Assembly (NCBI GenBank): GCA_032718475.1
Contig: JAUCBJ010008729.1
Coordinates: 1,486-65,485 of the forward strand
Reading direction: 5' to 3'
Length of the DNA stretch: 64,000 nucleotides
Source of the DNA: Nemertoderma westbladi
Lineage: Eukaryota > Animalia > Xenacoelomorpha
In this document: positions 1 through 64,000 of the stretch, piece by piece
Numbering within the stretch: the first letter of the stretch is position 1
How the letters are laid out: every line of letters begins with the position of its first letter
Notes under the pieces: model-generated
Database searches by the model: none
What the model was told of the DNA's origin: nothing
Seen by the model: only the letters and a program-made list of their open reading frames with translations
Made by a program: the position numbers and the translations under genes

Positions 1-1215
1 TGGCAATCCCGGGATCCCGGGATTCCGGGATCCCGGGATCCCGGAATAAAATGCAATCCCGAAATCCCGGGATTCAAGAACAAAAATCCCGGGATTTTGG
101 TTAAAGCATTTCCACAGGTTGACAGTAACAATTTAATACAGTATATCGTGACAATAATGTCATTATTAATGTCCATGTAGGTAGGGCTAGGCCTAAACCA
201 GTAACACTGTTACAATAGGGCCAAACTGAAACTATACCGGATGTGATGGACTGTGCATGCATACCGGTACCGGCCAGTACTGGCTGAGTGGTAGTAGGAC
301 GCACCTGTCTTTGCAATGACATAGGCTTCTGATACTGATACTTACAGTAGTTTAGTTGTACCGGTCCTTTACCGGTAATTTGAGTTGGCCTCTATAAATA
401 ATAACAATGGCAGATGGACAGTTTACACATTTCAAATCTGAAGGAGTATGGCAGAACTTCCTTAGACACGGGGATGTAGCTAAGTGTATATTTCAAGTAT
501 GTGATTCACCGTGTAACAAGTTAATAAAGTGTGGTGGCGGATCTACAAAAGGTCTACACACGCACCTAAAATCCGTGCATAATACCAACCTTCTTAAAAA
601 GAAGATTACCACCAATTCCAATGAAAACGACACCGCTGATATTACTGAAGCTCAGGTTAAATCTACTAATAAAGCAAGGCCTATTCAAAAAACTTTAACA
701 ATCGACAACTACTTTGGGTCCAAGGAATATTCACTCAATGCAGTACTACCTAGATTAATAGCAGTCAGGCAGTGGATGGCCTTCCATTTTCTGTGTTTGA
801 GACATCGTGTGATTTACGTTGTCTTTTTCAAAGGTCTGGATACACCTTGCCAATTTCACATAATTCAGTCAGTTCGCATATTAAGAAATTCGCTGAAGAA
901 TGTCGAACAATTGTTAACGATTAACTACTGTTTATTAACTGTTTGTTAACTACAGTATAATAGTTAACTATAGGTTAACTACTGTATATTAGTTAACTTT
1001 AGTTAACTACTTTAACAGTATCAGTATCAGTAATAGATACCTAATATTAATATTAAAAAAAGGAAATTCATTGCTATTAATTGACACAAGTATTTTTTCA
1101 CCTACATTATTCCTGAAATTCTAAATCCCGGGATTAATCCCGGGATCCCGGGATTGGACCATTTCTGATCCCGGAATCCCGGGATTTCAATAACCCTCCG
1201 GGATTGCCAGCCCTA
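1..1215 (+). mobile_element. Non-autonomous hAT-type DNA transposon (left end starts just before the window), inserted into a LINE RT
   Basis: The right terminus ...CCGGGATTGCCAGCCCTA (ends 1215) is the reverse complement of TAGGGCTGGCAATCCCGG, and the window begins TGGCAATCCCGG. Dense subterminal ATCCCGGGA(T) repeats lie at 1-100 and 1124-1205. TAGGG ends and a BED finger are typical of hAT. The left TSD is outside the window. Confidence 0.85.
407..949 (+). pseudogene. Truncated hAT transposase N-terminus (BED zinc finger only)
   Basis: VWQNF...AKC..VC...C...IKCGGGSTKGLHTHLKSVH fits the BED motif. No DDE catalytic or dimerisation domain follows. Confidence 0.8.
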
Positions 1216-3015
1216 CCCATAAGGTCATAGATTGCGGAGTTACTAACATAGCTTCCGACATGCAATAAGTTTCTGAGGACACGCCGATGCAAGGCATCAT
1301 CGGACTCCCGTTCAGAACTAGAAATCGAGCCTATTACAAGGTGGGTAAAGAACAGTAGCCGAGGCTCAGCCACAGACCTCCACAGTGTAGCTATGGTATC
1401 TATGCTATACCACCTTGTTGTCCAACCCTTCGTATAGAATAAACTTGAGAGGAGTAACAGTTCTTGACGAATATCGCAAACAATATCATTTTCTGAGCCA
1501 AAGATTTTTACCCCAAGAAAGGTCATTTGTCGACCCCGCATAATATTGCAGCCGTTGATTCTTATGCTGCTGTGAATGTCAACACCCATTGGTTTGCCTG
1601 TAGGCTCCCGAACGATCCAACATGTTTTGGAATCTTCAATGTCCAAAGAAATATTATTTGCACCCACATTAATCCGATCTGTAATAATTTGTAGATCTTT
1701 CTCTGAGGAACACATCACGAGGTAATCATCTGCATAATTAATTACACCAAGCCACAGGCCCGCAATGATACAACCTAATCCCAGTTCTTCCAAATCAGTC
1801 ATTATTTCCATTGTATAGATATTGAAAAATAAAGGAGATAGAACTGATCCTTGTTTCACACCATTATGGACACGAAAACCAGTAACATCAATACTCTGTC
1901 CAAATTTACAATAGAAAATAGTCTGTCTGTAGTAGCTTATAATCAATAATAGCAAAGAAGGGTGAAGAATATCTTCCAATTTCCGGTAAAGTCCCAGATG
2001 GCTTACCCTATCAAATGCAGAACTAAGATCCAGTTTGCAAAGGAATACTGGAGATCCCCCCTTTGAATAATACTCTAGAGTCTCAAAAACAAGTGCAACA
2101 ACCATGTCCGTTCCTATGCGTTTCTTGTAGGCAAACTGTAGGCTATTTATAGGAAATAATTTGTAGTTCATCATTATATCTTCCATGATAAGGGCCTCAA
2201 AGATTTTTGCAAGCAGGCAAACACTGGATACGGGTCGATATGACTTTGAAAGAAGTCTACTACGATGTCCACCTTTATATATACTGCTAATCAACGTATG
2301 TCCAAATAATTCTGGCACAGCTCCTAGTCTTAGACAATTATTAAAAAGAAATTCCAGAACATTAGTGATGAGATCAATATCCAGTGCTTGTAGATGCTCA
2401 GCTACTATTGAGGCAAAATCCGCTGCCTTACCCAGAGGGAGGCACATTATCGCCCTTCTAATAGCTCCTTTACCAAAGCTATACTTTGCTGATTTGTCAC
2501 ATAAGCCTTTTAGTTTATCAACCAGATTATTGATCTCCCCAACTTCATGATTTGCTTGAAATCTTTGCTTCATTTCATTCCTAAGATTTTCCTGAATAAC
2601 CTCAGGGATAACATTGTCTGTTCGTTGTTTAGAGCTAAAGTGCCGCCAGAAATCTGACATATTGCTAATTGGACGAATCATATTTAGTTTATCAGATAAA
2701 TGTTTCTTAGCTAGATAATTTCTAAGCCGACGCATATGCTTTTTTGACTCTTTAAATGCAACACTATAGATATCATTCTCATCCTTCCCCCGACTGCACC
2801 ATACTTTGTAAAGTTCTTTTGTTGTTGAGCATCTCTCTCTAAGAATATTACTCCTTACACGATGATTTTTAGTATATCGACGTCGACGAAGTAGAGGGAT
2901 AGAATGTTTGGCAGAATCTATAATTAGGTTCTGGAGTCTTTTGCTAAACATATTCATATCCTCTATTGTCATATTTTCCTTCATACACTGCTCCATTACT
3001 CCATCCAACTCCATG
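1216..3015 (-). mobile_element. LINE fragment (linker + reverse transcriptase), interrupted by the hAT
   Basis: C-terminal ~600 aa of ORF 1134..3674: YRPVS, QFAYKK, LDLSSAFDRV, GVKQGSVLSPLFFNIY, YADD. The apparent C-terminus reads into the hAT TIR. Confidence 0.85.
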
Positions 3016-4281
3016 TGCGTCCAAAATTTTACAATGTAAAATTTTCGACGCAAGGCTAAAGGTACCGCGCCACTTTCCCCGTATACCATAAAATTTGGTG
3101 TACTGCGCTTTATTCCTAAAACCCTTTTAATGAATCCCAAATGGACACGTTCGGCAGCCGGTGCCATGTGAAAGCCCCACACCTCTGATCCGTACATAAG
3201 TATAGGTAATATTAAACATTCGAATAGTCTGTATCGCAATTCGAATGTAACATTTGGGAAACAGTTAAGGTGCCTAAAAAGTGAAAACAGTGCTTTCTGC
3301 GCCTTTTCGGCAAGCACCTTTTGGGCAGTTGAGAATTTCCCTGTGGTGGTAAAATCGATTCCCAAGTAAGTATATTGGGACACCACCTCGACTACCTTTG
3401 ATTTATAGAACCATTTATTACTTAGGGTGCTCCCTTTTCTAAACACTATAATCTTTGTCTTTGCCAAATTTACCTCGAGAGACCAGTAATCCGCAAACGA
3501 ACCCAATGTGCCCAAAGATGTCTGCAGTTTTGTTGCGCTATTTGCCATGAGAATGACGTCATCAGCGTATAATAGGAGGAACAACTGTAGATGACCTACA
3601 TGTAGACCCTCAAACCCAACAGCTGCCAATTCCGCCTCCAAGTCGTTCAAGAATAGAGAGGGGGGATAAAGCATCCCCTTGCATTACCCCTACAAGTATA
3701 TCGAACTGATCGGAATAATTACTGTTCCACCTAACCCGAGCCTTAGCTGCGCTGTAAATGCTCTTTACGATTCCGAAGATTTTTCCTCCAAAGCCTAAAC
3801 TACCAAGTTTTATCCAAAGGGCCTTGTGGTTAACGCTATCGAACGCACGACGAAAGTCAACGAAAGCGCAGTATAATTTATTCCCAGATTGTTTTGTGAA
3901 GTGGGAAATAAGACCATGGAGAATAAGAATGTGATCAGTCGCTCCGTAACCTGTTCTGAACCCACCTTGGGCTTCCGATCTAGCACCTGTGCAATCGGCC
4001 CACCATGTCAGTCTTGCGTTTATAATTCCTGTGAAAAGTTTACCAACACAACTCAGAAGCGAAATTCCTCGGTAATTACTCGAATCTAGCCTGTCTCCCT
4101 TGTTCTTATATATCGGGTTAATTAGTGCAGTCGCCCATGCCTCCGGAAAATATTCTACATAAGGCACCTCATTGAATAATACAGTCAAGGTGGGGGTTAA
4201 CTGCTCTTCACCTTCCATTAAGAATTCATTAATTAGTAAGTCTATACCTATTACTATTAATCTCCTCGTTCCTAGTTCCAA
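3016..4281 (-). pseudogene. LINE ORF2 reverse transcriptase (two frames)
   Basis: NYRGISLLS, QGGFR, FVDFRRAFDSV, GVMQGDALSP, then after a frameshift LLYADD, VNLAKTK, YLG, LMYGSEVWG. Confidence 0.9.
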
Positions 4282-5546
4282 GATTCCTCGTTCCTAGTGC
4301 GCTTCCAGTTTGTCACGGCTGTTTGAAATAGACATCTGTTATTTCGACAATCGTCATTGTACCACGGGTGAGATACTCTAGATGAATCATTTGTAGCGCT
4401 CAGTTTGTTAGCGGACGCAAAATATTTGTCAGCCACCCCTGATAAACTATCACATAATTTTTCTGCCGCACAGTCGATATCGTTTTTCTCTATTTTGCCG
4501 CAAGTAACTAAATCAATCACATCGTCTAACTTAGCCTGGAATTCAGGTGAAGCTAAGTCTTGTTTAAATTTGGACGAATATTTTTCTTTCCAGAAGTACT
4601 TTTTGTTATTGTTTATAGTAGTCCCTTGAGTATCAGACTGGTTAGTTCTGGGTGAAGTTTGTAGCTGCGATATAGTGTTACCTGTCATAGTCATTTTCAA
4701 AACACAGTGTTTGGTAAACTCATTTGGGTCGTTTACTGTAAAAGAGCTGCATCGCTTGATAATGTCCAAACTACCAACCACATAGTCAATGGTGGATTTG
4801 CCGATCCCTTTTCCAGTTGAATAATATGTAAATTTTCCAACCCCTTTATCCTCACCTGCCCTTCCATTAAATATACGCAAGCCGGTTGCCTTACATAGTT
4901 CTAGTAACCTTTTACCATGGGGATTTATAACAGTATCCATATTGGATCTTGGTACACTACATTCCCCCCACATATCCGGTTGAATGTCGTCGTCAAAAGA
5001 GTAATCCGGGGGAAGTAGGTCGTCCAACATAGACCCGCTTACGTCATTTTCAATATAATCTGGTTCTGATGATGTTCTAGAATTTAAGTCACCAAAAATG
5101 ATTACATCATTAGAACGTTGGTATGCACCCACACCCTCTTCGATCAGATCAAAAATTGCAATCGGATCGTTAGAGTACTGAGTGCTTCCTTGTGGTGGTA
5201 TGTAGGCCGCGCACAAAATAATATCTTTGTCTAGGTCTAATTTTGTTTTATCAAGTTTAACCCATATCATGTCGTCATTTCCGAATTCTTGCAACAGAGA
5301 GACGGCGCCGTCGTAAATATCTTTGTAAAATAAAGTAACGCCCCCACTAAATCTATTTGCCCTAGGATGTTTCCTTTTTCTAGTGGTTGAAAGGGTGAAG
5401 TACCCGTATAGATTAATATCTAACTTACTTAAAGGGCTCAGCCATGTCTCGGTTGTGATAAAAAAGTCACATTGTTTGATTATGTTGCAAAAATTTGGAT
5501 CAGTAAGTTTCAGAGTTAACCCTTCAACATTTAACATACCAAACAC
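4272..5546 (-). pseudogene. LINE ORF2 apurinic endonuclease (APE) domain + linker
   Basis: LNVEGL, ETW, GGV, AYIPP, GDLNSR, FTY, STIDY and the terminal H match APE motifs; PWYNDDC linker follows. Confidence 0.9.
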
Positions 5547-5611
5547 TATATTACTAAAACAGCTTACAGTAGGTTTGTAGTTGGGTTTGTCATCATTCCG
5601 GTTTCGTTTAC

Positions 5612-6830
5612 CTAACCTGCAGTCTGGTCTGGTGGGTTGGGAGGGTGTGGCGGTTGTCTAACCGAATTCCCTTGTTGAGTCATGGGGGTCTGTTCATAGT
5701 CCGTTGAGACAGGCTGGTGGTCGCCTGTTCCGTGTCTGGGTGTGTCTATTATTCTACGACGGCCCGATGGACCTATAGAATGAGACCTAGTATTGTACTG
5801 AGACCTAGATGTTTGTAAACCTTTACCCGTGGGGTTTCCAATTTTCTTTACAACATTTTCTAGACTTGTTGTTCGTTGTTGTTTAGTTTTGGGTCTACCT
5901 CTTGGGTGACCGTTTGATTGTTTGGGGGCGGGTGGATTCGCGAGGGGGGTTGGCGGCATTACTGCCGGGATAGTCTCAGGCAACTTAGAAATATTAGCAA
6001 TATTTTCATTTGCATTATTACTCTGACTTACGCCGGGCAAATATGCCTGGTTGGATAGGACGTTAGAGCGAACGCTATTCACGTTTGTAACGGTTGCTAA
6101 GGGTTGTTGGCTACTGGGAATTCTGGAATCACCTGTGTTAGCAACCCCCGCTTGAGTGGCAGATAAAATACTACTTGTATTATGATGATGGTCTACAGTA
6201 GAATGATTAAAATTAAAATTATGTTGCGCCGCCCCTTGAATATGAGTAATGCATACTGGGACTGTATATGGAATAGGAACAGAAAAGGGAACCCCAACCA
6301 TATCTGGGTAGGAGCTGTTCCGTGCAAATTCATGACTGGGTAAATAGTACCTCGGTAGAGCACCAGTAGGAGCAGCCGACCCAGATATACCGTTAAACAC
6401 CATGGGTACAGAACCTGGATGTACATTGTTAAGGGGTGATTGTGATTGGTTAATATTGGTAGTATGGGATGGGTGATTGTTAGTATAAAGATATTCCTTC
6501 CCTGTTATTAATATGAAAATGATTATTATGATCATAACTACTGACATTATTATCAGTTGGCATATTTGAATTGCGACTTATGAAGCTGTTACTACCGGTA
6601 TACGTATTATTATGAGAGAAATAATGAGTGTTACTATTATAACTACCAGACACTACACCTGTATTAGCAGATTGTTCGCAGTTTGAAACTAGGATGTCAT
6701 TCAGTCTAACATTCGTTCTGTCAAACTCAAACACCTCCCAACCGCTAATTCTTCTTCCGTTCACCATCAAGCTATTCCCGGTTACGCGTGATTGCATTCC
6801 TCTTTTCTCCGCCTCACGGTTCAGCCTGTG
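5612..6830 (-). pseudogene. LINE ORF1 C-terminal part (low complexity, N/P/Q-rich, basic)
   Basis: Frames 6480..6797 and 5612..6547 lie immediately upstream of the APE ORF on the same strand. The call rests mainly on position. Confidence 0.55.
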
Positions 6831-7240
6831 TAAAGTATAAAGTAAATATAAAGTAATTTTAATTATAGATACTAATCGTAGTTTAGTTTTATCTTTTTAT
6901 TTATTATTAAACAATTTCATTAGGAAAATTTTTAACTTTATCTCCCTTCCACTATCTTTATTTCCAGTACTGTGTAAAGATTTACTCTGTGGTGGACAAC
7001 GTTATAAGCGGACAAGTTATTCAGACGGTCGGGCAGCACGCCGGACACACGACTCGGACACCGGGCAGGCAGGACAGAAATCTCAATAAAATCGTCATCC
7101 GAGCGGGTATGTTGGTACTCTAATAATGTTAAAATTTTATTGAGACTGAAATTTTACATGTGACGGACGTTTATTTAGGTCTGAAATCGTTTATGATTTA
7201 TTATTACATAGTAATTACGCCATAGAGACGAATATTGTGG

Positions 7241-7330
7241 CAACAGCACCATATTGGGATGTAGCAACACCATATTGGGATGTGGCAAGGGCAACACCAT
7301 ATTGGGATGTAGCAACACCATATTGGGATA
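7241..7330. repeat. Short array (~4 copies) of the 21-bp unit TAGCAACACCATATTGGGATG
   Basis: Seen directly; same unit as 50861-51232. Confidence 0.85.
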
Positions 7331-7499
7331 TATAATAATCGGTTATACGTTTCGTTTGACATTCAAATTAATAAAATTGTCACAAATTCTATAACTAAAG
7401 TAATTCAGTTAACACAGTTCAAATGATATAAATACCAAATACAGTACGGGTATATATAAATATAAATATAATCATAAGTATTTTTTACTTTGAAATTGT

Positions 7500-8290
7500 G
7501 TACAAAACACAGACCCCAGACCCCCAGGTACAAAACACAGACCCCCCCCCCCCAGGTACAAAACACAGACCCCCCAGGTACAAAACACAGACCCCCCCCC
7601 CCAGGTACAAAACACAGACCCCCCCCCCAGGTACAAAACACAGACCCCCCCCAGGTACAAAACACAAACCCCCCTAGGTACAAAACACAGACCCTCCCCC
7701 CCCAGGTACAAAACACAGACCCCACCCCCAGGTACAAAACACAGACCCCCCCCCCCCAGGTGAAAAAAACACAGACCCCTAGGTACAAAACACAGACTCC
7801 CCCAGGTACAAAACACACACCCCCCAGGTACAAAACACAGACCCCCCCCCCCCCAGGTACAAAACACAGACCCCCCCCCAGGTACAAAACACAGACCCCC
7901 CCAGGTACAAAACACAGACCCCCCCAGGTACAAAACACAGACCCCCCCCCCAGGTACAAAACACAGACCCCCAGGTACAAAACACAGACCCCCCCAGGTA
8001 CAAAACACAGACCCCCCCAGGTACAAAACACAGACCCCCCCAGGTACAAAACACAGACCCCCCCAGGTACAAAACACAGACCCCCCAGGTACAAAACACA
8101 GACCCCCCCAGGTACAAAACACAGACCCCCCCAGGTACAAAACACAGACCCCCACAGGTACAAAACACAGACCCCCTCAGGTACAAAACACAGACCCCCA
8201 CAGGTACAAAACACAGACCCCCCCAGGTACAAAACACAGACCCCCACAGGTACAAAACACAGACCCCCCAGGTACAAAACACAGACCCCC
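7500..8290. repeat. Minisatellite, ~32 copies of GGTACAAAACACAGA(C)nA with a variable C run
   Basis: Seen directly. The overlapping ORFs here are repeat artefacts. Confidence 0.97.
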
Positions 8291-8646
8291 TGAATAAACC
8301 CAAATGGGCGGAAATGTAATATTAACTGAAAGCGGTTATTCTAAACACAATATAGAATGCGAGCAGCATAGGGTGCCATTATACATATATTGTATATTTG
8401 TAGCCAAAGAACCACAAAAAAAGTTTTACATCTAGTATATTATATATATAAGGGGGATATATATATACATATATATGGCGATATATATTTATTCCAGGTT
8501 TCTTTGAATGATTTAATATTTATGATCCAAAAATGTTTTGGCCTCTTAGGAAATTCCTTTCTCTGCGTTTCTTAGAAAAATTGTTTAGCTAAATTCGAGA
8601 AAATGGAAATTGAATAAAGACATATATGACGATGAGATTTGGCCAT

Positions 8647-9787
8647 TGTTCGCGCTTTCAGACCTTTAGCAGTTTAACCTGCCAATTTTAGGTGTCCTCT
8701 TGTTTATAAATCGACTTTAGCCTATAACAACTATTTAATGCACATGAAGTAACATTAGCCGAAGCCAGTCTATGCCCGATCATTCACCCACAGTTAAGGG
8801 AGACTGGATTCGGATGCTTTGAAAGGATTGCGGTGCAGACCTACAGTATTATTCGATTGATAGTTACTATATAATCTCTGACAATATTATTCACTTTCGG
8901 GGAAATATTAACAGTTCCTTTAGGACGTGGCGCTTTAAGTATAAAACAGAGTTATGACTTATACTAAACATAACGAGATGGCTATTGATTTTCGTAAATG
9001 GCGCATTCTTTAGGAGATGCTTTATTATCTGTCACACTGCTGCATACGACTTCACACTGCTGCACACTGATCTGCCGACCGTCACTGAATTTGATCATAT
9101 ATAAGGAGGATAGCAACTGACACATGTAGGGATTATGAAATAGCATTTAATGCACACTAAAACCACTGTAATGTAAGTCGCAATTGCTACCGGTAACCGG
9201 TCTCTCTAACCTTTGGTAATCAAGAAGATTGGGGTTTTATGATTATTTATCGATATTCTCCAAATATAACAACATATCTATCAACATGTAACAATTAATA
9301 ACCGACAGTAAATAGCAGTAAAATAATGCGGTGTATAGGATTGAGTGAGTGCAGTTTCATCAGTCAGGCCCAGTCGAAATGCATTGAGTCAGTACCGCAG
9401 TTGGTAGGTGCAGATAATAGATTTACGTTTTTATAATCAAAGCCGTCTAATGTTGGCCAAAGTCTGAAACTTCTAACACAGAAGCACAGAATAATTTCCA
9501 AGCAGTTGTTCTCGCTCAGAAAGTAAAACAAAGACCGTAATGCATTGCGCGATTTCCCGTAGGCTTCTTTGTAAGATAAAATGAAAATTGCTCTGATTGG
9601 TCGAGCGAGCCAAACAAAGAAAGTTCCACATCAACAGCAAATCAGCTGACAGATTTCGTCATCTGAACTACACTCTATTTAGAGTATTTGGCGTATTGCG
9701 GCATAAAATGGCTTGTTATATCCGCTAAAACACCTACAGGGTACATTGCGGAGAAAATTACTGGTTATATCCGCAAAAGCTTTTACA
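8647..9787 (-). repeat. 3' LTR of element A (1141 bp)
   Basis: TGTTCGCG...TTTTACA on the + strand; matches the split copy with about 14 substitutions counted by eye. Confidence 0.95.
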
Positions 9788-9800
9788 CCGCTCCCAGAAA
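9788..9800 (-). other. Short polypurine tract of element A (minus strand TTTCTGGGAGCGG|TG)
   Basis: Purine-rich run abutting the 3' LTR, with the same GGAGCGG core as in element B. Confidence 0.7.
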
Positions 9801-9865
9801 ATGGGATTTAATTCTATAAAATATAAAAAATCACAGTTTCTAAAATATAAAAATACTCTAAACAG

Positions 9866-12831
9866 TTAGTCTTTCTTACGCGGACGGCGTTTACGCAGTT
9901 TTTTGAGGCTAGCAAGAGTCCTTTTCTCTTTGGTGCGAGCCACTTTACTAGGAGGGCTATAACTCCTGGGTGAAGGGTGCAATACAATTGCATCGGAAGG
10001 TTTAGGATTACGGTCAGTGTATCCGCCGGTCGAGGTACCCGGTTGATCGATATCAACCTCAGTGGAGCGAGGTCGAACAACCTTCAGAGCGCGTTTCAGT
10101 ACAGCAGCTCTTACTGGTCCCTGACGAGTCGTTTGCACGAGAGCGGTGGGTAGACCGTGAGTAGTGAGAAATTTCCTCGGTTTGATGGTTCTTTCTAACT
10201 CACGTTCTCGGGCTCTATATTCATAGGGCGTCTATGAACTTCCTGTAGTTCTGGATGCGAGTTGATGAACAAATCGCCATATTCCGGATCTTCACGAATG
10301 AAGTTGATCAAGTTATAGGAATTGAGATCGTTGGGCTTAATGTTCCTGAGATATTTACGAACAAATTTGGTTGAAATACTCTCGCCAACACGCTTCATTA
10401 GTTCGTAACTTGGTATGCGAGATTTTTGTTCAACAGACGCGAATAGATAAGGGTGGAACGCATAAACTCCTTCATAGGCGCGTCCAGGGTAATAGCGATG
10501 ACGTGACTCACAATGTAAATCCGCATTCGCTTCCCAGGCTCGGATGTAGCGCAGTGTAATCATTTCATCCACGCTTTCCAGATCGCGGTTGAAAGGGCAA
10601 TCAAAACTTGCATGTCCTTTAAACTGACAATCATGGCATTGAGTCATAAATTGGGGGCAGACTGAGAAAATGTGCAGGTTATTGAGTCTACAATATGCAC
10701 AATAGATCTCCATAGTAGGCTGTTCATGGAAGTAGGAGCAGGGTACGTTGGAGTCTACAGGGGTGAAATGGTCTCGAGATGCGCATAATCGACAACGTTT
10801 CCTAGAGACATAATTGGCGTGTCGATAGTCGTACGCAGTGAGACATTGTGGACCCTGATACCATTCCAGGACGTAGTCGTTGTCACTACTCCGGGGTGTT
10901 GTGGGCTGAATCTCCTCAGATTCTAAGCATATTGGTTCGTCTTCCAATTGCATAGCTGAGGTAGGTGTAGCTGTCTCCTCAAGCGAACCCAGTGTCTGAA
11001 CTTCCACGATAGAATAACCCATGGGGATTTGAGGTCTTTGTATAACAGAGGAATGTAAGTTCTGTATACAAACGTCCTTGAAAATGGTGAATCCAGCGCT
11101 GTCTAACTTCTCAGCAGCTGAGTCTCTTAGGCTGAGCTTGGTCAGAGCACGGTCCTTGAACTGACTATCAACGTTACGGAACGGAGTCAGAAAGCGCCTG
11201 AAGCATTCGAAGCGGATGAATTTATTGTGTTTATCTAGCTTGGCGAGTTTGGTTCCAAGTATTAAGGGATGGGCGCGTATAGTACGACTGCACACATCGG
11301 CTAGCCAACCGGCAAGTGCGGCGTTTTCGAAGATAGTGTATATAGCTAATGAGGGACGAAGTGGAACACTCATGAAGCTATACACGACACCAGGTGCGGT
11401 CAATGGTCCGTCGAAGTATAATCGAGAATAATGATCTCCATATACTTGTTGATAGTTGATAGGATTTCCGACTTTGAAATTCCATCCGTATTCTTGAAAG
11501 GCAAGATGTCCGATGGAGGTTCGTTGTACTTTATTGATACCGCTGGGTGTATTGGCATACATAGTTCGGAAGAAACCTCGGCCTTCTGCCCAGGGAGCAA
11601 TCAACTGAGTGTCTACGAAAGGATATGGAATGTTCTCCATGTTCCTGTTGTATTCCTAATATGTTTTCCGCCATTGATGGTAGAGAGCAGGGGAAGACCT
11701 ATGTCACATTCCGAAATATTTAGAAATACGATCTCAGTAGGAGGATGCAACATTCGAAGACCATCTTCAAATGAATTTATCCCCGATCATTAAGGGAGGT
11801 GAACAACCAGATTTATGACACATAATGGTACCAGTTGTTCACAGACTATCCACGTGTCCTTTCAGTCCTTGTATCACGGTCGTGGACTTAAGGAAATTAT
11901 TGGTGGTTGATTATCTAATCAACAACAAGAGGGATGGAAGTTGATATTATAAATACCAACACAATGGTACATGGACAGGAGGTGCGGACACCAATATAAG
12001 CATCCAAATAAACAGTAAGGGTGAGAGGTTTAGTAAGAGGCGGTACGATCAATACCACGATACGGCAATGATTGGTCGATCGTCTCCCAAAAGCTCCGAG
12101 CGCGTTGGGAAGAGAGGATGGGACGAAGTGTGTTGTATCTTTAATAGCGATGTATAGAGGGAGAATAGTAGTAAGGAGGAGGAAGGATATGTGGTAGTAT
12201 CTATAAGATACCATGATGGACATGTTTTTCCGTTACATCATCATTCATTCTTGCTCATTGATGGCGACACTGATCACAATAATTGCAGGAAGAGGATGAA
12301 GTAAGAGGAAATTACAGCCTCCCGAAGGAGACCGCCCGCGAGCACCCGTGCCCCGGGGAAAACTATTCACATTATGGACCCTGGACATTAACGTATGATT
12401 TTTCTCCAGTGGGTTCTCCTCTACTTGCTCTTTTAAACTTTCCTCCACATTCTATCTTTCGCAGTGCGGTTTCGAATAGAATTCTCGTGTTCAATTCTTG
12501 GTTTATCGTTCCGACTCCGCTGGGTATGATATTTAAAGAGAACCATTTCCCTTTCGGTGTCTACATCGTCCGTATCGTGTAAATCGATAGGATGGCCAGT
12601 AGTTAAGAAGTCCATATAAGTACCATTACGATGCGTATAGCGAGCGGTGAATTTTCTATAGTCCAATTCACGTGTGAGTTGTTCCTTGGACATTGGCGGT
12701 TCGATATAACGGCCATCGTCCTCCGTAGTAGAGGGACTAGCGTCACCGCGTATTAAACTATCAACAAACGCTTGCAATGGTAGGGTATATCGCTCCCTGA
12801 TACCAAGATCATCTTCTATCAACTCAGTCAT
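9866..12831 (-). pseudogene. Element A accessory ORF3 (frameshifted; core frame 10195..11640), triple zinc-knuckle protein of unknown function
   Basis: Knuckles CRLC-x4-H, CAYC-x5-H-x4-C and CHDC-x4-H-x4-C. Colinear similarity to B ORF3 (PFVDT, LAD..R....HPL..G, RFLTPF.N, WE..AD.H). Frame 12433..12831 matches the B N-terminus. Basic tail in 9866..10138. Confidence 0.8.
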
Positions 12832-14568
12832 AGCTGCTATATGAGTTTAACAATATTATAATTAATTATAATTAGGCTAGCGGGCGTCCCTGCCTACCCC
12901 TCACGGCCCCCGGACAGCGCAAGATCCTCAGCGCCGATGTACTGTTGTCGCGGTGTCTATCGCCAATGTAGTAGCTACACAATGACAACAATAACCAGCG
13001 CTAGTCACTCCACTGTCCATCCCAAGGGCTTAGATTTACTTCAGGTTCTCACTGCAGAGTTAGGGCTACTTTCACAACTGCGACTAGCTACTGTAAACAC
13101 ACTTTAGTAGCAACATTCACCTATAAACGCACAAACTCCACACAACTGTCATAAATCGTACACATTCGGGCCATTTGTCCGTTAGTCAAGTGCCTTCCAG
13201 AATTCCACGTTATTATTATATATCCTTGGATACTAGCAGTGCACTATTTATTCCATATGCTATTCAATGGGGCAAGCTTTCTATTGTTCTTTTAACTCGC
13301 TTCTAATTCTAGCGTGGTTGTTTCTATGGTGACATTATGGAAAGCTAGCAGTAGAATTAGGGTAATTTTCATGCATACAGATCTGGGATGCTATTTAATA
13401 TAATAGTAATTCTTTAATTGTCAATATTCCCCTTTATACATGATTTTATGAATTTTATCGGCTATTGACTATATATTGGAGATTCTCGCACACTAATATA
13501 CTTAATAGGGTGAATCTCCGCTCCCATGATCTATTAATTAATGGAATTTTGGGAATGTTATAAATTGTATAAAATAACAATTTATCAAATTCATGAAAGG
13601 ATATGAATTTAAATTTATTCCCGTAAATTTTATTATTTAATATTAAATAGGCACAATTTTATTCCAGAGCATGTCTGGGGACTAGGATCCTTGATTCTAG
13701 GAAATTTGTCCTTTTAAGAGTATCGGTAAGTGCTACGATATCTTAATCGACTAGAATTTTTAAAGGATCTAAATTTTAACAGATCTTGATTTATAGATTT
13801 TCTCGGTTTACAAACTCCTTAGAGTTTATTTGTGTGCATTTACTCTATTATAACATTTGTTTTAATAGATTTTTATAAATATTAACTATGTAATATTTAA
13901 GATGGGCACCGATTTATTCCAGAACATGTCTGGGGACGTTAACCACTGATTCTAGAATTTTGTCTTTCAAGTATATCGGTGGGTGCCGCGATATCTTAAT
14001 CGACTAGAATTACAGATGGTCAAAGGGTTTAACAGATTTATTTGCGTTGTACGCTACTGTTAAAGGGACATCACGCTACTACAGTATATGTATTATTTAA
14101 TATACGGTATGAGAGCAATATTGCAAGAAACAATGTCAGTGAGAAGAGGCAAGTCGTTTCCAAGGTCTACCCAGAGCTTGGTTTAGCCGAGACACGAGGA
14201 TCTGAACTTTGCATTCCTAATACTCTACTTACCAATAATACTTGAGTATAGTAGGAGCTTTATTGTACTTTAATAAGTACGGACATTTCATCTTACTGTA
14301 GTCACGTATTTATAATATGATACGGACAGTAAGGAAAGAGAAAGAATTATTTCTCGCCGTTACGCTAAATATATAATATAAGTAATTAAGTAATAAACGC
14401 GAATATATATTGCACTAATCTACTAAATAATCGCTAAAATAACATTCTACTAAATAAAAATTAAAGAAAAACGATTATTATAAAATTACATAATAATACA
14501 TACCTAAATATAAAAATAATAAAAAACGAATATAAAATAATATGGTCACACACCCACTCCAGACGCTG

Positions 14569-17500
14569 TTACGTTGGGGAGTCCCTAGATGTTTGTGAGT
14601 TTAGGGAGGTGGTCGTGGGAAGAGTATCTTGCCTTCCATAGTTTCCGGATAGTTCTCTGTCTCTTTCCAGTAAACATAAACGACCAACTGGGCGATTGAG
14701 CTGCTGCGTCTCGAATACAATTCCAGGTTTCTTAAAGTTACGTCGCATGACGACGAGTTCTACCGATCGCACTAAACCATCATCTGAGATATGAGTCTCG
14801 ATGATACGACCTGTCTGCCACCGCTTACGTGGAAGATCTGATTCCAGAATAAGGACCATGTCTCCGGCGCTGACGTTTTCTTGCTGCGCAAACCACTTGG
14901 TTCGAAGTTGTAGCGTAGGCAGATAATGTTTTTCGAAATGGTCAGCGAAACGACGGGATAATAACTGCATAAGTTGCCAAGTTTGTTGGCAGTATTCGTC
15001 TCCGTCCGTGATTTCCGATCGTGGGAGCATGGCTACAGGTTTCTTCAGTAGGAAGTGCGCGGGTGTTAGCGCTTCCAGGGAGTCGGGACTCGATGAGACT
15101 GGCATAAGTGGTCTTTCTTTAAGATAGGCGGCGATTTCTTTCATTAACGTCCGCAAAAGTTCGTCGGTGAGATACGCGCGGCACGGCACTATAAAGTGAA
15201 ATGTGGTCTTCACGCTTCTTATTAATCTCTCCCAACTTCCTCCCCACCAAGGGGCGTCAGCGGCGTTGAATGTCCAGCTAGATGCTGTTACTCTTAGCTG
15301 ATCGTCCACCTGTCTTTGGTTCCAATCTCTAACGTAAGCCTTGATCTCATTATTGGCGCCAATGAAGTTCGTTCCCTTATCAGATCTCATCGTGTTGCTA
15401 GTTCCAAAGCGAGCGATCTGTGGGCGTAGACTCAGTATGAAGCTGTTGGTAGATAGATCGTTCACCATATCTAAATGGATCACTCTACAAGTCATACAGA
15501 CAAAGATGACACACCATCGCTTGACTATAGTCCTGGCACGATATACTTCAATAGGGCCAAATAAATCCACACCGGTATTAGTAAAGGGTGGTTCATAGAA
15601 GCTTACTCGTTCCCTAGGTAATTCTGCCTCTCGCTGTGTTAAAGGCCTACTGAATGCTTTCCTACAGGGTATACAGTTCCTAAGAACTTGGTTCAGAGCT
15701 CTACGGGGTTTATGAAAATAATAGCGAGTTCGAATTTCGCTAAGAACTCGTTCTCTACCAGAATGATAAAGCTTACTGTGAACATCTACAATCATCTTGA
15801 TTTGTATTTCAAGATTTCTAATGAGTATGGGAAACTTAGTGTCAAAGGATAATGGAGCATTAGTTAGTCTCCCTCCAACGCGTATTAACCCATCTATCAT
15901 TGTGCTAGAGAAACGATCCCTTAAGCGCATCTGTGGATTTCTCAACAACAGGAAATACTTATCGGAATCTTCATAGCATTGCAGGAGTCTCAGTATCTGC
16001 TTATTGGTTTCTTCATGCTCCTGGTAACTGATCTTCTCCGTCAGAAACCTATCTGAGATTTTATATTTGGGAAGATCTTTAATAGCATGGACCTGCACAG
16101 ATGTCAGTGGAGCGGTATCACTAGCGATCTTCGTCCTGGAGTAGTGATGATGAAAGCATTGCTTTAAATATACGATGGCCTTACAAAGCCGATTCCAGGA
16201 GCTATAGTGATTTATCGCTCTCTGCAGGAGAGTGTGAGAGTCCCTGCGAGACGTCTGGTGTTCCAGATTTCCAGTCTCTCTCTCTGATTTCCACAACAGA
16301 CTTATTTGTGGCAGGGGAGTTTAGATCCACAGCGTCGTCTCCGGAAATATGTAGTACAGACAGATCTATCACGGGTTTAAATAACTTCGATTTACTCGTC
16401 CGGGTTTTAGGTTTGACTTTCTCCGCTCCCTTGGCTTGTCTAATCTCAGCCGTGATAAGATGAGGAGGCCATTCATCTTCTTCTTTACTTAGGAAGTCGG
16501 GTCCACCTAACCAGTCTGGAGTGTCTACCAGTTCTTGAGGAGTTGCTCCTCTGGAGGCGATGTTGGCTGGATTAATCGTCCCAGGGCAATGTCTCCATTG
16601 ATCTACACTAGTGCGACTAAGTATAATGGCTACTCTGTTGGTAACGAAGACGCTGAACTGACAGACTTCATTGGTTATATACTCCAAAACGAGTAAAGCA
16701 TCGGTCCAATAGACAGTTTTCTCCAGTGGATAGTCGATCTGTTCTGTGACATTCCGGCCGATGGCTGTAGCGTATAGAGCCGCCTTTAACTCCGCTCGAG
16801 GAACTAGTAGCTTGTTGTTTATCAAGGCCTTAGAGGTAACCAAGGCGACTTTAATTCCATCCGGAGTTTCAACTCTCAGGTAGGCTACTATACCTATTCC
16901 CATATCGCTGGCGTCTCCAAACACATGGAGTTGATAGGAATACGTGGGGAGAACATGACCAAATTATGAACGGGAAATCGTAAAGTTCTCGATGGATGGT
17001 AGAGAATCTTCCCATTTCATCCACTTCTTTAGTAGTTCTCCCTTAAGTGGATCGTCCCACGAGTGGTTTTCAAGCCACATATGTTGAACTAAACTCCGAG
17101 CAACCAATATAACTGGGCTAATAAATCCCAATGGATCGAAATAAGTGCTCAGGATACTTAGACAAATCCGTTTAGTTTGAACTGGATTATCTCGCTGTTT
17201 TAGCTGGAAAAACAGGATATCTCTCTCCGTGTCCCATTTCAAACCAAGCGTCGTAGTTTCTGGAAGATCGTCCTTGATTAGGTCCAGGTCTTTAACTCCT
17301 CGGTCTTCTACCGGGATCGATTCCAGAAATTCACGGGAGTTACTAGTGAATTTGGTTAGTCTAAATCCACCATGTTTCAAACACTCTACCATTCCCTTGG
17401 CAACATCAATGGCTTCTTTCACCGATGGGAGGGACTTTAAATTATCGTCCATGTATATATCCCATTTGATGTTGTCGATAACCGCTTTAGAGAAGGCATC

Positions 17501-19093
17501 TCGGTTGTCATCAGCAGTGGTGCGCACTACTGAACAGGCGTTCGAGGGGCTCAAGATGATTCCGAAAGCCTGGATGGTCATCCAGTACTCCACAGGTTTT
17601 TGGCTGAGCTCTCCTTCAGGCCACCACAGAAATCGCAGGCTGTCTCGATCCCTATCCAGCGCCTTAACTTGTAAGAACATGCCTTCTATATCCGAGGCGA
17701 AGGCGATCGAATATTGCCGTAATCTTAAGAGTATTCCCAACAAGGATTGGAGTAAGTTGGGTCCCGGCAACAACTCCGAGTTAAGGGATTGGCCCATGTA
17801 AAGGGCGGAGCCGTCAAATACTACCCGAACTTCGTTGGGTTTACTGGGTTTGGGAACGTAATGATGGGTTAAATAATACGTTCTTCTCAGTGTTTCTTCC
17901 GGTACTCGCTCCGCATATCCCTTATTGATAAATTTCTTCAGCTGGGTCTTGTACATCTCTTTAGCTGAAGCATTTGCCGTAAGGCGTCGATGTAATTCCG
18001 CGATTCTTTTCTCCGCCAAGGGTCGGTTATTTATAAAATTAGGTTCTCGCTTTTGGAATGGCAGACCAATCTCATACCTCCCTTGATCTCTAAGGAAACG
18101 TGTAGTCGTTGCCTGGATCTGCTTGGCTCTTTCCTCCTCGACCGATAGTGCTTTGTCGTAGGAATTAGGCTCTATAGCTTCTTGAGTAAAGAATCTTACG
18201 GCGTGTTCGTCGCGAATCCTAGCGTTATGTCGATCTATCACCTCATTTAGCTCATCATTGTAGTTGAGTTGTCCGCCATGATAGATGAGATGGCAAAGGT
18301 GCACTTGGTTTCTCCAAGCTTCACTTTCAGTGAGGAGGTCTATCGTATTTTCCTCGTCAAATAGTTGGGTAATATCGTCGTTATCTGAGGAGTATGGTGT
18401 TCCCTCAGGTGTGATTTCTCCCTCACTGATTTCTTCTTCCCATTCACTCATCTGATGGATTTGTTCAGTGGGTAATCTTTCCATGAGCGTTCTACGGGAA
18501 GGTCCAGTGAAGTACCAACCTACTCTAGTTCTTCCCGCATAGGTTTGCAATGGTTGCGGTCGAGCAGGTCGTTTCTCTAATGTCTCAAGCGCCTCATGCG
18601 CATATTGGCCGATTAATATTTGCACCCCTGGGTAGTCGGTGTTGAATCTAGGGATATTATGTTGCTGGGTAAAATCGTCTTCATCCCAGTTGTAAGGTTC
18701 TACTTGGCTGGTAGCAAAGTTCTTTATCGCCACCATTTTTACTGACCTTATGCTGTGTTCTCCTAGTTCGTCTTGGGGAGTGGACAACGCGCCTACATAG
18801 TAGTCTGTAGCTACTGTAGATTTCCAAACCTGCATAATTCCTGAAAGGTTCAACTTAGTTCGGAACTTTGGTTGTCCTGCAAAGATGTCTTCGGCTAGTT
18901 CTTTATCAATGAACGTTCCTGTGCTGCCGGAGTCCAGGAGTGCGTTGACTATAAAACTCTTACTTAATCCATGGACTCTTAGCTGAACTACGGGGAATTC
19001 CCGGATTCCGACATTGGAAGTTGGTGATTTCCAAGATGGTTGTCGGTCAGGAATAACCGGGTGCGCTTCGTTATCGGTTTCTTTCAGTCTCAT
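14569..19093 (-). pseudogene. Element A pol (aspartic protease, RT, RNase H, integrase), broken into 3 frames
   Basis: LLDSGS; RVVFDGS, DIEGMFLQ, YMDD, FDPLG; FGDAS, RAEL, WTD; H-x4-H..C-x2-C, GVDLFGP, SDKGTNF, GGSWERL. Confidence 0.93.
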
Positions 19094-22000
19094 ACGTAAG
19101 CGCTCGATACACTGCGGTGTTTATCAGATAACAGGATTCGTTTTCGTCAGAGAATTCGTCCGTGTAGAATCCTTCCATCTCAGAACTTTGGTCAGTGTCG
19201 TTCACATCACTGAATTGGACATGTAGTTCGGACTCACTTACCTGACTCGGGCTGTTTCTTTCAAATTCGGTGTGCAACAAGATATGATGTTTCGCGCCGT
19301 ACTTAGCACACCTCGCATCGGAGTAACAGGTTCGCCGTTGGTGTCCTTGTCTGAGACAATTATAACACAACCGCTTATCCCACATGACATCACGTCTATC
19401 TTTTAGGGATTTTTTTAAGAATTCATCACACACACTTAAACGGTGGGGCCCGTCGCACAATGCACATTTTGGTTTGATGTTACTTACTTTACCTTGGGTA
19501 ATGTTGTGCACACTCGTTCTTTCCTCGGGCTTTCTTCCATGAACTCTCTTGGGAGACGTAGGAGGAGTTTTTGTTACCTGTTCTCTCCGGTCACTGGTTC
19601 GAGACTTAAATTTACTTACGTCTTTAGGTGCTTTGTTGATATAGTAAGATCTTTCGGTGTCTTTCCCGTTGTTCTCCTCTTGAGAGGTCTGGCTTTCGCC
19701 GTCGTCTGTATAACACACTGGTGTTACCTTTCTCCTAGAAACGGGTTTTTCACTTACCTTATTTTCCGGTGTCTTCTCTCTGGACTGCTTTAGGAGCTGT
19801 AATTTTACCTCTCCATCTAAGAATGACATGAGATCAGCCATGGTAGGGTCTCTTTGTTGTTGTTCCATCATATATAGAACTCTTTTGTCCCAACGAGTAC
19901 CTACTCCACCCTTTGGCAAGGTAGATGCTACAGCTCCAATAACCATAGAACTCTGATATTCATGAGACTTACCTAGCCAATCTAATTGTCTACAAATCTC
20001 CTGGATCTCATCGGAAAATTCTATAATCCCGCTGCTAAGAAACTTTCATGGCGCTTCCAATTTCGCATACAAATACCTAGCTATGTTATTCCTATTACCA
20101 TACCTGATGTTTAGTGTATCCCAAACTTGTCTTAATCCATCCGGATGTCCAATAAACTTTAACGCCATTAACTTGGGAGATCCTTCCAAGCACTCGATGA
20201 GGAATCTAAGTTTCTCTCCGTTAGATAGCACAGAGTTATGTATGTTATCTTTATAATATTCATTCAAAGGTAACCATTTCATCTCATCTCCATTGAACTT
20301 GACGATCTCTCCCACCTTTACCGCTTGATGGGCTTCGGTTCTAGCCATTTGACGCGTAAAACTTTCTTGGGCCATCGTATTATTTAATATCGAGTTATCG
20401 GTATATAAATTTCTCGGATTATGATCAGGTCTATATGGAATATCATTATCAACAGGTTTATCGTTACCCTTAATAGGGTTTACTATAGGAGTTTCTACTT
20501 CACTAGCAGTATAGATGCGTGTAGGCTCCACACCTTGCGCATGAAATACTTCAGACCTAACAGGTTGACACATTGTTACAGGGGGTGGTGGTATACCCCT
20601 TTGTATATTTACTAATTTATCGTGTTCTAACGCGATACTCTGCTGCACTTCTTGCAGTTCTAACCTACCCTCTCTTACTGTTCCCTTTAACTGCTGCACA
20701 GTCCCTTCCATTTCTCGGACGTGCTGGGAGGAACGTATGCGCTGTTCCTCCAATTGTCCGAGCAGGAGATCCATCCCCCGCCGTCCCTCATGCACCCACT
20801 CGACTGCCGAAGCGGGAGCCGCCAACATAGTAGCGGGTAGACGAGGGACGACGGGCGATAAATCGTTGATGTCTCGCTCGGCGTCCAAGACTGGGACTGT
20901 TTCTGCGGCTATTCTATTGGGCACAGGTAATTTAGTACTGTGCAAAGGGAATTTAGAGTTAGGTTCTGGAAGTACAGGTGTCTCCATCACAGAGGGAGTG
21001 GCTTCGAGAACAGGCCTAATTATTTCAGGCTCATCTACTATGGTAGGGAGTCTTTCTACTCTAATAATTTGATCTGAAGGCTCAGGATTACTTAGATCTA
21101 CACTAGCTAGTTGCCTTCTCACGACTGGAGGCAAATTAGGCAATTGCTGACGGTGAGGCGTTCTTCTACGTCTGTAGTAACGAGATCTATTTCCTCCACC
21201 TTCAGGATCTGTCGTATCGCCTTCATCAGATGATGTAAATCCCTGTCTCTTGGGAGTAGATCGACTTATCATCTGCATATCACTAGCTGTTATCTGTTTA
21301 TTTAAGTAGTCTTGCTTCTCTTGAAGATTTTCCAACTCTAGTTGGGTTGCCTCTTCAGATGCCCTTCGTTTTGTTTCCGCCACCGCCACTGCCGCCTTTC
21401 TTTCCACTTCTGCAGCTACTGCTATCGCTTTTCTTTCCGCCTCTGCCGCTTTTCTTTCCGCTTCTGCAGCTGCTGCTGTCGCTTTTCTTTCCGCTTCTGC
21501 AGCTGCTGCTGCCGCTTTTCTTTCAGCCTCTATCGCTGCCGCTTCCTGTCTGTCTTCTATCTGTTTTTTCTTTAGCTGTTCTTCTTGGACCCTAATGATG
21601 CGGATTCTTTCATCAAATTTAGCTCGATTCGCTGCTAACCTTTCCGCATCTAACGAGTCTAGCACAAATTTGGCTCCCTCACTATTAGGGTGAATGTCCA
21701 GCTAGCCATCTCCTTAACTCTTTGTCACCTATAAATCGTTGATAGTCTGACAGATAGATGTCAATGGCGTCCTTCTTCTGAGGTTTCTCTGATGTCGCTT
21801 CGCTTTCCACCTGAGAAAAGGTAGTGTCTGTTGATTCTCCGTCGGTTGAGCGCTCAGTTAGCTGAATTTTCCATTGGGTCGTCCCTTGGACTTTAAGACC
21901 TACCCGTTGGAACCAAGTCTTTACGGCAACTTGCAACGACGTGTCTTGGCTTCTCTTCGAGGCTTCCTCAAAGGCTGATAGGATTAGTCTGATTCTTAGG

Positions 22001-22725
22001 ATTCTTTCTCGAACTTGATAAAGCAGCTCTCCCTGCTCTTGAGGTCCTTGGGGTTGTTGAAACAGTTGTTCCTCTAATCGCTCCAGAGAGCTGAAGAATC
22101 CTTGTACATATCCGGCTGCCGACCTCTTCCACACAGCTGGATCTCTAGTGTCCTTTACCACTCCCATCCTGTATAAGTCTTCCCAGGCAGCTTCCGATAA
22201 GTTAAACGGGAGTCTGGGTCCGCGGAAGTTCCATTGCGTCTCGACAATAGACTTTAGTTCCTCCATTGTGTATCCCGCATAACTGTCCTTGGTCGATCGC
22301 TTACTTCTCGCCCAATTGATTTGATGTTCCTCCACCGCAATCAATACCCTAGTGAGTACGGCTTCAGGAAGAATGAGAAGTGGATCTGAATAAACTGCAT
22401 CTGCCATCTTTGCTCCGCGCTCGGGTGTCAACTCTACAGTATCTGAACTACTGGAGCTATCGGGCCGCTGAGAAATAAGTTCTCGGTTCGAGTGTTGCTG
22501 CTGTTTAACAGCTGCCTCTTGGTCCCGCTTGACTTGAGCCCGAGTGCCTATGATAGACCTACGGTGCTTTACTAGCCTAGGGTCTCATACTACTACTGAA
22601 GGGATGACTTTTCTTACAGTAGGAGGGGACTTGAACTTTGGTCTCAAATGTTCGGTACTCCTGTCGGAGTCGCAGACTGTTGTTTCTAGGAGACTATCTG
22701 ATAGAGTTTGCTTTGTGTCAGCCAT
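19071..22725 (-). pseudogene. Element A gag (coiled coil, Pao-type capsid region, triple zinc knuckle), with stops and frameshifts
   Basis: ATG at 22725 is in frame with 21685..22431. KFNGD..W...EKLRFL..L...YG; C-x2-C-x3-H-x4-C, CYNC...GH....C and C..Y...HH.LLH knuckles. Confidence 0.88.
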
Positions 22726-24686
22726 GTTTGATTGTACAGTTGAATGCCTACTACTATAATGACAGTTAAAGCAAGTCTAGTAAATCAGTATCAACTGTTA
22801 GCCTAGTAATTAATTACCGATATCGTTACTCAATGTAACGCGATATATATATAATATATTAGAATACCGGTATACACTTATAGTATATATATAAGTATTA
22901 TTACAGACTAGGGTTTGTCACAGAATACCGGTATATAATTTCAGCATAAATATATAGAAATATATATAATAAGCCTACCGTGAATACCGGTATACAGCAT
23001 ACACTTATAGTATATATAAGTATGATTATAGAATAGAATTAATTACAGAATACCGGTATATAATTTCAGCTTAAATTTATAGAAATAAATATAATAAGCC
23101 TATCGTAAATACCGGTAATGTCAATTATTTTACGATGCCTAAATTTTTGAATTTTAGGGTTACTTTCCTTTACTTTATTACTGTTATTAAGCAGTAGTCC
23201 AACTGATGTTAAGACCTAATTGATGTATAACAGGCCTACTATTTTATAAATTGGTTTGAGTTGATTTATAATATATATATAACCGTATAATGGGTTTTTG
23301 ACAATATTTGAAATAAATATTATTATTTCTGGTAAGGAGTCACTACACAGAAGCTGAACGCTCTCAGTGGAGTGCTACTTGTTGGACACTAAAACAAATA
23401 ATTATACTTGACTAAGTTACTTATTACTACAAATTACATACAATTACTGGGCGAGATTTCAATCTCTAATAAACACAAAAATTACACGTACAAATTTTAG
23501 GGTAATTTTACAGGAAATCTAGAAACCAGCCTAACAAGGGGTTAGAATTTCTGGTTATTACAACGGACAGGATACTACGGTATTTGAAAATAATTAAGCA
23601 GTAGTAAATAAATTGCGTTGTCCAGATAAGAAAATACCACCATCTGACGACTTATAGTCTTTAGCTGTACAGCTCTATAAGTACTACGTTATGTACCCGG
23701 AGTGTTCTTACCTAGAAGTTAATTACCGCAGCCAACCAGAGCTAACGTGCCTATTAACCACTTTACAACACAAATATACTGCCTACACACTAATTACCTT
23801 CGGAAAGTACTGTACACTAAACCCTAAAGTAGGTACAAGTACTTATACAACAAATAACCAGCAGTTAAAAATACTTGTACAGCTAAAAGAACCACGGTAT
23901 CTGCTGGAGTGACTAGAGCATAAAATCACCAGTCTTTACCTACGCCAAGCAGCCCTGATGTAGTACCGGGGTTAATTTAACTATAACGGTATATATAACA
24001 AGCACAATTACTGTAGGAATAAACTTGGGGAGTTATGTATGTTGCGAATACTCGTATATACTCTGAATAATAAATATTACGCTATCCGTGCAGACTACAC
24101 AAACAAAATACAAACTAAACGCTGGCAGACTACTATCAAGCCTAAATAAACTACAGTATATGCAGACTCCGGAATGGTTAGTTAGTATGCGTTCTAACCG
24201 AGTAGTACGACTTATTCTTTCGGGGGGGATTTACCTTACAGCACTGGATGCCCCCACCTTCCTAACTAGTACTTTATTGGACATACACTCTACACACACT
24301 GCAATCTCTTCAGACTCAACAACAGTCAGACAACAATCCAGCCTACAAATTATTTGTACAATTTGAGCGGGCTTACACGCCTTCTGCTCAATATTACACT
24401 TACAAATAAATAAAACTGACAGAAATAAATAAGCTCTAAAAGAAACAAGGGGTGTACAGTCCCTAATCTCTTAAACAGCCTACCAATATACAATATCACA
24501 ATCGAAATAATACTGGTACCGGTAAGTACCGGTTCGGGTGGCTAGGTAGTTAGGCCTACAGGTTACCATCCGACCGGTACAGTCGAATTTATTGCCTACG
24601 TGCAATCAAAACAAAAAATCTATTATTGTTCTTACCAGAACAATAGACAACTATATTTTTGTTTCTAAAATTTGAAAATCTATTAT

Positions 24687-24972
24687 TGTTCGCGCTTTCA
24701 GACCTTTAGCAGTTTAACCTGCCAATTTTAGGTGTCCTCTTGTTTATAAATCGACTTTAGCCTATAACAACTATTTAATGCACATGAAGTAACATTAGCC
24801 GAAGCCAGTCTATGCGCGATCATTCACCCACAGTTAAGGGAGACTGGATTCGGATGCTTTGAAAGGATTGCGGTGCAGACCTACGGTATTATTCGATTGA
24901 TAGTTACTATATAATCTCTGACAATGTTATTCACTTTCGGGGAAATATTAACAGTTCCTTTAGGACGTGGCG
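24687..24972 (-). repeat. 5' LTR of element A, internal-side segment (split by B)
   Basis: Matches 8647-8932 apart from a few substitutions; ends at TSD TGGCG. Confidence 0.95.
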
Positions 24973-27169
24973 TGATAAACAACCGCGACCTCTATACTAA
25001 CAGCAGAACCGTTGAACAGACAAATACCCGTATACCTCTCTGCCAACCTAATGACTGTAATGAGCTCTCGCCTAACCAATAACAGAATAAGACACAAAGA
25101 CTGCACTACTGTTAAGTAAAGGGGATCAGGAGCGTGATATTACTAAATTGTAAGGGTTGCTAAATACAAAACCGCTACTTATCGTTAGATGGCGCTAATC
25201 TGCCGTACGCTAATATATTTACTAAATTTACACAACTCCTGCAAAATCGCTTGTTCCTTTCTCTACCGATCGCTCGATAGAGAGCTAACTGTTCGAATCT
25301 ATGAGCCACGCGGGAATAACCAAAACAATAAACCCGAGTCGGCTCCCTAAGCTTACTTAAGACGAGTGCGAGAGGCCTTGCACTCAGAGTATTCTTACGC
25401 CTAATTTTATCACTATTAAAGCACGCTATTACCTACGTCTTTCTAATCGCGAATACTGGAGGTTCCCTAACGTAATGTGTGAATGCGAGAATATTTAAAT
25501 ATCAAAACGGTACAGTATCTGTTCCTACGTAAATAACATCACTCCGGGTCTAAAATCGCCTGCAGCTGGCTTTAGACCAGCAAATTACTAGCGTATCGTG
25601 CGTACCGAATAGTACAATCTAGCTGATTGCCCGCTAATGCAAATAACCGCTCAGCGTGAATAGTTTACAGTACTCTAATTATTACTTTAGCTACTCTCCG
25701 CTATGCTGCGTACTAATTCTTAATTTTTACTAATTAATTACAGTCACAAATATTTAACAGCGTACTAATTACTAAGAGTTCCAGAATACGTAATTCTAAT
25801 TTATTACGCAACAAGTTTCGCTAGTAATAGCCTAAATTTGCCGTATTACTTTGACCTAATCAGTAACCAATTATTGTAACTAAGAAATAGAAATCAATCA
25901 AAGAAAAGGGGGGCGCCTACCTAAACATTCATAATCATAGGCACACTTCAATAACACACCAATCAGCGTTCACAGTTCGCAATTATGCAGTTAACTACTG
26001 TATAGTCCACAATTATGCGACTCACTATTCGTACTCTACATTTAACGTTATACGCTCTAATACGCTGTAACACGTGCAGGCCTCTCCCGGGTACATATGG
26101 GACTCCTAACTAACCTGATTCCTGCCCCCTAATACTAAATAGAGACGAAACCTGGATCATCAGCCCCCTAATTACTGTACCGGCGATAGGTCTGCCCGTT
26201 GCACGCAAGTTGCCCGACCCCCGCCAGCGTTGCCTGCCTTTGAATCCTCTGCTCTCCCTTAGTCGCTCAACCCCCCGATGTGCCCACCGCCCACTGGCGC
26301 CTTAGCCCTCCATTATGCTAATAGCTACCGTAGCGGCGCATGCAAATCACAAAGTCTGACAGTCTCAGGAATCCCTTAGGATTATTGCGCAGAAAAGAAT
26401 CACATAGAACCATTAATCAAAAGGTAGAAATCATAGTTCAGTTGTAATTAGCAGTAATCGACAGGAATTAATTGAGAAACACAAGCAAGAGTAATCGCAC
26501 TAGCAAATCATTCCAAGAAATTAATCAAATTAGCAAATTGCAGAAAAATACAAGTATCAAGAAAAACAGTAAGACAGGTGCTAGGGCTAGGTGTCATGTG
26601 ATGATAGGCTCTACCGGCACACCGCCAATTTATAGGTGATCCAGATGGGGTGATGCAATAGGGTGACTCAATCGCTTTCTTATTGGCTCTCCAGTCCGTG
26701 CTAGCACTAGACCAACCTGGAAGCAGCTAGTCCAATAAGGAGGCCGGATTGTAGCCCTATTTGCTCCCCTTCCTCGAATTATTACCATATATGGTAATGG
26801 TTCACGTCTCTGGCTGCTGAATGGCCAGGACAGCGTCCCTATATGCTAGCCCTACTAAAGCTAATATCAGCAAGCACGGAATCCAGGGTCCGAATAAACT
26901 TACCCTGGAACTATCTACATATAACCTAATACAAAATTACGTAGGTAGGGCTACATACTATACAAAATGGATGGATTCAAATATATGGGTGTTTCGATTT
27001 CCCTATCTAAATACCACTGCGTTATTATGCCTTATCTAAAATATCATGCTGCACAACGGACTAATATTACATACAGTATAACGGACTAATATTGCATACT
27101 GCATAACGGACTAATATTGCATACTGCATGATGACTAATATTATGGATACAGCGCCATATACCGTAACA
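24973..27169 (-). repeat. 3' LTR of element B (2197 bp)
   Basis: Near-identical to 42089-44304 (about 3 substitutions and indels of 6, 12 and 1 bp seen). Short ACGGACTAATATT tandem repeats at 27056-27143. Confidence 0.97.
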
Positions 27170-27181
27170 CCGCTCCAAGGG
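27170..27181 (-). other. Short polypurine tract of element B (minus strand CCCTTGGAGCGG|TG)
   Basis: Abuts the 3' LTR; GGAGCGG core shared with A. Confidence 0.7.
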
Positions 27182-28045
27182 AAATCATACAATGTTTCCC
27201 TCCAATTGTAGAAGAGTATAAGGTGATGTATACAAAACAAAATAAATTTCTTCCAACCAATCTAAATAACATAATAATTCTACTATTTACAAATATTGCC
27301 ATAGATATTGCATAATGAATTTACATACAAATTAAAATTACAAAATATTGTTTCTCGTTCGTTCTACATAATGATTACTACATACAAAATTAAATTACAA
27401 AATATTACTTCCTTTATTTACTTACAAATTGACGATCTACATATTGAAATGAAACATGGCTAGGACAATGTCCCCCATTTCCCATCTCAAATTAACAAGC
27501 AATATTAACAAGATAAACTAAATATAAACGTATTTGAGGCTAAATTTTTAACTAAATTGCATTAAAGGCCGATAATCAAATTAAATATAAAATACGTAAT
27601 AATTTCTTTCATTTTCGGACTTTACTTAATTTCTTATAAAAAACGCAAATCATCTTGGTTTGATGATTGCTAGGACAAGTGAAAGGAGTAAGCCAAACCC
27701 GCAGGTTTGTCTCCCCAATCACTTCCTTCGCCTCTCTCATAATATAAATTCAAATAATTATGCAACTAGTGTATATGAGTCTAGTCGGATATTTCTAAAA
27801 TGCTACAATATACATCAGAGCGACGATCATGTATATATCTAGAGTCTGTCGCCCTGTGATACGATGCATTAACAACCCGCTCCTGGGTTCTTCGGGCTCG
27901 CTCCTCTCTTTCGCCCTCTGCCCAGATACACCAGTCGTCCTCTAGTCGACTCTGTTGACGGCGTCCGTGAGGCGTCACTCCCCGGAACCGGCGACGACGT
28001 TCCCTGAGCCCCGACAGACTCCCGGCTCGCACTTCTCCCTCGGCC

Positions 28046-31000
28046 TCATCCCAATTGTCGCGCTCCCGTGGTCGCTTCCGCCAACTCTTCCTTCTGCAGT
28101 TGCACACGCGCTTTCTCAGACGCCCCCTGCGCCTTGCGCTGCAACCGCTGCGCTTCTATAATCGAATGGTAGTGGTCGTCCTTGACTTGACGCTTGTCTT
28201 GGACCTCTCCTCCTGGTTCTTTCCGCGAGCCTCGCGCTCCAGCGGTCGTCGCTGTGGTCGCTGCGATCCTTTGCTCTCGTATCCTCTCAGCGGTCAATGA
28301 ACCCACTGGCACATGAGTCAACAAGAATTCGTTGCGGTACTGTATAGCCGCCATCCTCCAATCTCCTCGCGCGCGTACCACCTTTCTAGTCTCCGTAAAT
28401 ACACCCTTCGTAATGCGATCGCAAATGGCAACGAAGTTCCATGTGTACTTATTGTCCATGTTCAATTGTCTGAAGTACTCTCGAACTACGATAACTCCAG
28501 TGTTCTGTGGAAGGTCTTGAGCAGTTAGGATGAGCTCCTGATATTGTGGTAGCGATTGTAAATATGGCTCGTACGCAACATGCGATGGGTCTACCGCCCA
28601 AAACCCATATCCCGCTTTAAATGGTAACCAACGCATCTGCGCTTGGATATGGTAATCGGCCACACCCTCCCACTTATCTAACATCTCCCGAAGTAGGTTA
28701 GCGCTATGGTTTTGAAAGGAATCATCTCGTAGCTGACATCTTGCGCTACGATGTCCCTTTACCCCGCAATATTCGCATTGAGAAATGAAGACGGTGCACG
28801 TATGAAACGAATGGTCGGTCTCATTACACCAACGGCAGACCTTATGCGCCGCCTCTATTACCGCGTCGCACGACTTTAGATTGTGCCTTGTGCTGCCGCA
28901 CAATTTGCACCTACGCGCTTGTGGAAACCAGGCCCTCTCGTATATGAGGTCTCCAATCGGTTTCGCACTTCCTTCTTTCCCAATGTCTAATACGATGTCG
29001 TCCTCTCCAGTCAACGGTTGTCGATCCGGAACAAAGTAAACATCCTCGCCCTTATCCTCTATCTCCAATATTTCCTCCCGCGTTCGTTTCGGATATGTCT
29101 TCTCCACCGGGAGATCTACTCCGAACACCTCTACTAAAGTCTCCGGCCAGCCCTCCTTAACAGGTTTATCAGCCTCCGAGTGGAAGGGAGTACCAAACCC
29201 GCGGGTTTGATTCCCGAACCACTTCTCCAAAGCTTCTGGCGTCGGATATTCCATCGACGGTCGGTCTCCCAAATCTCCGATATTCTGTCGATATATTCCT
29301 TCGAATATCGCTAATCCTCTCCTCACCATCGACGTATTCTCTAACGATTGGTTGAAGAACGGGGTTAAGAAACGCTTCATCACGTCGGATTGGATTCCCC
29401 CTTTCGAGCGAACGTATTGATCTCCTCCGAATACCAATGGATGACGCTTCAAAACTCGCGCAACGATATCCGCTAATAAACAAGTCACCGTGTTCGACTC
29501 AAGCACCAAATAATATTGTAGCGACGCACGGGGTGGCGCGCAAATGTTCCAATACACTAACGCTTGCCGCTTGAAGTGGGATTTGAACTCCGCTCCCGGT
29601 GGCGTGTTGTATTCGCCGTACGCCTCCTCGTACTTCTTTTGCGTCTTTAACTTAAAGTCCCAATTATACAACAAGTGTGCTATAAAGCCCATACCAGTCT
29701 TGGCAGAGTTGGGATACTCCCTATAAATTCCAATATCCTGTGCCCATAGCAACAATAGCTTGGTGTCGACAAACGGTCTAGGCAATCTATCTTCCAGATC
29801 AGTCATGGCGTTGAAGTCGCTCTCCAAATCGCTCTGGACTCCCGATCCCACCTTGACGTAATCTTGGTTGAGAATAGCCTCTCTAACTTTCTTGGGTAAC
29901 ATCCTGGCGTCGATACGCTCCGCTCCGTGCATACCTCCTCGCCTGCATACCTCCAAAATCTGTTCCCTAGGATCCTTTCCCTTCCGATATTGTGTCGTTA
30001 TGATGGGCTCCGGTCTCTCTCGATCCGCCCTCACACGCATAAACACATGAGTCACACCATCGGCCGCACGAATCTGAATACACTTGCTGGTCAAGCATTC
30101 TTGATGGGACCCTCCTTCATTGTCGTAGAACATCACCCTCCAATCTTGCAGTGATTCCTCCGTTTTCCTCCACTGACGCTGAATCTCATCTGATGGGGTC
30201 CACATGCGCTCGATCGCCTTGTGGTCATCATATCGGGTATAAGAACCCTTCCTCCTCAGCCACGTCTGGTCTACCTCCTCGTCGTCTGGGAATGTAGCCA
30301 CCGCGACCCATACCTTGATGTACTTATCCAACCATCCGAATAACTTACTCTCCTTCCCCGGAGCTCCAATCTTATCCAACGTGTCGTAATCTGTGATCTG
30401 CATTGGGACATCACGCAAGAACTTCGCGCATAAAACTTCCCGTAAACAGTCAACGTTCCAATGGTCCGCCATTCTTACCATCGGCAAGAATCGTATCGCT
30501 TCTCGCGACTCCGGATGATCTACTAATATCGCAGGTTCGGTGCCGTCGGAATAATACACCGGTCCGGGTTGAGATACGACCTGTGGAACAAATCCGGTCA
30601 CTCTCCTCGTCTCCTCTTGATGTCTATCCGCGGTCTTATTATACTCCGCTATCCTGTTCTCAAATAACTCCTTCGCCTTCGCCGCTCGCTCCTCCTGCCG
30701 CAACGCGTCTATGTCGTCCTGATGCTCAGGCGTGAGGCTTCTCACTCGGTGAGGTGAAGTAAACGTAGTCCAGGGACTCGAGAGCTCCAAACCCGCGGGT
30801 TTGGTACCCGAGTCCCGCGCCGCTTCGCGCCGCGCCTCTAGATCCTTGTAGGCTCGGTATAGCGAAATGGCCGCTGCCGTCTCTATCAAACTGGGTGTCG
30901 AACAGGGTTTAATCTCCGTATACGGATCTAATGTCGTAACGGTCGGCGTAATGGGTCTCGGAGGTCGCTTTCCGCTGAAGTCGATACTGATCATCGGGTT

Positions 31001-31576
31001 GCTCATCGGGTAACCTCCCTCGTTATATCTAAGGAATTGGTGAGCTGGACATCGCGTTAATATCGGTTCCGGATGTTGCTCGTCTAATCGGTCGGGAATC
31101 GCCACGTCCTGTTTATTCATGCATTCACCACACTTGTAGAAGAGCTTGTATACGCTGAAGACTTTCGGCGTCTCCTGATCCTCGCCTCGAGTCCTCCGAT
31201 ACAGATGCATTCCGTCGAACTGGTCTCGGACTGCAGGTAGAGGCTCCTCATGTCGTAAATACATATTCATATGGTATAGTCGTGCGATTTCCTCGTCCGG
31301 ATCTGCGCTAATGTCGCACACGTCCAAAGCAAAGTCGTAGGGATACCGCGTGCGATACTCTTTCCGCAAGACTTCCATCCGGTCCCCCAATGCTCTCATT
31401 CTTTCTCTCCGTAATTCTTTATCATAACTTGGTTTATACTTCCCGTTCAGCTCCATCACGGACCGCCCATGGTAGTAAACGTTAGAGTCTTTACATCCCG
31501 GTCGCGCGAATGGTAGCTCCGCCTTTTCTCTGGCAGTAAATCCTCTGCGCGGTTGCGCTCTAATATCCCTCTCCAT
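28046..31576 (-). CDS. Element B accessory ORF3, 1176 aa, three tandem CCHC zinc knuckles, no Env hallmarks; function unknown
   Basis: Open 3.5-kb frame between pol and the 3' LTR. CKLCGSTRHNLKSC, CRWCNETDHSFHTC and CEYCGVKGHRSARC are all C-x2-C-x4-H-x4-C. No N-terminal hydrophobic signal or C-terminal TM anchor is evident. Confidence 0.88.
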   Translation of the reverse strand: MERDIRAQPRRGFTAREKAELPFARPGCKDSNVYYHGRSVMELNGKYKPSYDKELRRERMRALGDRMEVLRKEYRTRYPYDFALDVCDISADPDEEIARLYHMNMYLRHEEPLPAVRDQFDGMHLYRRTRGEDQETPKVFSVYKLFYKCGECMNKQDVAIPDRLDEQHPEPILTRCPAHQFLRYNEGGYPMSNPMISIDFSGKRPPRPITPTVTTLDPYTEIKPCSTPSLIETAAAISLYRAYKDLEARREAARDSGTKPAGLELSSPWTTFTSPHRVRSLTPEHQDDIDALRQEERAAKAKELFENRIAEYNKTADRHQEETRRVTGFVPQVVSQPGPVYYSDGTEPAILVDHPESREAIRFLPMVRMADHWNVDCLREVLCAKFLRDVPMQITDYDTLDKIGAPGKESKLFGWLDKYIKVWVAVATFPDDEEVDQTWLRRKGSYTRYDDHKAIERMWTPSDEIQRQWRKTEESLQDWRVMFYDNEGGSHQECLTSKCIQIRAADGVTHVFMRVRADRERPEPIITTQYRKGKDPREQILEVCRRGGMHGAERIDARMLPKKVREAILNQDYVKVGSGVQSDLESDFNAMTDLEDRLPRPFVDTKLLLLWAQDIGIYREYPNSAKTGMGFIAHLLYNWDFKLKTQKKYEEAYGEYNTPPGAEFKSHFKRQALVYWNICAPPRASLQYYLVLESNTVTCLLADIVARVLKRHPLVFGGDQYVRSKGGIQSDVMKRFLTPFFNQSLENTSMVRRGLAIFEGIYRQNIGDLGDRPSMEYPTPEALEKWFGNQTRGFGTPFHSEADKPVKEGWPETLVEVFGVDLPVEKTYPKRTREEILEIEDKGEDVYFVPDRQPLTGEDDIVLDIGKEGSAKPIGDLIYERAWFPQARRCKLCGSTRHNLKSCDAVIEAAHKVCRWCNETDHSFHTCTVFISQCEYCGVKGHRSARCQLRDDSFQNHSANLLREMLDKWEGVADYHIQAQMRWLPFKAGYGFWAVDPSHVAYEPYLQSLPQYQELILTAQDLPQNTGVIVVREYFRQLNMDNKYTWNFVAICDRITKGVFTETRKVVRARGDWRMAAIQYRNEFLLTHVPVGSLTAERIREQRIAATTATTAGARGSRKEPGGEVQDKRQVKDDHYHSIIEAQRLQRKAQGASEKARVQLQKEELAEATTGARQLG

Positions 31577-32356
31577 TATATTACGCGTATATACATATAT
31601 ATATATCCCAATAAGTGCCGTTACGTAACCAACTACACTGTGGGTAAATCAGTTAGATGTCGCCGAAGGACAGACCTCCCGAACCCCCCCCGCCTTCCAG
31701 CAGTTCAGGTTCGACTCTCTAGATCCCGTCTCTTCCTAACTAACTATCCTCTAACCTATTCCCATGCATAGCGCAAAAACTTTGGAGATAAACTGGCCGT
31801 GACCAACTCACTTTTTGATGCCCAAACTACTCCCATTACTCCTACTAAACTACAGTAGTTAGAAAGGACCATAGTCACAATACTCGACTATACCAAACCC
31901 ACAGGTTTGATAATCGAACATCACACATCCTGCAAACTACTGAGTGGGGTCCATGTACGCCTCTGGTGCTACTAACCTTTAGCACCTTAGTTGCACTGTT
32001 GGCACCAATCTGTGGAAGTTGCTAAACTCAATTTACACTCCTACGTAATATAGCCATCACCATGGTTTCTAAATGCTATTTTCCAGGCTTCACGACTTTT
32101 ACTTTTCAAATTACTGTTTTCTATAGACGAATTTTTCTATAGACGGAAACTAAAACGCGTCTATACACAGCGTCTGGAATTGTCTTGGGTTCACTTCTAA
32201 TTTTTAAAATTTTCTAATTTTCCAAAAATTTTGAAAATAAAATTTTGTTTTGATACCCACTAGACAAAACTCAACGCAAATCACCACAACCCCGCTCCTA
32301 TGCATTTCCTTGTATTTGCATACGAGGAATGCATACGAAGTGAGTTGCGTCCAACA

Positions 32357-35300
32357 CTAACTCTGTTTTGAGGCAGGAGACAAATTATAATCTCCTGTCT
32401 TGATACGTGTCTCCTCTAATAACACAATATCTTGGACCGGTCGGTCCAAGGTGTGTAAACCATTAGTTTTACACTTTTTTGGGTGCGGACACTTGCACCT
32501 AATTTTCACAGTGACTGTGCGCACTATGTTATGCACGTCTGGGTGTGTGTGCAAGATCACTCCAGTCTCCCAATACTTTCTCTTGACAATGGGTTCGGTT
32601 ATCAGTACGTAATCTCCCCTTTGGAGGCTCCGAACCGTTTTGTACCACTTTGTTCTGGTGGATATGGTGGGAAGATAGTATTCCCGCCAATATTCCCAGA
32701 ATGTGTACGCTACTAATTGAGTCACTTTCCAGCTCTTACGACTATATAGGTCGGCACTAATGGGTTCTGATGCCGGCACAAGAAATGCTGGACTCTGCAT
32801 TAGCAAATGATTCGGCGTTAATGCAACACCGTCTGGTAACATAGCTATCGGCCTCGAGTTTAGGGTATGCTCGATTTCAATGAAAGCTGTGACCAGTTCG
32901 TCGTCGGTAAGTTGTTTGTTCACAGGCAATGTTTTAGCAATGGCCTGCTTTACAGAGCGAACTAAACGCTCCCAACTTCCTCCTCTCCAAGGACTTTCTG
33001 GAGTATTGAATCTCCATTCTACTCGTTGCGGCAAAAGTGCTGCAGAAATTTCCTTATTCTGTGCTGCTTTATGAGCCGCGTTCAACTCGCTATTCCCTCC
33101 GACAAAGTTTGTACCCTTATCGGAGTAGAACGCCTTTACTAGTCCTCTCCTGGCCATAAATCTCTTTAAGGCCAGGAGCAGAGATTTGGTCGACATGTCT
33201 GCCACACGCTCAATGTGTATGGCTCTACTCGCCATACATGTCAGTAGCAGACCCCATCGTTTGTGGGTCAGCCGTCCACTCTTTGCTTCAATCGGACCAA
33301 AACAATCCACCCCTGTGTTCGTAAAGGGTGGGTCATATGCATGCACTCTCGCTTCCGGGAGTTCAGCCATCTCCTGTTCCAATACTCTGGCGTTCACTCT
33401 CTTGCAAACCAGACAGGCGTCGTACATGGTGCCTACTGCCCTGCTTGGCTGCAATAGAATGAATCGCTGTCTCGCTGCCGACAAACAGTGTAACTTTCCC
33501 GCGTGATGCAACCTCTTGTGTATATCCCATAGAATCGCTCTTTGCAATTCTGTTGGGTGACTAGGGATTATCACTGGGAACCGAAACTGTGAGTTTATGT
33601 CGACAGTCTGGATTCTCGATCTATGACAAATCAAACCCTTATGGATTAATGGACTCCATTTTCTAAGGGGTTTATAGAGAACTGGTCGTTGAGCCGATAA
33701 TAGATGGAATTCTTTGGGGAAGGCACACATTTGATAATGTTTCAAATGCTTTAATTCCGCTTGATCAATCTCATCCTCTGTCAGAGGTTGTTTCAATTTC
33801 CGAATTCGCTCACTATTGGTGCTCAATGGTTCTCTCAAATGTTTCGAATGTTTTAAACAAAGGTACGAAATGTATCGGCTTAACCACGCAGTTCTTTTAC
33901 AAATTGTCAGCCAAGAGGCAGACGAATTTAGTAATTTGTCATAAATACTGCATGACTCTAATGCCAGCGACGGTTGTCCGCTAACCAATGGAAGTTTCGA
34001 ATCCAAACCCGCAGGTTTGGAAACCAAAGGCTCCATTGTGTCGGTCATTTTCTGTCCGTCACTTACCAACTGTGACTCCGGTTTAGTCTGTAAGGGTGGT
34101 TTTATGTCGTAACTTACCCTTCCTGACCTAGTAGTCACGTAAGTCTGTTGGTCTGACAGGTCTCCGGGCCGCTCCAATGACTCTTCAGGCCGCTCCAATG
34201 ACTCTTCAGGCCGCTCCAATGACTTAAGTTTGGCTTTAGACTTCGACTTAGAGACTTTCTCCACTTTGACTTCTGCATCTTCAGGCATCGGATTGGTCAC
34301 TATCTTTAGTCGCTCTGGCCAATGTTCCTGTGTCCTTGTTAGAAAATCAGGTCCATGCAACCAAAACTCCTGCGACTCTTCCTGACAAAATTCCGCCGGC
34401 ATTGCACCTCTCGAAGTTATGTCGGCCGGGTTCAACACTCCCGGACAATGTCTCCATTGTTCCTTCGTCGAAAAGTCAACGATCTGAGCGCGTCTGTTGG
34501 CCACAAATGTCTTTAGTGCAATATTGTCGGCCGCAATGTATACTAACACTAAGGATGCGTCCGTCCAATAGAATAAGGTCAATGTCGTGTCTAATTCCTC
34601 TGTTATTTGCTTACTTACCTCGACTGAAACTACAGCCGCCTGTAACTCTGCACGAGGGACAGTCATGTATTTGACCGGCATTGTCTTTGATCTAGAAGTC
34701 ACAAAGGCCGTCTCAAACTTGTCCTGACTTACCTCTCGGCGAAGGTAGGCTACCATACCAAAGCCGGTGTCACTTGCGTCACTAAACATATGCAGTTCGA
34801 GATCAGCTGGAAATACCAGCTGATTCGGAAAGTAGGAACGGGGTACGTCTATGTTTTTCAATAGATGTAACTCGGCTTCCCACTCTCTCCACTGCTTTGC
34901 ATGTATAGGAGATATTGGTTCGTCCCACTCTACGTCGGACAACCAAATTTTCCTCATGCACGCTCGTGCCTGTAATATAACCGGACTGATAAAGTTCATC
35001 GGGTCAAATAGTCTACTCAATGTCGATAAGCAAATCCTCTTAGTCAAAACTTTGTCTGGGCTACTGGGCTCAAATCTAACTCTTACCTGGAACTTATCTG
35101 AGTTCGGGTTCCAAGCGAGTCCCAGTACTCGCGCCATGGGGATTGGTTCTACCCCCAATTCTATGTCTCCGCTCCCGCGATCTTTTACCGGGAACGACTC
35201 TAATAGGGCCTCCGAATTCGTAGTGAACTTGGTCAGAGGAAATCCCCCTGTAGCCAAGCACTCTTGCAGGCCGTGAGCCACTTCTATGGCTTGTTCCGCC

Positions 35301-37330
35301 GTGTCCTTGGACACCAATCCGTCGTCCATGTAGAAGTTTCTCAAGATGGACTCGATAACCTCTACTGGGTACTTACCAATCTGGGCTGTTGCCGTTTTCT
35401 TTAGAACAAACAGCGTGCCATTCGGACTATCGCGGGCGCCAAATATCCTAACGTACATTTGGTATGTAACCACTGGGCCGGATAAGTCTTCATTCTCGTA
35501 CCAGAGAAAGCGAAGGCTATCCTGGTCTGCCTTACAGGCTCTTACCTGGTGGAACATCGCCTCGATGTCACAAGTAAATGCGAATCGTCGCTGTCTAAAA
35601 CGCAACAGTATTCCTATCAAATAGTTATTCAGGTTGGGACCATCCATCAACTCTGAATTCAGGGACATACCTCTATAGACTGCTGCGCAGTCGTTGACTA
35701 CTCGGACTTTGTCTGGCTTGTCAGGGTGAGTCACATAGTGGTGTGGAAGGTAATAAGTCTGGTCTGTCACTAAGTCAGGGTCCTCTACCTTCCCAGCAAA
35801 TCCCTTGGCGAAATAGTTGTTGATCTGGGCGCAATACTTCTCCCTAATGTCCGGATTCCTTAACAACCGAGCCCTTACTCCGTTCAATCTTTTCAAGGCT
35901 AAGTTGTAGTTGTTCTCCAACTTAGGTGGTTGTCGACGCCACAACATTCCAACTTCAAAATGTCCAGTCGGTAGCAGACGTATGGTGTCTTCCATCATCT
36001 CCAGCGACCGTTTTTCATCAGTAGACATGGCTAGGTCATATCCACCGGGTTCCATTGCGTCCCTATCCAGCCATTCGACGGTTCTGGCTCCTGTCTCGAG
36101 GTCCTGGCGTATCAATTCCTTCTGTAATTCCTCCTCACTGTATTGGAAAATGTCGAGGTCTCGATATTTAGCCACTTGACCCTCCACTATGTCTGTATAA
36201 GTCAAAACGTTAGTCAAATAGGTAGCGTGGGCCGCTGAACCAGACCCACGGGTCTGATAACAGTAGTCCTCGGGTTCACTATCTGTCCGGTCGTTATGAA
36301 GTGGTTCCGACAACCTAACATTATCGGGAATCAACTCCTCGTCCGACTCGCTAAAGTCACTATAGTGGTCAATACAGGTTCTCCTAAACTCGTCTATGTC
36401 TGGTGGTTCTACTAACGGTGGTTGAGTTATAGGCTGTAATTCGTCGTATCTATTCATTGGCTTGTCGCCACCTGTAAACTCATAAGACATGGGTACTCGT
36501 GTATACCAACCTAATATAGTCCTATGGGCATGTGGTCCATTGACATGCGGCTCAGCTGGTCTCGTTTCCCATATCTGGTGTGCGATCAGCTGTTCTGCAC
36601 CAATCAACATAGAAACATTCCTATAACCTACCTGGTGTCTGGGTATCCTGAGCTTGTCAAAATACTCCTGTGCTATGGGACTCATCGGCGGCACCTTACC
36701 TAACTGCCTGCCGAATCCCTTCATAGCTAGACACTTAAATCCGTCCAATGGCAAAGCTTTCCGTTCTTGTCGAGTGTGTTGGTCTCTCGGTAGTAGGGAA
36801 TCTAGTTCTACCGAAATTCTGTGTCCCTTGAGGTCTCCTACCCCATGCATAGACTTCAACTCTATTTGGATCTCCTCGGCGTCCTGGAAGCTAGAAACAG
36901 CTCTCGCCACTTCCTCGTCGATATAAGATAATGTGGACGCAGTGTCCAACATCACATATATTCGCTTCGATCCCTTATCGCCAGTGAGTTTCACCGGAAT
37001 CACGCTAAATATTTCCGACGTGGCCGATGATAAATACGTCCGCGCGCTGGTCGATGAACTATCCGCGGTGAAACCTTGGCAGGTCACTTCTCTCGCGCTC
37101 GACTCGCCATCCTCGTCCGACGAACCTGGTTGGTAACCATCGTCCTGGATGCCGGTGTACGTATTTCTCCTTATCGATACGGGTTCTTTGCTCCCCTTCC
37201 TGTGAGGATTTCGCTGTAAGTAACGGTCCGTCGGGGTGTGGAAATCCGCATGTAGCAACTTGTAGTCTGCCGCATTCCATGCATCCGTCCTTGCTGTTCG
37301 GGCACTGCCGCCGTACATGACCTGGCGCAA
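32357..37330 (-). CDS. Element B pol (protease, RT, RNase H, integrase)
   Basis: MLDTAS; RVVNDC, DIEAMFHQ, FGARDSP, YMDD; FSDAS, RAELQAA, WTD; H-x4-H..C-x2-C, GVDCFGP, SDKGTNF, GGSWERL. Confidence 0.96.
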   Translation of the reverse strand: MRQVMYGGSARTARTDAWNAADYKLLHADFHTPTDRYLQRNPHRKGSKEPVSIRRNTYTGIQDDGYQPGSSDEDGESSAREVTCQGFTADSSSTSARTYLSSATSEIFSVIPVKLTGDKGSKRIYVMLDTASTLSYIDEEVARAVSSFQDAEEIQIELKSMHGVGDLKGHRISVELDSLLPRDQHTRQERKALPLDGFKCLAMKGFGRQLGKVPPMSPIAQEYFDKLRIPRHQVGYRNVSMLIGAEQLIAHQIWETRPAEPHVNGPHAHRTILGWYTRVPMSYEFTGGDKPMNRYDELQPITQPPLVEPPDIDEFRRTCIDHYSDFSESDEELIPDNVRLSEPLHNDRTDSEPEDYCYQTRGSGSAAHATYLTNVLTYTDIVEGQVAKYRDLDIFQYSEEELQKELIRQDLETGARTVEWLDRDAMEPGGYDLAMSTDEKRSLEMMEDTIRLLPTGHFEVGMLWRRQPPKLENNYNLALKRLNGVRARLLRNPDIREKYCAQINNYFAKGFAGKVEDPDLVTDQTYYLPHHYVTHPDKPDKVRVVNDCAAVYRGMSLNSELMDGPNLNNYLIGILLRFRQRRFAFTCDIEAMFHQVRACKADQDSLRFLWYENEDLSGPVVTYQMYVRIFGARDSPNGTLFVLKKTATAQIGKYPVEVIESILRNFYMDDGLVSKDTAEQAIEVAHGLQECLATGGFPLTKFTTNSEALLESFPVKDRGSGDIELGVEPIPMARVLGLAWNPNSDKFQVRVRFEPSSPDKVLTKRICLSTLSRLFDPMNFISPVILQARACMRKIWLSDVEWDEPISPIHAKQWREWEAELHLLKNIDVPRSYFPNQLVFPADLELHMFSDASDTGFGMVAYLRREVSQDKFETAFVTSRSKTMPVKYMTVPRAELQAAVVSVEVSKQITEELDTTLTLFYWTDASLVLVYIAADNIALKTFVANRRAQIVDFSTKEQWRHCPGVLNPADITSRGAMPAEFCQEESQEFWLHGPDFLTRTQEHWPERLKIVTNPMPEDAEVKVEKVSKSKSKAKLKSLERPEESLERPEESLERPGDLSDQQTYVTTRSGRVSYDIKPPLQTKPESQLVSDGQKMTDTMEPLVSKPAGLDSKLPLVSGQPSLALESCSIYDKLLNSSASWLTICKRTAWLSRYISYLCLKHSKHLREPLSTNSERIRKLKQPLTEDEIDQAELKHLKHYQMCAFPKEFHLLSAQRPVLYKPLRKWSPLIHKGLICHRSRIQTVDINSQFRFPVIIPSHPTELQRAILWDIHKRLHHAGKLHCLSAARQRFILLQPSRAVGTMYDACLVCKRVNARVLEQEMAELPEARVHAYDPPFTNTGVDCFGPIEAKSGRLTHKRWGLLLTCMASRAIHIERVADMSTKSLLLALKRFMARRGLVKAFYSDKGTNFVGGNSELNAAHKAAQNKEISAALLPQRVEWRFNTPESPWRGGSWERLVRSVKQAIAKTLPVNKQLTDDELVTAFIEIEHTLNSRPIAMLPDGVALTPNHLLMQSPAFLVPASEPISADLYSRKSWKVTQLVAYTFWEYWREYYLPTISTRTKWYKTVRSLQRGDYVLITEPIVKRKYWETGVILHTHPDVHNIVRTVTVKIRCKCPHPKKCKTNGLHTLDRPVQDIVLLEETRIKTGDYNLSPASKQS

Positions 37331-40300
37331 GACATGCCCAACAGGTGTCCAACGTCCGCACTTGAACTCTTCTCTGTTCCGAATTTAATTCTTTGAACCG
37401 TCTGCAACTATCTAACTTATGGTCGTCAGATCTTACCTCCTTTAGTAAACAGTATTGGCAACCTACAAATCCATCCGGCAACTCCTGTTGCTTTAACCTA
37501 GGTCTATCTAACCGCTCACCTGACCATACTCGCGAGTCTGATCTAAAGGCTGGGGTATTCGAATTATATCTGTCTACTGAGTTAAATGTCACAGTGGTCC
37601 TGTCATCGTCAAAACTTACCATAGACTTACCGGTAACAGGTTTAGACTCCCTCATATTCTCCTCTGAGAAGTTTGATTTCATCTCTGCTACTGCGTCTGT
37701 GGCTATCATGTCATGAATATGCTGAAGTGTCAATACTTTACCTTGGCCCTCCAACTTATTCTCTAATTTGCGCCATTTCTGTCGATAACGCATATTTAGA
37801 CGTCTTATTACGCTTTTCAAAACTTCGGCGTGATCACCATGATGAGGTAGATTCACCGTCCTCAGGATGTCCAATGCGTTCGAAATAGCGTTCGCTAAGT
37901 TCAAAAGCTCTAACGGAGTTGTAATCCTTCCGCCCTTACCCAAGTCTTCTACTATCGACTGCGCCATCTTGGTTTTATTCCCGTAGATGTCGCTAAGCGT
38001 CTTCATCGCTAACTCAAATGCTCTCTCGTTGCCGACGAAGTTATCAGCAATGGCTCTAGGTTCTCGATGGAGCATCTGAAGCAAATAGTTGAACTTCTCG
38101 TTGGGAGTAAAGGTGCTGTTGGTTAGCTGCTCGTCGACATAGGTTTTAAAGGTCCTCCAGTGCTTATGGTTGCCCATAAACTTCTGGGGTTGTTGCGTCG
38201 GCAGTCCTTGCCTAGCAGCAAACTTACCTATGTCCCTAAGGGTTGCGTCGTTCCGGGTTAACAAATGGTTTAGTTCCGCAGGGTTGTTAAGTCTGGTCCT
38301 TTCCCGGTGGTTCCAACTTACCTGCTCCGCGTCGGTCCTTCTTTCCTTATAGTTTCGGGACTTCTGACGTCTCATTTCTTCCTCTTCATCGCTCGACTCG
38401 GTGTCAGTCCTTAACGCTCGCGATGGTTTGCGCGCCGAGGCCCTGATCCAAGCCTCCTCTATAAATTTCTCGGCTGAGTTTTCGAAGTTGGGATTAGAGA
38501 TGTTCGGGACAGGCGTCCTTACCTGAGGTCTATGTGGTATAGTTTCCTCCGATATGCGTACTCGTTGACTAGGCTGGACTTTGTCTAACTCAGGTCTGCT
38601 AGGATTAGAATTACTTCTTACCTGGGCTGCTTCCTTTAACCGTAGGTTGCTAAGCATGTCCGTTATAGGTTGGATGTGTGGCGATATAGCTTGCGCTAAA
38701 CTAGCACTCAACTCATCCCTCGTAATAAATTCCTGGCTAGGGTTCTGTTGTATAGTCGGCTCTATCTGAGTAATCCGCTGTCTCTCATATGATCCCTCTT
38801 CCGGTTTAACCCGGAAGTTCTCCGTCGAACTGGGTCGGCGCTCCGTCCGCGTATTCCAAACCCGCGGGTTCGGTTCGCCCAATACTCGGCCCGTCGGAGT
38901 TTCTTCTCTAAATTCTTCGTTGTCGCGTTCGGTGTATAGTGGTGCGGCGTTCCGATGACGTAGATCCTGCGCGATAGGTGAAGCACTAATACCAACTGGC
39001 GTGCGATATGTAGAGAATGGTTTAACGATCCGTGTACTCGTAATAGCTGGACCGGGTATAGGAATTTTGGTCGTCGTCGACTCGCGTATGGTCGGAGTTC
39101 TCGCTTCCTGTTCGGCCTTCTGCAGTGCGAACAGTTCTCGCAACTCGGTCCCTACACTCGCCCCACATTCTTCGATCATTCGCATCCCCTTCTCGGCGAT
39201 TTCGTTCGCCTTCCTAGTCCGTTCTTCGCTCTCTAAACTTAATCTCGCACTTTCCAACTGCGCCAGTTTACGTTCTTCTTCTTCCCTCGCTCGTCTCGCT
39301 GCGCCCTCTTCTTCCACTCGCGCCTTTTCTTCATACAATGCGCGTCTTCTTTTCTCGATCTCGAGTTCGCGTTCCTTGCGTCCGCGTTCGAGTTGAAGCT
39401 CGCGCTCCTTCTGTTCACGATCGAGTTTCTTGCGCTCGCGTTCGGCTTGGAGTTCGCGTTTCTTCGCTTCCTGTTCGCGTTCGAGTTGGAGTTCGCGTTT
39501 CTTCGCTTCCCGTTCGCATTCAAGTTGGAGTTCGCGTTTCTTCGCTTCCCGTTCGCATTCGAGTTGGAGTTCGCGTTCTCTCTGTTCGCATTCGAGTTCC
39601 TCGCGTTCGCGCTCGGCTTGGAGTTCACGTTCCCTTTGCTCGCGTTCCGCTCGCTCGCGCTTACTTATCTCTTCCAACTCTCGTAACTCTGCGTCCAACT
39701 TACGTGTGCGCTTCCGTTCCCTTTCGGCTTCCTTCCGTGCTTCCTGTGCACGCAAAACTTCCGCCTGCTGTTCGTCTAGTCGGCGTCTTCTCTCCTCCGC
39801 CGAGTTGTGAGAAACAAGGGATCTAGCACATATTACCTTACCTCGCGCGTGACTAACCTGGGAATCGCCGCTGTCTCTAGATGCGTCGTCGGGTGGAGTC
39901 AACGTCCTCTGTTGAATGTTCTCCGTCGTCGGTAGCACCTGACCCGGTACCACCACTCCATTCTGCATCAGCCAGCTAGTAACTTCCCTCTGATAACGGC
40001 GCTCCTCTTTATCCTGCGTCTCTTCTCGCTCCACTAAGTCTCTTAACTCTGCGTCACTCACCTGAGTCGCCTGCGCTTGTGATGCCCATAGCAGCCAGTT
40101 CTCTGTCCTAACTCGTCGGAATCGCTCCGATAACTCGCGGTGCTCTAACAAGGCTGCTAAAACCCTGTCGTAAATCCTCGTCGCCACGTCGCTCGACTGA
40201 GACTCCACTGCCTTCTTCGCTAGGACTGCAAGCTCCTCCGTCTGCTTGAATAACGCTGAGTTATTCCTCTTCTAATCTCTGCTAACTCTACCCTCCCGAT

Positions 40301-40807
40301 GTTCGCTGAGTCGGCTAACATTTTCCTTACCTTGTCCGCCGTCCGGGTTATATGTCCGGCATGCGCGCGAAGTTTCTTCTTCATCGCAGTGTCGAACTCT
40401 CTATCACTTACCTGACTTACGCTCGGTGGACTTGAAGGATTATTTCGGGAACTACGGGTACTCCTTACAGCCGCTGGGACCACGGCACTTACCATACCCA
40501 CAGGTCTGGAAACCGGGCTCCGGGCTCTCGCTTCTGCTACACTACCCTCCTTATCACTCACCTCTGGTCGGGTTGCTGTACAATCCTTCCTTACAGTAGC
40601 GGTAGGGGATCCTAATACTATTACTTGAGGTTGTTGTTCTTCCTCACTAGTCACTGTCTCGTCCTCCTGTTCACTTACGTCAGCGTCGCTCGCTGCGTCG
40701 TCATAGTCGGCATTGTCGTCAACAGTAATATTGACGCTATCGTCAGTCGGCGGTCCAGCCGCCGTCTCGTAGCTGTCCTCTAGTGCCTCTTTGTCTGAGA
40801 CACTCAT
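37059..40807 (-). CDS. Element B gag (frames 40220..40807 and 37059..40208; coiled coil with 11-aa repeats, capsid region, zinc knuckles)
   Basis: KKRELQLECERE repeats; KFMG...W..F...EKFNYL..L...YG; CQYC..H, CWAC..GH....C and CMEC knuckles. Confidence 0.9.
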
Positions 40808-42088
40808 AGTCTAAATAATGTTTGCCTTCCGGCAAAATTATCTCGCAAAAGTTCGAGATATTATTATAATTTAACCGAAATACGGTCAAATTAATTGTCA
40901 AATAATCAGTTGGTCCAAAATGTCAAATAAATTCGCAATGCAATATTGTGAATTTAATGGGGTATATAGTTATAGCAAATACTAGCACAATATTTAAACA
41001 AAAATATTATTATATAGCTACTATATAGCATTAAATACTGGTATAGCACAAAATAACTCTGAATCTAATACAAAATATTCAAAATATACTTGCCACCCGA
41101 ATATTTCTAATTTTATATATATAGCTCTAATCAACGTAATTTTAATTTCAAATATTATATGTATCCACTAGCGCGTGGCTACATCTTCGGGTTGCGACTC
41201 TCTCTAACTCTCTCTCTAACTTGAGCGATTCAAAAAACCATGGCCGGCTAAACCTAAATATCCTAACTAATAAATTGAGTTCAGCTTCGCAGTTAAACAA
41301 CCGATAATTTTTTACTGCTTCCACAAACACACTGGTGCCAACAGAACAACCAACCTTGTTTGCTGTGAGATTCCACGTCCGCGTCCAAAGATTCAGGCTC
41401 TCCGCTGATTGCAAACCGAACCCGCAGACCCACACGAACCCCAAACTCAGAAGTTCCGTCTTGCCATGTATCTCCAGATGGTATAAAATAACTAAGCGGT
41501 TACCTAACATACCGGTACAAAACTCTAGAATTTTACAAAATAATTTTGACCGAAACTGAATTCTCGCAAACCTAGCTAATAATTTTCAAAAACTTACTAA
41601 TTACAATTTGCCCTAAGGCCTAAGGAACTGTATTCGCAATTAGTAAAAACGCACTACCGTACATCCACTGTATGCAGTACAGTAAGTAAAACAGTACACC
41701 AACCTAACAGCCTAATGATACTGTATATGTGGTACGGCAAAACAAATGTCCCTTCTACCGTACGCAGTAACAGCAATCAGCCTAATGTACTACTGTACTA
41801 TTGTACGCAGCCAGTGAATACAGTAATCTAAACTAACAACCTAAAGGAATATGCTCAATGTCTTACCGTACGCTAGCCTATAGCCTACAGCAGACGATCA
41901 CGTGCTCTAATTTATTGCCTAATACTATGATACTACTAATCAGCCTAAGAATACACTATCGACTGCTGCAAGCAACAGCCAATAAATGCACGTGTTACTG
42001 ATACGAAGTATCAGTAATCTAAACTAACAGCCTAAGAATACTCTATTTACTGTACGCTACAGCCTACAGCAAACAGTCCACGTGTTAC

Positions 42089-44304
42089 TGATAAACAACC
42101 GCGACCTCTATACTAACAGCAGAACCGTTGAACAGACAAATACCCGTATACCTCTCTGCCAACCTAATGACTGTAATGAGCTCTCGCCTAACCAATAACA
42201 GAATAAGACACAAAGACTGCTCTACTGTTAAGTAAAGGGGATCAGGAGCGTGATATTACTAAATTGTAAGGGTTGCTAAATACAAAACCGCTACTTATCG
42301 TTAGATGGCGCTAATCTGCCGTACGCTAATATATTTACTAAATTTACACAACTCCTGCAAAATCGCTTGTTCCTTTCTCTACCGATCGCTCGATAGAGAG
42401 CTAACTGTTCGAATCTATGAGCCACGCGGGAATAACCAAAACAATAAACCCGAGTCGGCTCCCTAAGCTTACTTAAGACGAGTGCGAGAGGCCTTGCACT
42501 CAGAGTATTCTTACGCCTAATTTTATCACTATTAAAGCACGCTATTACCTACGTCTTTCTAATCGCGAATACTGGAGGTTCCCTAACGTAATGTGTGAAT
42601 GCGAGAATATTTAAATATCAAAACGGTACAGTATCTGTTCCTACGTAAATAACATCACTCCGGGTCTAAAATCGCCTGCAGCTGGCTTTAGACCAGCAAA
42701 TTACTAGCGTATCGTGCGTACCGAATAGTACAATCTAGCTGATTGCCCGCTAATGCAAATAACCGCTCAGCGTGAATAGTTTACAGTACTCTAATTATTA
42801 CTTTAGCTACTCTCCGCTATGCTGCGTACTAATTCTTAATTTTTACTAATTAATTACAGTCACAAATATTTAACAGCGTACTAATTACTAAGAGTTCCAG
42901 AATACGTAATTCTAATTTATTACGCAACAAGTTTCGCTAGTAATAGCCTAAATTTGCCGTATTACTTTGACCTAATCAGTAACCAATTATTGTAACTAAG
43001 AAATAGAAATCAATCAAAGAAAAGGGGGGCGCCTACCTAAACATTCATAATCATAGGCACACTTCAATAACACACCAATCAGCGTCAGAAATTACAGTTC
43101 GCAATTATGCAGTTAACTACTGTATAGTCCACAATTATGCGACTCACTATTCGTACTCTACATTTAACGTTGTACGCTCTAATACGCTGTAACACGTGCA
43201 GGCCTCTCCCGGGTACATATGGGACTCCTAACTAACCTGATTCCTGCCCCCTAATACTAAATAGAGACGAAACCTGGATCATCAGCCCCCTAATTACTGT
43301 ACCGGCGATAGGTCTGCCCGTTGCACGCAAGTTGCCCGACCGCAACGTTGACCCCCGCCAGCGTTGCCTGCCTTTGAATCCTCTGCTCTCCCTTAGTCGC
43401 TCAACCCCCCGATGTGCCCACCGCCCACTGGCGCCTTAGCCCTCCATTATGCTAATAGCTACCGTAGCGGCGCATGCAAATCACAAAGTCTGACAGTCTC
43501 AGGAATCCCTTAGGATTATTGCGCAGAAAAGAATCACATAGAACCATTAATCAAAAGGTAGAAATCATAGTTCAGTTGTAATTAGCAGTAATCGACAGGA
43601 ATTAATTGAGAAACACAAGCAAGAGTAATCGCACTAGCAAATCATTCCAAGAAATTAATCAAATTAGCAAATTGCAGAAAAATACAAGTATCAAGAAAAA
43701 CAGTAAGACAGGTGCTAGGGCTAGGTGTCATGTGATGATGAGGCTCTACCGGCACACCGCCAATTTATAGGTGATCCGGATGGGGTGATGCAATAGGGTG
43801 ACTCAATCGCTTTCTTATTGGCTCTCCAGTCCGTGCTAGCACTAGACCAACCTGGAAGCAGCTAGTCCAATAAGGAGGCCGGATTGTAGCCCTATTTGCT
43901 CCCCTTCCTCGAATTATTACCATATATGGTAATGGTTCACGTCTCTGGCTGCTGAATGGCCAGGACAGCGTCCCTATATGCTAGCCCTACTAAAGCTAAT
44001 ATCAGCAAGCACGGAATCCAGGGTCCGAATAAACTTACCCTGGAACTATCTACATATAACCTAATACAAAATTACGTAGGTAGGGCTACATACTATACAA
44101 AATGGATGGATTCAAATATATGGGTGTTTCGATTTCCCTATCTAAATACCACTGCGTTATTATGCCTTATCTAAAATATCATGCTGCACAACGGACTAAT
44201 ATTACATACAGTATAACGGACTAATATTGCATACTGCATAACGGACTAATATTGCATACTGCATGATGACTAATATTATGGATACAGCGCCATATACCGT
44301 AACA
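42089..44304 (-). repeat. 5' LTR of element B (2216 bp)
   Basis: Direct repeat of 24973-27169. Confidence 0.97.
43763..43821 (-). promoter_or_regulatory. Candidate LTR B promoter: CCAAT (43817-43821) and TATAAAT (43763-43769)
   Basis: Motifs and spacing are typical of a Pol II promoter; no transcript evidence. Confidence 0.45.
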
Positions 44305-44309
44305 TGGCG

Positions 44310-45164
44310 CTTTAAGTATAAAACAGAGTTATGACTTATACTAAACACAACGAGATGGCTATTGATTTTCGTAAATGGCGCATTCTTTAGGAGATGCTTT
44401 ATTATCTGTCACACTGCTGCATACGACTTCACACTGCTGCACACTGATCTGCCGACCGTCACTGAATTTGATCATATATAAGGAGGATAGCAACTGACAC
44501 ATGTAGGGATTATGAAATAGCATTTAATGCACACTAAAACCACTGTAATGTAAGTCGCAATTGCTACCGGTAACCGGTCTCTCTAACCTTTGGTAATCAA
44601 GAAGATTGGGGTTTTATGATTATTTATCGATATTCTCCAAATATAACAACATATCCATCAACATGTAACAATTAATAACCGACAGTAAATAGCAGTAAAA
44701 TAATGCGGTGAATAGGATTGAGTGAGTGCAGTTTCATCAGTCAGGCCCAGTCATAATGCATTGAGTCAGTACCGCAGTTGGTAGGTGCAGATAATAGATT
44801 TACGTTTTTATAATCAAAGCCGTCTAATGTTGGCCAAAGTCTGAAACTTCTAACACAGAAGCACAGAATAATTTCCAAGCAGTTGTTCTCGCTCAGAAAG
44901 TAAAACAAAGACCGTAATGCATTGCGCGATTTCCCGTAGGCTTCTGTGTAAGATAAAATGAAAATCGCTCTGATTGGTCGAGCGAGCCGAACAAAGAAAG
45001 TTCCACATCGACAGCAAATCAGCTGACAGATTTCGTCATCTGAACTACACTCTATTTAGAGTATTTGGCGTATTGCGGCATAAAATGGCTTGTTATGTCC
45101 GCTAAAACACCTACAGGGTACATTGCGGAGAAAATGACTGGTTATATCCGCAAAAGCTTTTACA
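44310..45164 (-). repeat. 5' LTR of element A, outer segment
   Basis: Matches 8933-9787 and is followed by TSD GCCAT. Confidence 0.95.
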
Positions 45165-45249
45165 GCCATTGTTTAGATATATATATCCTGAAAGTGAAAA
45201 TAAGGCTTTATTAGCTTTATCACACAGCAGCTTGTGCACACACAGCAGG

Positions 45250-45953
45250 GTTAACTTTGAAAGTCCTCAGCAAGTCTCTGATCGGATGAGCATAAGCTCA
45301 AAAGATGGTATGCTTGAGCATGTGGATGACTTCTGTCACCTGGGATCATGGATCCGGAAGTCAGATGAGGACCTTCGAATACGTAAGGTAAAGGCATGGG
45401 CAGCCTTGAATAGGCTTTCCAGGATTTGGAAGTCACCGAGAATTAATCGGAAACTTAAGGTCCGATTATTTAGAGCAGCAGTAGTTCCAGTACTCCTCTA
45501 TGGGAGTCCATGCTGGGCTCTAACTGCTGAGGACACCAAATCTCTGGATGGCACATTCACAAGAATGCTACGCCGAGTTCATTGTGTCAAGTACAATGCA
45601 CACATCTCCAACCAGACACTATATAACATTGGAGTTGTCCCATTGGTTCCCCCAAGCTTGACACTAGAACAAAATCGCCTCCGCTTTCCAGGACATTGCT
45701 TCCGCCGTGAGGACCAGCCAGTGCATAATCTTGTACTTTGGCAGCCTCATGGAGTGAATAAGCATGGTGGACAGCCCATGACTTTCTTGAGACGCATCTT
45801 AAAGGACACTGGCCTTGGAGATGCGGATGATCTAGCAAATGTCATGGGTAATAGGGAGTTGTGGTGGTGCAATTTTGTCCATAAGCCGGCACAGCATTCT
45901 TAAAAATGCAGCTGCAATGCAGCATGCCGATCCTAGAAGTAGTAGTAGTAGTA
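45250..45953 (+). mobile_element. 5'-truncated RTE-like LINE 3' end with (GTA)n tail
   Basis: F.HLGSWI, AWAAL..L..IWKS, LLYG...W.LT, RL.F.GHC.R; similar to 53941..55053. AGT repeats at 45938-45953. The 5' boundary is approximate. Confidence 0.8.
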
Positions 45954-45954
45954 G

Positions 45955-48900
45955 CTTGTGGGCTTCTATGGATGAGCCATCAGAGGAGAAAACAACTCCC
46001 CGGTACAAATATTGTGACACAACCTGGACAGGAGTGCGATTATAATACCATGTGTCATTTCACAAGGAGGAGGAGGAGGAGGTCATGTGTCATAAGGAGG
46101 AGACTCCCGCCTTTTTAAAAACAACCACTTTGGTTTTATCTAAGTTCAGTTTTAGTCCCCAAAATTCACAATAGTGCGATAAGACGTGCAATGACCTCTG
46201 TAACCCATCAGGCGTTTGTGACAAGAGCACAATATCATCGGCGTAGAGTAGCATGAACAGATGTAGGGAGCCAACGTCCAAGCTGTTGACCCCACATGTA
46301 CTCATGTGGCTCTCTAGGTCATTTAGAAAAAGGGAGAATAGGAGACGGGAAAGGGATTCTCCCTGCAGTACACCCACTAAACAATCGAAGGATGAAGAAT
46401 CATTTCCGCCCCATCGCACACAGGATCTCATTGACTTGTATATTTCACGGACAATTGTGAAAATTCTCCCTCAAAAACACATATTACTTAATTTTAACCA
46501 TAAGGCTTGTCTATCGACACTATCAAAGGTCTTATGAAAGTCGGCGAAGCAGGCAAACCATTTCATTTTAGAATTTATAAGGTGGTTAAGTGTATGCAGA
46601 GTAAATATATGGACCACCGTGCTAAACCCCTTTCTGAATCCTGCCTGGGCATCGCTTAAGAGTCCAGATATGTCTACCCACCAACTTAGTCGTGCGTTAA
46701 TTAATGAGATAAAAAGTTTGCTAACTACACTTAAGAGACTGATATGATAACCCCTGTAGTTCCCCCCATCTGACTCGCAGCCCTTATTTTTGTAAATAAG
46801 ACTAATAATAGCAAATGACTATGCCAAATTAAACCAAATTAAACTCACTAAACTTATCCATCACCCTAAAATCAATCCTACACGGCCAGAAATGCAAGGA
46901 CCTGATCGCATTAATTAATGCAGTATCAAAATATATAACGGACACGAAACGATTTAGTTTCAGTTCAAATAATAATTAATAAACTGAATTTCAAATTAAT
47001 ATTTCTGATCAAATGAATTATATCTAATATACATACTGTGTAATACAGTATACAAATTTTTTGAAAGTAATTCTGCACCGCTCGGTGGCGCTGCAGATTT
47101 ATGCTCATTTTTTAGGTTTGTCATAAATAGTATTAAATTTTATTAACAAAAAATATCGAAAAGTTGTCTGATACTTTTATGCAGGGTGGCTATGTAGACA
47201 CCCACAGAAAGTTTCAGACTAATTACTCAAAAATTGTAGAAGTAGTCGGTTTTGGAGTTGACAACGAATCCGTACGATCCTTTATATATATCTGTATACT
47301 GTGTAAATCATGGGCACTGGCTAAGGGCCCTGCCGGTATCATCCCTAGGCCTTCGCCTCAGTGATGAGCAGCTGCGGGTGGGAGCAGCTCTCCGCTTGGG
47401 TACACCTATTTGCGAGGAGCACTCCTGCAGGGGTTGCGGGTCGGAAGTCGACACGAGTGGAAGTCATGGCCTCAGCTGCTTACACAATTATGGGAAATAC
47501 ACCCGTCATGCAGAGGCCAATGACATCATTCACCGTGCCCTCTCATCAGCCGGCGTTGGTGATGATCCAGCCTCGAGGACTTTCACAAGACGGCAAGAAA
47601 CCAGACGGTTTGACCTTTGCCCTTTGGTCCTCTGGCCGCCCACTCGTTTGGGACTTTACTTGCAGGGACACCCTCGCTCCTTCCTATCTACCCGAGACAA
47701 GTAAATCTGCAGGTGCAGCCGCTTTAATGGCAGAGACCAGTAAAGGAAATAAGTATGCTGCGCTCCAGCACCACCACTTATTCCGCACTATTGCCTTAGA
47801 GACCTTAAGCCCAATCGGTGCAGAAGGCACCGCAGTACTGCGGGAGATAGGGCGGAGAATCGCCAAGGAAACAGGTAACAGGAACAAGGAAACCTACGTC
47901 CACGGAATTCCTCTTCCAGCGGCTCTCAATTGCAGTGGTCAGAGGAAATGCGACATCTGTCCTAGGTACCACCCCCCCACCAGGCGGGCCTTGATGAGGT
48001 ATTCCTACTCTGAATCCAGGAATAGCCTTACCCCCCGCGCCCCCCATCTGTTAGGATTTTACTCCAGCAATGTGTATTATATATTATGTATTTAATGTAC
48101 TTTACTTTGTGTTACGTATCATGTATTATGATTACAATCTGATGCACTAAAAAAGCAAAAAAAAAATCACTTTTGGTTGGAACTGCGCTATCACTATGTA
48201 CGTAGGCCCTACACTACAGTATAACTATGCATAATTATTTGTTGTATTTCGTAGACTAGATTAGTAACTGGGTATTGTGGAATATAGCCTTCTCTTAGAT
48301 TCGACTGTTAGGAGGGTGGGATATTCACCGGCGCGTAATAATATATTTATATTTAATATATTTATATTTAATATGTTATTGGTGGTGTATTATATTATTA
48401 ATAATTAATTATTATTAATTATATTATATGTAATTAGACAGTCCGCTCAGGATGCTTTTCCTCTTTTGAGGTTTCCTGTGCGAGTGCGTCTGTCTACCTC
48501 CTCTTCGGAAAACGCTTCCCTGAGAGTAAGTTTTCAAAAAATATCTTACCCGTCCAGATTAATAGTGTTAATTTGTGGTTGGGGTTGCCAACATCGACAA
48601 AATGAAAATCATCGGAAAAATCACTATTACGTTGGCCCAGATGGAGAAATTTTTTTTCAAGATCGTTTATTGAAATATGTTTAGTACAATCAGTACCCTG
48701 ATTTGTCCCCCGACTTGCCTTAGACAGTAGTTTCCAAAACAATTTAGTTTCCTTTACACATTTCCTTTACACAGAGTACTCAGCAAGCTTTTTTGATTGA
48801 GAAACTTTGAATTCGCATTTGGCCCGCCGGATCGATCCAAGGTATGCACTGCGTGCTTTTGATAGTATTGAATGCGCTTCTGGTGATCGATTTCTATTCC

Positions 48901-50815
48901 AAAAGTTAAGTGCGTTACGAAAGGCCTGATTTTTAATTGAACAATCACTGTTATACCACGGGTAATTGCCAGCGCCTTGGCTATTTTTGGTTTAGTTTTT
49001 GAATTTGCGAAATACCGATCACCAGTCTTTTCTAAGCATTCATTAAAACTGTCGACAGCAAAATGTCGATCTCTTCCTGGGACAAACTACCATCTCATAA
49101 ATCGTCACTAATATGATGTAATTTTGCCTAAATATGGAAGATAATATGTTATAATGTAGAAAGTTTCGAAATGCAACAGCTTTATGTTCCTTCCAATGAA
49201 ATTTTTAGATTCTACACGTACAAAATTATCATCGGAATCAGTTACTTTTGGTTCAGAAGGGCAACTTTTACTTCCCTCTAATTGTTTGGTATAAAAAGAA
49301 AAAACCGCAGTCACGACACGGTGTTTAGAAAATAGATTTTCTTTACCAACAGACAGATGAGTCATCTGTTTAAATAAGGTTGGACTAGCGAGGAAATAGT
49401 CAATGGTAGACTTCCCCAGGACCTTATTTTTACCAGTACAGTGGTAAGTACACTCGCCACCAGCGAGTCCATCAGTACCAACTCTACCATTATTGGCAAT
49501 TTTAAGACCAGTATTTTTCCAAAACGTCAATAATTTCCAGCCGTAGCCGTTAATTTTTGTATGCTTGTTTTTCCTTAATGTTTCAATAGGAATATTGCCA
49601 GTAATATTTGGTAGTCCATAATCTGAGAAGTCGTCAGGAGAAAGTCTGTCTAGATGTTCGCATTGCCTGTCGTTTACAATAAAGTCTGGTTCAGTCCCAG
49701 TTCTAGAGTTGAAGTCGCTAAAAAGTAGCAATTCCCCTAATTTTTATCATATTTAATAAAACCTTCCTCCAGTTGGTCAAAGACAGAAACCGGGTTGTAT
49801 ATAGTTGCTGTCGATCCTTCTGGCGGTAGATAAACCAGGCCAAATACCATATCTGTAATAAAAGCGATTTTTTTTGCCTCAAAATGCACCCAAAGTATAT
49901 CTGTATTACTTCTACACAAAACATGAACTGCCCCTTCATATTTTGATTTATAAAATTGCGTAATAATAATAATTAGCGTTTAATTATCCAACGGATAAGA
50001 GAGATATGAAAATATACACCTTTGTAACGGTAAATAAAATAAAATATAGAATACGTAATAAAATATATATCATATATAATTATAAATTATTTAAATAAAA
50101 AGCTAAATGGAGTGGATGTTGATGCTCACTAAAATGGGCGCAACCAGGGGCGTGGGAGATGTCAGTGGCGGTGGAGTTACAATATTTACAAAGGCAGTTA
50201 TCTGTGGGTCTCCAGCAATTCGACTTGGTGCACAGCTTGTGGTGGTAACCATTCGAGAGAAACTGAGATGCGACTCTGCGTCGATTGCCGGCAAGATATT
50301 TAACATTTATCAGGGCTGAATCAGGGTAATCTATCGCGTTAAATACATTGGTTGTGGACGCATATTTTGCAATGCCGCACCATAATTTAAATAAAAAGCC
50401 CCGAACTTTTCTTACGTGGGTGGGTTCGTTCGCCTTGATTCCTGTCTCGGAATATATTGCACCTGTAAGTGGTTGCGGGGAAAACCACTAATGACCATAG
50501 CTCCTGTGCTGATTCCAGAGAGATAGCTCCCATGTTGACCGTGAAAGCAAGACGCATGCAGGATGATATCCCACGCCGATATAAGTTGCATAAAATTGCG
50601 TAATTCCACCACTGTATCGTTTAGCATTTTTATTTATTATTTTCCTGCTATTTGATACACTTGAGTAATTAGCAATGTCAATATCGAGTTCAGAAAGTGG
50701 ACTGAAAACAGAAAAAAATCGTATGCAGAAATTAGGCTAGTAAAATCTGGTTCGCAAATATTATTCACAATACCATCTGCATTAAAATTCCAAAACTTGA
50801 GATTTGTTTTCAGTT
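45955..50815 (-). mobile_element. Heavily degenerate APE-RT LINE related to the 3016-6830 element, interrupted by other insertions
   Basis: APE start KFWNFNADG...DFF (~50700-50810); VYLPP, DFNSRT, STIDY (49108-49939); RT GVLQGESLS, LLYADD, LNLDKTK (46090-46800); VVSQYLY (~46000). Confidence 0.75.
47308..48166 (+). mobile_element. 3' fragment of an RLE-type (CRE-like) non-LTR retrotransposon with poly(A) tail
   Basis: WLRALP, C-x2-C..H...C, RH, then after a frameshift KPDG..VWDFT..K..KY (PD..D/ExK restriction-like endonuclease). A-rich tail at 48149-48166. Confidence 0.8.
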
Positions 50816-50860
50816 CACGCCCAGATGGAGCATCCGGTCGCCCAGATGGAGCACCCGGTT

Positions 50861-51232
50861 TAGCAACACCATATTGGGATGTAGCAATACCATACTGTGA
50901 TGTCTGGATGTAGTAACACCGTATTGTTAGCAACACCATATTGGTATGTAGCAACACCATATTGGGATATAGCAACACCATACTGTGTAGTAACACCATA
51001 TTAGGATGTAGCAACACCATACTGTGATGTAGTAACACCATATTGATAGCAACACCATATTGGGATCTAGCAACACCATATTGGGATGTAGCAACACCAT
51101 ATTGGGATGTAGTAACAACATATTGGGATATAGCAACACCATATTGGGATGTAGAGACACCATATTGGGATGTAGCAACACCATATTGGAACGTATTAAT
51201 ACCATATTGGGACTTACAACACCATATTGGGA
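50861..51232. repeat. Minisatellite, ~18 copies of the 21-bp unit TAGCAACACCATATTGGGATG
   Basis: Seen directly; the tandem units have no spacers. Confidence 0.95.
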
Positions 51233-51407
51233 AACAAAAACATATTCGCAAAGCCGGACCTTTCATAATATTAAACATTGTGAAAGTCCTAAGTAAAAAT
51301 TACACTTTTTCAAAAAATGTTGTTTAGTTGTAATTTATGAGTCTGAACCCAGCAACCAGTTTGTGTTTGTTAATCGGTAAACATTATTGATTTTCTCTCT
51401 TTATTAG

Positions 51408-52163
51408 GACTGGCGTACGAAGTAGACGAGGACTGGGCCTCCAAGAAGAACCACCAACTGCGGGTAACAGCCTTGAGGGATGGGCGTTCCAACACCGGTT
51501 CCGAAACCCACCAATCACAGACCAACACGGATGGCCAACTCAGCCAATCACAGGCGAGCATCGGGGGTGGAGCGCTCAGCGATATTCAGATGTCGCCCAA
51601 TCGGGAGCTGCTACCTGCCGGAGCCGAGACGGATACGGTCATAAGTGGCGCGCCATCAGACTCAGCCAGAAGTGGCGCGCCATTCGTTGGATTCGGGGCC
51701 AGACCCTTCGAGTTCGACCCGAGCGACGCACAATCCACCGACGGAACTGAATCCGTCGGATTCCGCACGGACCCGGTTTGGTTCCCAATCGGCTACCACA
51801 TGCCTCACAGTCTCAAGGGCCAACATATGGTAAAGGGCCCCTTCAGCCCATTGGAGGTTGGATTTAGCGGCCTGACCAGCGCCGCCAAGATGAAACACGC
51901 GCACATCGACCGGGACAGCGTCAACTGCGTGTTCCTGGACGACGCGCCCCACGTGAAGCACACCCAGCTGATGGTGGCTCAGACGGTCGCTATCAACGCT
52001 GTCGGAACTCGGATATCCTGTCGACAGACCACGGTGTTGCCACGGATACCGGGGTTGCCATGGATCGTCGCGATGGCTTTCTCGCCTGTCGTCGAGTTGC
52101 GTTGTGACGAGCGATTCAGTCGGATTACCGGGGCGCTGTGTGGTCTGGGAGCTGATGACCGCG
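51408..52163 (+). CDS. TDRD9: Exon of ATP-dependent RNA helicase TDRD9/Spindle-E (C-terminal region)
   Basis: Acceptor tttattag|GA, donor G|gttagt. GLAYEVDEDWASKKNH...KGPFSPLEV...IDRDSVNCVFLDDAP...LMVA...RQTTVLPRIPGLP..AMAFSPVVELR...TGALCGLG matches my recollection of the TDRD9/Spn-E C-terminal domain. Confidence 0.88.
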
Positions 52164-52189
52164 GTTAGTTCATTGTATCAAAAGCAACC

Positions 52190-52633
52190 CCCAACCCTCC
52201 AACCCTCTACCCACCCTCCACCCCGCCCCATCCCACTCAGCCTCCACCCCCCTCCATCCCACCCCAACCCACTGAGCCTCCACCCCCCTCCATCCCACCC
52301 TAACCCACTCATGTCCCACCCCCCTCCATACCCCCCCCCCCAACTCCCACCAACCCACTCAGCCTCTACCCCCTCCACCCCACCCCAACGCACTCAGCCT
52401 CTACCCCCCCCCCCCCCCATCCCACCCCAACCCACTGAGCCTCCACCCCCCCCCCCCTCCACCCCACCCCAACGCAACCCCAACGCACTCAGCCTCTACC
52501 CCCCCCCCCCCCCCCACCCAACCCCAACCCACTCAGCCTCCACCCCCCTCCATCCCATCCCAACCCACTCAGCCTCCACCCCCCTCCATCCCTCCCCAAC
52601 CCACTGAGCCTCCACCCCCCTCCCCCCACCAAC
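52190..52633. repeat. C-rich intronic minisatellite (~34-bp unit ACCCACTCAGCCTCCACCCCCCTCCATCCCACCCCA)
   Basis: Seen directly; lies between the two exons. Confidence 0.9.
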
Positions 52634-52709
52634 CTATGAAACCCAAAGTTTAATTAGTATCTCGATATTATTAAATTAGTTGCTTATTCTTTCTTTATTG
52701 CCTCTCTAG

Positions 52710-52887
52710 GAGTTCCAATATACGCAGACCACGATATGGAACTGAGCTTCGACACTGAGATTGACTCGATCAGCGACATTCTGGAACTCAACAGTATCCG
52801 CATGTGCGTGAATCTGGCGCTAGGGGGAGACCAGCGTGTTTATGTTGGACATACAATGTTAGAACTCCAAAAGAAAGCCCGACAAAA
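52710..52887 (+). CDS. TDRD9: Next exon of TDRD9/Spindle-E
   Basis: Acceptor cctctctag|GA is phase-compatible with the previous exon; donor AA|gtaagt. Encodes GVPIYADHDMELSFDTEID...ELNSIRMCVN...LQKKARQK, and HDMELxFD is a TDRD9 motif. Confidence 0.88.
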
Positions 52888-53621
52888 GTAAGTTTCATTA
52901 ATCATTAAATCTTAATATACGGCGAAATCTAATGGACTAATTGTTTTTAATAATAATTTAATTTCACACTGTAAACTATGTAAAGTAGCATTTTACAGTA
53001 TTACCGGTATACCAGTATTAGTAGACCGAGTGTTTGTTAGACGGACGTAATGAAATTCAAACCAGAAGAATCAGATAACGGTGAAATAAATACTTTACAA
53101 CGAGTTTGAATTATATTATCATTTAATCCGGGGGCTATAAAAACTTAATTAAAATATAGAAATTACAGGAATGAATGAGTAAATTTATGCAGCGGTATGT
53201 AAATGTAAGTAGAACTGCGGAGAGCAAAATGATGTATTATATTAAATATGAATTAGACATTTCCTATGGATACACGGATGTTTCATCCAAACTACTTATT
53301 CTAGAAATCAAACTAGCAATTGAGCGATGTCGAATGTGCAGAAAGATTGGTATGTTTAATCTCGCAGAAACCAAAGTTTCTACAGGTTTATATTATACAG
53401 GGCAGATGTTTCTACATCGGTCGCAGTCGCACACGGAAGATTAAATATAATAAAATATAAATAATACATTAAATAATATTATAATAATATTTAATATTTA
53501 TACCGCGTCTTTTACGTACTGTTCAAAGGCGCAATACGTTAGTAAAATAAAACTATACAGATATCATCACTCAAATAAAACAGACTAAAACAAAACAATA
53601 CTAATATATTAATTGAAGGGC

Positions 53622-55071
53622 GGAGTTAATTGACCGGAGTGCTAAACAGGCCAGTATTAAATGTTTGCAACCGGATGTTAAAAGGGGAAAAGCCACCACC
53701 AATTTGCACTAAAGGTCAACTAAAGCCTCTCCCCAAGAAAGGAGACCTCGGCATACCAACAAACTATCGTGGGATCTGTCTGCTTGTGGTAGCTGCCAAA
53801 ATATACAATAAAATGATTCTATATAGGATTAGGCCTCACATAGAGAAACTACTGCGTAAGAGCCAAAACGGATTTCGACCAAGTAGATCAACAATAGCTC
53901 AGATACTTGCACTACGGAGACTGAGTTAAGACTGGAATTAATGACTGGAATTAAGTCAAAGAATCTCCCCGCTGTCATGACTTTTGTGGACTTCAAGAAG
54001 GCATTCGACTCCATCCATAGAGGTAAAATGCTTGAAATCCTAAGAGCTTATGGAATACCAGAAGTAATTGTTGCTGGCATTGGATTGTTATATTGTGACA
54101 CAGAAGCGCAGGTACTCTCACCAGATGGTGAAACTGAGTTTTTCTCAATCCTGGCTGGCGTACTGCAAGGTGACACATTAGCACCATTACTATTTGTAAT
54201 TGTGCTGAATTACGCAATGAGGACGGCCACAAAGGGTGAAGATCTGGGATTCACACTTCAAGAACGCAGAAGTAGTAGATATCCGGCAACTACAGTCACA
54301 GACACCGACTTTGCGGATGACATCGCCCTGCTCTCTAATACGCTAGCAGATGCACAGCTTCTACTAAATAAAATGGAGAGGGCTGCTAAGGAGGTTGGAT
54401 TGCACATAAATGCTACAAAGACAGAATTCATGACATGTAATGTTGATGGAAACTTGACAACTATTGATAATAATCAACTAAGGAAGGTCGATGACTTCCA
54501 GTACCTTGGATCATGGATAGAGAGTAGCAAAAAGGACATAGAAGTTAGGAAAGCAAAGGCTTGGGCAGCTCTATCAAAAATAGATACCATCTGGAAATCA
54601 GATCTCTCCAGGCACCTGAAGACTAAGTTCTTTCGAGCCACAGTGGAAAGTGTATTTTTATACGGGGGTGAGACCTGGACACTGACTAAATCACTTGAAC
54701 AACGAATTGATGGTTGCTACACAAGACTACTAAGGGCAGCCCTAAACATCATCTGGAGACAACACATGACAAATGCCGAGCTTTATGGTACAATACCACC
54801 TGTATCAACCACCCTCCGTGAACGCAGATTAAGATTCAGTGGGCGCTGCTGGCGAAGTAAAGACGAGGTCATACCAGATCTACTTTTCTGGCAACCAACT
54901 CATGGAAAGCGTAGTCGTGGACGACCGGCCATAACATATATAGATCAACTTGAAAGGGATACTGAACTTGGGAGAAACGAAATTGCGACAACTATGGAGA
55001 ATCGGGAAGCCTGGAAGGATCTCATTTCCGCTGTCCGAGTTCGCTCGACCTAGTAGTAGTAGTAGTAGTAG
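53622..55071 (+). mobile_element. 5'-truncated RTE-like LINE with (TAG)n tail and 12-bp TSD
   Basis: TSD TAATTGAAGGGC at 53610-53621 and 55072-55083. RT motifs NYRGI, QNGFR, FVDFKKAFDS, GVLQGDTLAP, FADD. One frameshift near 53925. Confidence 0.92.
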
Positions 55072-55324
55072 TAATTGAAGGGCTGTGCATAAAAAGCACA
55101 CTTTTGCGGTTTTTTTTACCTACACATTACAGTTGATATTGGCATTATGTATTTTTGCATGCAAGTACATAGAGATGTACCTCAAAATATTTACTTTCAA
55201 AAATATTTTTTTTTCATCTTTAAGAGATGCGAAGACTTCCATGACTTTATATCACGAAGATATCCAGTGGTTACTGCTAGCGCATTAGACACATCTGAAG
55301 GCTTGAAAGCGATATACAATTATT

Positions 55325-55697
55325 GAGTGTCATCAGTAATCAGCATTTATATAATATTGTAAGATAACCCATGTTCTTTAACATTGCTAAGTGAGCGCAT
55401 ATAAATGGTAAATAGCAAGTGACCTAACACGGATCCTTGGGGAACCCCAAAATGTAGCGATTTCTTACTTGAGTATGAATTTCCAATCCTCCCGGACTGA
55501 CACTTGTCAGTAAGATGTGAACGGAACCATTTTAATGCCTCACCGGTAACCAAAATATCTTTCTCTAATATATTGAGAAGAATCGAATGTTCAACCGTAT
55601 CAAAGGCCGCACTAAGATGTACCAGGACAAGAATAACTCTAGATCCATCATCGATTCGTTCCAGAATATCATTATTAACTCTCAATAAGGCAGTTTC
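55325..55697 (-). mobile_element. CR1/L2-like LINE RT fragment
   Basis: ETALLRVNNDIL, LSAAFDTVEH.ILL, ALKWF.S.L, GVPQGSVLG.LLF.IY. Confidence 0.85.
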
Positions 55698-56474
55698 ACT
55701 CGTTCCAGAATATCATTGTTAACTCTCAATAAGGCAGTTTCATTCGTTCCAGAATATCATTGTTAACTCTCAATAAGGCAGTTTCACTCGTTCCAGAATA
55801 TCATTGTTAACTCTCAATAAGGCAGTTTCATTCGTTCCAGAATATCATTGTTAACTCTCAATAAGGCAGTTTCATTCGTTCCAGAATATCATTGTTAACT
55901 CTCAATAAGGCAGTTTCATTCGTTCCAGAATATCATTGTTAACTCTCAATAAGGCAGTTTCATTCGTTCCAGAATATCATTGTTAACTCTCAATAAGGCA
56001 GTTTCATTCGTTCCGGAATATCATTGTTAACTCTCAATAAGGCAGTTTCATTCGTTCCAGAATATCATTGTTAACTCTCAATAAGGCAGTTTCATTAGTT
56101 CCAGAATATCATTGTTAACTCTCGATAAGGCAGTTTCATTCGTTCCAGAATATCATTGTTAACTCTCAATAAGGCAGTTTCATTCGTTCCAGAATATCAT
56201 TGTTAACTCTCAATAAGGCAGTTTCATTCGTTCCAGAATATCATTGTTAACTCTCAATAAGGCAGTTTCATTCGTTCCAGAATATCATTGTTAACTCTCA
56301 ATAAGGCAGTTTCACTCGTTCCAGAATATCATTGTTAACTCTCAATAAGGCAGTTTCACTCGTTCCAGAATATCATTGTTAACTCTCAATAAGGCAGTTT
56401 CACTCGTTCCAGAATATCATTGTTAACTCTCAATAAGGCAGTTTCACTCGTTCCAGAATATCATTGTTAACTCT
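55654..56474. repeat. Tandem array, ~18.6 copies of the 44-bp unit ATTCGTTCCAGAATATCATTGTTAACTCTCAATAAGGCAGTTTC
   Basis: Seen directly; near-identical head-to-tail units with no spacers. Confidence 0.97.
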
Positions 56475-58011
56475 TGTTGCGTTCTGTGCTCAAAAAACAC
56501 TGAACAACGAAATGTAAGCCGACTACTGATTCGAATTGACTCAGATAGATTGCTTACTAATATCCTACAGCGTTTGAATAAACCACCCGTTCCAAGGCAA
56601 AACTAATATTTCTGAAATGTTCTAAATGTTGCTGCTAATTAAGGCAAAAAGGTGATACCCACATTTAAATATCACATGACTGAGTCAAGCTAAATTTGCT
56701 ATATTGTAATCTAGATTTAGCGTGTACTTTCAACATAATATAGGACTAATTTTGTAATAAATATAAATTGAAATCTAACAGCCGTGCTCCGTTAATTATC
56801 GGCTATAAGCCGCTTTTACGCAGGTCCCATTTCCAAATAATGTCATTTTGGCTTCTCCAAAACTGTAATACTTCCAATGAACCAACCAAAAGGGAGAGTC
56901 TGTCTATTATGGATGATCAAATAGCTAACCAGCCCACCTTGTAACAGTGAATGATCCCTAAAATCGAAAGTCGGCCTAGTGATAGAAATATATATAATCA
57001 GAATTGTTAGTCCCCCAAATAATCTCAAATGAAATGTAGAATCGAAGCACCTATTTTTTACTGTCGATTCCCCTCCCAAAACTAGGAATGGTTGGAAATG
57101 GGCTGGGCTGGTCAATAATCTAATGCGGTAATACGACCTTTAATCCAAAATGTACTAATTAAATCAAAAAAATCCTAGGGCCTACTTATTCAGCATATAA
57201 CCGTCTCAGCCGTCGAAGGAATATTTCTGTATTGCACCCCACCCCCCTGCCCCAAATGAACCCCAGTGTTCCTCGCTTAATTTTGAACCCCTTCCAGTGT
57301 AGTGTTGCAGGCCTACCGATGGGCGATAGGCTATACTTCCCTGTTCATTATACCGGTATACTGGCCGGATTTTGCTTCATCTCATACCCTCTCGCCTGTG
57401 GAATCGCCGGCAGATCGCTCCCGGTAAAACTACTCCATTATCCTGTATGTTATTTCCATAGGCCTACTGCCATGTGCCATATGTTGAAAATTGTCCGTTT
57501 TCAGATTGTAGACGGACAATTTAATTGAATCAGTCAATAACAGATTTAGGATTTACGGCATTTCATATTTAACTTGAAATCACAATGTCAAAGAACAAAC
57601 AACAGGTATAATTCAGTACCAGTAATTATAATTATGACCAAATGACAAATTGTTGTTGTTGTGCAGTTTTCCAGTACTGCAGTTAGCAGTCTGCTTAAGT
57701 ATCGTGCAGTCCTGCAGTCGGCAGTCTGCTTAAGTATCGTGCAGTCCTGCAGTCGGCAGTCTGCTTAAGTATCGTGCAGTCCTGCAGTCGGCAGTCTGCT
57801 TAAGTACGAAAAACACAATAGAGAATTCTTAATAATTAAAACTGACCAATGACTGAATGACAAAGTGACATGTCCCTTTTTAAAAAAATGTTGGGCGCGA
57901 AATTCAAACTTTCTATAATTTAGTATACTGTATAGAATTATTTACTATATTTAATACCAGTTTGTAATGGGGAAACTTAATTGATAATGCAATTTCATCA
58001 AAAACAGTATA
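56475..58011 (-). repeat. Tentative 3' LTR of element C
   Basis: Left edge is the TG at the array break. The right edge is inferred from a PPT-like GGGGCGG at 58012-58018 analogous to A and B, but the terminus reads TA rather than TG on the minus strand. No second copy is in the window. Confidence 0.45.
57686..57805. repeat. 35-bp tandem repeat x3.4 (GCAGTCTGCTTAAGTATCGTGCAGTCCTGCAGTCG)
   Basis: Seen directly; positioned like U3 enhancer repeats. Confidence 0.9.
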
Positions 58012-58282
58012 CCGCCCCAAAGATAAAGTGAAACGGCATCTTTATCGACCGCGCATAAACGTCAATTAATATATCTAAATAGAATAACGAACAATAACGA
58101 AATATTTAAAAAATTAATTCCTTATATCCAAATATATCTTATACACAAATAAAGTAACTAAACTAAACTGCATTCATTCATATAAACTAAAATAATTACA
58201 ATCTTTCTTTACTAAAATAAACTACTATATTGCATATTTAATATTTGCACTTTTTAATCATTGCGAAAAATATATAATCTCT

Positions 58283-58357
58283 GAATCAGATTTGAACACG
58301 GGAAGTATAGTTTCTTTACAAACATTTCCGGCGCTCTACAAACTGAGCTACTCTCGC
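58283..58357 (-). other. Degenerate tRNA-like sequence / Pol III A- and B-box remnant
   Basis: Minus strand GCGAGAGTAGCTCAGTTTGTAGAGCG...GTTCAAATC. The D-arm folds; the acceptor, anticodon and T stems do not. Confidence 0.45.
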
Positions 58358-59714
58358 ATAGAACAAATAAAATACGTACTTAAACAAATTCTACAAAATA
58401 CTCTCCAGCCTATCAGCTTACTTTATCATACGTTGCTAAGCAACATATGTAAATAAATAAAATGCATCTTATTTCCGGTATTGCAGAGCAATATGGTGTA
58501 TCCTAGTAAATAGTATCTAATATAATCTCAAGCTATAGGCTATTAATTCGTTTAAACCATATTATTACATTTAGATCAAATAGATAAATCAGCATATTAC
58601 AGGATATACTAAATAGATAATAATTATCACTCAAATATCATAAATAGGGCGAACATATTTATGATCCTCAGGTATGGGCAAAACGTATAATCGCTTTCAT
58701 ATACCCCAGTCAGTTTTATTCTGTATAGCGACTTCCCTTCTATCTAATTGTGGTCCGTAACCACGCCCAATACCTGGTATCTGAGGTTTTGTGGCGTGTC
58801 AGCCACCCTCGTTGTGAATTCTCCCACCGTGCGCGATAGACCGACCATCGTTAACGGTTCCTCTGCGCGATGTGCGCTAATGTTTCCCGATATAATGATA
58901 GACCTCTAGACTCGTTGCCTTTGTCGCTGATATCGTAAACATCAAGAGACATGCAACATCATCTTTACTAGTATTCTCCAAATCCTTCTAATCGCAGTCC
59001 CATAATCGTATATCCAATTATTGACTCTAAAGAAAGTGCCATAATCCACTTGCTAGCACTCTGGTTGAGCGAAAGTCCCTCCGCTCCAAATAATTTCAAC
59101 TATCTCAACATTATTTCACCGTGGTTCTGAAATATCCCCCAATATTCCTCTTAGCCGTGGTCTAAATGCCAACCTTTCGGCTTTCGAATATTTCAACTTA
59201 ATTTTTTAGATAAAATATTGTGAAATTCAGTTTTGATAAAACTGATGTGAATAAATTCACATATTCCTTTTCCTAGAACCCAAATAAATGATGAGATGAA
59301 TTATGCAGTAATATGAAATGAAAGAAGTATATTAGTGTCAATGATTATTCAAATGATTCCATGATATGTACGTCTGCTTGCCACGACTAACGCTACACTA
59401 TCAGAAATATAGCCGTACTGCCAAATCAAGTACATAATGAGATCAATAAAATCCTGAGTCTACAAAACACAATTCTAAAATTTGGCGCTTTTTGCGGTTG
59501 TTCCGGTATTAATATTAATTCGAATAATTTTATTATTATTAAATTAATATTAATTTACTATAATTGAAATTTTCAAACATTTTTAATTCAATACATCGGC
59601 TGTCCATGAGGTGGTGTTATTCCAGCTCATTTCATAATATACCGCCCCAATGTACATAGTAATGTACATTTCTAACCTGGAATGACGCCACAAAGCAACT
59701 CCCAAATTTTAAAT

Positions 59715-62700
59715 TTATTGTTTGTTGTTTCTGGTTCTCCTCGTCCTCCTTTTAGGGACCTTTACCAGTTTCTTTTCCTTTTTTGGAATTTTGTAATCTC
59801 CGTGTTCGTATCTAGCTTCCTCAAGTAATACTAGTTTTTGAACTGGCCTGATTACTAAATCGTTGTATATACTCTTAACTGATACCGTTCGGATAACTCC
59901 ATCAGTAGCGGGATGAGTTTTGACTACGACTCCCGTTATCCAATGGCGTCTCTTTACATTTTCATCAGAAAGTAATACGAAGTCACCCTTTTTTAGATTT
60001 CTAGTCAGTTTGTACCATTTTGTCCTGGCTGAGATTGTTGGTAAATAATATTTAATCCAACTTTCCCAGAACCTGTCTGCCAAGAGTTGGGTAACTTTCC
60101 AAGATTTGCGACAGTATAAGTCGCTGTCATTGGGTATGGATGCTGGTACCAAAGGTGTTGGTGTCAGCATAAGAATGTGGTTGGGTGTCAGTGACATAGT
60201 GTTGTCCTCACTGTCTGTCACGATGGTCAAAGGTCTCGAGTTCAACGTGTGTTCAATCTCAATGAAAACGGTAACTAACTCATCATCATTGAGTGACTTG
60301 TTTTCAGGAATCGTCTTATACATCGCTAGTTTAATTGAACGTATAAGACGTTCCCAACACCCGCCACGCCACGGGCTGTCGACTGTATTAAAGTACCACG
60401 TGATCCTTTGTGGTTGTAGTTCCTTTGAGATCTTCGAGTGATCAAGACTATTGAAAGCTCGGTTGATCTCATTTTTACCTCCCACAAAGTTACTTCCTTT
60501 ATCGCAATAAATGGCCCTTACCAAGCCTCGCCGTGCAATAAATCGCCGTAATGCCAGTAAGAACGAATTTGTAGTCATATCAGCGACCCTTTCGATATGT
60601 ATCGCTCTGGAGGCCATACATATAAATAGTAGACCCCATCGCTTTATCAAACAACGGGCGCGCTTTGTTAATATCGGACCAAAGCAATCTAGCCCAGTGT
60701 TTGTAAAAGGTGGCTTATAAGCTTCCACACGCGCCAAAGGTAAGATACTCATTTCTTGACTAATTATTCTCGCTTGTAATTTCTTGCAACGAAAACAGTT
60801 GGACATCACAGACGTCAGTGCATTTGTTGGTTTCAATAAAATAAAACGTTGTCTAATGTCAGACAAGCAATGTGCACGACCTGCATGTTTAAGTTTTATG
60901 TGCGCATCTAACACAATAGAGCGCTGTAATTCAAAATGTTGAGGTATAATAATGGGATACAAGAAATGAGTTTCAAGGTTGGCTGCTTGCAATCGGGATT
61001 TATGACATATTAAACCCTTATAAATAGTAGGGCTTAATTTTGTCAGTTGTGATGACGTCACAGCCTTTCCGGTAGTAATTAAATTAAACTCCCGGGAAAA
61101 ACTGCGAATTTGGAAATGTTTTATTATAATATTTTCTGATTGATCTATCTCATCTTGAGACAATCCCTTGTTAAATGTTAAATCCTTGCGTTTTAATACA
61201 CGAAATTTTATAATTTCTATAAAACGCCGTAACCAAGCAGTCTTCCGACATATATCTAACCAAGATGAATTTGATTTTACTAATTTATCATAAACGCACC
61301 TGGCTGGATCTGAAGGTTCAGTTGCAGAGACTGGAATAGGTTTTTTAAACCCTAATGTATTGGTAGGGTCTGTCACTCCTACTGGGTTATTAACAATACT
61401 AACCTGATTATCTAATAATTGTGTGTCTATAGTATCTGACAATTTATTGGGCTTCGTAACTAATTGGGTGTCTATACTATCTGACGACACTTTCTTCAGA
61501 TTCGTTACGGGTGATTGACTATCGGTGACCATTATACCATTTGTCGGCCTTACAATTTTCTCCAACTTATCAATCCTAATATGACTAACCTTAGGTAGTA
61601 GTGTCTGATCCGTCTGTCCGTCTGCCTTATTGGTATTGCGCTTGCTTCTCAGAATCATCAATGTGGATTTGGTTGTATCCTCATGTTTGTCCATTTCTTT
61701 CTGAAAATGCTGGTTTGGTATTGATTTCCGCCCCAAATCCTTCCCTACGGAATTACTCACCTTAGGGTTCGAACTCGGGCCCTGTGGTTTCACGGATTTA
61801 TCCTTGCAATTTCCGTCAGCCTTAGCTTTAGATTTGTTAACCTTACTAACCTTTATCTCTGCGTTGTCAGGAAAATGACCAATACTACAATCAAATATAG
61901 CAGGCCATTGATTCTTGGACTTTTGCAAGAATGTTGGCCCATGTAGCCAGAAGTCTGTGGTCTCAATCCTACAGAAGTCATTAGGCATCATGCCTCGTGA
62001 AGGTATGTCTGCCGGGTTTTGGTCCCCAGGACAATGTCTCCAATCTTCTCTGATTGTGGAATCAAGTATTTGTGCCTTCCGATTTGCTACGAATGTGGGG
62101 AATGGGACTTCGTCACGTTTAAGATACATGAGAACTAGTGTCGAGTCAGTCCAAAATGTTGCCTTGATATCTGCTACTAACTCACGCTGTATTAACTTCG
62201 CTACTCCAGCTGATATTGTAGCTGCTTGTAGTTCACCTCTTGCAACTTTCGTATACTTCAGAGGAAGTGTCTTAGCCCGAGAAGTTACAAATGATGATTC
62301 AAATATACCTTGACTTACCTCTCTTCTCAAATATATAACTACTCCTAAACCATCAGTACTAGCGTCACTAAAGCAGTGCATTTCTAATGATGGGGGGAAT
62401 GTGGTTTGTGTGGGGAAATAGACACGCGGGATATTGAGTGTCTTCAATGTCGGTAACTGATCCTCCCATTGTCTCCATTGTATTGCTATCTCTTCTGATA
62501 TGGGTTCATCCCAATCGGTCTTACCTAACCAGATTTTCCTGAGATATATCCGAGCTTGTAATATGACCGGACTAATGAAACTAAGTGGGTCGAAAAGTTT
62601 GCTCATTGTAGATAAGCAAATACGTTTAGTGAGGACTCCATCCTTTGATGGTACTTTTACACGCACCTGAAATGTGTCGCTATTGGGATTCCAGACTAAG

Positions 62701-63911
62701 CCCAGGACCTTAGTTGTCGGTATTGGTTCGAATTCTAATTCGATATCGCCCATACTACGATCTTTCACTGGAAATGAATTTATTAGTTCAACTGAATTGG
62801 ATACGAACTTGGTTAGTCTGAATCCACCCGTTGCTACGCAACGTTGTATATCGTGTGCCATATCAATTGCTTCTTTTACAGTGTCACAGCACTTTAGGCC
62901 ATCGTCTGTATATATATCTTTTTTAATGGTCTCTATAACTCTTTCATTAAAGTTGTCCTTCTGTTTGTCTGCGGTCCTCTTAAGGGCGAAAATGCATCCG
63001 GTAGGACTATCTCTAGCTCCCTGACAATGTCTAGTCATTCTATAAACTGCAGGTTCACCTGTTAAATCCTTATTGGGGTACCAAAGAAACCTAAGACATT
63101 CTTGGTCTTCCTTCAAGGCGAACACCTGGTTAAACATGGATTCAATATCACACGTAAACGCTATATTACACTGACGAAAACGTAGGAGGATGCCAATTAA
63201 GTAATTATTCATGTTGGGACCATCAAGTAATTCAGAGTTTAATGACATACCCATATATTTCTCTCTACAGTCATTCACCACTCTAACTTTACCCGGTTTA
63301 TCCGGATGTATAACATAATGATGCGGTAAATAATACGTTTTGTCGGTAGTGATCTCGGGATGTTCCATCCTAATAGCGTATTTATTGTCGATATACATGT
63401 CCATTTGGGTCTGATATTGTTCATGTATAGCCGGATTATTGAGTAGACGTCTCCTAATCATTAACAGTCTCTTCAAAGCCAGAGGGTAATTATTTTTCAA
63501 CTTTGGCTTATCCTCTCTCCACAGCATCCCCACTTCAAAATGACCATTGGGTAGTTGGTTGATGGTTTTCTCCATAATATCTATGCATCTTTGTTCACTC
63601 ACAGATAATGCAGTGTCATAACTGTTAGGTTCTGCAGCATCCTGTTCCAGCCATTGTAATGTTTTACGATGCATCTCTTTATCATCCTCTAAATAATCAT
63701 AAGCTTCCATAAGTTCCACCTCAGTGGAATTTACGTTTCGGAGAGTCTCGAAGGACTCTAACCTTGTCTGAGAAGTATTGACAGTACAAAAACTCATGAT
63801 TCGGTGACTGTCCTTTCTGCTCTCGTCCGGGTCAAATTGCACTTGTCTGAGTTTTCCGATAGCTTCCTCTGACTCAACAGAGTCGTTATCAGATCCTCTG
63901 CAGGGGCTCAA
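59715..63911 (-). CDS. Element C pol (RT, RNase H, integrase); frame probably continues upstream past the window end
   Basis: RVVNDC, DIESMFNQ, GARDSP, YTDD, FDPLS; FSDAS, RGELQAA, WTDS; H-x4-H..C-x2-C, GLDCFGP, DKGSNF, GGCWERL. Confidence 0.95.
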   Translation of the reverse strand: MSPCRGSDNDSVESEEAIGKLRQVQFDPDESRKDSHRIMSFCTVNTSQTRLESFETLRNVNSTEVELMEAYDYLEDDKEMHRKTLQWLEQDAAEPNSYDTALSVSEQRCIDIMEKTINQLPNGHFEVGMLWREDKPKLKNNYPLALKRLLMIRRRLLNNPAIHEQYQTQMDMYIDNKYAIRMEHPEITTDKTYYLPHHYVIHPDKPGKVRVVNDCREKYMGMSLNSELLDGPNMNNYLIGILLRFRQCNIAFTCDIESMFNQVFALKEDQECLRFLWYPNKDLTGEPAVYRMTRHCQGARDSPTGCIFALKRTADKQKDNFNERVIETIKKDIYTDDGLKCCDTVKEAIDMAHDIQRCVATGGFRLTKFVSNSVELINSFPVKDRSMGDIELEFEPIPTTKVLGLVWNPNSDTFQVRVKVPSKDGVLTKRICLSTMSKLFDPLSFISPVILQARIYLRKIWLGKTDWDEPISEEIAIQWRQWEDQLPTLKTLNIPRVYFPTQTTFPPSLEMHCFSDASTDGLGVVIYLRREVSQGIFESSFVTSRAKTLPLKYTKVARGELQAATISAGVAKLIQRELVADIKATFWTDSTLVLMYLKRDEVPFPTFVANRKAQILDSTIREDWRHCPGDQNPADIPSRGMMPNDFCRIETTDFWLHGPTFLQKSKNQWPAIFDCSIGHFPDNAEIKVSKVNKSKAKADGNCKDKSVKPQGPSSNPKVSNSVGKDLGRKSIPNQHFQKEMDKHEDTTKSTLMILRSKRNTNKADGQTDQTLLPKVSHIRIDKLEKIVRPTNGIMVTDSQSPVTNLKKVSSDSIDTQLVTKPNKLSDTIDTQLLDNQVSIVNNPVGVTDPTNTLGFKKPIPVSATEPSDPARCVYDKLVKSNSSWLDICRKTAWLRRFIEIIKFRVLKRKDLTFNKGLSQDEIDQSENIIIKHFQIRSFSREFNLITTGKAVTSSQLTKLSPTIYKGLICHKSRLQAANLETHFLYPIIIPQHFELQRSIVLDAHIKLKHAGRAHCLSDIRQRFILLKPTNALTSVMSNCFRCKKLQARIISQEMSILPLARVEAYKPPFTNTGLDCFGPILTKRARCLIKRWGLLFICMASRAIHIERVADMTTNSFLLALRRFIARRGLVRAIYCDKGSNFVGGKNEINRAFNSLDHSKISKELQPQRITWYFNTVDSPWRGGCWERLIRSIKLAMYKTIPENKSLNDDELVTVFIEIEHTLNSRPLTIVTDSEDNTMSLTPNHILMLTPTPLVPASIPNDSDLYCRKSWKVTQLLADRFWESWIKYYLPTISARTKWYKLTRNLKKGDFVLLSDENVKRRHWITGVVVKTHPATDGVIRTVSVKSIYNDLVIRPVQKLVLLEEARYEHGDYKIPKKEKKLVKVPKRRTRRTRNNKQ

Positions 63912-64000
63912 ACCACAGTCTGAATCGTTGCTAAAGGTCTCACAACACTCTGACTGATTATCAGATTCTAATGAGCTATCTGATTGCTCATTAATGTCAC

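Follow-up and report, generated by a model that had tools for sequence, protein, structure and literature searches.

The window analysed here, a 64-kb stretch of DNA, contains two nested BEL/Pao elements, A and B, and part of a third element, C (Table 1). Element B (24973-44304; 19,332 bp with 2.2-kb LTRs) is nested within, and splits, the 5' LTR of element A (this LTR lying at 24687-45164). The TSDs recur on the 5' LTR side at 45165-45169 (GCCAT, element A) and 44305-44309 (TGGCG, element B). Both elements exhibited the BEL/Pao pol and gag domains in the order PR-RT-RH-IN, together with paired LTRs, TSD and polypurine tract (PPT). Peptidase_A17, DUF1759 and DUF5641 were above the Pfam cut-off in A and B, and a chromodomain, expected of the Ty3/gypsy chromovirus pol that defines Tf1/sushi membership, had no Pfam match in either. 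The search with pol yielded 430 homologues, and PF05380 was present in those listed. Both these and the homologues of a LINE were distant, pointing to an animal host, probably an invertebrate. In quick trees made without named BEL/Pao reference elements, A, B and C were placed on one side of a branch with an SH-aLRT of 99.

Table 1. Features of elements A, B and C in the 64-kb window
Feature	Positions	Strand	Remarks
A 3' LTR, TG...CA	8647-9787	-	TSD GCCAT at 8642-8646
A LTR word, 3' LTR copy	9414-9424	-	
A polypurine tract	9788-9795	-	GGAGCGG end abuts 3' LTR, no gap
A coding region	10195-22584	-	gag-pol disrupted (stops, frameshifts); ORF3 remnant follows at 10195-11655
A second copy of PBS word in leader, +61	24616-24626	-	GAACA precedes again
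A PBS, 11 nt	24676-24686	-	offset 0 from 5' LTR end
A 5' LTR, U5-side piece below B insertion	24687-24972	-	vs 3' LTR: 283 matches, 3 mismatches
A 5' LTR, U3-side piece above B insertion	44305-45164	-	849 matches, 11 mismatches
A LTR word complementary to PBS, 5' LTR copy	44791-44801	-	LTR position 364-374 of 1141
B 3' LTR	24973-27169	-	TSD TGGCG at 24968-24972
B LTR word, 3' LTR copy	26067-26076	-	
B polypurine tract	27170-27177	-	GGAGCGG end abuts 3' LTR, no gap
B ORF3, 1200 aa between stops	28046-31648	-	three CCHC-like knuckles; homologous to ORF3 of A
B pol ORF, 1675 aa open	32357-37384	-	Peptidase_A17, DUF5641; Integrase_H2C2 slightly below cut-off
B gag-like ORF	37059-40271	-	DUF1759, Cys-His motifs
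B second copy of PBS word in leader, +91	41987-41998	-	TATCA precedes; 12-nt pairing with LTR word
B PBS, 10 nt	42079-42088	-	offset 0
B 5' LTR, 2216 bp	42089-44304	-	vs 3' LTR: 2193 matches, 4 mismatches
B LTR word	43189-43198	-	LTR position 1107-1116 of 2216
C pol, nearest to B	59715-63998	-	5' end beyond window

Within the 64-kb window, element C had no second LTR and no match to the ORF3 profile; two PPT-like sites were present in it, each followed by TA, not TG. ORF3 belonged to no Pfam family and matched none of 4,216 candidates. Its homologue search returned six weak matches, none at 1e-10 or better, which were unnamed or 'hypothetical', and its best Atlas score, 0.78, is a lead only.

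The minus strand across the LTR edge (marked by a slash) reads ...GCGAACA/ATAATAGATTT in A (24686-24676) and ...TTTATCA/GTAACACGTG in B (42088-42079). A preliminary description had assigned to each of these primer-binding sites (PBS) an exactly complementary word inside its own LTR, and both the coordinates and the words were reproduced. The pairing ends exactly at the LTR edge in A and in B. The description had also claimed that no TGG-initiated PBS lies beside the 5' LTRs, and the first TGG of the leader was indeed found at +50 in A and +9 in B, with none adjoining either LTR edge. Judged by the position of the first TGG alone, the 18-nt PBS for a tRNA 3' end that is typical of BEL/Pao is lacking in both. 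No tRNA gene was found in the 64-kb window, and a search with canonical donors gave no splice-junction primer in A or B. The words of A and B are unrelated, as had been stated, each PBS matching only 5-6 nt of the LTR of the other element. Overlooked earlier, the leader of each element carries a second copy of CA plus the PBS word (A 24616-24626, B 41989-41998).

The complementarity had been given a chance of about 2e-3 per element. Recomputation gave approximately 0.1-0.3% each and 1-2% under a lenient null. Among Markov LTRs of order 1, 2 and 3, the word was contained in 6, 3 and 9 of 4000 for A and in 5, 4 and 13 of 4000 for B. Mock primer sites at interior positions found a match of equal length in 6/14,889 cases for A, two of which were the real copies, and in 37/14,909 cases for B. 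The lenient null, in which offsets of 0-5 and spliced joins were admitted, yielded 5/300 (A) and 4/300 (B).

The check for covariation between the PBS and the LTR word, proposed earlier, came out for self-priming, with one compensatory pair in B's family. In contigs of public runs that matched this family (X1, X2 and X3 for 42084, X1 and X3 for 43193), the paired bases differed jointly from the window, with G>A at 42084 and C>T at 43193, both being position 5 of the duplex, so that a G:C pair became A:U. The depth of 42084 G>A was 12,078/12,128 in X1 (26 contigs), 12,773/13,070 in X2 (9 contigs) and 12,648/12,648 in X3 (9 contigs). That of 43193 C>T was 10,330/10,330 in X1 (11 contigs) and 13,256/13,256 in X3 (6 contigs). 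The background divergence of the family is roughly 1.1-1.9% per site, and only two near-fixed differences were present across the 221 nt compared around the PBS of B. The compensatory change counts as one event in two samples, is unphased, and concerns B's family only. That one set of contigs had been wrongly mapped to both variant sites was rejected, since these have only 10 nt in common and the variants are 20-82 nt away from contig ends. Moreover, low-depth contigs displayed additional PBS words between conserved flanks.

More distant relatives were found in metagenomes. Among BEL/Pao elements at 33-44% RT identity, complementarity between PBS and LTR was retained with other letters in 9 of the 11 resolvable elements, as the preliminary description had predicted for relatives. 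Thus, pairing is maintained through sequence change in B's family and in these relatives. The nine, which make up about seven independent families (L013, L015 and L046 being in one clade), were self-complementary over 10-15 nt at an offset of 0-4, against 0-1 of 300 each in a shuffle null, and cross pairs numbered 2/144. The remaining two were L042, with a TGG-type site shared by L047 in one branch of the relatives, and L027, with no match. A direct repeat had been found in 31/78 loci, of which 11 were counted and L036 was left out (3' LTR cut at 129 nt). In seven of the nine relatives the complementarity spans the junction of a predicted GT-AG intron inside the LTR, whereas the words of A and B are contiguous; the boundary of L010 is TA instead of CA. 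A blind scan of eight further loci revealed a match in three (one from L013's family and one with a null of 5/40) and no self-complementarity in five. Of the 13 elements examined, 11 had a duplex ending at a distance of 0-4 nt from the LTR edge. The PBS offset and the PPT spacer were both zero in A, B and L044 and both non-zero in the other eight, so the offset tracks the spacer, as is expected if the PBS site sets a cDNA end. Close clade members of A, B and C were not found in these searches, the best RT identity being 43-44%. None of the 594 matches of a metagenome scan with a B plus C alignment was confirmed, nor were three pattern matches among viral contigs. The reading of a self-priming BEL/Pao lineage is supported, but the trait is not limited to this small lineage and appears in distant relatives as well.

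What is observed is the PBS-LTR complementarity, pairing in register with the LTR edge, the absence of TGG and the one compensatory change in B's family; A and B most likely begin reverse transcription with a piece of their own RNA carrying the LTR word. A transcript starting upstream of the word would contain it, and the word would fold onto the PBS. In favour of this reading, the duplex energies were -8.0 (A) and -13.5 (B) kcal/mol, and in the native RNA of B folded from the word, the word paired with a PBS copy at a probability of 0.63-0.81. By analogy with Tf1, the RNase H of the element may then cut just 3' of the duplex to leave a 3'-OH, which the RT would extend into the LTR, beginning with TG. 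Plus-strand synthesis would copy the primer back into the PBS; changes in the LTR word would thereby be carried into the PBS and the pair would stay matched. As pairing would be needed at its 3' end alone, the primer may be a longer 5' fragment and not the first 11 bases. In the distant relatives whose word exists only across the GT-AG intron of the LTR, splicing would have to build it. It is somewhat probable, as a wider proposal, that a large and old part of BEL/Pao dropped tRNA priming for an internal own-RNA primer, contiguous in A and B and splice-assembled in many marine-invertebrate relatives, with splicing gating reverse transcription.

Self-priming had been described as known from Tf1 and Tf1/sushi elements. 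It is not confined to these, being also predicted for the TAR lineage of plant Ty1/copia (Houba, Osr-1; PMC6317226). Tf1/Tf2 of Schizosaccharomyces pombe, Tj1 of S. japonicus and the Tf1/sushi and Tcn1 groups are Ty3/gypsy chromoviruses without a tRNA PBS. As in A and B, their PBS lies beside the 5' LTR and can pair with LTR-derived RNA along about 11 nt (PMC7175516, PMC4600332, 10.1101/2022.12.06.519325). A and B, however, belong to the BEL/Pao superfamily by Pfam. Furthermore, Tf1 primes with the initial 11 nt of its mRNA, held in a three-duplex 'pretzel', whereas A and B lack a TATA motif at -30 and showed no clear pretzel; unlike in Tf1, the PBS word is duplicated in their leaders, and in seven of their BEL/Pao relatives the LTR word would be assembled across an intron. 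The TAR prediction was based on complementarity of at least 10 nt starting 0-5 nt after the 5' LTR (PMC6317226), which A and B show as well. The TAR elements differ in being plant copia elements, and for them, as for A and B, self-priming is only a prediction.

BEL/Pao elements had been said to be described as tRNA-primed, and the ICTV profile of Belpaoviridae indeed lists a PBS of 18 nt for tRNA-Arg or tRNA-Gly, with LTRs measuring 0.2-1.2 kb and a genome size between 4.2 and 10 kb (PMC8742986). A and B share with this family the TG...CA LTR ends, the 5-bp TSD, the gag-PR-RT-RH-IN order and the PPT before the 3' LTR. In contrast, B lacks a tRNA PBS (by TGG position), has 2.2-kb LTRs, measures 19,332 bp in all and carries a third ORF that encodes CCHC-like knuckles. 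No description of a self-priming BEL/Pao element was found in the literature searched, and a word search of PMC3118150, PMC554778 and PMC6238403 returned no discussion of PBS or tRNA. If A and B do prime themselves, self-priming would extend from Ty3/gypsy, plus one predicted copia lineage, to the third LTR superfamily, in animals. A defining line of the ICTV profile would then be contradicted; under the wider proposal, tRNA priming would hold for only some Belpaoviridae branches. Such elements may escape control via host tRNAs and tRNA fragments, and annotation tools based on a tRNA PBS would probably miss or mislabel them; PBS-LTR complementarity is a direct sequence test applicable to any genome. 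From the relatives, it seems that primer assembly by way of an intron is possible; this would link splicing to the first step of transposition.

It is also conceivable, though improbable, that the pairing, while genuine and under selection, has a structural or regulatory role. It may close the 5' leader to control packaging, splicing or translation, or guard the PBS, with priming left to something else, such as a host small RNA or a protein. The covariation demonstrates pairing or templating, not priming itself. The second word copy in both leaders agrees with a structural role, as does the fold of B, which favours this copy over the one at the LTR edge. So does the position of the LTR word of A, which begins 2 nt past a donor-like GTAAAT. 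Against a structural role stand the duplex end close to the LTR edge (0-4 nt) in 11/13 elements, the tracking of PPT spacer by offset and the lack of a TGG site adjoining either LTR; moreover, a fixed-sequence host primer cannot match PBS words that differ between families.

A primer from the host, whether a tRNA fragment or another RNA, with the LTR match as a by-product or chance, appears very improbable. Half-tRNA priming is known in some Ty1/copia lineages (PMC6317226), tRNA-Arg or tRNA-Gly is given for the family by the ICTV (PMC8742986), and one branch of the relatives (L042, L047) has a TGG-type site. A host primer, however, would reset the PBS in every cycle and leave the LTR unchanged, whereas here both changed jointly. 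The unrelated PBS words of A and B, each matching its own LTR only, and the further words between conserved flanks in low-depth contigs speak against it as well.

For the own-RNA primer itself, the caveat that the TATA boxes do not put the words at the mRNA 5' end stands: in a motif scan, TATA[AT]A lay at -11 (A) and -571 (B) relative to the word, and were the -11 box active, the transcript would begin downstream of the word. These positions give no support in A and B to the Tf1 rule, in which the mRNA's initial 11 nt are the primer, and Tf1-type flanking duplexes of at least 9 nt were absent near the PBS of A and were only scattered 9-12 nt runs in B. The least probable of the alternatives is a variant of own-RNA priming that differs only in primer source: the word would be supplied in trans or by the 3' LTR copy, its donor being another genomic RNA or a short transcript of the LTR. 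In its favour, the -11 TATA of A would leave the word within U3 and so at the RNA 3' end only, and the first A[AT]TAAA signal comes after the word in A (+273) and B (+277). Against it, that TATA is a motif match only, and among the nine relatives TATA stood at -31 in L019 only and at -133 to -135 in L007 and L046, which would place the word towards the 5' end of the transcript there.

Three BEL/Pao retrotransposons, A, B and C, were located on the minus strand of the window by self-comparison and end inspection (see the table). The gag-pol of A was broken, and gag, pol and the third ORF of B were all open. The two LTRs of B differed at 4 of 2,197 aligned sites and by 19 nt in length. Contigs from public sequencing runs traversed the insertion point without B, which fits the nesting of B in A. 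Element C was truncated by the window end; two PPT-like GGGGCGG sites downstream of its pol (59641 and 58011, minus strand), candidate markers of its 3' LTR start, were each followed by TA, not TG. A, B and C fell on one side of a branch (SH-aLRT 99) in a quick tree with 61 database proteins, in which every second homolog was omitted, and likewise (SH-aLRT 99) in one with 73 metagenome loci; both trees were built without named reference elements. A and B shared a PPT ending in GGAGCGG, flush with the 3' LTR. They were distant elements, with 47% identity in the RT segment and 33-36% in longer pol segments.

Coordinates of features in the window and of TGG-type sites in relatives
Feature	Position	Strand	Remarks
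Element A LTRs	8647-9787 and 24687-45164	-	TSD GCCAT
Element B	24973-44304	-	19,332 bp; TSD TGGCG; inserted in the 5' LTR of A
Primer-binding site (PBS)	24676-24686 (A), 42079-42088 (B)		beside 5' LTR
LTR word	44791-44801 (A), 43189-43198 (B)		complementary to own PBS
Repeated CA + PBS word in leader	24616-24631 (A), 41987-42003 (B)		60 and 90 nt downstream of first
Third ORF after pol	28046-31648 (B), 10195-11655 (A)	-	homologous; three CCHC-like knuckles
Tandem array	7521-8290		period 23, 32 copies
Tandem array	50861-51232		period 21, 18 copies
Tandem array	52189-52630		period 36, 12 copies
Tandem array	55654-56474		period 44, 19 copies
TGG-type primer sites, 5-9 nt after CA	L042:56-80, L047:18-45, L060:727-760		one branch of relatives

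The preliminary description had reported that neither A nor B carries a TGG-type PBS beside its 5' LTR, that each LTR contains an exact complement of the PBS ending at the LTR boundary, and that the two words are unrelated. All three observations were reproduced. The PBS words lacked TGG, the first TGG of the leader lying at +50 (A) and +9 (B) from the 5' LTR end; the exact complement measured 11 nt (A) and 10 nt (B), running right up to the LTR edge; and in a swap test each PBS fitted the LTR of the other element by only 5-6 nt. The word occurred in 3-9 of 4000 (A) and 4-13 of 4000 (B) Markov-null LTRs, and the observed length was matched at 6 of 14,889 (A) and 37 of 14,909 (B) interior mock primer sites. 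Under a lenient null allowing offsets of 0-5 and spliced joins, the counts were 5/300 (A) and 4/300 (B). The PBS-LTR complementarity is a real feature. Each leader also held a second copy of an LTR-end-like CA plus PBS word, at +61 (A) and +91 (B); this copy may offer an additional place for priming or may be left over from errors in strand transfer. In the leader of A, visual inspection showed a short stretch (24620-24650) that matches the LTR-end/PBS junction in inverted orientation; it lies between both PBS copies and might form a hairpin with either.

Covariation of PBS and LTR word, proposed as a check, was found in the B family. Six of the seven public runs contained part of B, and their contigs were compared with 41800-45250 and 41950-42170. 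Among the matches listed, 43193 C>T was present in all depth of runs X1 (11 contigs) and X3 (6 contigs), the site lying outside X4 and X5 coverage. The change 42084 G>A accounted for 99.6% of the depth in X1 (26 contigs), 100% in X3 (9) and 97.7% in X2 (9), the three runs compared at this site, which lies outside X5 coverage. The two sites are partner bases at duplex position 5, G:C in the window and A:U in the runs. Only 42084 and one other site (42126) were near-fixed differences in the 221 nt of 41950-42170. Since divergence per site was about 1.1-1.9%, as estimated from the share of 31-mers present in the runs, the chance that the partner base also changed to match is about 1-2%. The compensatory change is one event in two samples (X1 and X2 being the same sample); the contigs were short and unphased, but co-occurrence is unavoidable because both variants are near-fixed. 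Low-depth B-family contigs carried other words in the PBS slot with conserved flanks. Several of these words resembled sense-strand splice donors right after the LTR, and one leader repeat was missing from such contigs (41950-42090).

A metagenome scan with a 15-protein alignment yielded 78 BEL/Pao loci (33-44% identity), 31 with a direct repeat and 11 in which a complete LTR and the end of the 5' LTR were both present. When spliced primers (GT[AG]AG...YAG joins) were permitted, self-complementarity was found in 9 of these 11 relatives, with 10-15 nt at an offset of 0-4. It was contiguous in two (L010, L034) and spanned an intron with a pyrimidine-rich acceptor in seven (L007, L013, L015, L019, L030, L044, L046); in the seven, as in L017 and L021, the exon-exon junction of a 70-165-nt GT-AG LTR intron was complementary to the PBS. 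As for the remaining two, L042 had a TGG-type site at offset 5 (assigned by motif, with no tRNA match made), and neither contiguous nor spliced complementarity was found in L027. The observed length was matched by 0-1 of 300 shuffles for each positive relative, and 2 of 144 cross pairs attained 10 nt. The nine represent about seven independent families scattered across the tree; one other branch held the TGG-type motifs (L042, L047, doubtful L072). By these motifs, tRNA-type and self-priming modes appear to coexist in BEL/Pao. In a blind scan of eight further loci with only the LTR start known, L017 gave a spliced match of 11 nt (null 1/40), L045 gave a match of 14 nt (null 5/40), and L021, a member of the L013 family, also gave a match; nothing of at least 11 nt was found in the other five. 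B and eight relatives had AC as the primer 3' letters; A and L007 had AT. In a post hoc comparison, a PBS offset of zero went with a PPT spacer of zero (A, B and L044), and the remaining eight elements had non-zero values for both (Fisher p 0.006, rows not independent).

According to the cited passages, Tf1 mRNA anneals to the PBS through its first 11 bases and is cleaved by RNase H between bases 11 and 12 (PMC7175516), the primer sits in a three-duplex fold (10.1101/2022.12.06.519325), and the copied PBS is retained at the cDNA 3' end in about half of molecules (PMC11042837). The same scheme would account for all features of A and B, including the compensatory change, which may result from copying of the primer into the PBS, whereby a change in the LTR word would be carried over. 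However, the Tf1 primer position does not seem to be transferable. In a motif scan, TATA[AT]A lay at -11 (A) and -571 (B) from the word; of nine relatives, one had the motif at -31 and two had it at -133 to -135. The earlier caveat stood, in that the candidate TATA boxes of A and B do not place the word at the mRNA 5' end, which suggests that the primer is internal and extends further at its 5' side. When native B RNA was folded from the word onward, the word was predicted to pair with the second PBS copy (probability 0.63-0.81) and not the first; this long-range prediction concerns unspliced RNA of an LTR with several strong splice-like sites and is weak evidence for or against priming. The 2.2-kb LTR of B (42089-44304, minus strand) had strong donor-like sites at -840, +51 and +684 and acceptor-like sites at -58, +203 and +974 from the word, suggesting a multi-intron LTR transcript.

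Judged by their domains, A and B are BEL/Pao members without the tRNA-PBS feature of the family, and by analogy they most likely prime like Tf1 without being Tf1/sushi members. The self-priming BEL/Pao reading is favoured by the low chance figures, the B covariation and the 9 of 11 relatives; we consider self-priming in A and B highly probable, and slightly more so with the trans variant included. ICTV describes the BEL/Pao family as tRNA-primed (PMC8742986). Self-priming has been described or predicted, in the passages available, for Tf1/sushi and Tcn1 elements and for the TAR lineage of copia (PMC6317226, PMC4600332, PMC5445492, PMC2864245, PMC3601003). No published self-priming BEL/Pao element was found in a literature search whose scope excluded subscription journals and Repbase reports, and the passages on self-priming in papers also covering Pao retrotransposons apply the term to other groups; its absence from print is not proven.

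The third ORFs of A and B were 23% identical (E 3e-30). Pfam and homolog searches returned no family and no close homolog, and the ORF profile had no match in the 3' region of C. A broken LINE with endonuclease and RT pieces was observed at 1134-6577 (minus strand) and a second RT fragment at 53887-55053 (plus strand); the nearest database LINE proteins aligned to roughly a quarter of the query, with 35-44% identity. An ORF adjoining the 5' LTR of A (45106-45903, plus strand) gave a DUF6451 match below the cut-off.

Follow-up and report, generated by a model that had tools for sequence, protein, structure and literature searches.

Leader copies of the LTR/primer-binding-site junction overlap hairpins in two nested BEL/Pao elements of Nemertoderma westbladi

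Two nested BEL/Pao elements

The 64,000-nt stretch of the Nemertoderma westbladi assembly analyzed here (the window) contains two young BEL/Pao elements, A and B, one nested in the other, with B splitting the 5' LTR of A. All features below lie on the minus strand and are given in window coordinates. Element A has a 1,141-nt 3' LTR (8647..9787) that reads TG...CA in the element sense, with the target duplication GCCAT, and a 5' LTR divided into a U5-side piece (24687..24972) and a U3-side piece (44305..45164). Its polypurine tract (9788..9794) adjoins the 3' LTR and is identical over 7 nt to that of B, and its gag-pol region is spread over several reading-frame pieces (14569..22584). Element B carries a 3' LTR (24973..27169; target duplication TGGCG), a third open reading frame (ORF3, 28046..31648), a pol gene encoding protease, reverse transcriptase (RT), RNase H, and integrase (32357..37384), a gag gene with a DUF1759 domain (37059..40271), and a 5' LTR of 2,216 nt (42089..44304). 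ARAGORN and Rfam scans of the window returned no matches.

On the evidence of their proteins, A and B are BEL/Pao retrotransposons. Both show the Pao-type Pfam domains DUF1759, Peptidase_A17, Integrase_H2C2, and DUF5641, together with direct LTRs ending in TG...CA, a polypurine tract, and a 5-bp target duplication. A Pfam match to a chromodomain, which would have pointed to the Tf1/sushi chromovirus lineage of Ty3/gypsy, was not found in either. The RT regions of the two pol genes are 38% identical, and the closest of 409 relatives is 42% identical; no relatives were found among viral contigs. Membership rests on the proteins; the priming of A and B departs from the family profile. Belpaoviridae are described as having an 18-nt primer-binding site (PBS) for host tRNA-Arg/Gly, LTRs of 0.2 to 1.2 kb, and genomes of 4.2 to 10 kb (PMC8742986). 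A and B share with them the Pao-type gag and pol, the order protease-RT-RNase H-integrase, the LTRs, the polypurine tract, the 5-bp target duplication, and an extra ORF 3' of pol, but differ in a PBS of 10 to 11 nt that matches the LTR, in the 2.2-kb LTR of B, in element sizes of about 17 and 19 kb, and in an ORF3 without an env match.

ORF3 of B spans 1,200 amino acids from stop to stop and contains a triple zinc-knuckle-like motif; part of a homologue is found in A (10195..11655; 24% identity, E 2e-33). Searches of ORF3 gave no Pfam match, no env match, and no close homologues, and an Atlas match of 0.78 was at noise level. Distant relatives of the B protein carry a 3'-5' exonuclease-like domain (a weak match), and a profile comparison placed the EXD2 exonuclease at rank 18 of 26 (E 0.0019). 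In B itself, the first acidic motif of this exonuclease-like region appears to be lost.

Primer-binding sites complementary to the LTR

Neither 5' LTR is followed by TGG, and the 18-nt tRNA-type PBS of the ICTV profile was not found at either junction. Instead, the PBS of A (24676..24686, 11 nt) and that of B (42079..42088, 10 nt) adjoin the LTR, and each is complementary along its whole length to a word in its own LTR, with the match ending exactly at the LTR edge. These words, which are candidate self-primers, lie at 44791..44801 in A (3' LTR copy at 9414..9424) and at 43189..43198 in B (3' LTR copy at 26067..26076). An anchored LTR complement of this kind arose by chance in 10/5000 shuffles for A and 8/5000 for B. 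Both words match without any splicing and neither follows an AG, so a primer assembled by splicing need not be invoked.

Contigs of the B family add to this picture. Position 43193 in the LTR word differs from the window copy in 10330/10330 (X1) and 13256/13256 (X3) of contig depth, and its partner in the PBS, position 42084, differs in 12078/12128, 12773/13070, and 12648/12648; these figures, like all B-family depths given here, are summed contig depths rather than copy numbers and come from short, unphased contigs. The G-C pair of the window copy is thus an A-U pair in at least 97.7% of contig depth. This matched double change, which is a single event, supports self-priming, and we consider it likely that A and B prime minus-strand DNA with a 10- to 11-nt piece of their own LTR RNA.

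TATAAA lies at LTR position 353 in A, 11 nt before the word at 364, and at position 536 in B, about 570 nt before the word at 1107, a spacing that fits poorly with the word being the first 10 to 11 nt of the transcript. A putative RNA run (X5) covered neither the leader nor the word and weighs neither way. The first-pass annotation had likened the arrangement to the U5-leader stems of Tf1 and RSV; when we searched for the flanking duplexes of the Tf1 "pretzel," all 8 of 8 duplex tests scored no better than shuffles (best, 30/300), and the likeness to Tf1 was not found.

Junction duplicates overlapping leader hairpins

The true LTR/PBS junctions, placed by the LTR ends and the 5-bp target duplications, are at 24686/24687 in A and 42088/42089 in B. 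A second copy of each junction occurs within the leader, 60 nt in for A (24615..24631; 5 nt of LTR end and 12 nt of PBS region) and 90 nt in for B (41989..42003; 5 nt of LTR end and 10 nt of PBS), and in both the LTR portion is exactly 5 nt. Each copy overlaps a hairpin. In A (24624..24645), a 9-bp stem closes a 4-nt loop, the duplicate forming the 3' arm, and the predicted fold continues with four further pairs beyond a 3-nt bulge; in B (41995..42017), a 10-bp stem closes a 3-nt loop. The six strings on which the first-pass annotation had based this observation are all present where it placed them, and the 12-nt pairing that it reported between the B duplicate and the LTR word is real.

Such an arrangement lies well outside what chance would produce. 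When the 30-nt junction is compared with the 285 nt of leader that follow it, the longest exact match is 17 nt in A and 15 nt in B, lengths reached in 0/5000 dinucleotide shuffles for each element, and perfect stems of 9 bp (A) and 10 bp (B) arose in 49/5000 and 6/5000 shuffles, respectively. The combined signature was found at only these two sites in 362,528 bases, comprising both strands of the window and of 19 loci taken from a metagenome scan at 34 to 42% identity. It was absent from these 19 distant loci, of which just one (L006) has paired LTRs and a definable junction; L006 likewise lacks TGG, and it contains neither an LTR complement of at least 8 nt nor a duplicate.

The B duplicate sits in degenerate tandem units of about 90 nt (41821..42093; 77% and 79% identity), whose homology begins at the terminal 5 nt of the LTR. 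The tandem repeat alone is insufficient to explain the feature: the duplicate is identical at 15/15 positions compared with 49/69 in the rest of the unit, and the corresponding background in A, where the spacer unit has no detectable source, is 21/41. The duplicates are perfect, while their flanks are merely 51 to 71% alike. The claim that the two leaders share an architecture stands, whereas their description as unrelated in sequence does not entirely, since downstream of the duplicate they share a word of 13 nt (15/16 nt, E 0.095), a match that is weak alone. The proposed tie of the feature to priming or strand transfer is supported, and the feature looks maintained.

Variation within the B family

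Family-wide conservation of the hairpin, with compensatory changes, had been suggested as a check, and the outcome was mixed. The hairpin is present in most B-family depth, but compensatory changes were seen in 0 of 10 stem pairs, one of which is broken in 3 to 6% of depth; the family is too uniform over these 23 nt, with just one substitution row, for covariation to show. Conservation of the hairpin does not clearly exceed that of its flanks. Leaders without the hairpin make up about 3% of depth and could stem simply from slippage between the repeats, or from older subfamilies.

Overall, the duplicate site of the B family occurs in variable, deleted, and exchanged forms. Dips in depth and many haplotypes of 3 to 6 letters are seen over the PBS portion of the duplicate and again at the far edge of the true site, and similar letter patterns appear at both places; the window's duplicate carries the minority letter of the window copy itself. 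Joints that lead from the LTR end to the flank of the duplicate, with new PBS letters, skip 94 to 99 nt (depth 38 to 219 each, against about 13,000), and two go-back joints place this flank after unit 1.

A possible hairpin-gated landing site for the second strand jump

The reading that we favor, although we hold it somewhat short of an even chance, is that the leader duplicate offers the plus-strand jump a second, hairpin-gated landing site, making up for a short self-primed PBS. In minus-strand DNA, the plus-strand end would be able to land on the duplicate during the second strand jump, the hairpin normally masking this spare site and then releasing it. The LTR word would anneal to the PBS and be cut at its own 3' end, leaving 10 to 11 nt for the second jump compared with 18 nt in tRNA-primed relatives. 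The plus-strand end could initially pair with that part of the duplicate's complement left outside the stem, after which the hairpin arm, having the same sequence as that end, would re-zip and pass it to the true 3' end of the minus strand; extension into the LTR would then make the transfer one-way. Failed hand-offs would yield leaders short of one unit and letters exchanged between the two sites. The anchored LTR complements, the matched double change, the perfect duplicates, and the B-family variants at this spot speak for this reading; the lack of compensatory changes, the hairpin-less leaders, the TATAAA spacing, and the missing signature in the 19 distant loci speak against it. Run-off of RT 5 nt past the PBS, a snap-back copy, and re-entry might have created duplicate and hairpin in one event.

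In one context, the DNA folds of the two landing states differed by no more than 0.5 kcal/mol in both A and B, with the true site favored by 5 to 6 kcal/mol after 5 nt of extension. Over 12 contexts the landing balance was context dependent, ranging from 0.5 to 3.9 in A and from -7.0 to +5.4 in B, in a model that lets the five LTR bases pair freely even though in the real intermediate they should already be paired; two DNA parameter sets gave identical values and are counted as one. Run-on priming from the duplicate is ruled out for these two insertions, as the 3' LTR of each ends at the true junction.

A broader catch-and-release version is more doubtful. In it, a clade of giant BEL/Pao elements would self-prime without the Tf1 pretzel, and a programmed module, a copy of the LTR edge and PBS with an ejector arm, would pass a short strand, either the primer with 5 added bases or the plus-strand end, on to the true junction. 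ORF3, exonuclease-like and with zinc-knuckle motifs, may trim the primer or overhang, and the module would be rebuilt or converted by reverse transcription, so that the arm and the duplicate drift in step with the word and the PBS.

Alternative explanations

Somewhat less probable again is that the same run-off, snap-back, and re-entry left a scar without selected function, the hairpin rendering the duplicate harmless and occasional mispairing during strand transfer keeping its match to the PBS. A single RT error would account for the 5-nt LTR piece, the inverted arm, and the unit boundary in B, and such a scar agrees with the hairpin-less leaders, with the lack of observed covariation in B-family hairpins, and with RNA folding, in which the hairpin state prevails in 5/6 contexts (in the longest B context, 621 nt, the hairpin itself is a minor fold with a mean pair probability of 0.028). 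However, perfect stems persist in both elements even though the spacer units are old (77 to 79% alike in B, without detectable source in A); two families whose RT regions are 38% identical share the layout; and conversion would mend the duplicate but not the arm.

We regard as unlikely a role at the RNA level, in which the self-primer would bind the duplicate, gain 5 LTR bases, and be ejected by the re-closing hairpin to the true junction, where it would pair over 15 to 16 nt, or in which the duplicate would be a decoy. The arm is identical in sequence to the 3' end of the primer followed by the first 5 bases of cDNA, and for the word with its upstream bases, predicted pairing is stronger at the duplicate than at the true PBS (-15.8 versus -10.8 in A; -21.3 versus -17.7 in B); no Tf1-type flanking duplexes were found that could serve instead. 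Although primer on duplicate is the lowest state in B (-51.6 versus -48.4), in A it is worse by 5.7 kcal/mol, with the duplicate enclosed in a long stem, and use in RNA would not alone make the duplicate variable in DNA.

The arm swap put forward by the first-pass annotation, a two-state RNA switch in which the arm toggles between the duplicate and the true junction to turn priming off and on, is improbable. Formally, the arm can form 8 pairs (A) or 9 pairs (B) with the true junction, but in free RNA this state lies 4.7 to 6.0 (A) and 8.2 to 9.3 (B) kcal/mol above the ensemble, is worse in 6/6 contexts, and has a mean pair probability of at most 0.0013. The supposed near-equality of two mutually exclusive folds appeared only in B with the primer word added, where the swap is reachable (-47.6 versus -48.4, a difference of 0.8 kcal/mol); in A the state remained 8.0 kcal/mol worse with the primer (-22.1 versus -30.1) and 4.6 worse with a primer 10 nt longer, and no trigger was identified. 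Least probable is a PBS served by a host RNA (a tRNA half or small RNA), with the LTR word and duplicate incidental or used in dimerization or packaging: the B PBS of the window copy contains a 6-nt palindrome that might count in its favor, but the common variant breaks it, and across B-family contigs the PBS shows variable letters that change along with the LTR word, where a host primer would keep the site constant.

Comparison with known systems and significance

In hepadnaviruses, the epsilon hairpin lies near a short copy of the start sequence, and a short strand is handed to DR1. The combination of hairpin, start-sequence copy, and strand hand-off resembles that proposed here, but hepadnavirus synthesis is protein primed. 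In RSV, U5-leader and U5-IR stems surround the PBS and expose it, whereas the arm in A and B would cover the junction. The Ty3/gypsy chromoviruses Tf1, Tf2, and Tj1 of the Tf1/sushi group use the RNA 5' end as primer and need a three-duplex pretzel, according to the portions of the sources available to us (PMC4600332, PMC6317226, bioRxiv 10.1101/2022.12.06.519325). A and B are similar in that the PBS adjoins the CA of the LTR and pairs with a word in that LTR; they differ in that the flanking duplexes were not found, and those same portions describe neither a leader duplicate nor a masking hairpin for Tf1-type elements. In HIV-1 MAL/subtype A, according to the available part of one study, 14% of isolates carry a 23-nt partial duplication of the PBS, which alters the fold of the PBS domain (PMC3185550). 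There too a PBS copy lies downstream of the true PBS, but priming is by tRNA, and, in that account, the duplication is a partial PBS copy with point mutations rather than a copy of the U5 edge with a complementary arm.

Neither a self-priming BEL/Pao element nor a duplicate-hairpin arrangement appeared in the titles and abstract openings returned by searches of open-licence literature, and PMC554778 and PMC3118150 contain no mention of "PBS" or "tRNA." BEL/Pao replication has been described as poorly understood and tRNA primed (PMC8742986). The matched change of PBS and LTR word provides sequence evidence for self-priming in this family, which leaves to be explained how the second strand jump can succeed from so short a self-primed PBS. 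Even if the duplicate is a mere RT scar, it would still mark where minus-strand synthesis ends. A duplicate gated by a hairpin, seen in two families whose letters differ, would offer a concrete and testable answer to the question of the second jump, for which the natural deleted and exchanged copies are ready material.

Anatomy and kinship of elements A and B

Elements A and B, both on the minus strand, are assigned to BEL/Pao from their Pfam domains. B sits inside the 5' LTR of A, with 5-bp target duplications at both elements. Self-comparison and end inspection placed the LTRs of B at 24973-27169 and 42089-44304 (2193 identities, 4 mismatches, and 19 gap positions) and the 3' LTR of A at 8647-9787; the 5' LTR of A is split by B into pieces at 24687-24972 and 44305-45164, with LTR identities of 283/286 and 849/860, respectively. 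The closest database relative has 42% identity (best of 409), and A and B share 38% identity with each other in their RT regions. Sequence comparison also identified a homologous ORF3 (B, 28046-31648; A, 10195-11655; minus strand) with three zinc-knuckle-like motifs, for which no env match was found in either element. Seven distant ORF3 relatives carry exonuclease-like acidic motifs, with a profile match to EXD2 (E 0.0019); the first of these motifs is apparently lost in B. Nematode Cer elements have a 3'-5' exonuclease domain.

A third BEL/Pao element, C (about 59700-63350, minus strand), whose 5' end falls outside the window, shares 68-70% DNA identity with the B pol in three stretches. On the 3' side of its pol lies a tRNA-like stretch (58283-58357, minus strand) containing words that resemble an A box and a B box; neither ARAGORN nor Rfam called it, and a SINE remnant and an element-borne tRNA mimic are suggested alternatives. 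The non-LTR RT and endonuclease frames and the 23-, 21-, and 44-bp tandem arrays (1134-5657, 53887-55053, 7521-8290, 50861-51232, and 55654-56474) are ordinary repeat landscape.

Primer-binding sites matching the elements' own LTRs

TGG is absent directly 3' of the 5' LTR in both A and B. The primer-binding site (PBS) of each begins at the first base past the LTR's CA and is complementary to a word of the element's own LTR, 11 nt in A and 10 nt in B, the 3' end of which pairs with the first PBS base; 10/5000 (A) and 8/5000 (B) LTR shuffles equalled this complementarity. In contrast, the ICTV profile of Belpaoviridae describes an 18-nt tRNA PBS (PMC8742986). A distant full-length BEL/Pao locus from a metagenome scan (L006, 1281-1640) likewise has no TGG PBS, and a search there for an LTR complement of at least 8 nt to the primer site found none.

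Family-level variation was drawn from contigs of public sequencing runs (X1-X5) aligned to B only, and the contig figures for X1-X3 refer to the listed rows, with 7-213 further rows per table. At word position 43193, known from X1 and X3 (X4 and X5 being without cover there), the letter differs from the window in 10330/10330 (X1, 11 contigs) and 13256/13256 (X3, 6 contigs) of depth. The partner PBS position, 42084, differs in 12078/12128 (X1), 12773/13070 (X2), and 12648/12648 (X3), from two samples. At these two positions the window copy has G-C and the other B-family contigs have A-U, one unphased double change of the kind expected if the PBS is copied from its primer. Whereas the PBS of tRNA-primed elements is fixed by the tRNA, B-family PBS letters vary widely. 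The region 42071-42088 takes at least five forms among listed X1-X3 contigs sharing one LTR end.

A duplicated junction within a hairpin

The first-pass annotation reported that both leaders duplicate the LTR/PBS junction within a hairpin, and all six of its strings are exact in place. The duplicates (A, 24615-24631; B, 41989-42003) consist precisely of the PBS preceded by the final 5 bases of the LTR, and the 5' arm of the overlapping stem (A, 9 bp, 24624-24645; B, 10 bp, 41995-42017) is the complement of the junction. No shuffle in 5000 reached either duplicate, 49/5000 (A) and 6/5000 (B) equalled the stems, and a scan of 362,528 bases for the combined signature returned just two sites, A and B. 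The feature is real in both elements.

In the tandem repeat of B, unit homology starts at the same 5 LTR bases (77% over 73 columns), but the duplicate is identical at 15/15 positions versus 49/69 elsewhere in the unit (chance 0.7-3.5% at a 72-80% background). The flanks of the A duplicate are identical at 21/41. As the match exceeds the surrounding repeat in B and the flanks in A, the copy was either kept matched or made separately from the repeat.

The hairpin is present in B-family contigs, with a depth of 6,700-20,400 similar to that of the flanks. Among listed rows, position 42016 holds the single substitution across its 23 nt (805/13376, 633/10479, and 540/16484), which disrupts a pair; compensatory changes, proposed as a check, are seen at 0/10 pairs among these rows, in a stretch where the B family is too uniform to be expected to show many. 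Where the duplicate covers PBS sequence (41987-41993), depth falls to about 2,500-3,800, and each listed piece carries 3-6 differing letters. A similar pattern holds at the true PBS along its far edge (depth 1,180 at 42077 in X1). One haplotype in X1, X2, and X3 has three letters changed in the duplicate's PBS part and none listed within the hairpin. Joints deleting duplicate and hairpin total a depth of about 460 (X1) and 370 (X3), about 3%, among listed rows. In several, the LTR end runs into the flank of the duplicate and the PBS letters are different, and two go-back joints in X3 put that flank after unit 1.

Soon after the duplicate, the leaders share 15/16 nt (24583-24598 and 41906-41921, minus strand; E 0.095), possibly a shared cis-signal. 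Folding predicts further minus-strand stem-loops, a long one after the A duplicate (24518-24590) and one directly after the B PBS (42046-42078), which are possible packaging signals.

Possible roles of the duplicate

Our tentative preference is that the duplicate gives the plus-strand jump a second, hairpin-gated place to land. A self-primer would leave just 10-11 nt for this jump; the duplicate would provide a second target for the plus-strand end, and the arm, identical in sequence to the incoming strand, would displace it to the true end. In DNA folding of the plus-strand end, the true site with the hairpin closed and the duplicate with the hairpin open score -20.4 and -19.9 (A) and -24.6 and -24.1 (B), and after 5 nt of extension the true site is ahead by 5-6 in both. 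Since the gap between landing states depends on context (0.5 to 3.9 in A and -7.0 to +5.4 in B over 12 contexts) and the model counts the 5 LTR bases as free, these values demonstrate feasibility only.

A less probable reading is an RT scar without function, held matched by conversion; run-off, snap-back, and re-entry would be the origin under both this and the landing-site reading. Prime-and-realign or a decoy at the RNA level is somewhat less likely again. With the primer word, A favors the true PBS with a closed hairpin (-30.1, versus -22.1 for the swap and -24.4 for primer on duplicate), and B is close or reversed (-48.4, versus -47.6 and -51.6). Both 3' LTRs terminate at the true junction, so completed priming from the duplicate is excluded as the maker of the A and B insertions.

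The first-pass proposal of a two-state RNA switch, with the arm alternating between duplicate and true junction, is improbable. Folding of the RNA free of primer gave the local hairpin as the dominant form in 5/6 contexts, its pairs having a mean probability of 0.68-0.95, the exception being the longest B context with 0.028. Arm:true-junction pairing costs 4.7-6.0 (A) or 8.2-9.3 (B) kcal/mol, approaching equality in B only with the primer word; an arm-swap common to A and B is therefore unsupported by folding with or without primer. A host primer is very unlikely.

The nearest known systems are self-priming of the Tf1 type and, in HIV-1 MAL, a partial PBS duplication of 23 nt (PMC3185550). The A and B PBSs work like that of Tf1 in matching a putative own-LTR primer (PMC4600332, PMC6317226, bioRxiv 10.1101/2022.12.06.519325). 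The likeness to Tf1 is incomplete: the flanking "pretzel" duplexes failed 8/8 tests, and the positions of TATAAA do not place the word at the transcript's start. In A, TATAAA (44802-44812 / 9425-9435) lies 11 nt ahead of the word, which may thus lie upstream of the RNA start; alternatively, the hexamer may be a 3'-end signal, 16 nt ahead of the word end. Also comparable are the RSV stems and the hepadnavirus epsilon hand-off. Neither a self-priming BEL/Pao element nor the duplicate-hairpin layout was found in the open-licence literature. For this family, a second landing site would explain the maintained match, the letter variation at both sites, and the copies one unit short.

What the first reader, a model, noticed from the sequence alone, without database searches (positions are those of the whole stretch)
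28046..31576. Large non-Env accessory ORF3 with three CCHC knuckles, conserved between elements A and B
Seen: an intact 1176-aa ORF in the env position of B and a frameshifted homolog in A (12831-9866). Colinear blocks (B/A): NGKYKPSYDKELRRE/DGRYIEPPMSKEQLTRE; LDVCDIS..LY..RHEEP/IDLHDTD..LF..RNDKP; RPFVDTKLLLLWA/YPFVDTQLIAPWA; LADIVARVLKRHPLVFG/LADVCSRTIRAHPLILG; KRFLTPFFN/RRFLTPFRN; three knuckles; WEGVADYH/WEANADLH. No signal peptide or TM anchor is evident. Established: described BEL/Pao third ORFs (Tas, Cer7, roo) are viral envelope captures. Inference: a conserved cytosolic or nuclear RNA-binding accessory protein retained across strongly diverged elements. It could be a chaperone or processing factor for the non-tRNA primer, or an anti-silencing factor. 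It is 0.8 kb (B) or 1.7 kb (A) downstream of pol, so it needs a spliced or subgenomic mRNA.
Basis: partly seen in the sequence, partly recalled or inferred. Interest (0 to 1): 0.85.

Follow-up and report, generated by a model that had tools for sequence, protein, structure and literature searches.

The report
Retrotransposon-encoded RNA-trimming exonuclease with zinc knuckles
A very large jumping gene of the BEL/Pao group carries, where its relatives sometimes carry a viral envelope gene, an intact and conserved gene predicted to encode a 3'-to-5' RNA-trimming enzyme fused to three zinc knuckles, which possibly trims the element's own RNA into the primer that it is predicted to use in place of a host tRNA.

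Summary
The 1176-aa ORF3 of element B is real, intact and not Env. It holds a DEDDy-type (EXD2/WRN/RNase D-like) 3'-5' exonuclease domain (aa ~465-715; D485, E487, D583, Y689, E693), then three CCHC knuckles and a conserved tail. Support: profile hit to EXD2 (E 6.6e-6, all three Exo motifs aligned), fold searches on a low-confidence model, and seven unannotated homologs sharing the knuckles, six with the exonuclease motifs. Other copies differ by 16 synonymous and 3 nonsynonymous changes. Element A shares only the C-terminal half; the claimed N-terminal blocks score at chance level. A and B each carry an exact 10-11-nt complement of their non-tRNA primer site inside their own LTR, the Tf1-type self-priming signature. 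Best guess (0.33): ORF3 trims the self-primer. Against this, element C, B's sister, has an open pol and no ORF3. Anti-silencing is a close rival. DEDDy ORF3s are known from rotifer Gypsy-like elements; my searches found none in BEL/Pao. New variant of a known kind.

The parts
28046..31576 (-). ORF3 of element B, 1176 aa, intact
   Evidence: 16 synonymous and 3 nonsynonymous differences in other copies
30185..31576 (-). N-terminal 464 aa, no family found; holds a CxxC...C..H cluster (C149, C152, C176) and a charged helical-looking stretch
   Evidence: no Pfam or PDB hit; absent from all 7 homologs; not folded
29432..30184 (-). Predicted DEDDy 3'-5' exonuclease domain (aa ~465-715)
   Evidence: profile against PDB: EXD2 E 6.6e-6, WRN E 0.015; Foldseek and VIA-align; ESM Atlas lead
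30116..30124 (-). Exo I motif D485-N-E487
   Evidence: column matches DxE of 5 homologs and of EXD2 LGIDCE
29825..29851 (-). Exo II motif VGSGVQSD583L
   Evidence: aligns to EXD2 KVGVGCSED and WRN KAGVGIEGD
29498..29512 (-). Exo III motif Y689-x3-E693 (E where D is usual)
   Evidence: aligns to EXD2 YAARDA
28736..28909 (-). Three CX2CX4HX4C zinc knuckles (aa 890-947)
   Evidence: 11 of the 12 ligands invariant in 9 of 9 rows; profile hits Lin28 and the TbRND zinc-finger domain
28577..28684 (-). Conserved post-knuckle motif (WEGVAD ... GYGFW)
   Evidence: A973 and G991 invariant in 9 of 9 rows
32357..37384 (-). pol of element B (BEL/Pao type, YMDD)
   Evidence: PF05380 E 1.7e-39, DUF5641, integrase H2C2
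37059..40271 (-). gag frame of element B
   Evidence: DUF1759 E 2.1e-9
24973..27169 (-). 3' LTR of B (2197 bp), left target-site copy at 24968-24972
   Evidence: 4 mismatches over 2197 aligned bases to the 5' LTR; 5-bp target duplication
42089..44304 (-). 5' LTR of B (2216 bp), right target-site copy at 44305-44309
27170..27176 (-). Purine-rich tract GGAGCGG directly before the 3' LTR, same as in A
42079..42088 (-). Non-tRNA primer-binding site of B
   Evidence: does not begin with TGG
43189..43198 (-). Exact complement of B's primer site inside the 5' LTR (second copy at 26067-26076): candidate self-primer
   Evidence: chance 0.0012 in 20000 resampled LTRs
41989..42003 (-). Second copy of B's U5/primer-site junction, in the 3' arm of a hairpin
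10198..11655 (-). Element A ORF3, C-terminal frame (486 aa): second half of the exonuclease, knuckles, tail
11656..12831 (-). Element A ORF3, N-terminal 132-aa ORF plus 781 nt of stop-ridden sequence; Exo I and II not recognisable
24676..24686 (-). Non-tRNA primer site of A; exact 11-nt complement at 9414-9424 and 44791-44801; junction repeated at 24616-24631
   Evidence: chance 0.0016
8647..9787 (-). 3' LTR of element A; its 5' LTR is split by B into 24687-24972 and 44310-45164
   Evidence: 14 mismatches in 1141
59642..64000 (-). Element C: open pol (1427 codons to the window edge), purine tract 70 nt after the stop, no ORF3

Best explanation
ORF3 is an intact accessory gene of a BEL/Pao-lineage retrotransposon, under purifying selection, whose product is predicted to be a DEDDy 3'-5' exonuclease with three zinc knuckles that likely bind RNA, and its most likely job is to trim the element's own RNA into the primer of a predicted tRNA-free, self-primed reverse transcription. 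Shown: the ORF, motifs, knuckles, selection, and the exact primer-site complement in both LTRs of A and B. Inferred: (a) DEDDy fold, 0.9; (b) catalytically active in B, 0.7; (c) the complement is the RNA 5' end and primes as in Tf1, 0.7; (d) ORF3 makes or finishes that primer. In step (d) a 5' piece of element RNA (cut by RNase H, or a short LTR-only transcript ending at the poly(A) signal about 275 nt downstream) would anneal by its first 10-11 nt to the primer site; the knuckles would hold the single-stranded overhang while the exonuclease shortens it towards the duplex, leaving a paired 3'-OH for RT. The whole chain is put at 0.33.
For: Profile of ORF3 plus homologs hits EXD2 (E 1.4e-5; E 6.6e-6 with Exo I, II and III aligned) and WRN (E 0.015). 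Foldseek: 6 of 6 hits at E<=0.001 are EXD2, followed by NrnC, Nibbler, RNase D, Rrp6 and TbRND; VIA-align Z 9.2 to EXD2, Z 8.1 to E. coli RNase D with 168 residues at rmsd 4.2. 16 of 19 listed differences are synonymous, pN/pS 0.05-0.08, P<=2e-6. 2 of 2 ORF3 carriers have the primer-site complement (P 0.0012 and 0.0016), with the first poly(A) signal 277 and 273 nt downstream. TbRND shows that an RNase D domain plus C-terminal CCHC fingers trims RNA 3' ends, the fingers raising binding and cleavage (PMC7797062).
Against: Element C is B's sister in the RT tree (SH-aLRT 99), has an open pol and no ORF3; since A and B both look self-priming, C probably does too, without ORF3 in cis (its primer site lies outside the window). 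A and B are kin, so 2 of 2 is not independent. Tf1 is recalled to self-prime with RNase H alone. DEDDy ORFs also sit in Terminons, which are not LTR elements (PMC5408684, PMC6431247). The fourth acidic residue is E, and Exo I/II were not found in A. ORF3 alone has no Pfam hit at E<=0.1 and no significant PDB hit. Models are poor (pLDDT 47.3 and 42.5) and use the same alignments as the profiles. The transcript start was not mapped; A's nearest TATAAA lies only 11 nt before the complement and B has none near it.
Confidence: 0.33

Rival explanations
1. ORF3 is an active exonuclease aimed at host small RNAs (piRNA or siRNA precursors, uridylated RNAs) and works as a dispensable suppressor of silencing, made from its own transcript.
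For: Patchy presence (A and B yes, C no) is what a dispensable counter-defence gene would give. Fold relatives include Nibbler, recalled to trim small RNAs. TbRND overexpression depletes guide RNAs (abstract of PMC7797062). PMC5408684 raises a mut-7-like silencing role. The same enzyme class recurs in unrelated retroelements with different priming.
Against: No evidence specific to this locus. Strong purifying rather than diversifying selection over the 19 differences seen, although that is a short time scale. Mature piRNAs are recalled to be 3'-methylated and resistant.
Confidence: 0.27
2. The exonuclease fold is catalytically weak or dead and serves, with the knuckles, as an RNA-binding adaptor (as recalled for Egalitarian and EXD1) that localises, protects or packages the element RNA.
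For: Exo III ends in E693, shared with A and P0002. Exo I/II not recognisable in A; P0001 lacks the Exo I glutamate and Exo II/III. Egalitarian is hit by the profile (E 0.013) and by fold (Z 7.7). 464 extra N-terminal residues suggest partners.
Against: B keeps acidic residues at all four positions plus the tyrosine; 6 of 9 rows keep DxE, 7 of 9 the Exo II D, 8 of 9 an acidic Exo III residue. A is broken in gag-pol as well, so its state says little.
Confidence: 0.17
3. ORF3 acts on DNA: a proofreading or end-polishing exonuclease for RT that helps copy an unusually long (19 kb) element.
For: DEDDy enzymes include polymerase proofreading domains and WRN (PMC5408684). B is about twice the ICTV upper size, and C, without ORF3, has its purine tract right after pol.
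Against: ORF3 and its spacers themselves account for much of the extra size. CCHC knuckles point to single-stranded RNA (Lin28 and TbRND hits). No fusion to RT.
Confidence: 0.1
4. ORF3 is an Env, a Gag duplicate, a separate nested element or a neutral passenger.
For: It sits in the env position; BEL/Pao Gag can carry three Cys-His boxes (PMC554778). The N-terminal 439 aa were not folded.
Against: No hydrophobic anchor or signal; no similarity to B's Gag or Pol; longest repeat shared by the two flanks is 11 nt; same position in A and B; 16:3 synonymous excess.
Confidence: 0.03

Closest known systems
DEDDy-type ORF3 of bdelloid rotifer Juno and Vesta LTR retrotransposons and Athena/Terminon elements (Rodriguez, Kenefick, Arkhipova 2017, PMC5408684; passages and abstract read)
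   Same: RNase D-like DEDDy ORF in the env position, family-specific presence, no TM or coiled-coil env features, activity untested, 3'-end processing and silencing proposed.
   Different: Those hosts are not described as BEL/Pao and mostly carry dUTPase; their motif is DEED, here it is DEDE; no triple CCHC array is described in the passages read (a Cys-His-Cys motif is); no link to self-priming. Sequence homology to them was not tested.
Trypanosoma brucei RNase D, TbRND (Gao et al., PMC7797062; abstract and one results section read)
   Same: DEDDy exonuclease followed by C-terminal CCHC fingers; hit by the profile over the knuckles (E 2.2e-5) and by fold over the exonuclease (Z 8.0).
   Different: Cellular enzyme that trims guide RNAs, four fingers, directly proven; here mobile, three knuckles after a ~170-aa linker, plus 464 unknown N-terminal residues. 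Orthology not tested; convergence is likely.
EXD2 / WRN exonuclease branch of DEDDy (PF01612)
   Same: Best sequence and fold matches; Exo I, II and III align.
   Different: About 15% identity, below Pfam detection, E at the last acidic position, fused to knuckles.
Tf1/Tj1 self-priming LTR retrotransposons (PMC4600332, passages read)
   Same: Primer site exactly complementary to a 10-11-nt stretch of the element's own LTR.
   Different: Those are recalled as Gypsy-group elements without an exonuclease ORF; here the host is BEL/Pao-like, for which the ICTV profile gives tRNA priming only (PMC8742986, whole text).
Belpaoviridae / BEL-Pao with env-like third ORF (Tas, Cer7, roo)
   Same: gag-pol domain set and order, third ORF position.
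   Different: Third ORF is an exonuclease, not a fusogen; 19.3 kb with 2.2-kb LTRs against 4.2-10 kb and 0.2-1.2 kb; no tRNA primer site; closest pol relatives only 37-43% identical.

Membership tests
DEDDy exonuclease | Exo I D-x-E | tested here: met
   D485/E487, column shared with EXD2
DEDDy exonuclease | Exo II aspartate | tested here: met
   D583 aligns to EXD2 and WRN
DEDDy exonuclease | Exo III Y-x3-D | tested here: inconclusive
   Y689-x3-E693: tyrosine kept, D replaced by E; 4 of 7 homologs have YxxxD
DEDDy exonuclease | RNase H-like DnaQ fold | tested here: met
   low-confidence model; Foldseek E 3e-4, VIA Z 7.2-9.2 to family members
DEDDy exonuclease | Metal-dependent 3'-5' activity | not testable with these tools
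   needs a bench assay
BEL/Pao (Belpaoviridae) | gag plus pol with PR-RT-RH-IN and BEL/Pao-type domains | tested here: met
   DUF1759, PF05380, DUF5641, H2C2; top relatives carry the same families
BEL/Pao (Belpaoviridae) | LTRs and a purine tract before the 3' LTR | tested here: met
   TG...CA LTRs, 5-bp duplication, GGAGCGG tract
BEL/Pao (Belpaoviridae) | 18-nt primer site for host tRNA-Arg or tRNA-Gly (ICTV profile) | tested here: not met
   sites do not begin with TGG and match the element's own LTR; no tRNA library was searched. Filed therefore as BEL/Pao-lineage, not as a typical member
BEL/Pao (Belpaoviridae) | Genome 4.2-10 kb, LTR 0.2-1.2 kb | tested here: not met
   B is 19,332 bp with 2.2-kb LTRs
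Retroelement Env | Signal peptide and transmembrane anchor | tested here: not met
   highest 19-residue hydropathy 1.34, charged N-terminus; simple scale only
Retroelement Env | Fusogen fold | tested here: inconclusive
   aa 440-1060 matches exonucleases; aa 1-439 not folded
Bdelloid DEDDy ORF3 pool (Juno/Vesta/Athena) | DEED motif variant | tested here: not met
   B reads D-E-D-E
Bdelloid DEDDy ORF3 pool (Juno/Vesta/Athena) | Clusters with those ORFs in a tree | not tested
   their sequences were not in hand; supplements not opened
Tf1-type self-priming mechanism | Primer site complementary to the element's own LTR | tested here: met
   10 nt in B, 11 nt in A, offset 0, P about 0.001 each
Tf1-type self-priming mechanism | The complement is the 5' end of the transcript | not testable with these tools
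   only assembled contigs of one run were available

The most novel reading that the evidence does not exclude
A clade of giant BEL/Pao retrotransposons has given up tRNA priming and makes its own primer with a dedicated encoded enzyme: a zinc-knuckle DEDDy exonuclease that trims a short LTR transcript down to the 10-11 nt paired with the primer site. This would be a third way to start LTR reverse transcription, beside tRNA priming and RNase H self-cleavage, and the first role for a widespread unannotated exonuclease-knuckle family.
Probability: 0.22. Interest if true: 0.85.

Novelty: new variant of a known kind. Interest (0 to 1): 0.6.

Why it matters
DEDDy ORF3s were reported in 2017 with no activity shown and no clear sign of selection on the extra ORFs. 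Here one is intact, young (LTRs 99.8% identical), under strong purifying selection, fused to RNA-binding knuckles and paired with a defined candidate substrate, so the open question of what retroelement exonucleases do becomes a simple in vitro test. It also extends the gene to BEL/Pao, suggests tRNA-free priming in a group described as tRNA-primed, and names an unannotated protein family that Pfam misses.

Tried and rejected
No genome is held for the window, so copy number and family-wide co-occurrence could not be counted. Word-based protein searches found 0 of 7,999 and 0 of 7,998 candidates. Context of the homologs could not be had: 0 of 94, 0 of 60, 0 of 16 and 0 of 276 pattern matches were confirmed; alignment A2 gave no usable pattern. 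So whether P0001-P0007 lie in retroelements is unknown. Pfam: 0 families for ORF3, only weak knuckle hits for the homologs, 1 of 6 exonuclease pieces hit PF01612 at E 0.036. The exonuclease-only model was worse (pLDDT 42.5) and was not searched; the wide fold search never ran and the Atlas look-up of aa 1-450 did not complete. BFVD gave nothing at E<=0.001. Expression: no RNA holder listed; one run whose kind is a guess; its contigs cannot show starts, strand or splicing; a joint 31612-37649 had a 21-nt side and non-canonical ends and was rejected as splice evidence. No tRNA gene or Rfam match in the window. A possible Exo I remnant in A near 12010 did not score above chance. Nested-element reading rejected. 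Earlier findings: none. A recollection that nematode Cer elements encode an RNase D-like domain or their own primer RNA could not be checked: Malik et al. 2000 is not held and searches showed nothing on it.
Full report
Observation. The ORF at 31576-28046 (-) is a single 1176-aa frame without stops. It lies between pol (37384-32357) and the 3' LTR of element B, which spans 24973-44304, has TG...CA LTRs with 4 mismatches over 2197 bases and a 5-bp target duplication. B sits inside the 5' LTR of element A. Gag and Pol carry DUF1759, PF05380, DUF5641 and the integrase zinc finger; the 120 best pol relatives listed, of 410 at E<=1e-50 among 7,991 scored, are 37-43% identical, and those with a name come from marine invertebrates. 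Three exact CCHC knuckles lie at aa 890-947 and there is no hydrophobic anchor.

Homology to element A. It is strong from B596 to B1049 (E 3e-30; 0 of 500 shuffles for both halves). In A, 781 nt between the N-terminal ORF and the 486-aa frame have 10-17 stops in every frame and match neither B nor the exonuclease profile. A's gag-pol is also in pieces.

What the protein is. Alone it hits nothing in Pfam or the PDB. A full scan of 1.84 billion representatives gave 7 proteins at E<=0.001, 514-727 aa, none annotated. All 7 share the knuckles and a tail motif; 6 share the exonuclease motifs, P0001 being degenerate and P0004 lacking the Exo I part. A profile of ORF3 aa 440-1060, six of the seven homologs (P0001 left out) and A's frame hits Lin28 and TbRND over the knuckles and EXD2 (E 1.4e-5) and Egalitarian (E 0.013) over the middle. 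A profile of the exonuclease part alone (B plus five of the seven homologs; P0001 and P0007 left out) hits EXD2 at E 6.6e-6 and WRN at E 0.015, with Exo I, II and III in register. In B these are D485, E487, D583, Y689 and E693. The AlphaFold model is weak (pLDDT 47.3), yet all 6 Foldseek hits at E<=0.001 are EXD2, and 38 of the 39 rows shown are DEDD nucleases or family-A polymerases (rows titled only 'nuclease' and the exosome chains assigned from recall). VIA-align gives Z 9.2 to EXD2 (rmsd 7.5, 124 aligned) and Z 8.1 to RNase D (rmsd 4.2, 168 aligned); the tool warns that Z near 8 can be common. The ESM Atlas lists a PF01612 cluster at 0.91 with 154 shared features, behind three unnamed clusters: a lead only. 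Profile and model share an alignment, so they are not independent. Names of motifs (Exo I-III) are recalled. I put the DEDDy fold at 0.9.

Selection. Contigs of the one listed run (kind uncertain) cover about half of ORF3 in four pieces with no gap; 19 of their 22 differences are listed. 16 are synonymous and 3 nonsynonymous, pN/pS 0.054-0.082, P from 2e-8 to 2e-6 depending on transition bias; a partial list for pol gave 12 and 3. It does not show transcription.

Priming. Neither primer site begins with TGG. The exact reverse complement, at offset 0, lies inside the element's own LTRs: 10 nt in B, 11 nt in A, with chance 0.0012 and 0.0016 in resampled LTRs. The first poly(A) signal follows 277 and 273 nt later, which fits a shared R length with the complement at the RNA start. 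That is the signature described for Tf1 and Tj1 (PMC4600332, passages). The ICTV profile gives only tRNA priming for Belpaoviridae (PMC8742986, whole text). The RNA start itself was not mapped.

A natural control cuts against a simple story. Element C (59715 to the window edge) has 1427 open pol codons and a purine tract 70 nt after the stop, and no ORF3 match in 45201-59800 or by profile. In a quick RT tree of 43 rows (A, B, C and 40 of the 120 relatives, every third id; the careful search did not finish) A, B and C group at SH-aLRT 99 and B is sister to C at 99; long branches may inflate this. So ORF3 was lost in C or moved between lineages, and it is not needed in cis by every member. C's primer site is outside the window.

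Mechanism. I commit to primer trimming at 0.33, because the self-priming signature is the only locus-specific clue and the enzyme class fits: TbRND, with the same domain order, trims RNA 3' ends and depends on its fingers (PMC7797062, abstract and section 13). Anti-silencing follows at 0.27, a dead RNA adaptor at 0.17, DNA proofreading at 0.10. How ORF3 is expressed is open: B's spacer has no polypyrimidine-AG match, and both ATGs follow a GC-rich then AT-rich run, a weak hint of an internal promoter.

What is known. DEDDy ORF3s are described in bdelloid Juno and Vesta elements and in Terminons, with 3'-end processing or silencing proposed and no activity shown (PMC5408684, abstract and passages; PMC6431247, passages). 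I found no report of such an ORF, or of self-priming, in BEL/Pao in searches, nor in term look-ups in PMC3118150, PMC13524379, PMC12440569, PMC554778 and bioRxiv 2023.08.08.552548 (passages only). PMC6648332 returned no passage. Subscription papers, Repbase, GyDB and all supplements were not seen; a recalled exonuclease or self-encoded primer in nematode Cer elements could not be checked and would lower the novelty if real.

Verdict. Interest 0.6.

Noticed in passing
window 41989-42016 and 24616-24647 (-): Both A and B repeat their U5/primer-site junction 60-90 nt downstream, as the 3' arm of a hairpin whose 5' arm could also pair with the true junction: a possible switch or decoy for priming.
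   Followed up: partly
window 59642-64000 (-): Element C, sister to B, with open pol and no ORF3; the presumed LTR after the purine tract begins TA rather than TG.
   Followed up: partly
window 37059-37384 and 19071-19120 (-): In both B and A pol lies in the +1 frame relative to gag (from the coordinates), whereas many relatives have gag and pol domains in one protein.
   Followed up: no
window 24968-44309: B (LTRs 99.8% identical) is inserted into the 5' LTR of A (98.8%); run X1 shows joints across this site, with only 20 letters on the short side.
   Followed up: partly
window 31577-31680 and 12832-12950 (-): GC-rich run followed by AT-rich TATA-like run just before the ORF3 start in both elements; possible internal promoter.
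   Followed up: no
window 42083-42088 and 44299-44304: The first six bases of B's primer site are also the reverse complement of the first six bases of its LTR; not so in A.
   Followed up: no
window 1134-5657 (-) and 53887-55053 (+): Non-LTR retrotransposon remnants: endonuclease plus RT, and a second RT piece.
   Followed up: no
window 55522-56613, 7500-8336, 7223-7336 and 50843-51220: Tandem arrays of 44, about 23 and 21 bp; the 21-bp unit occurs at two distant places.
   Followed up: no
P0001: Homolog with a degenerate exonuclease and two copies of the knuckle-plus-tail module, showing that this module moves as a unit.
   Followed up: no
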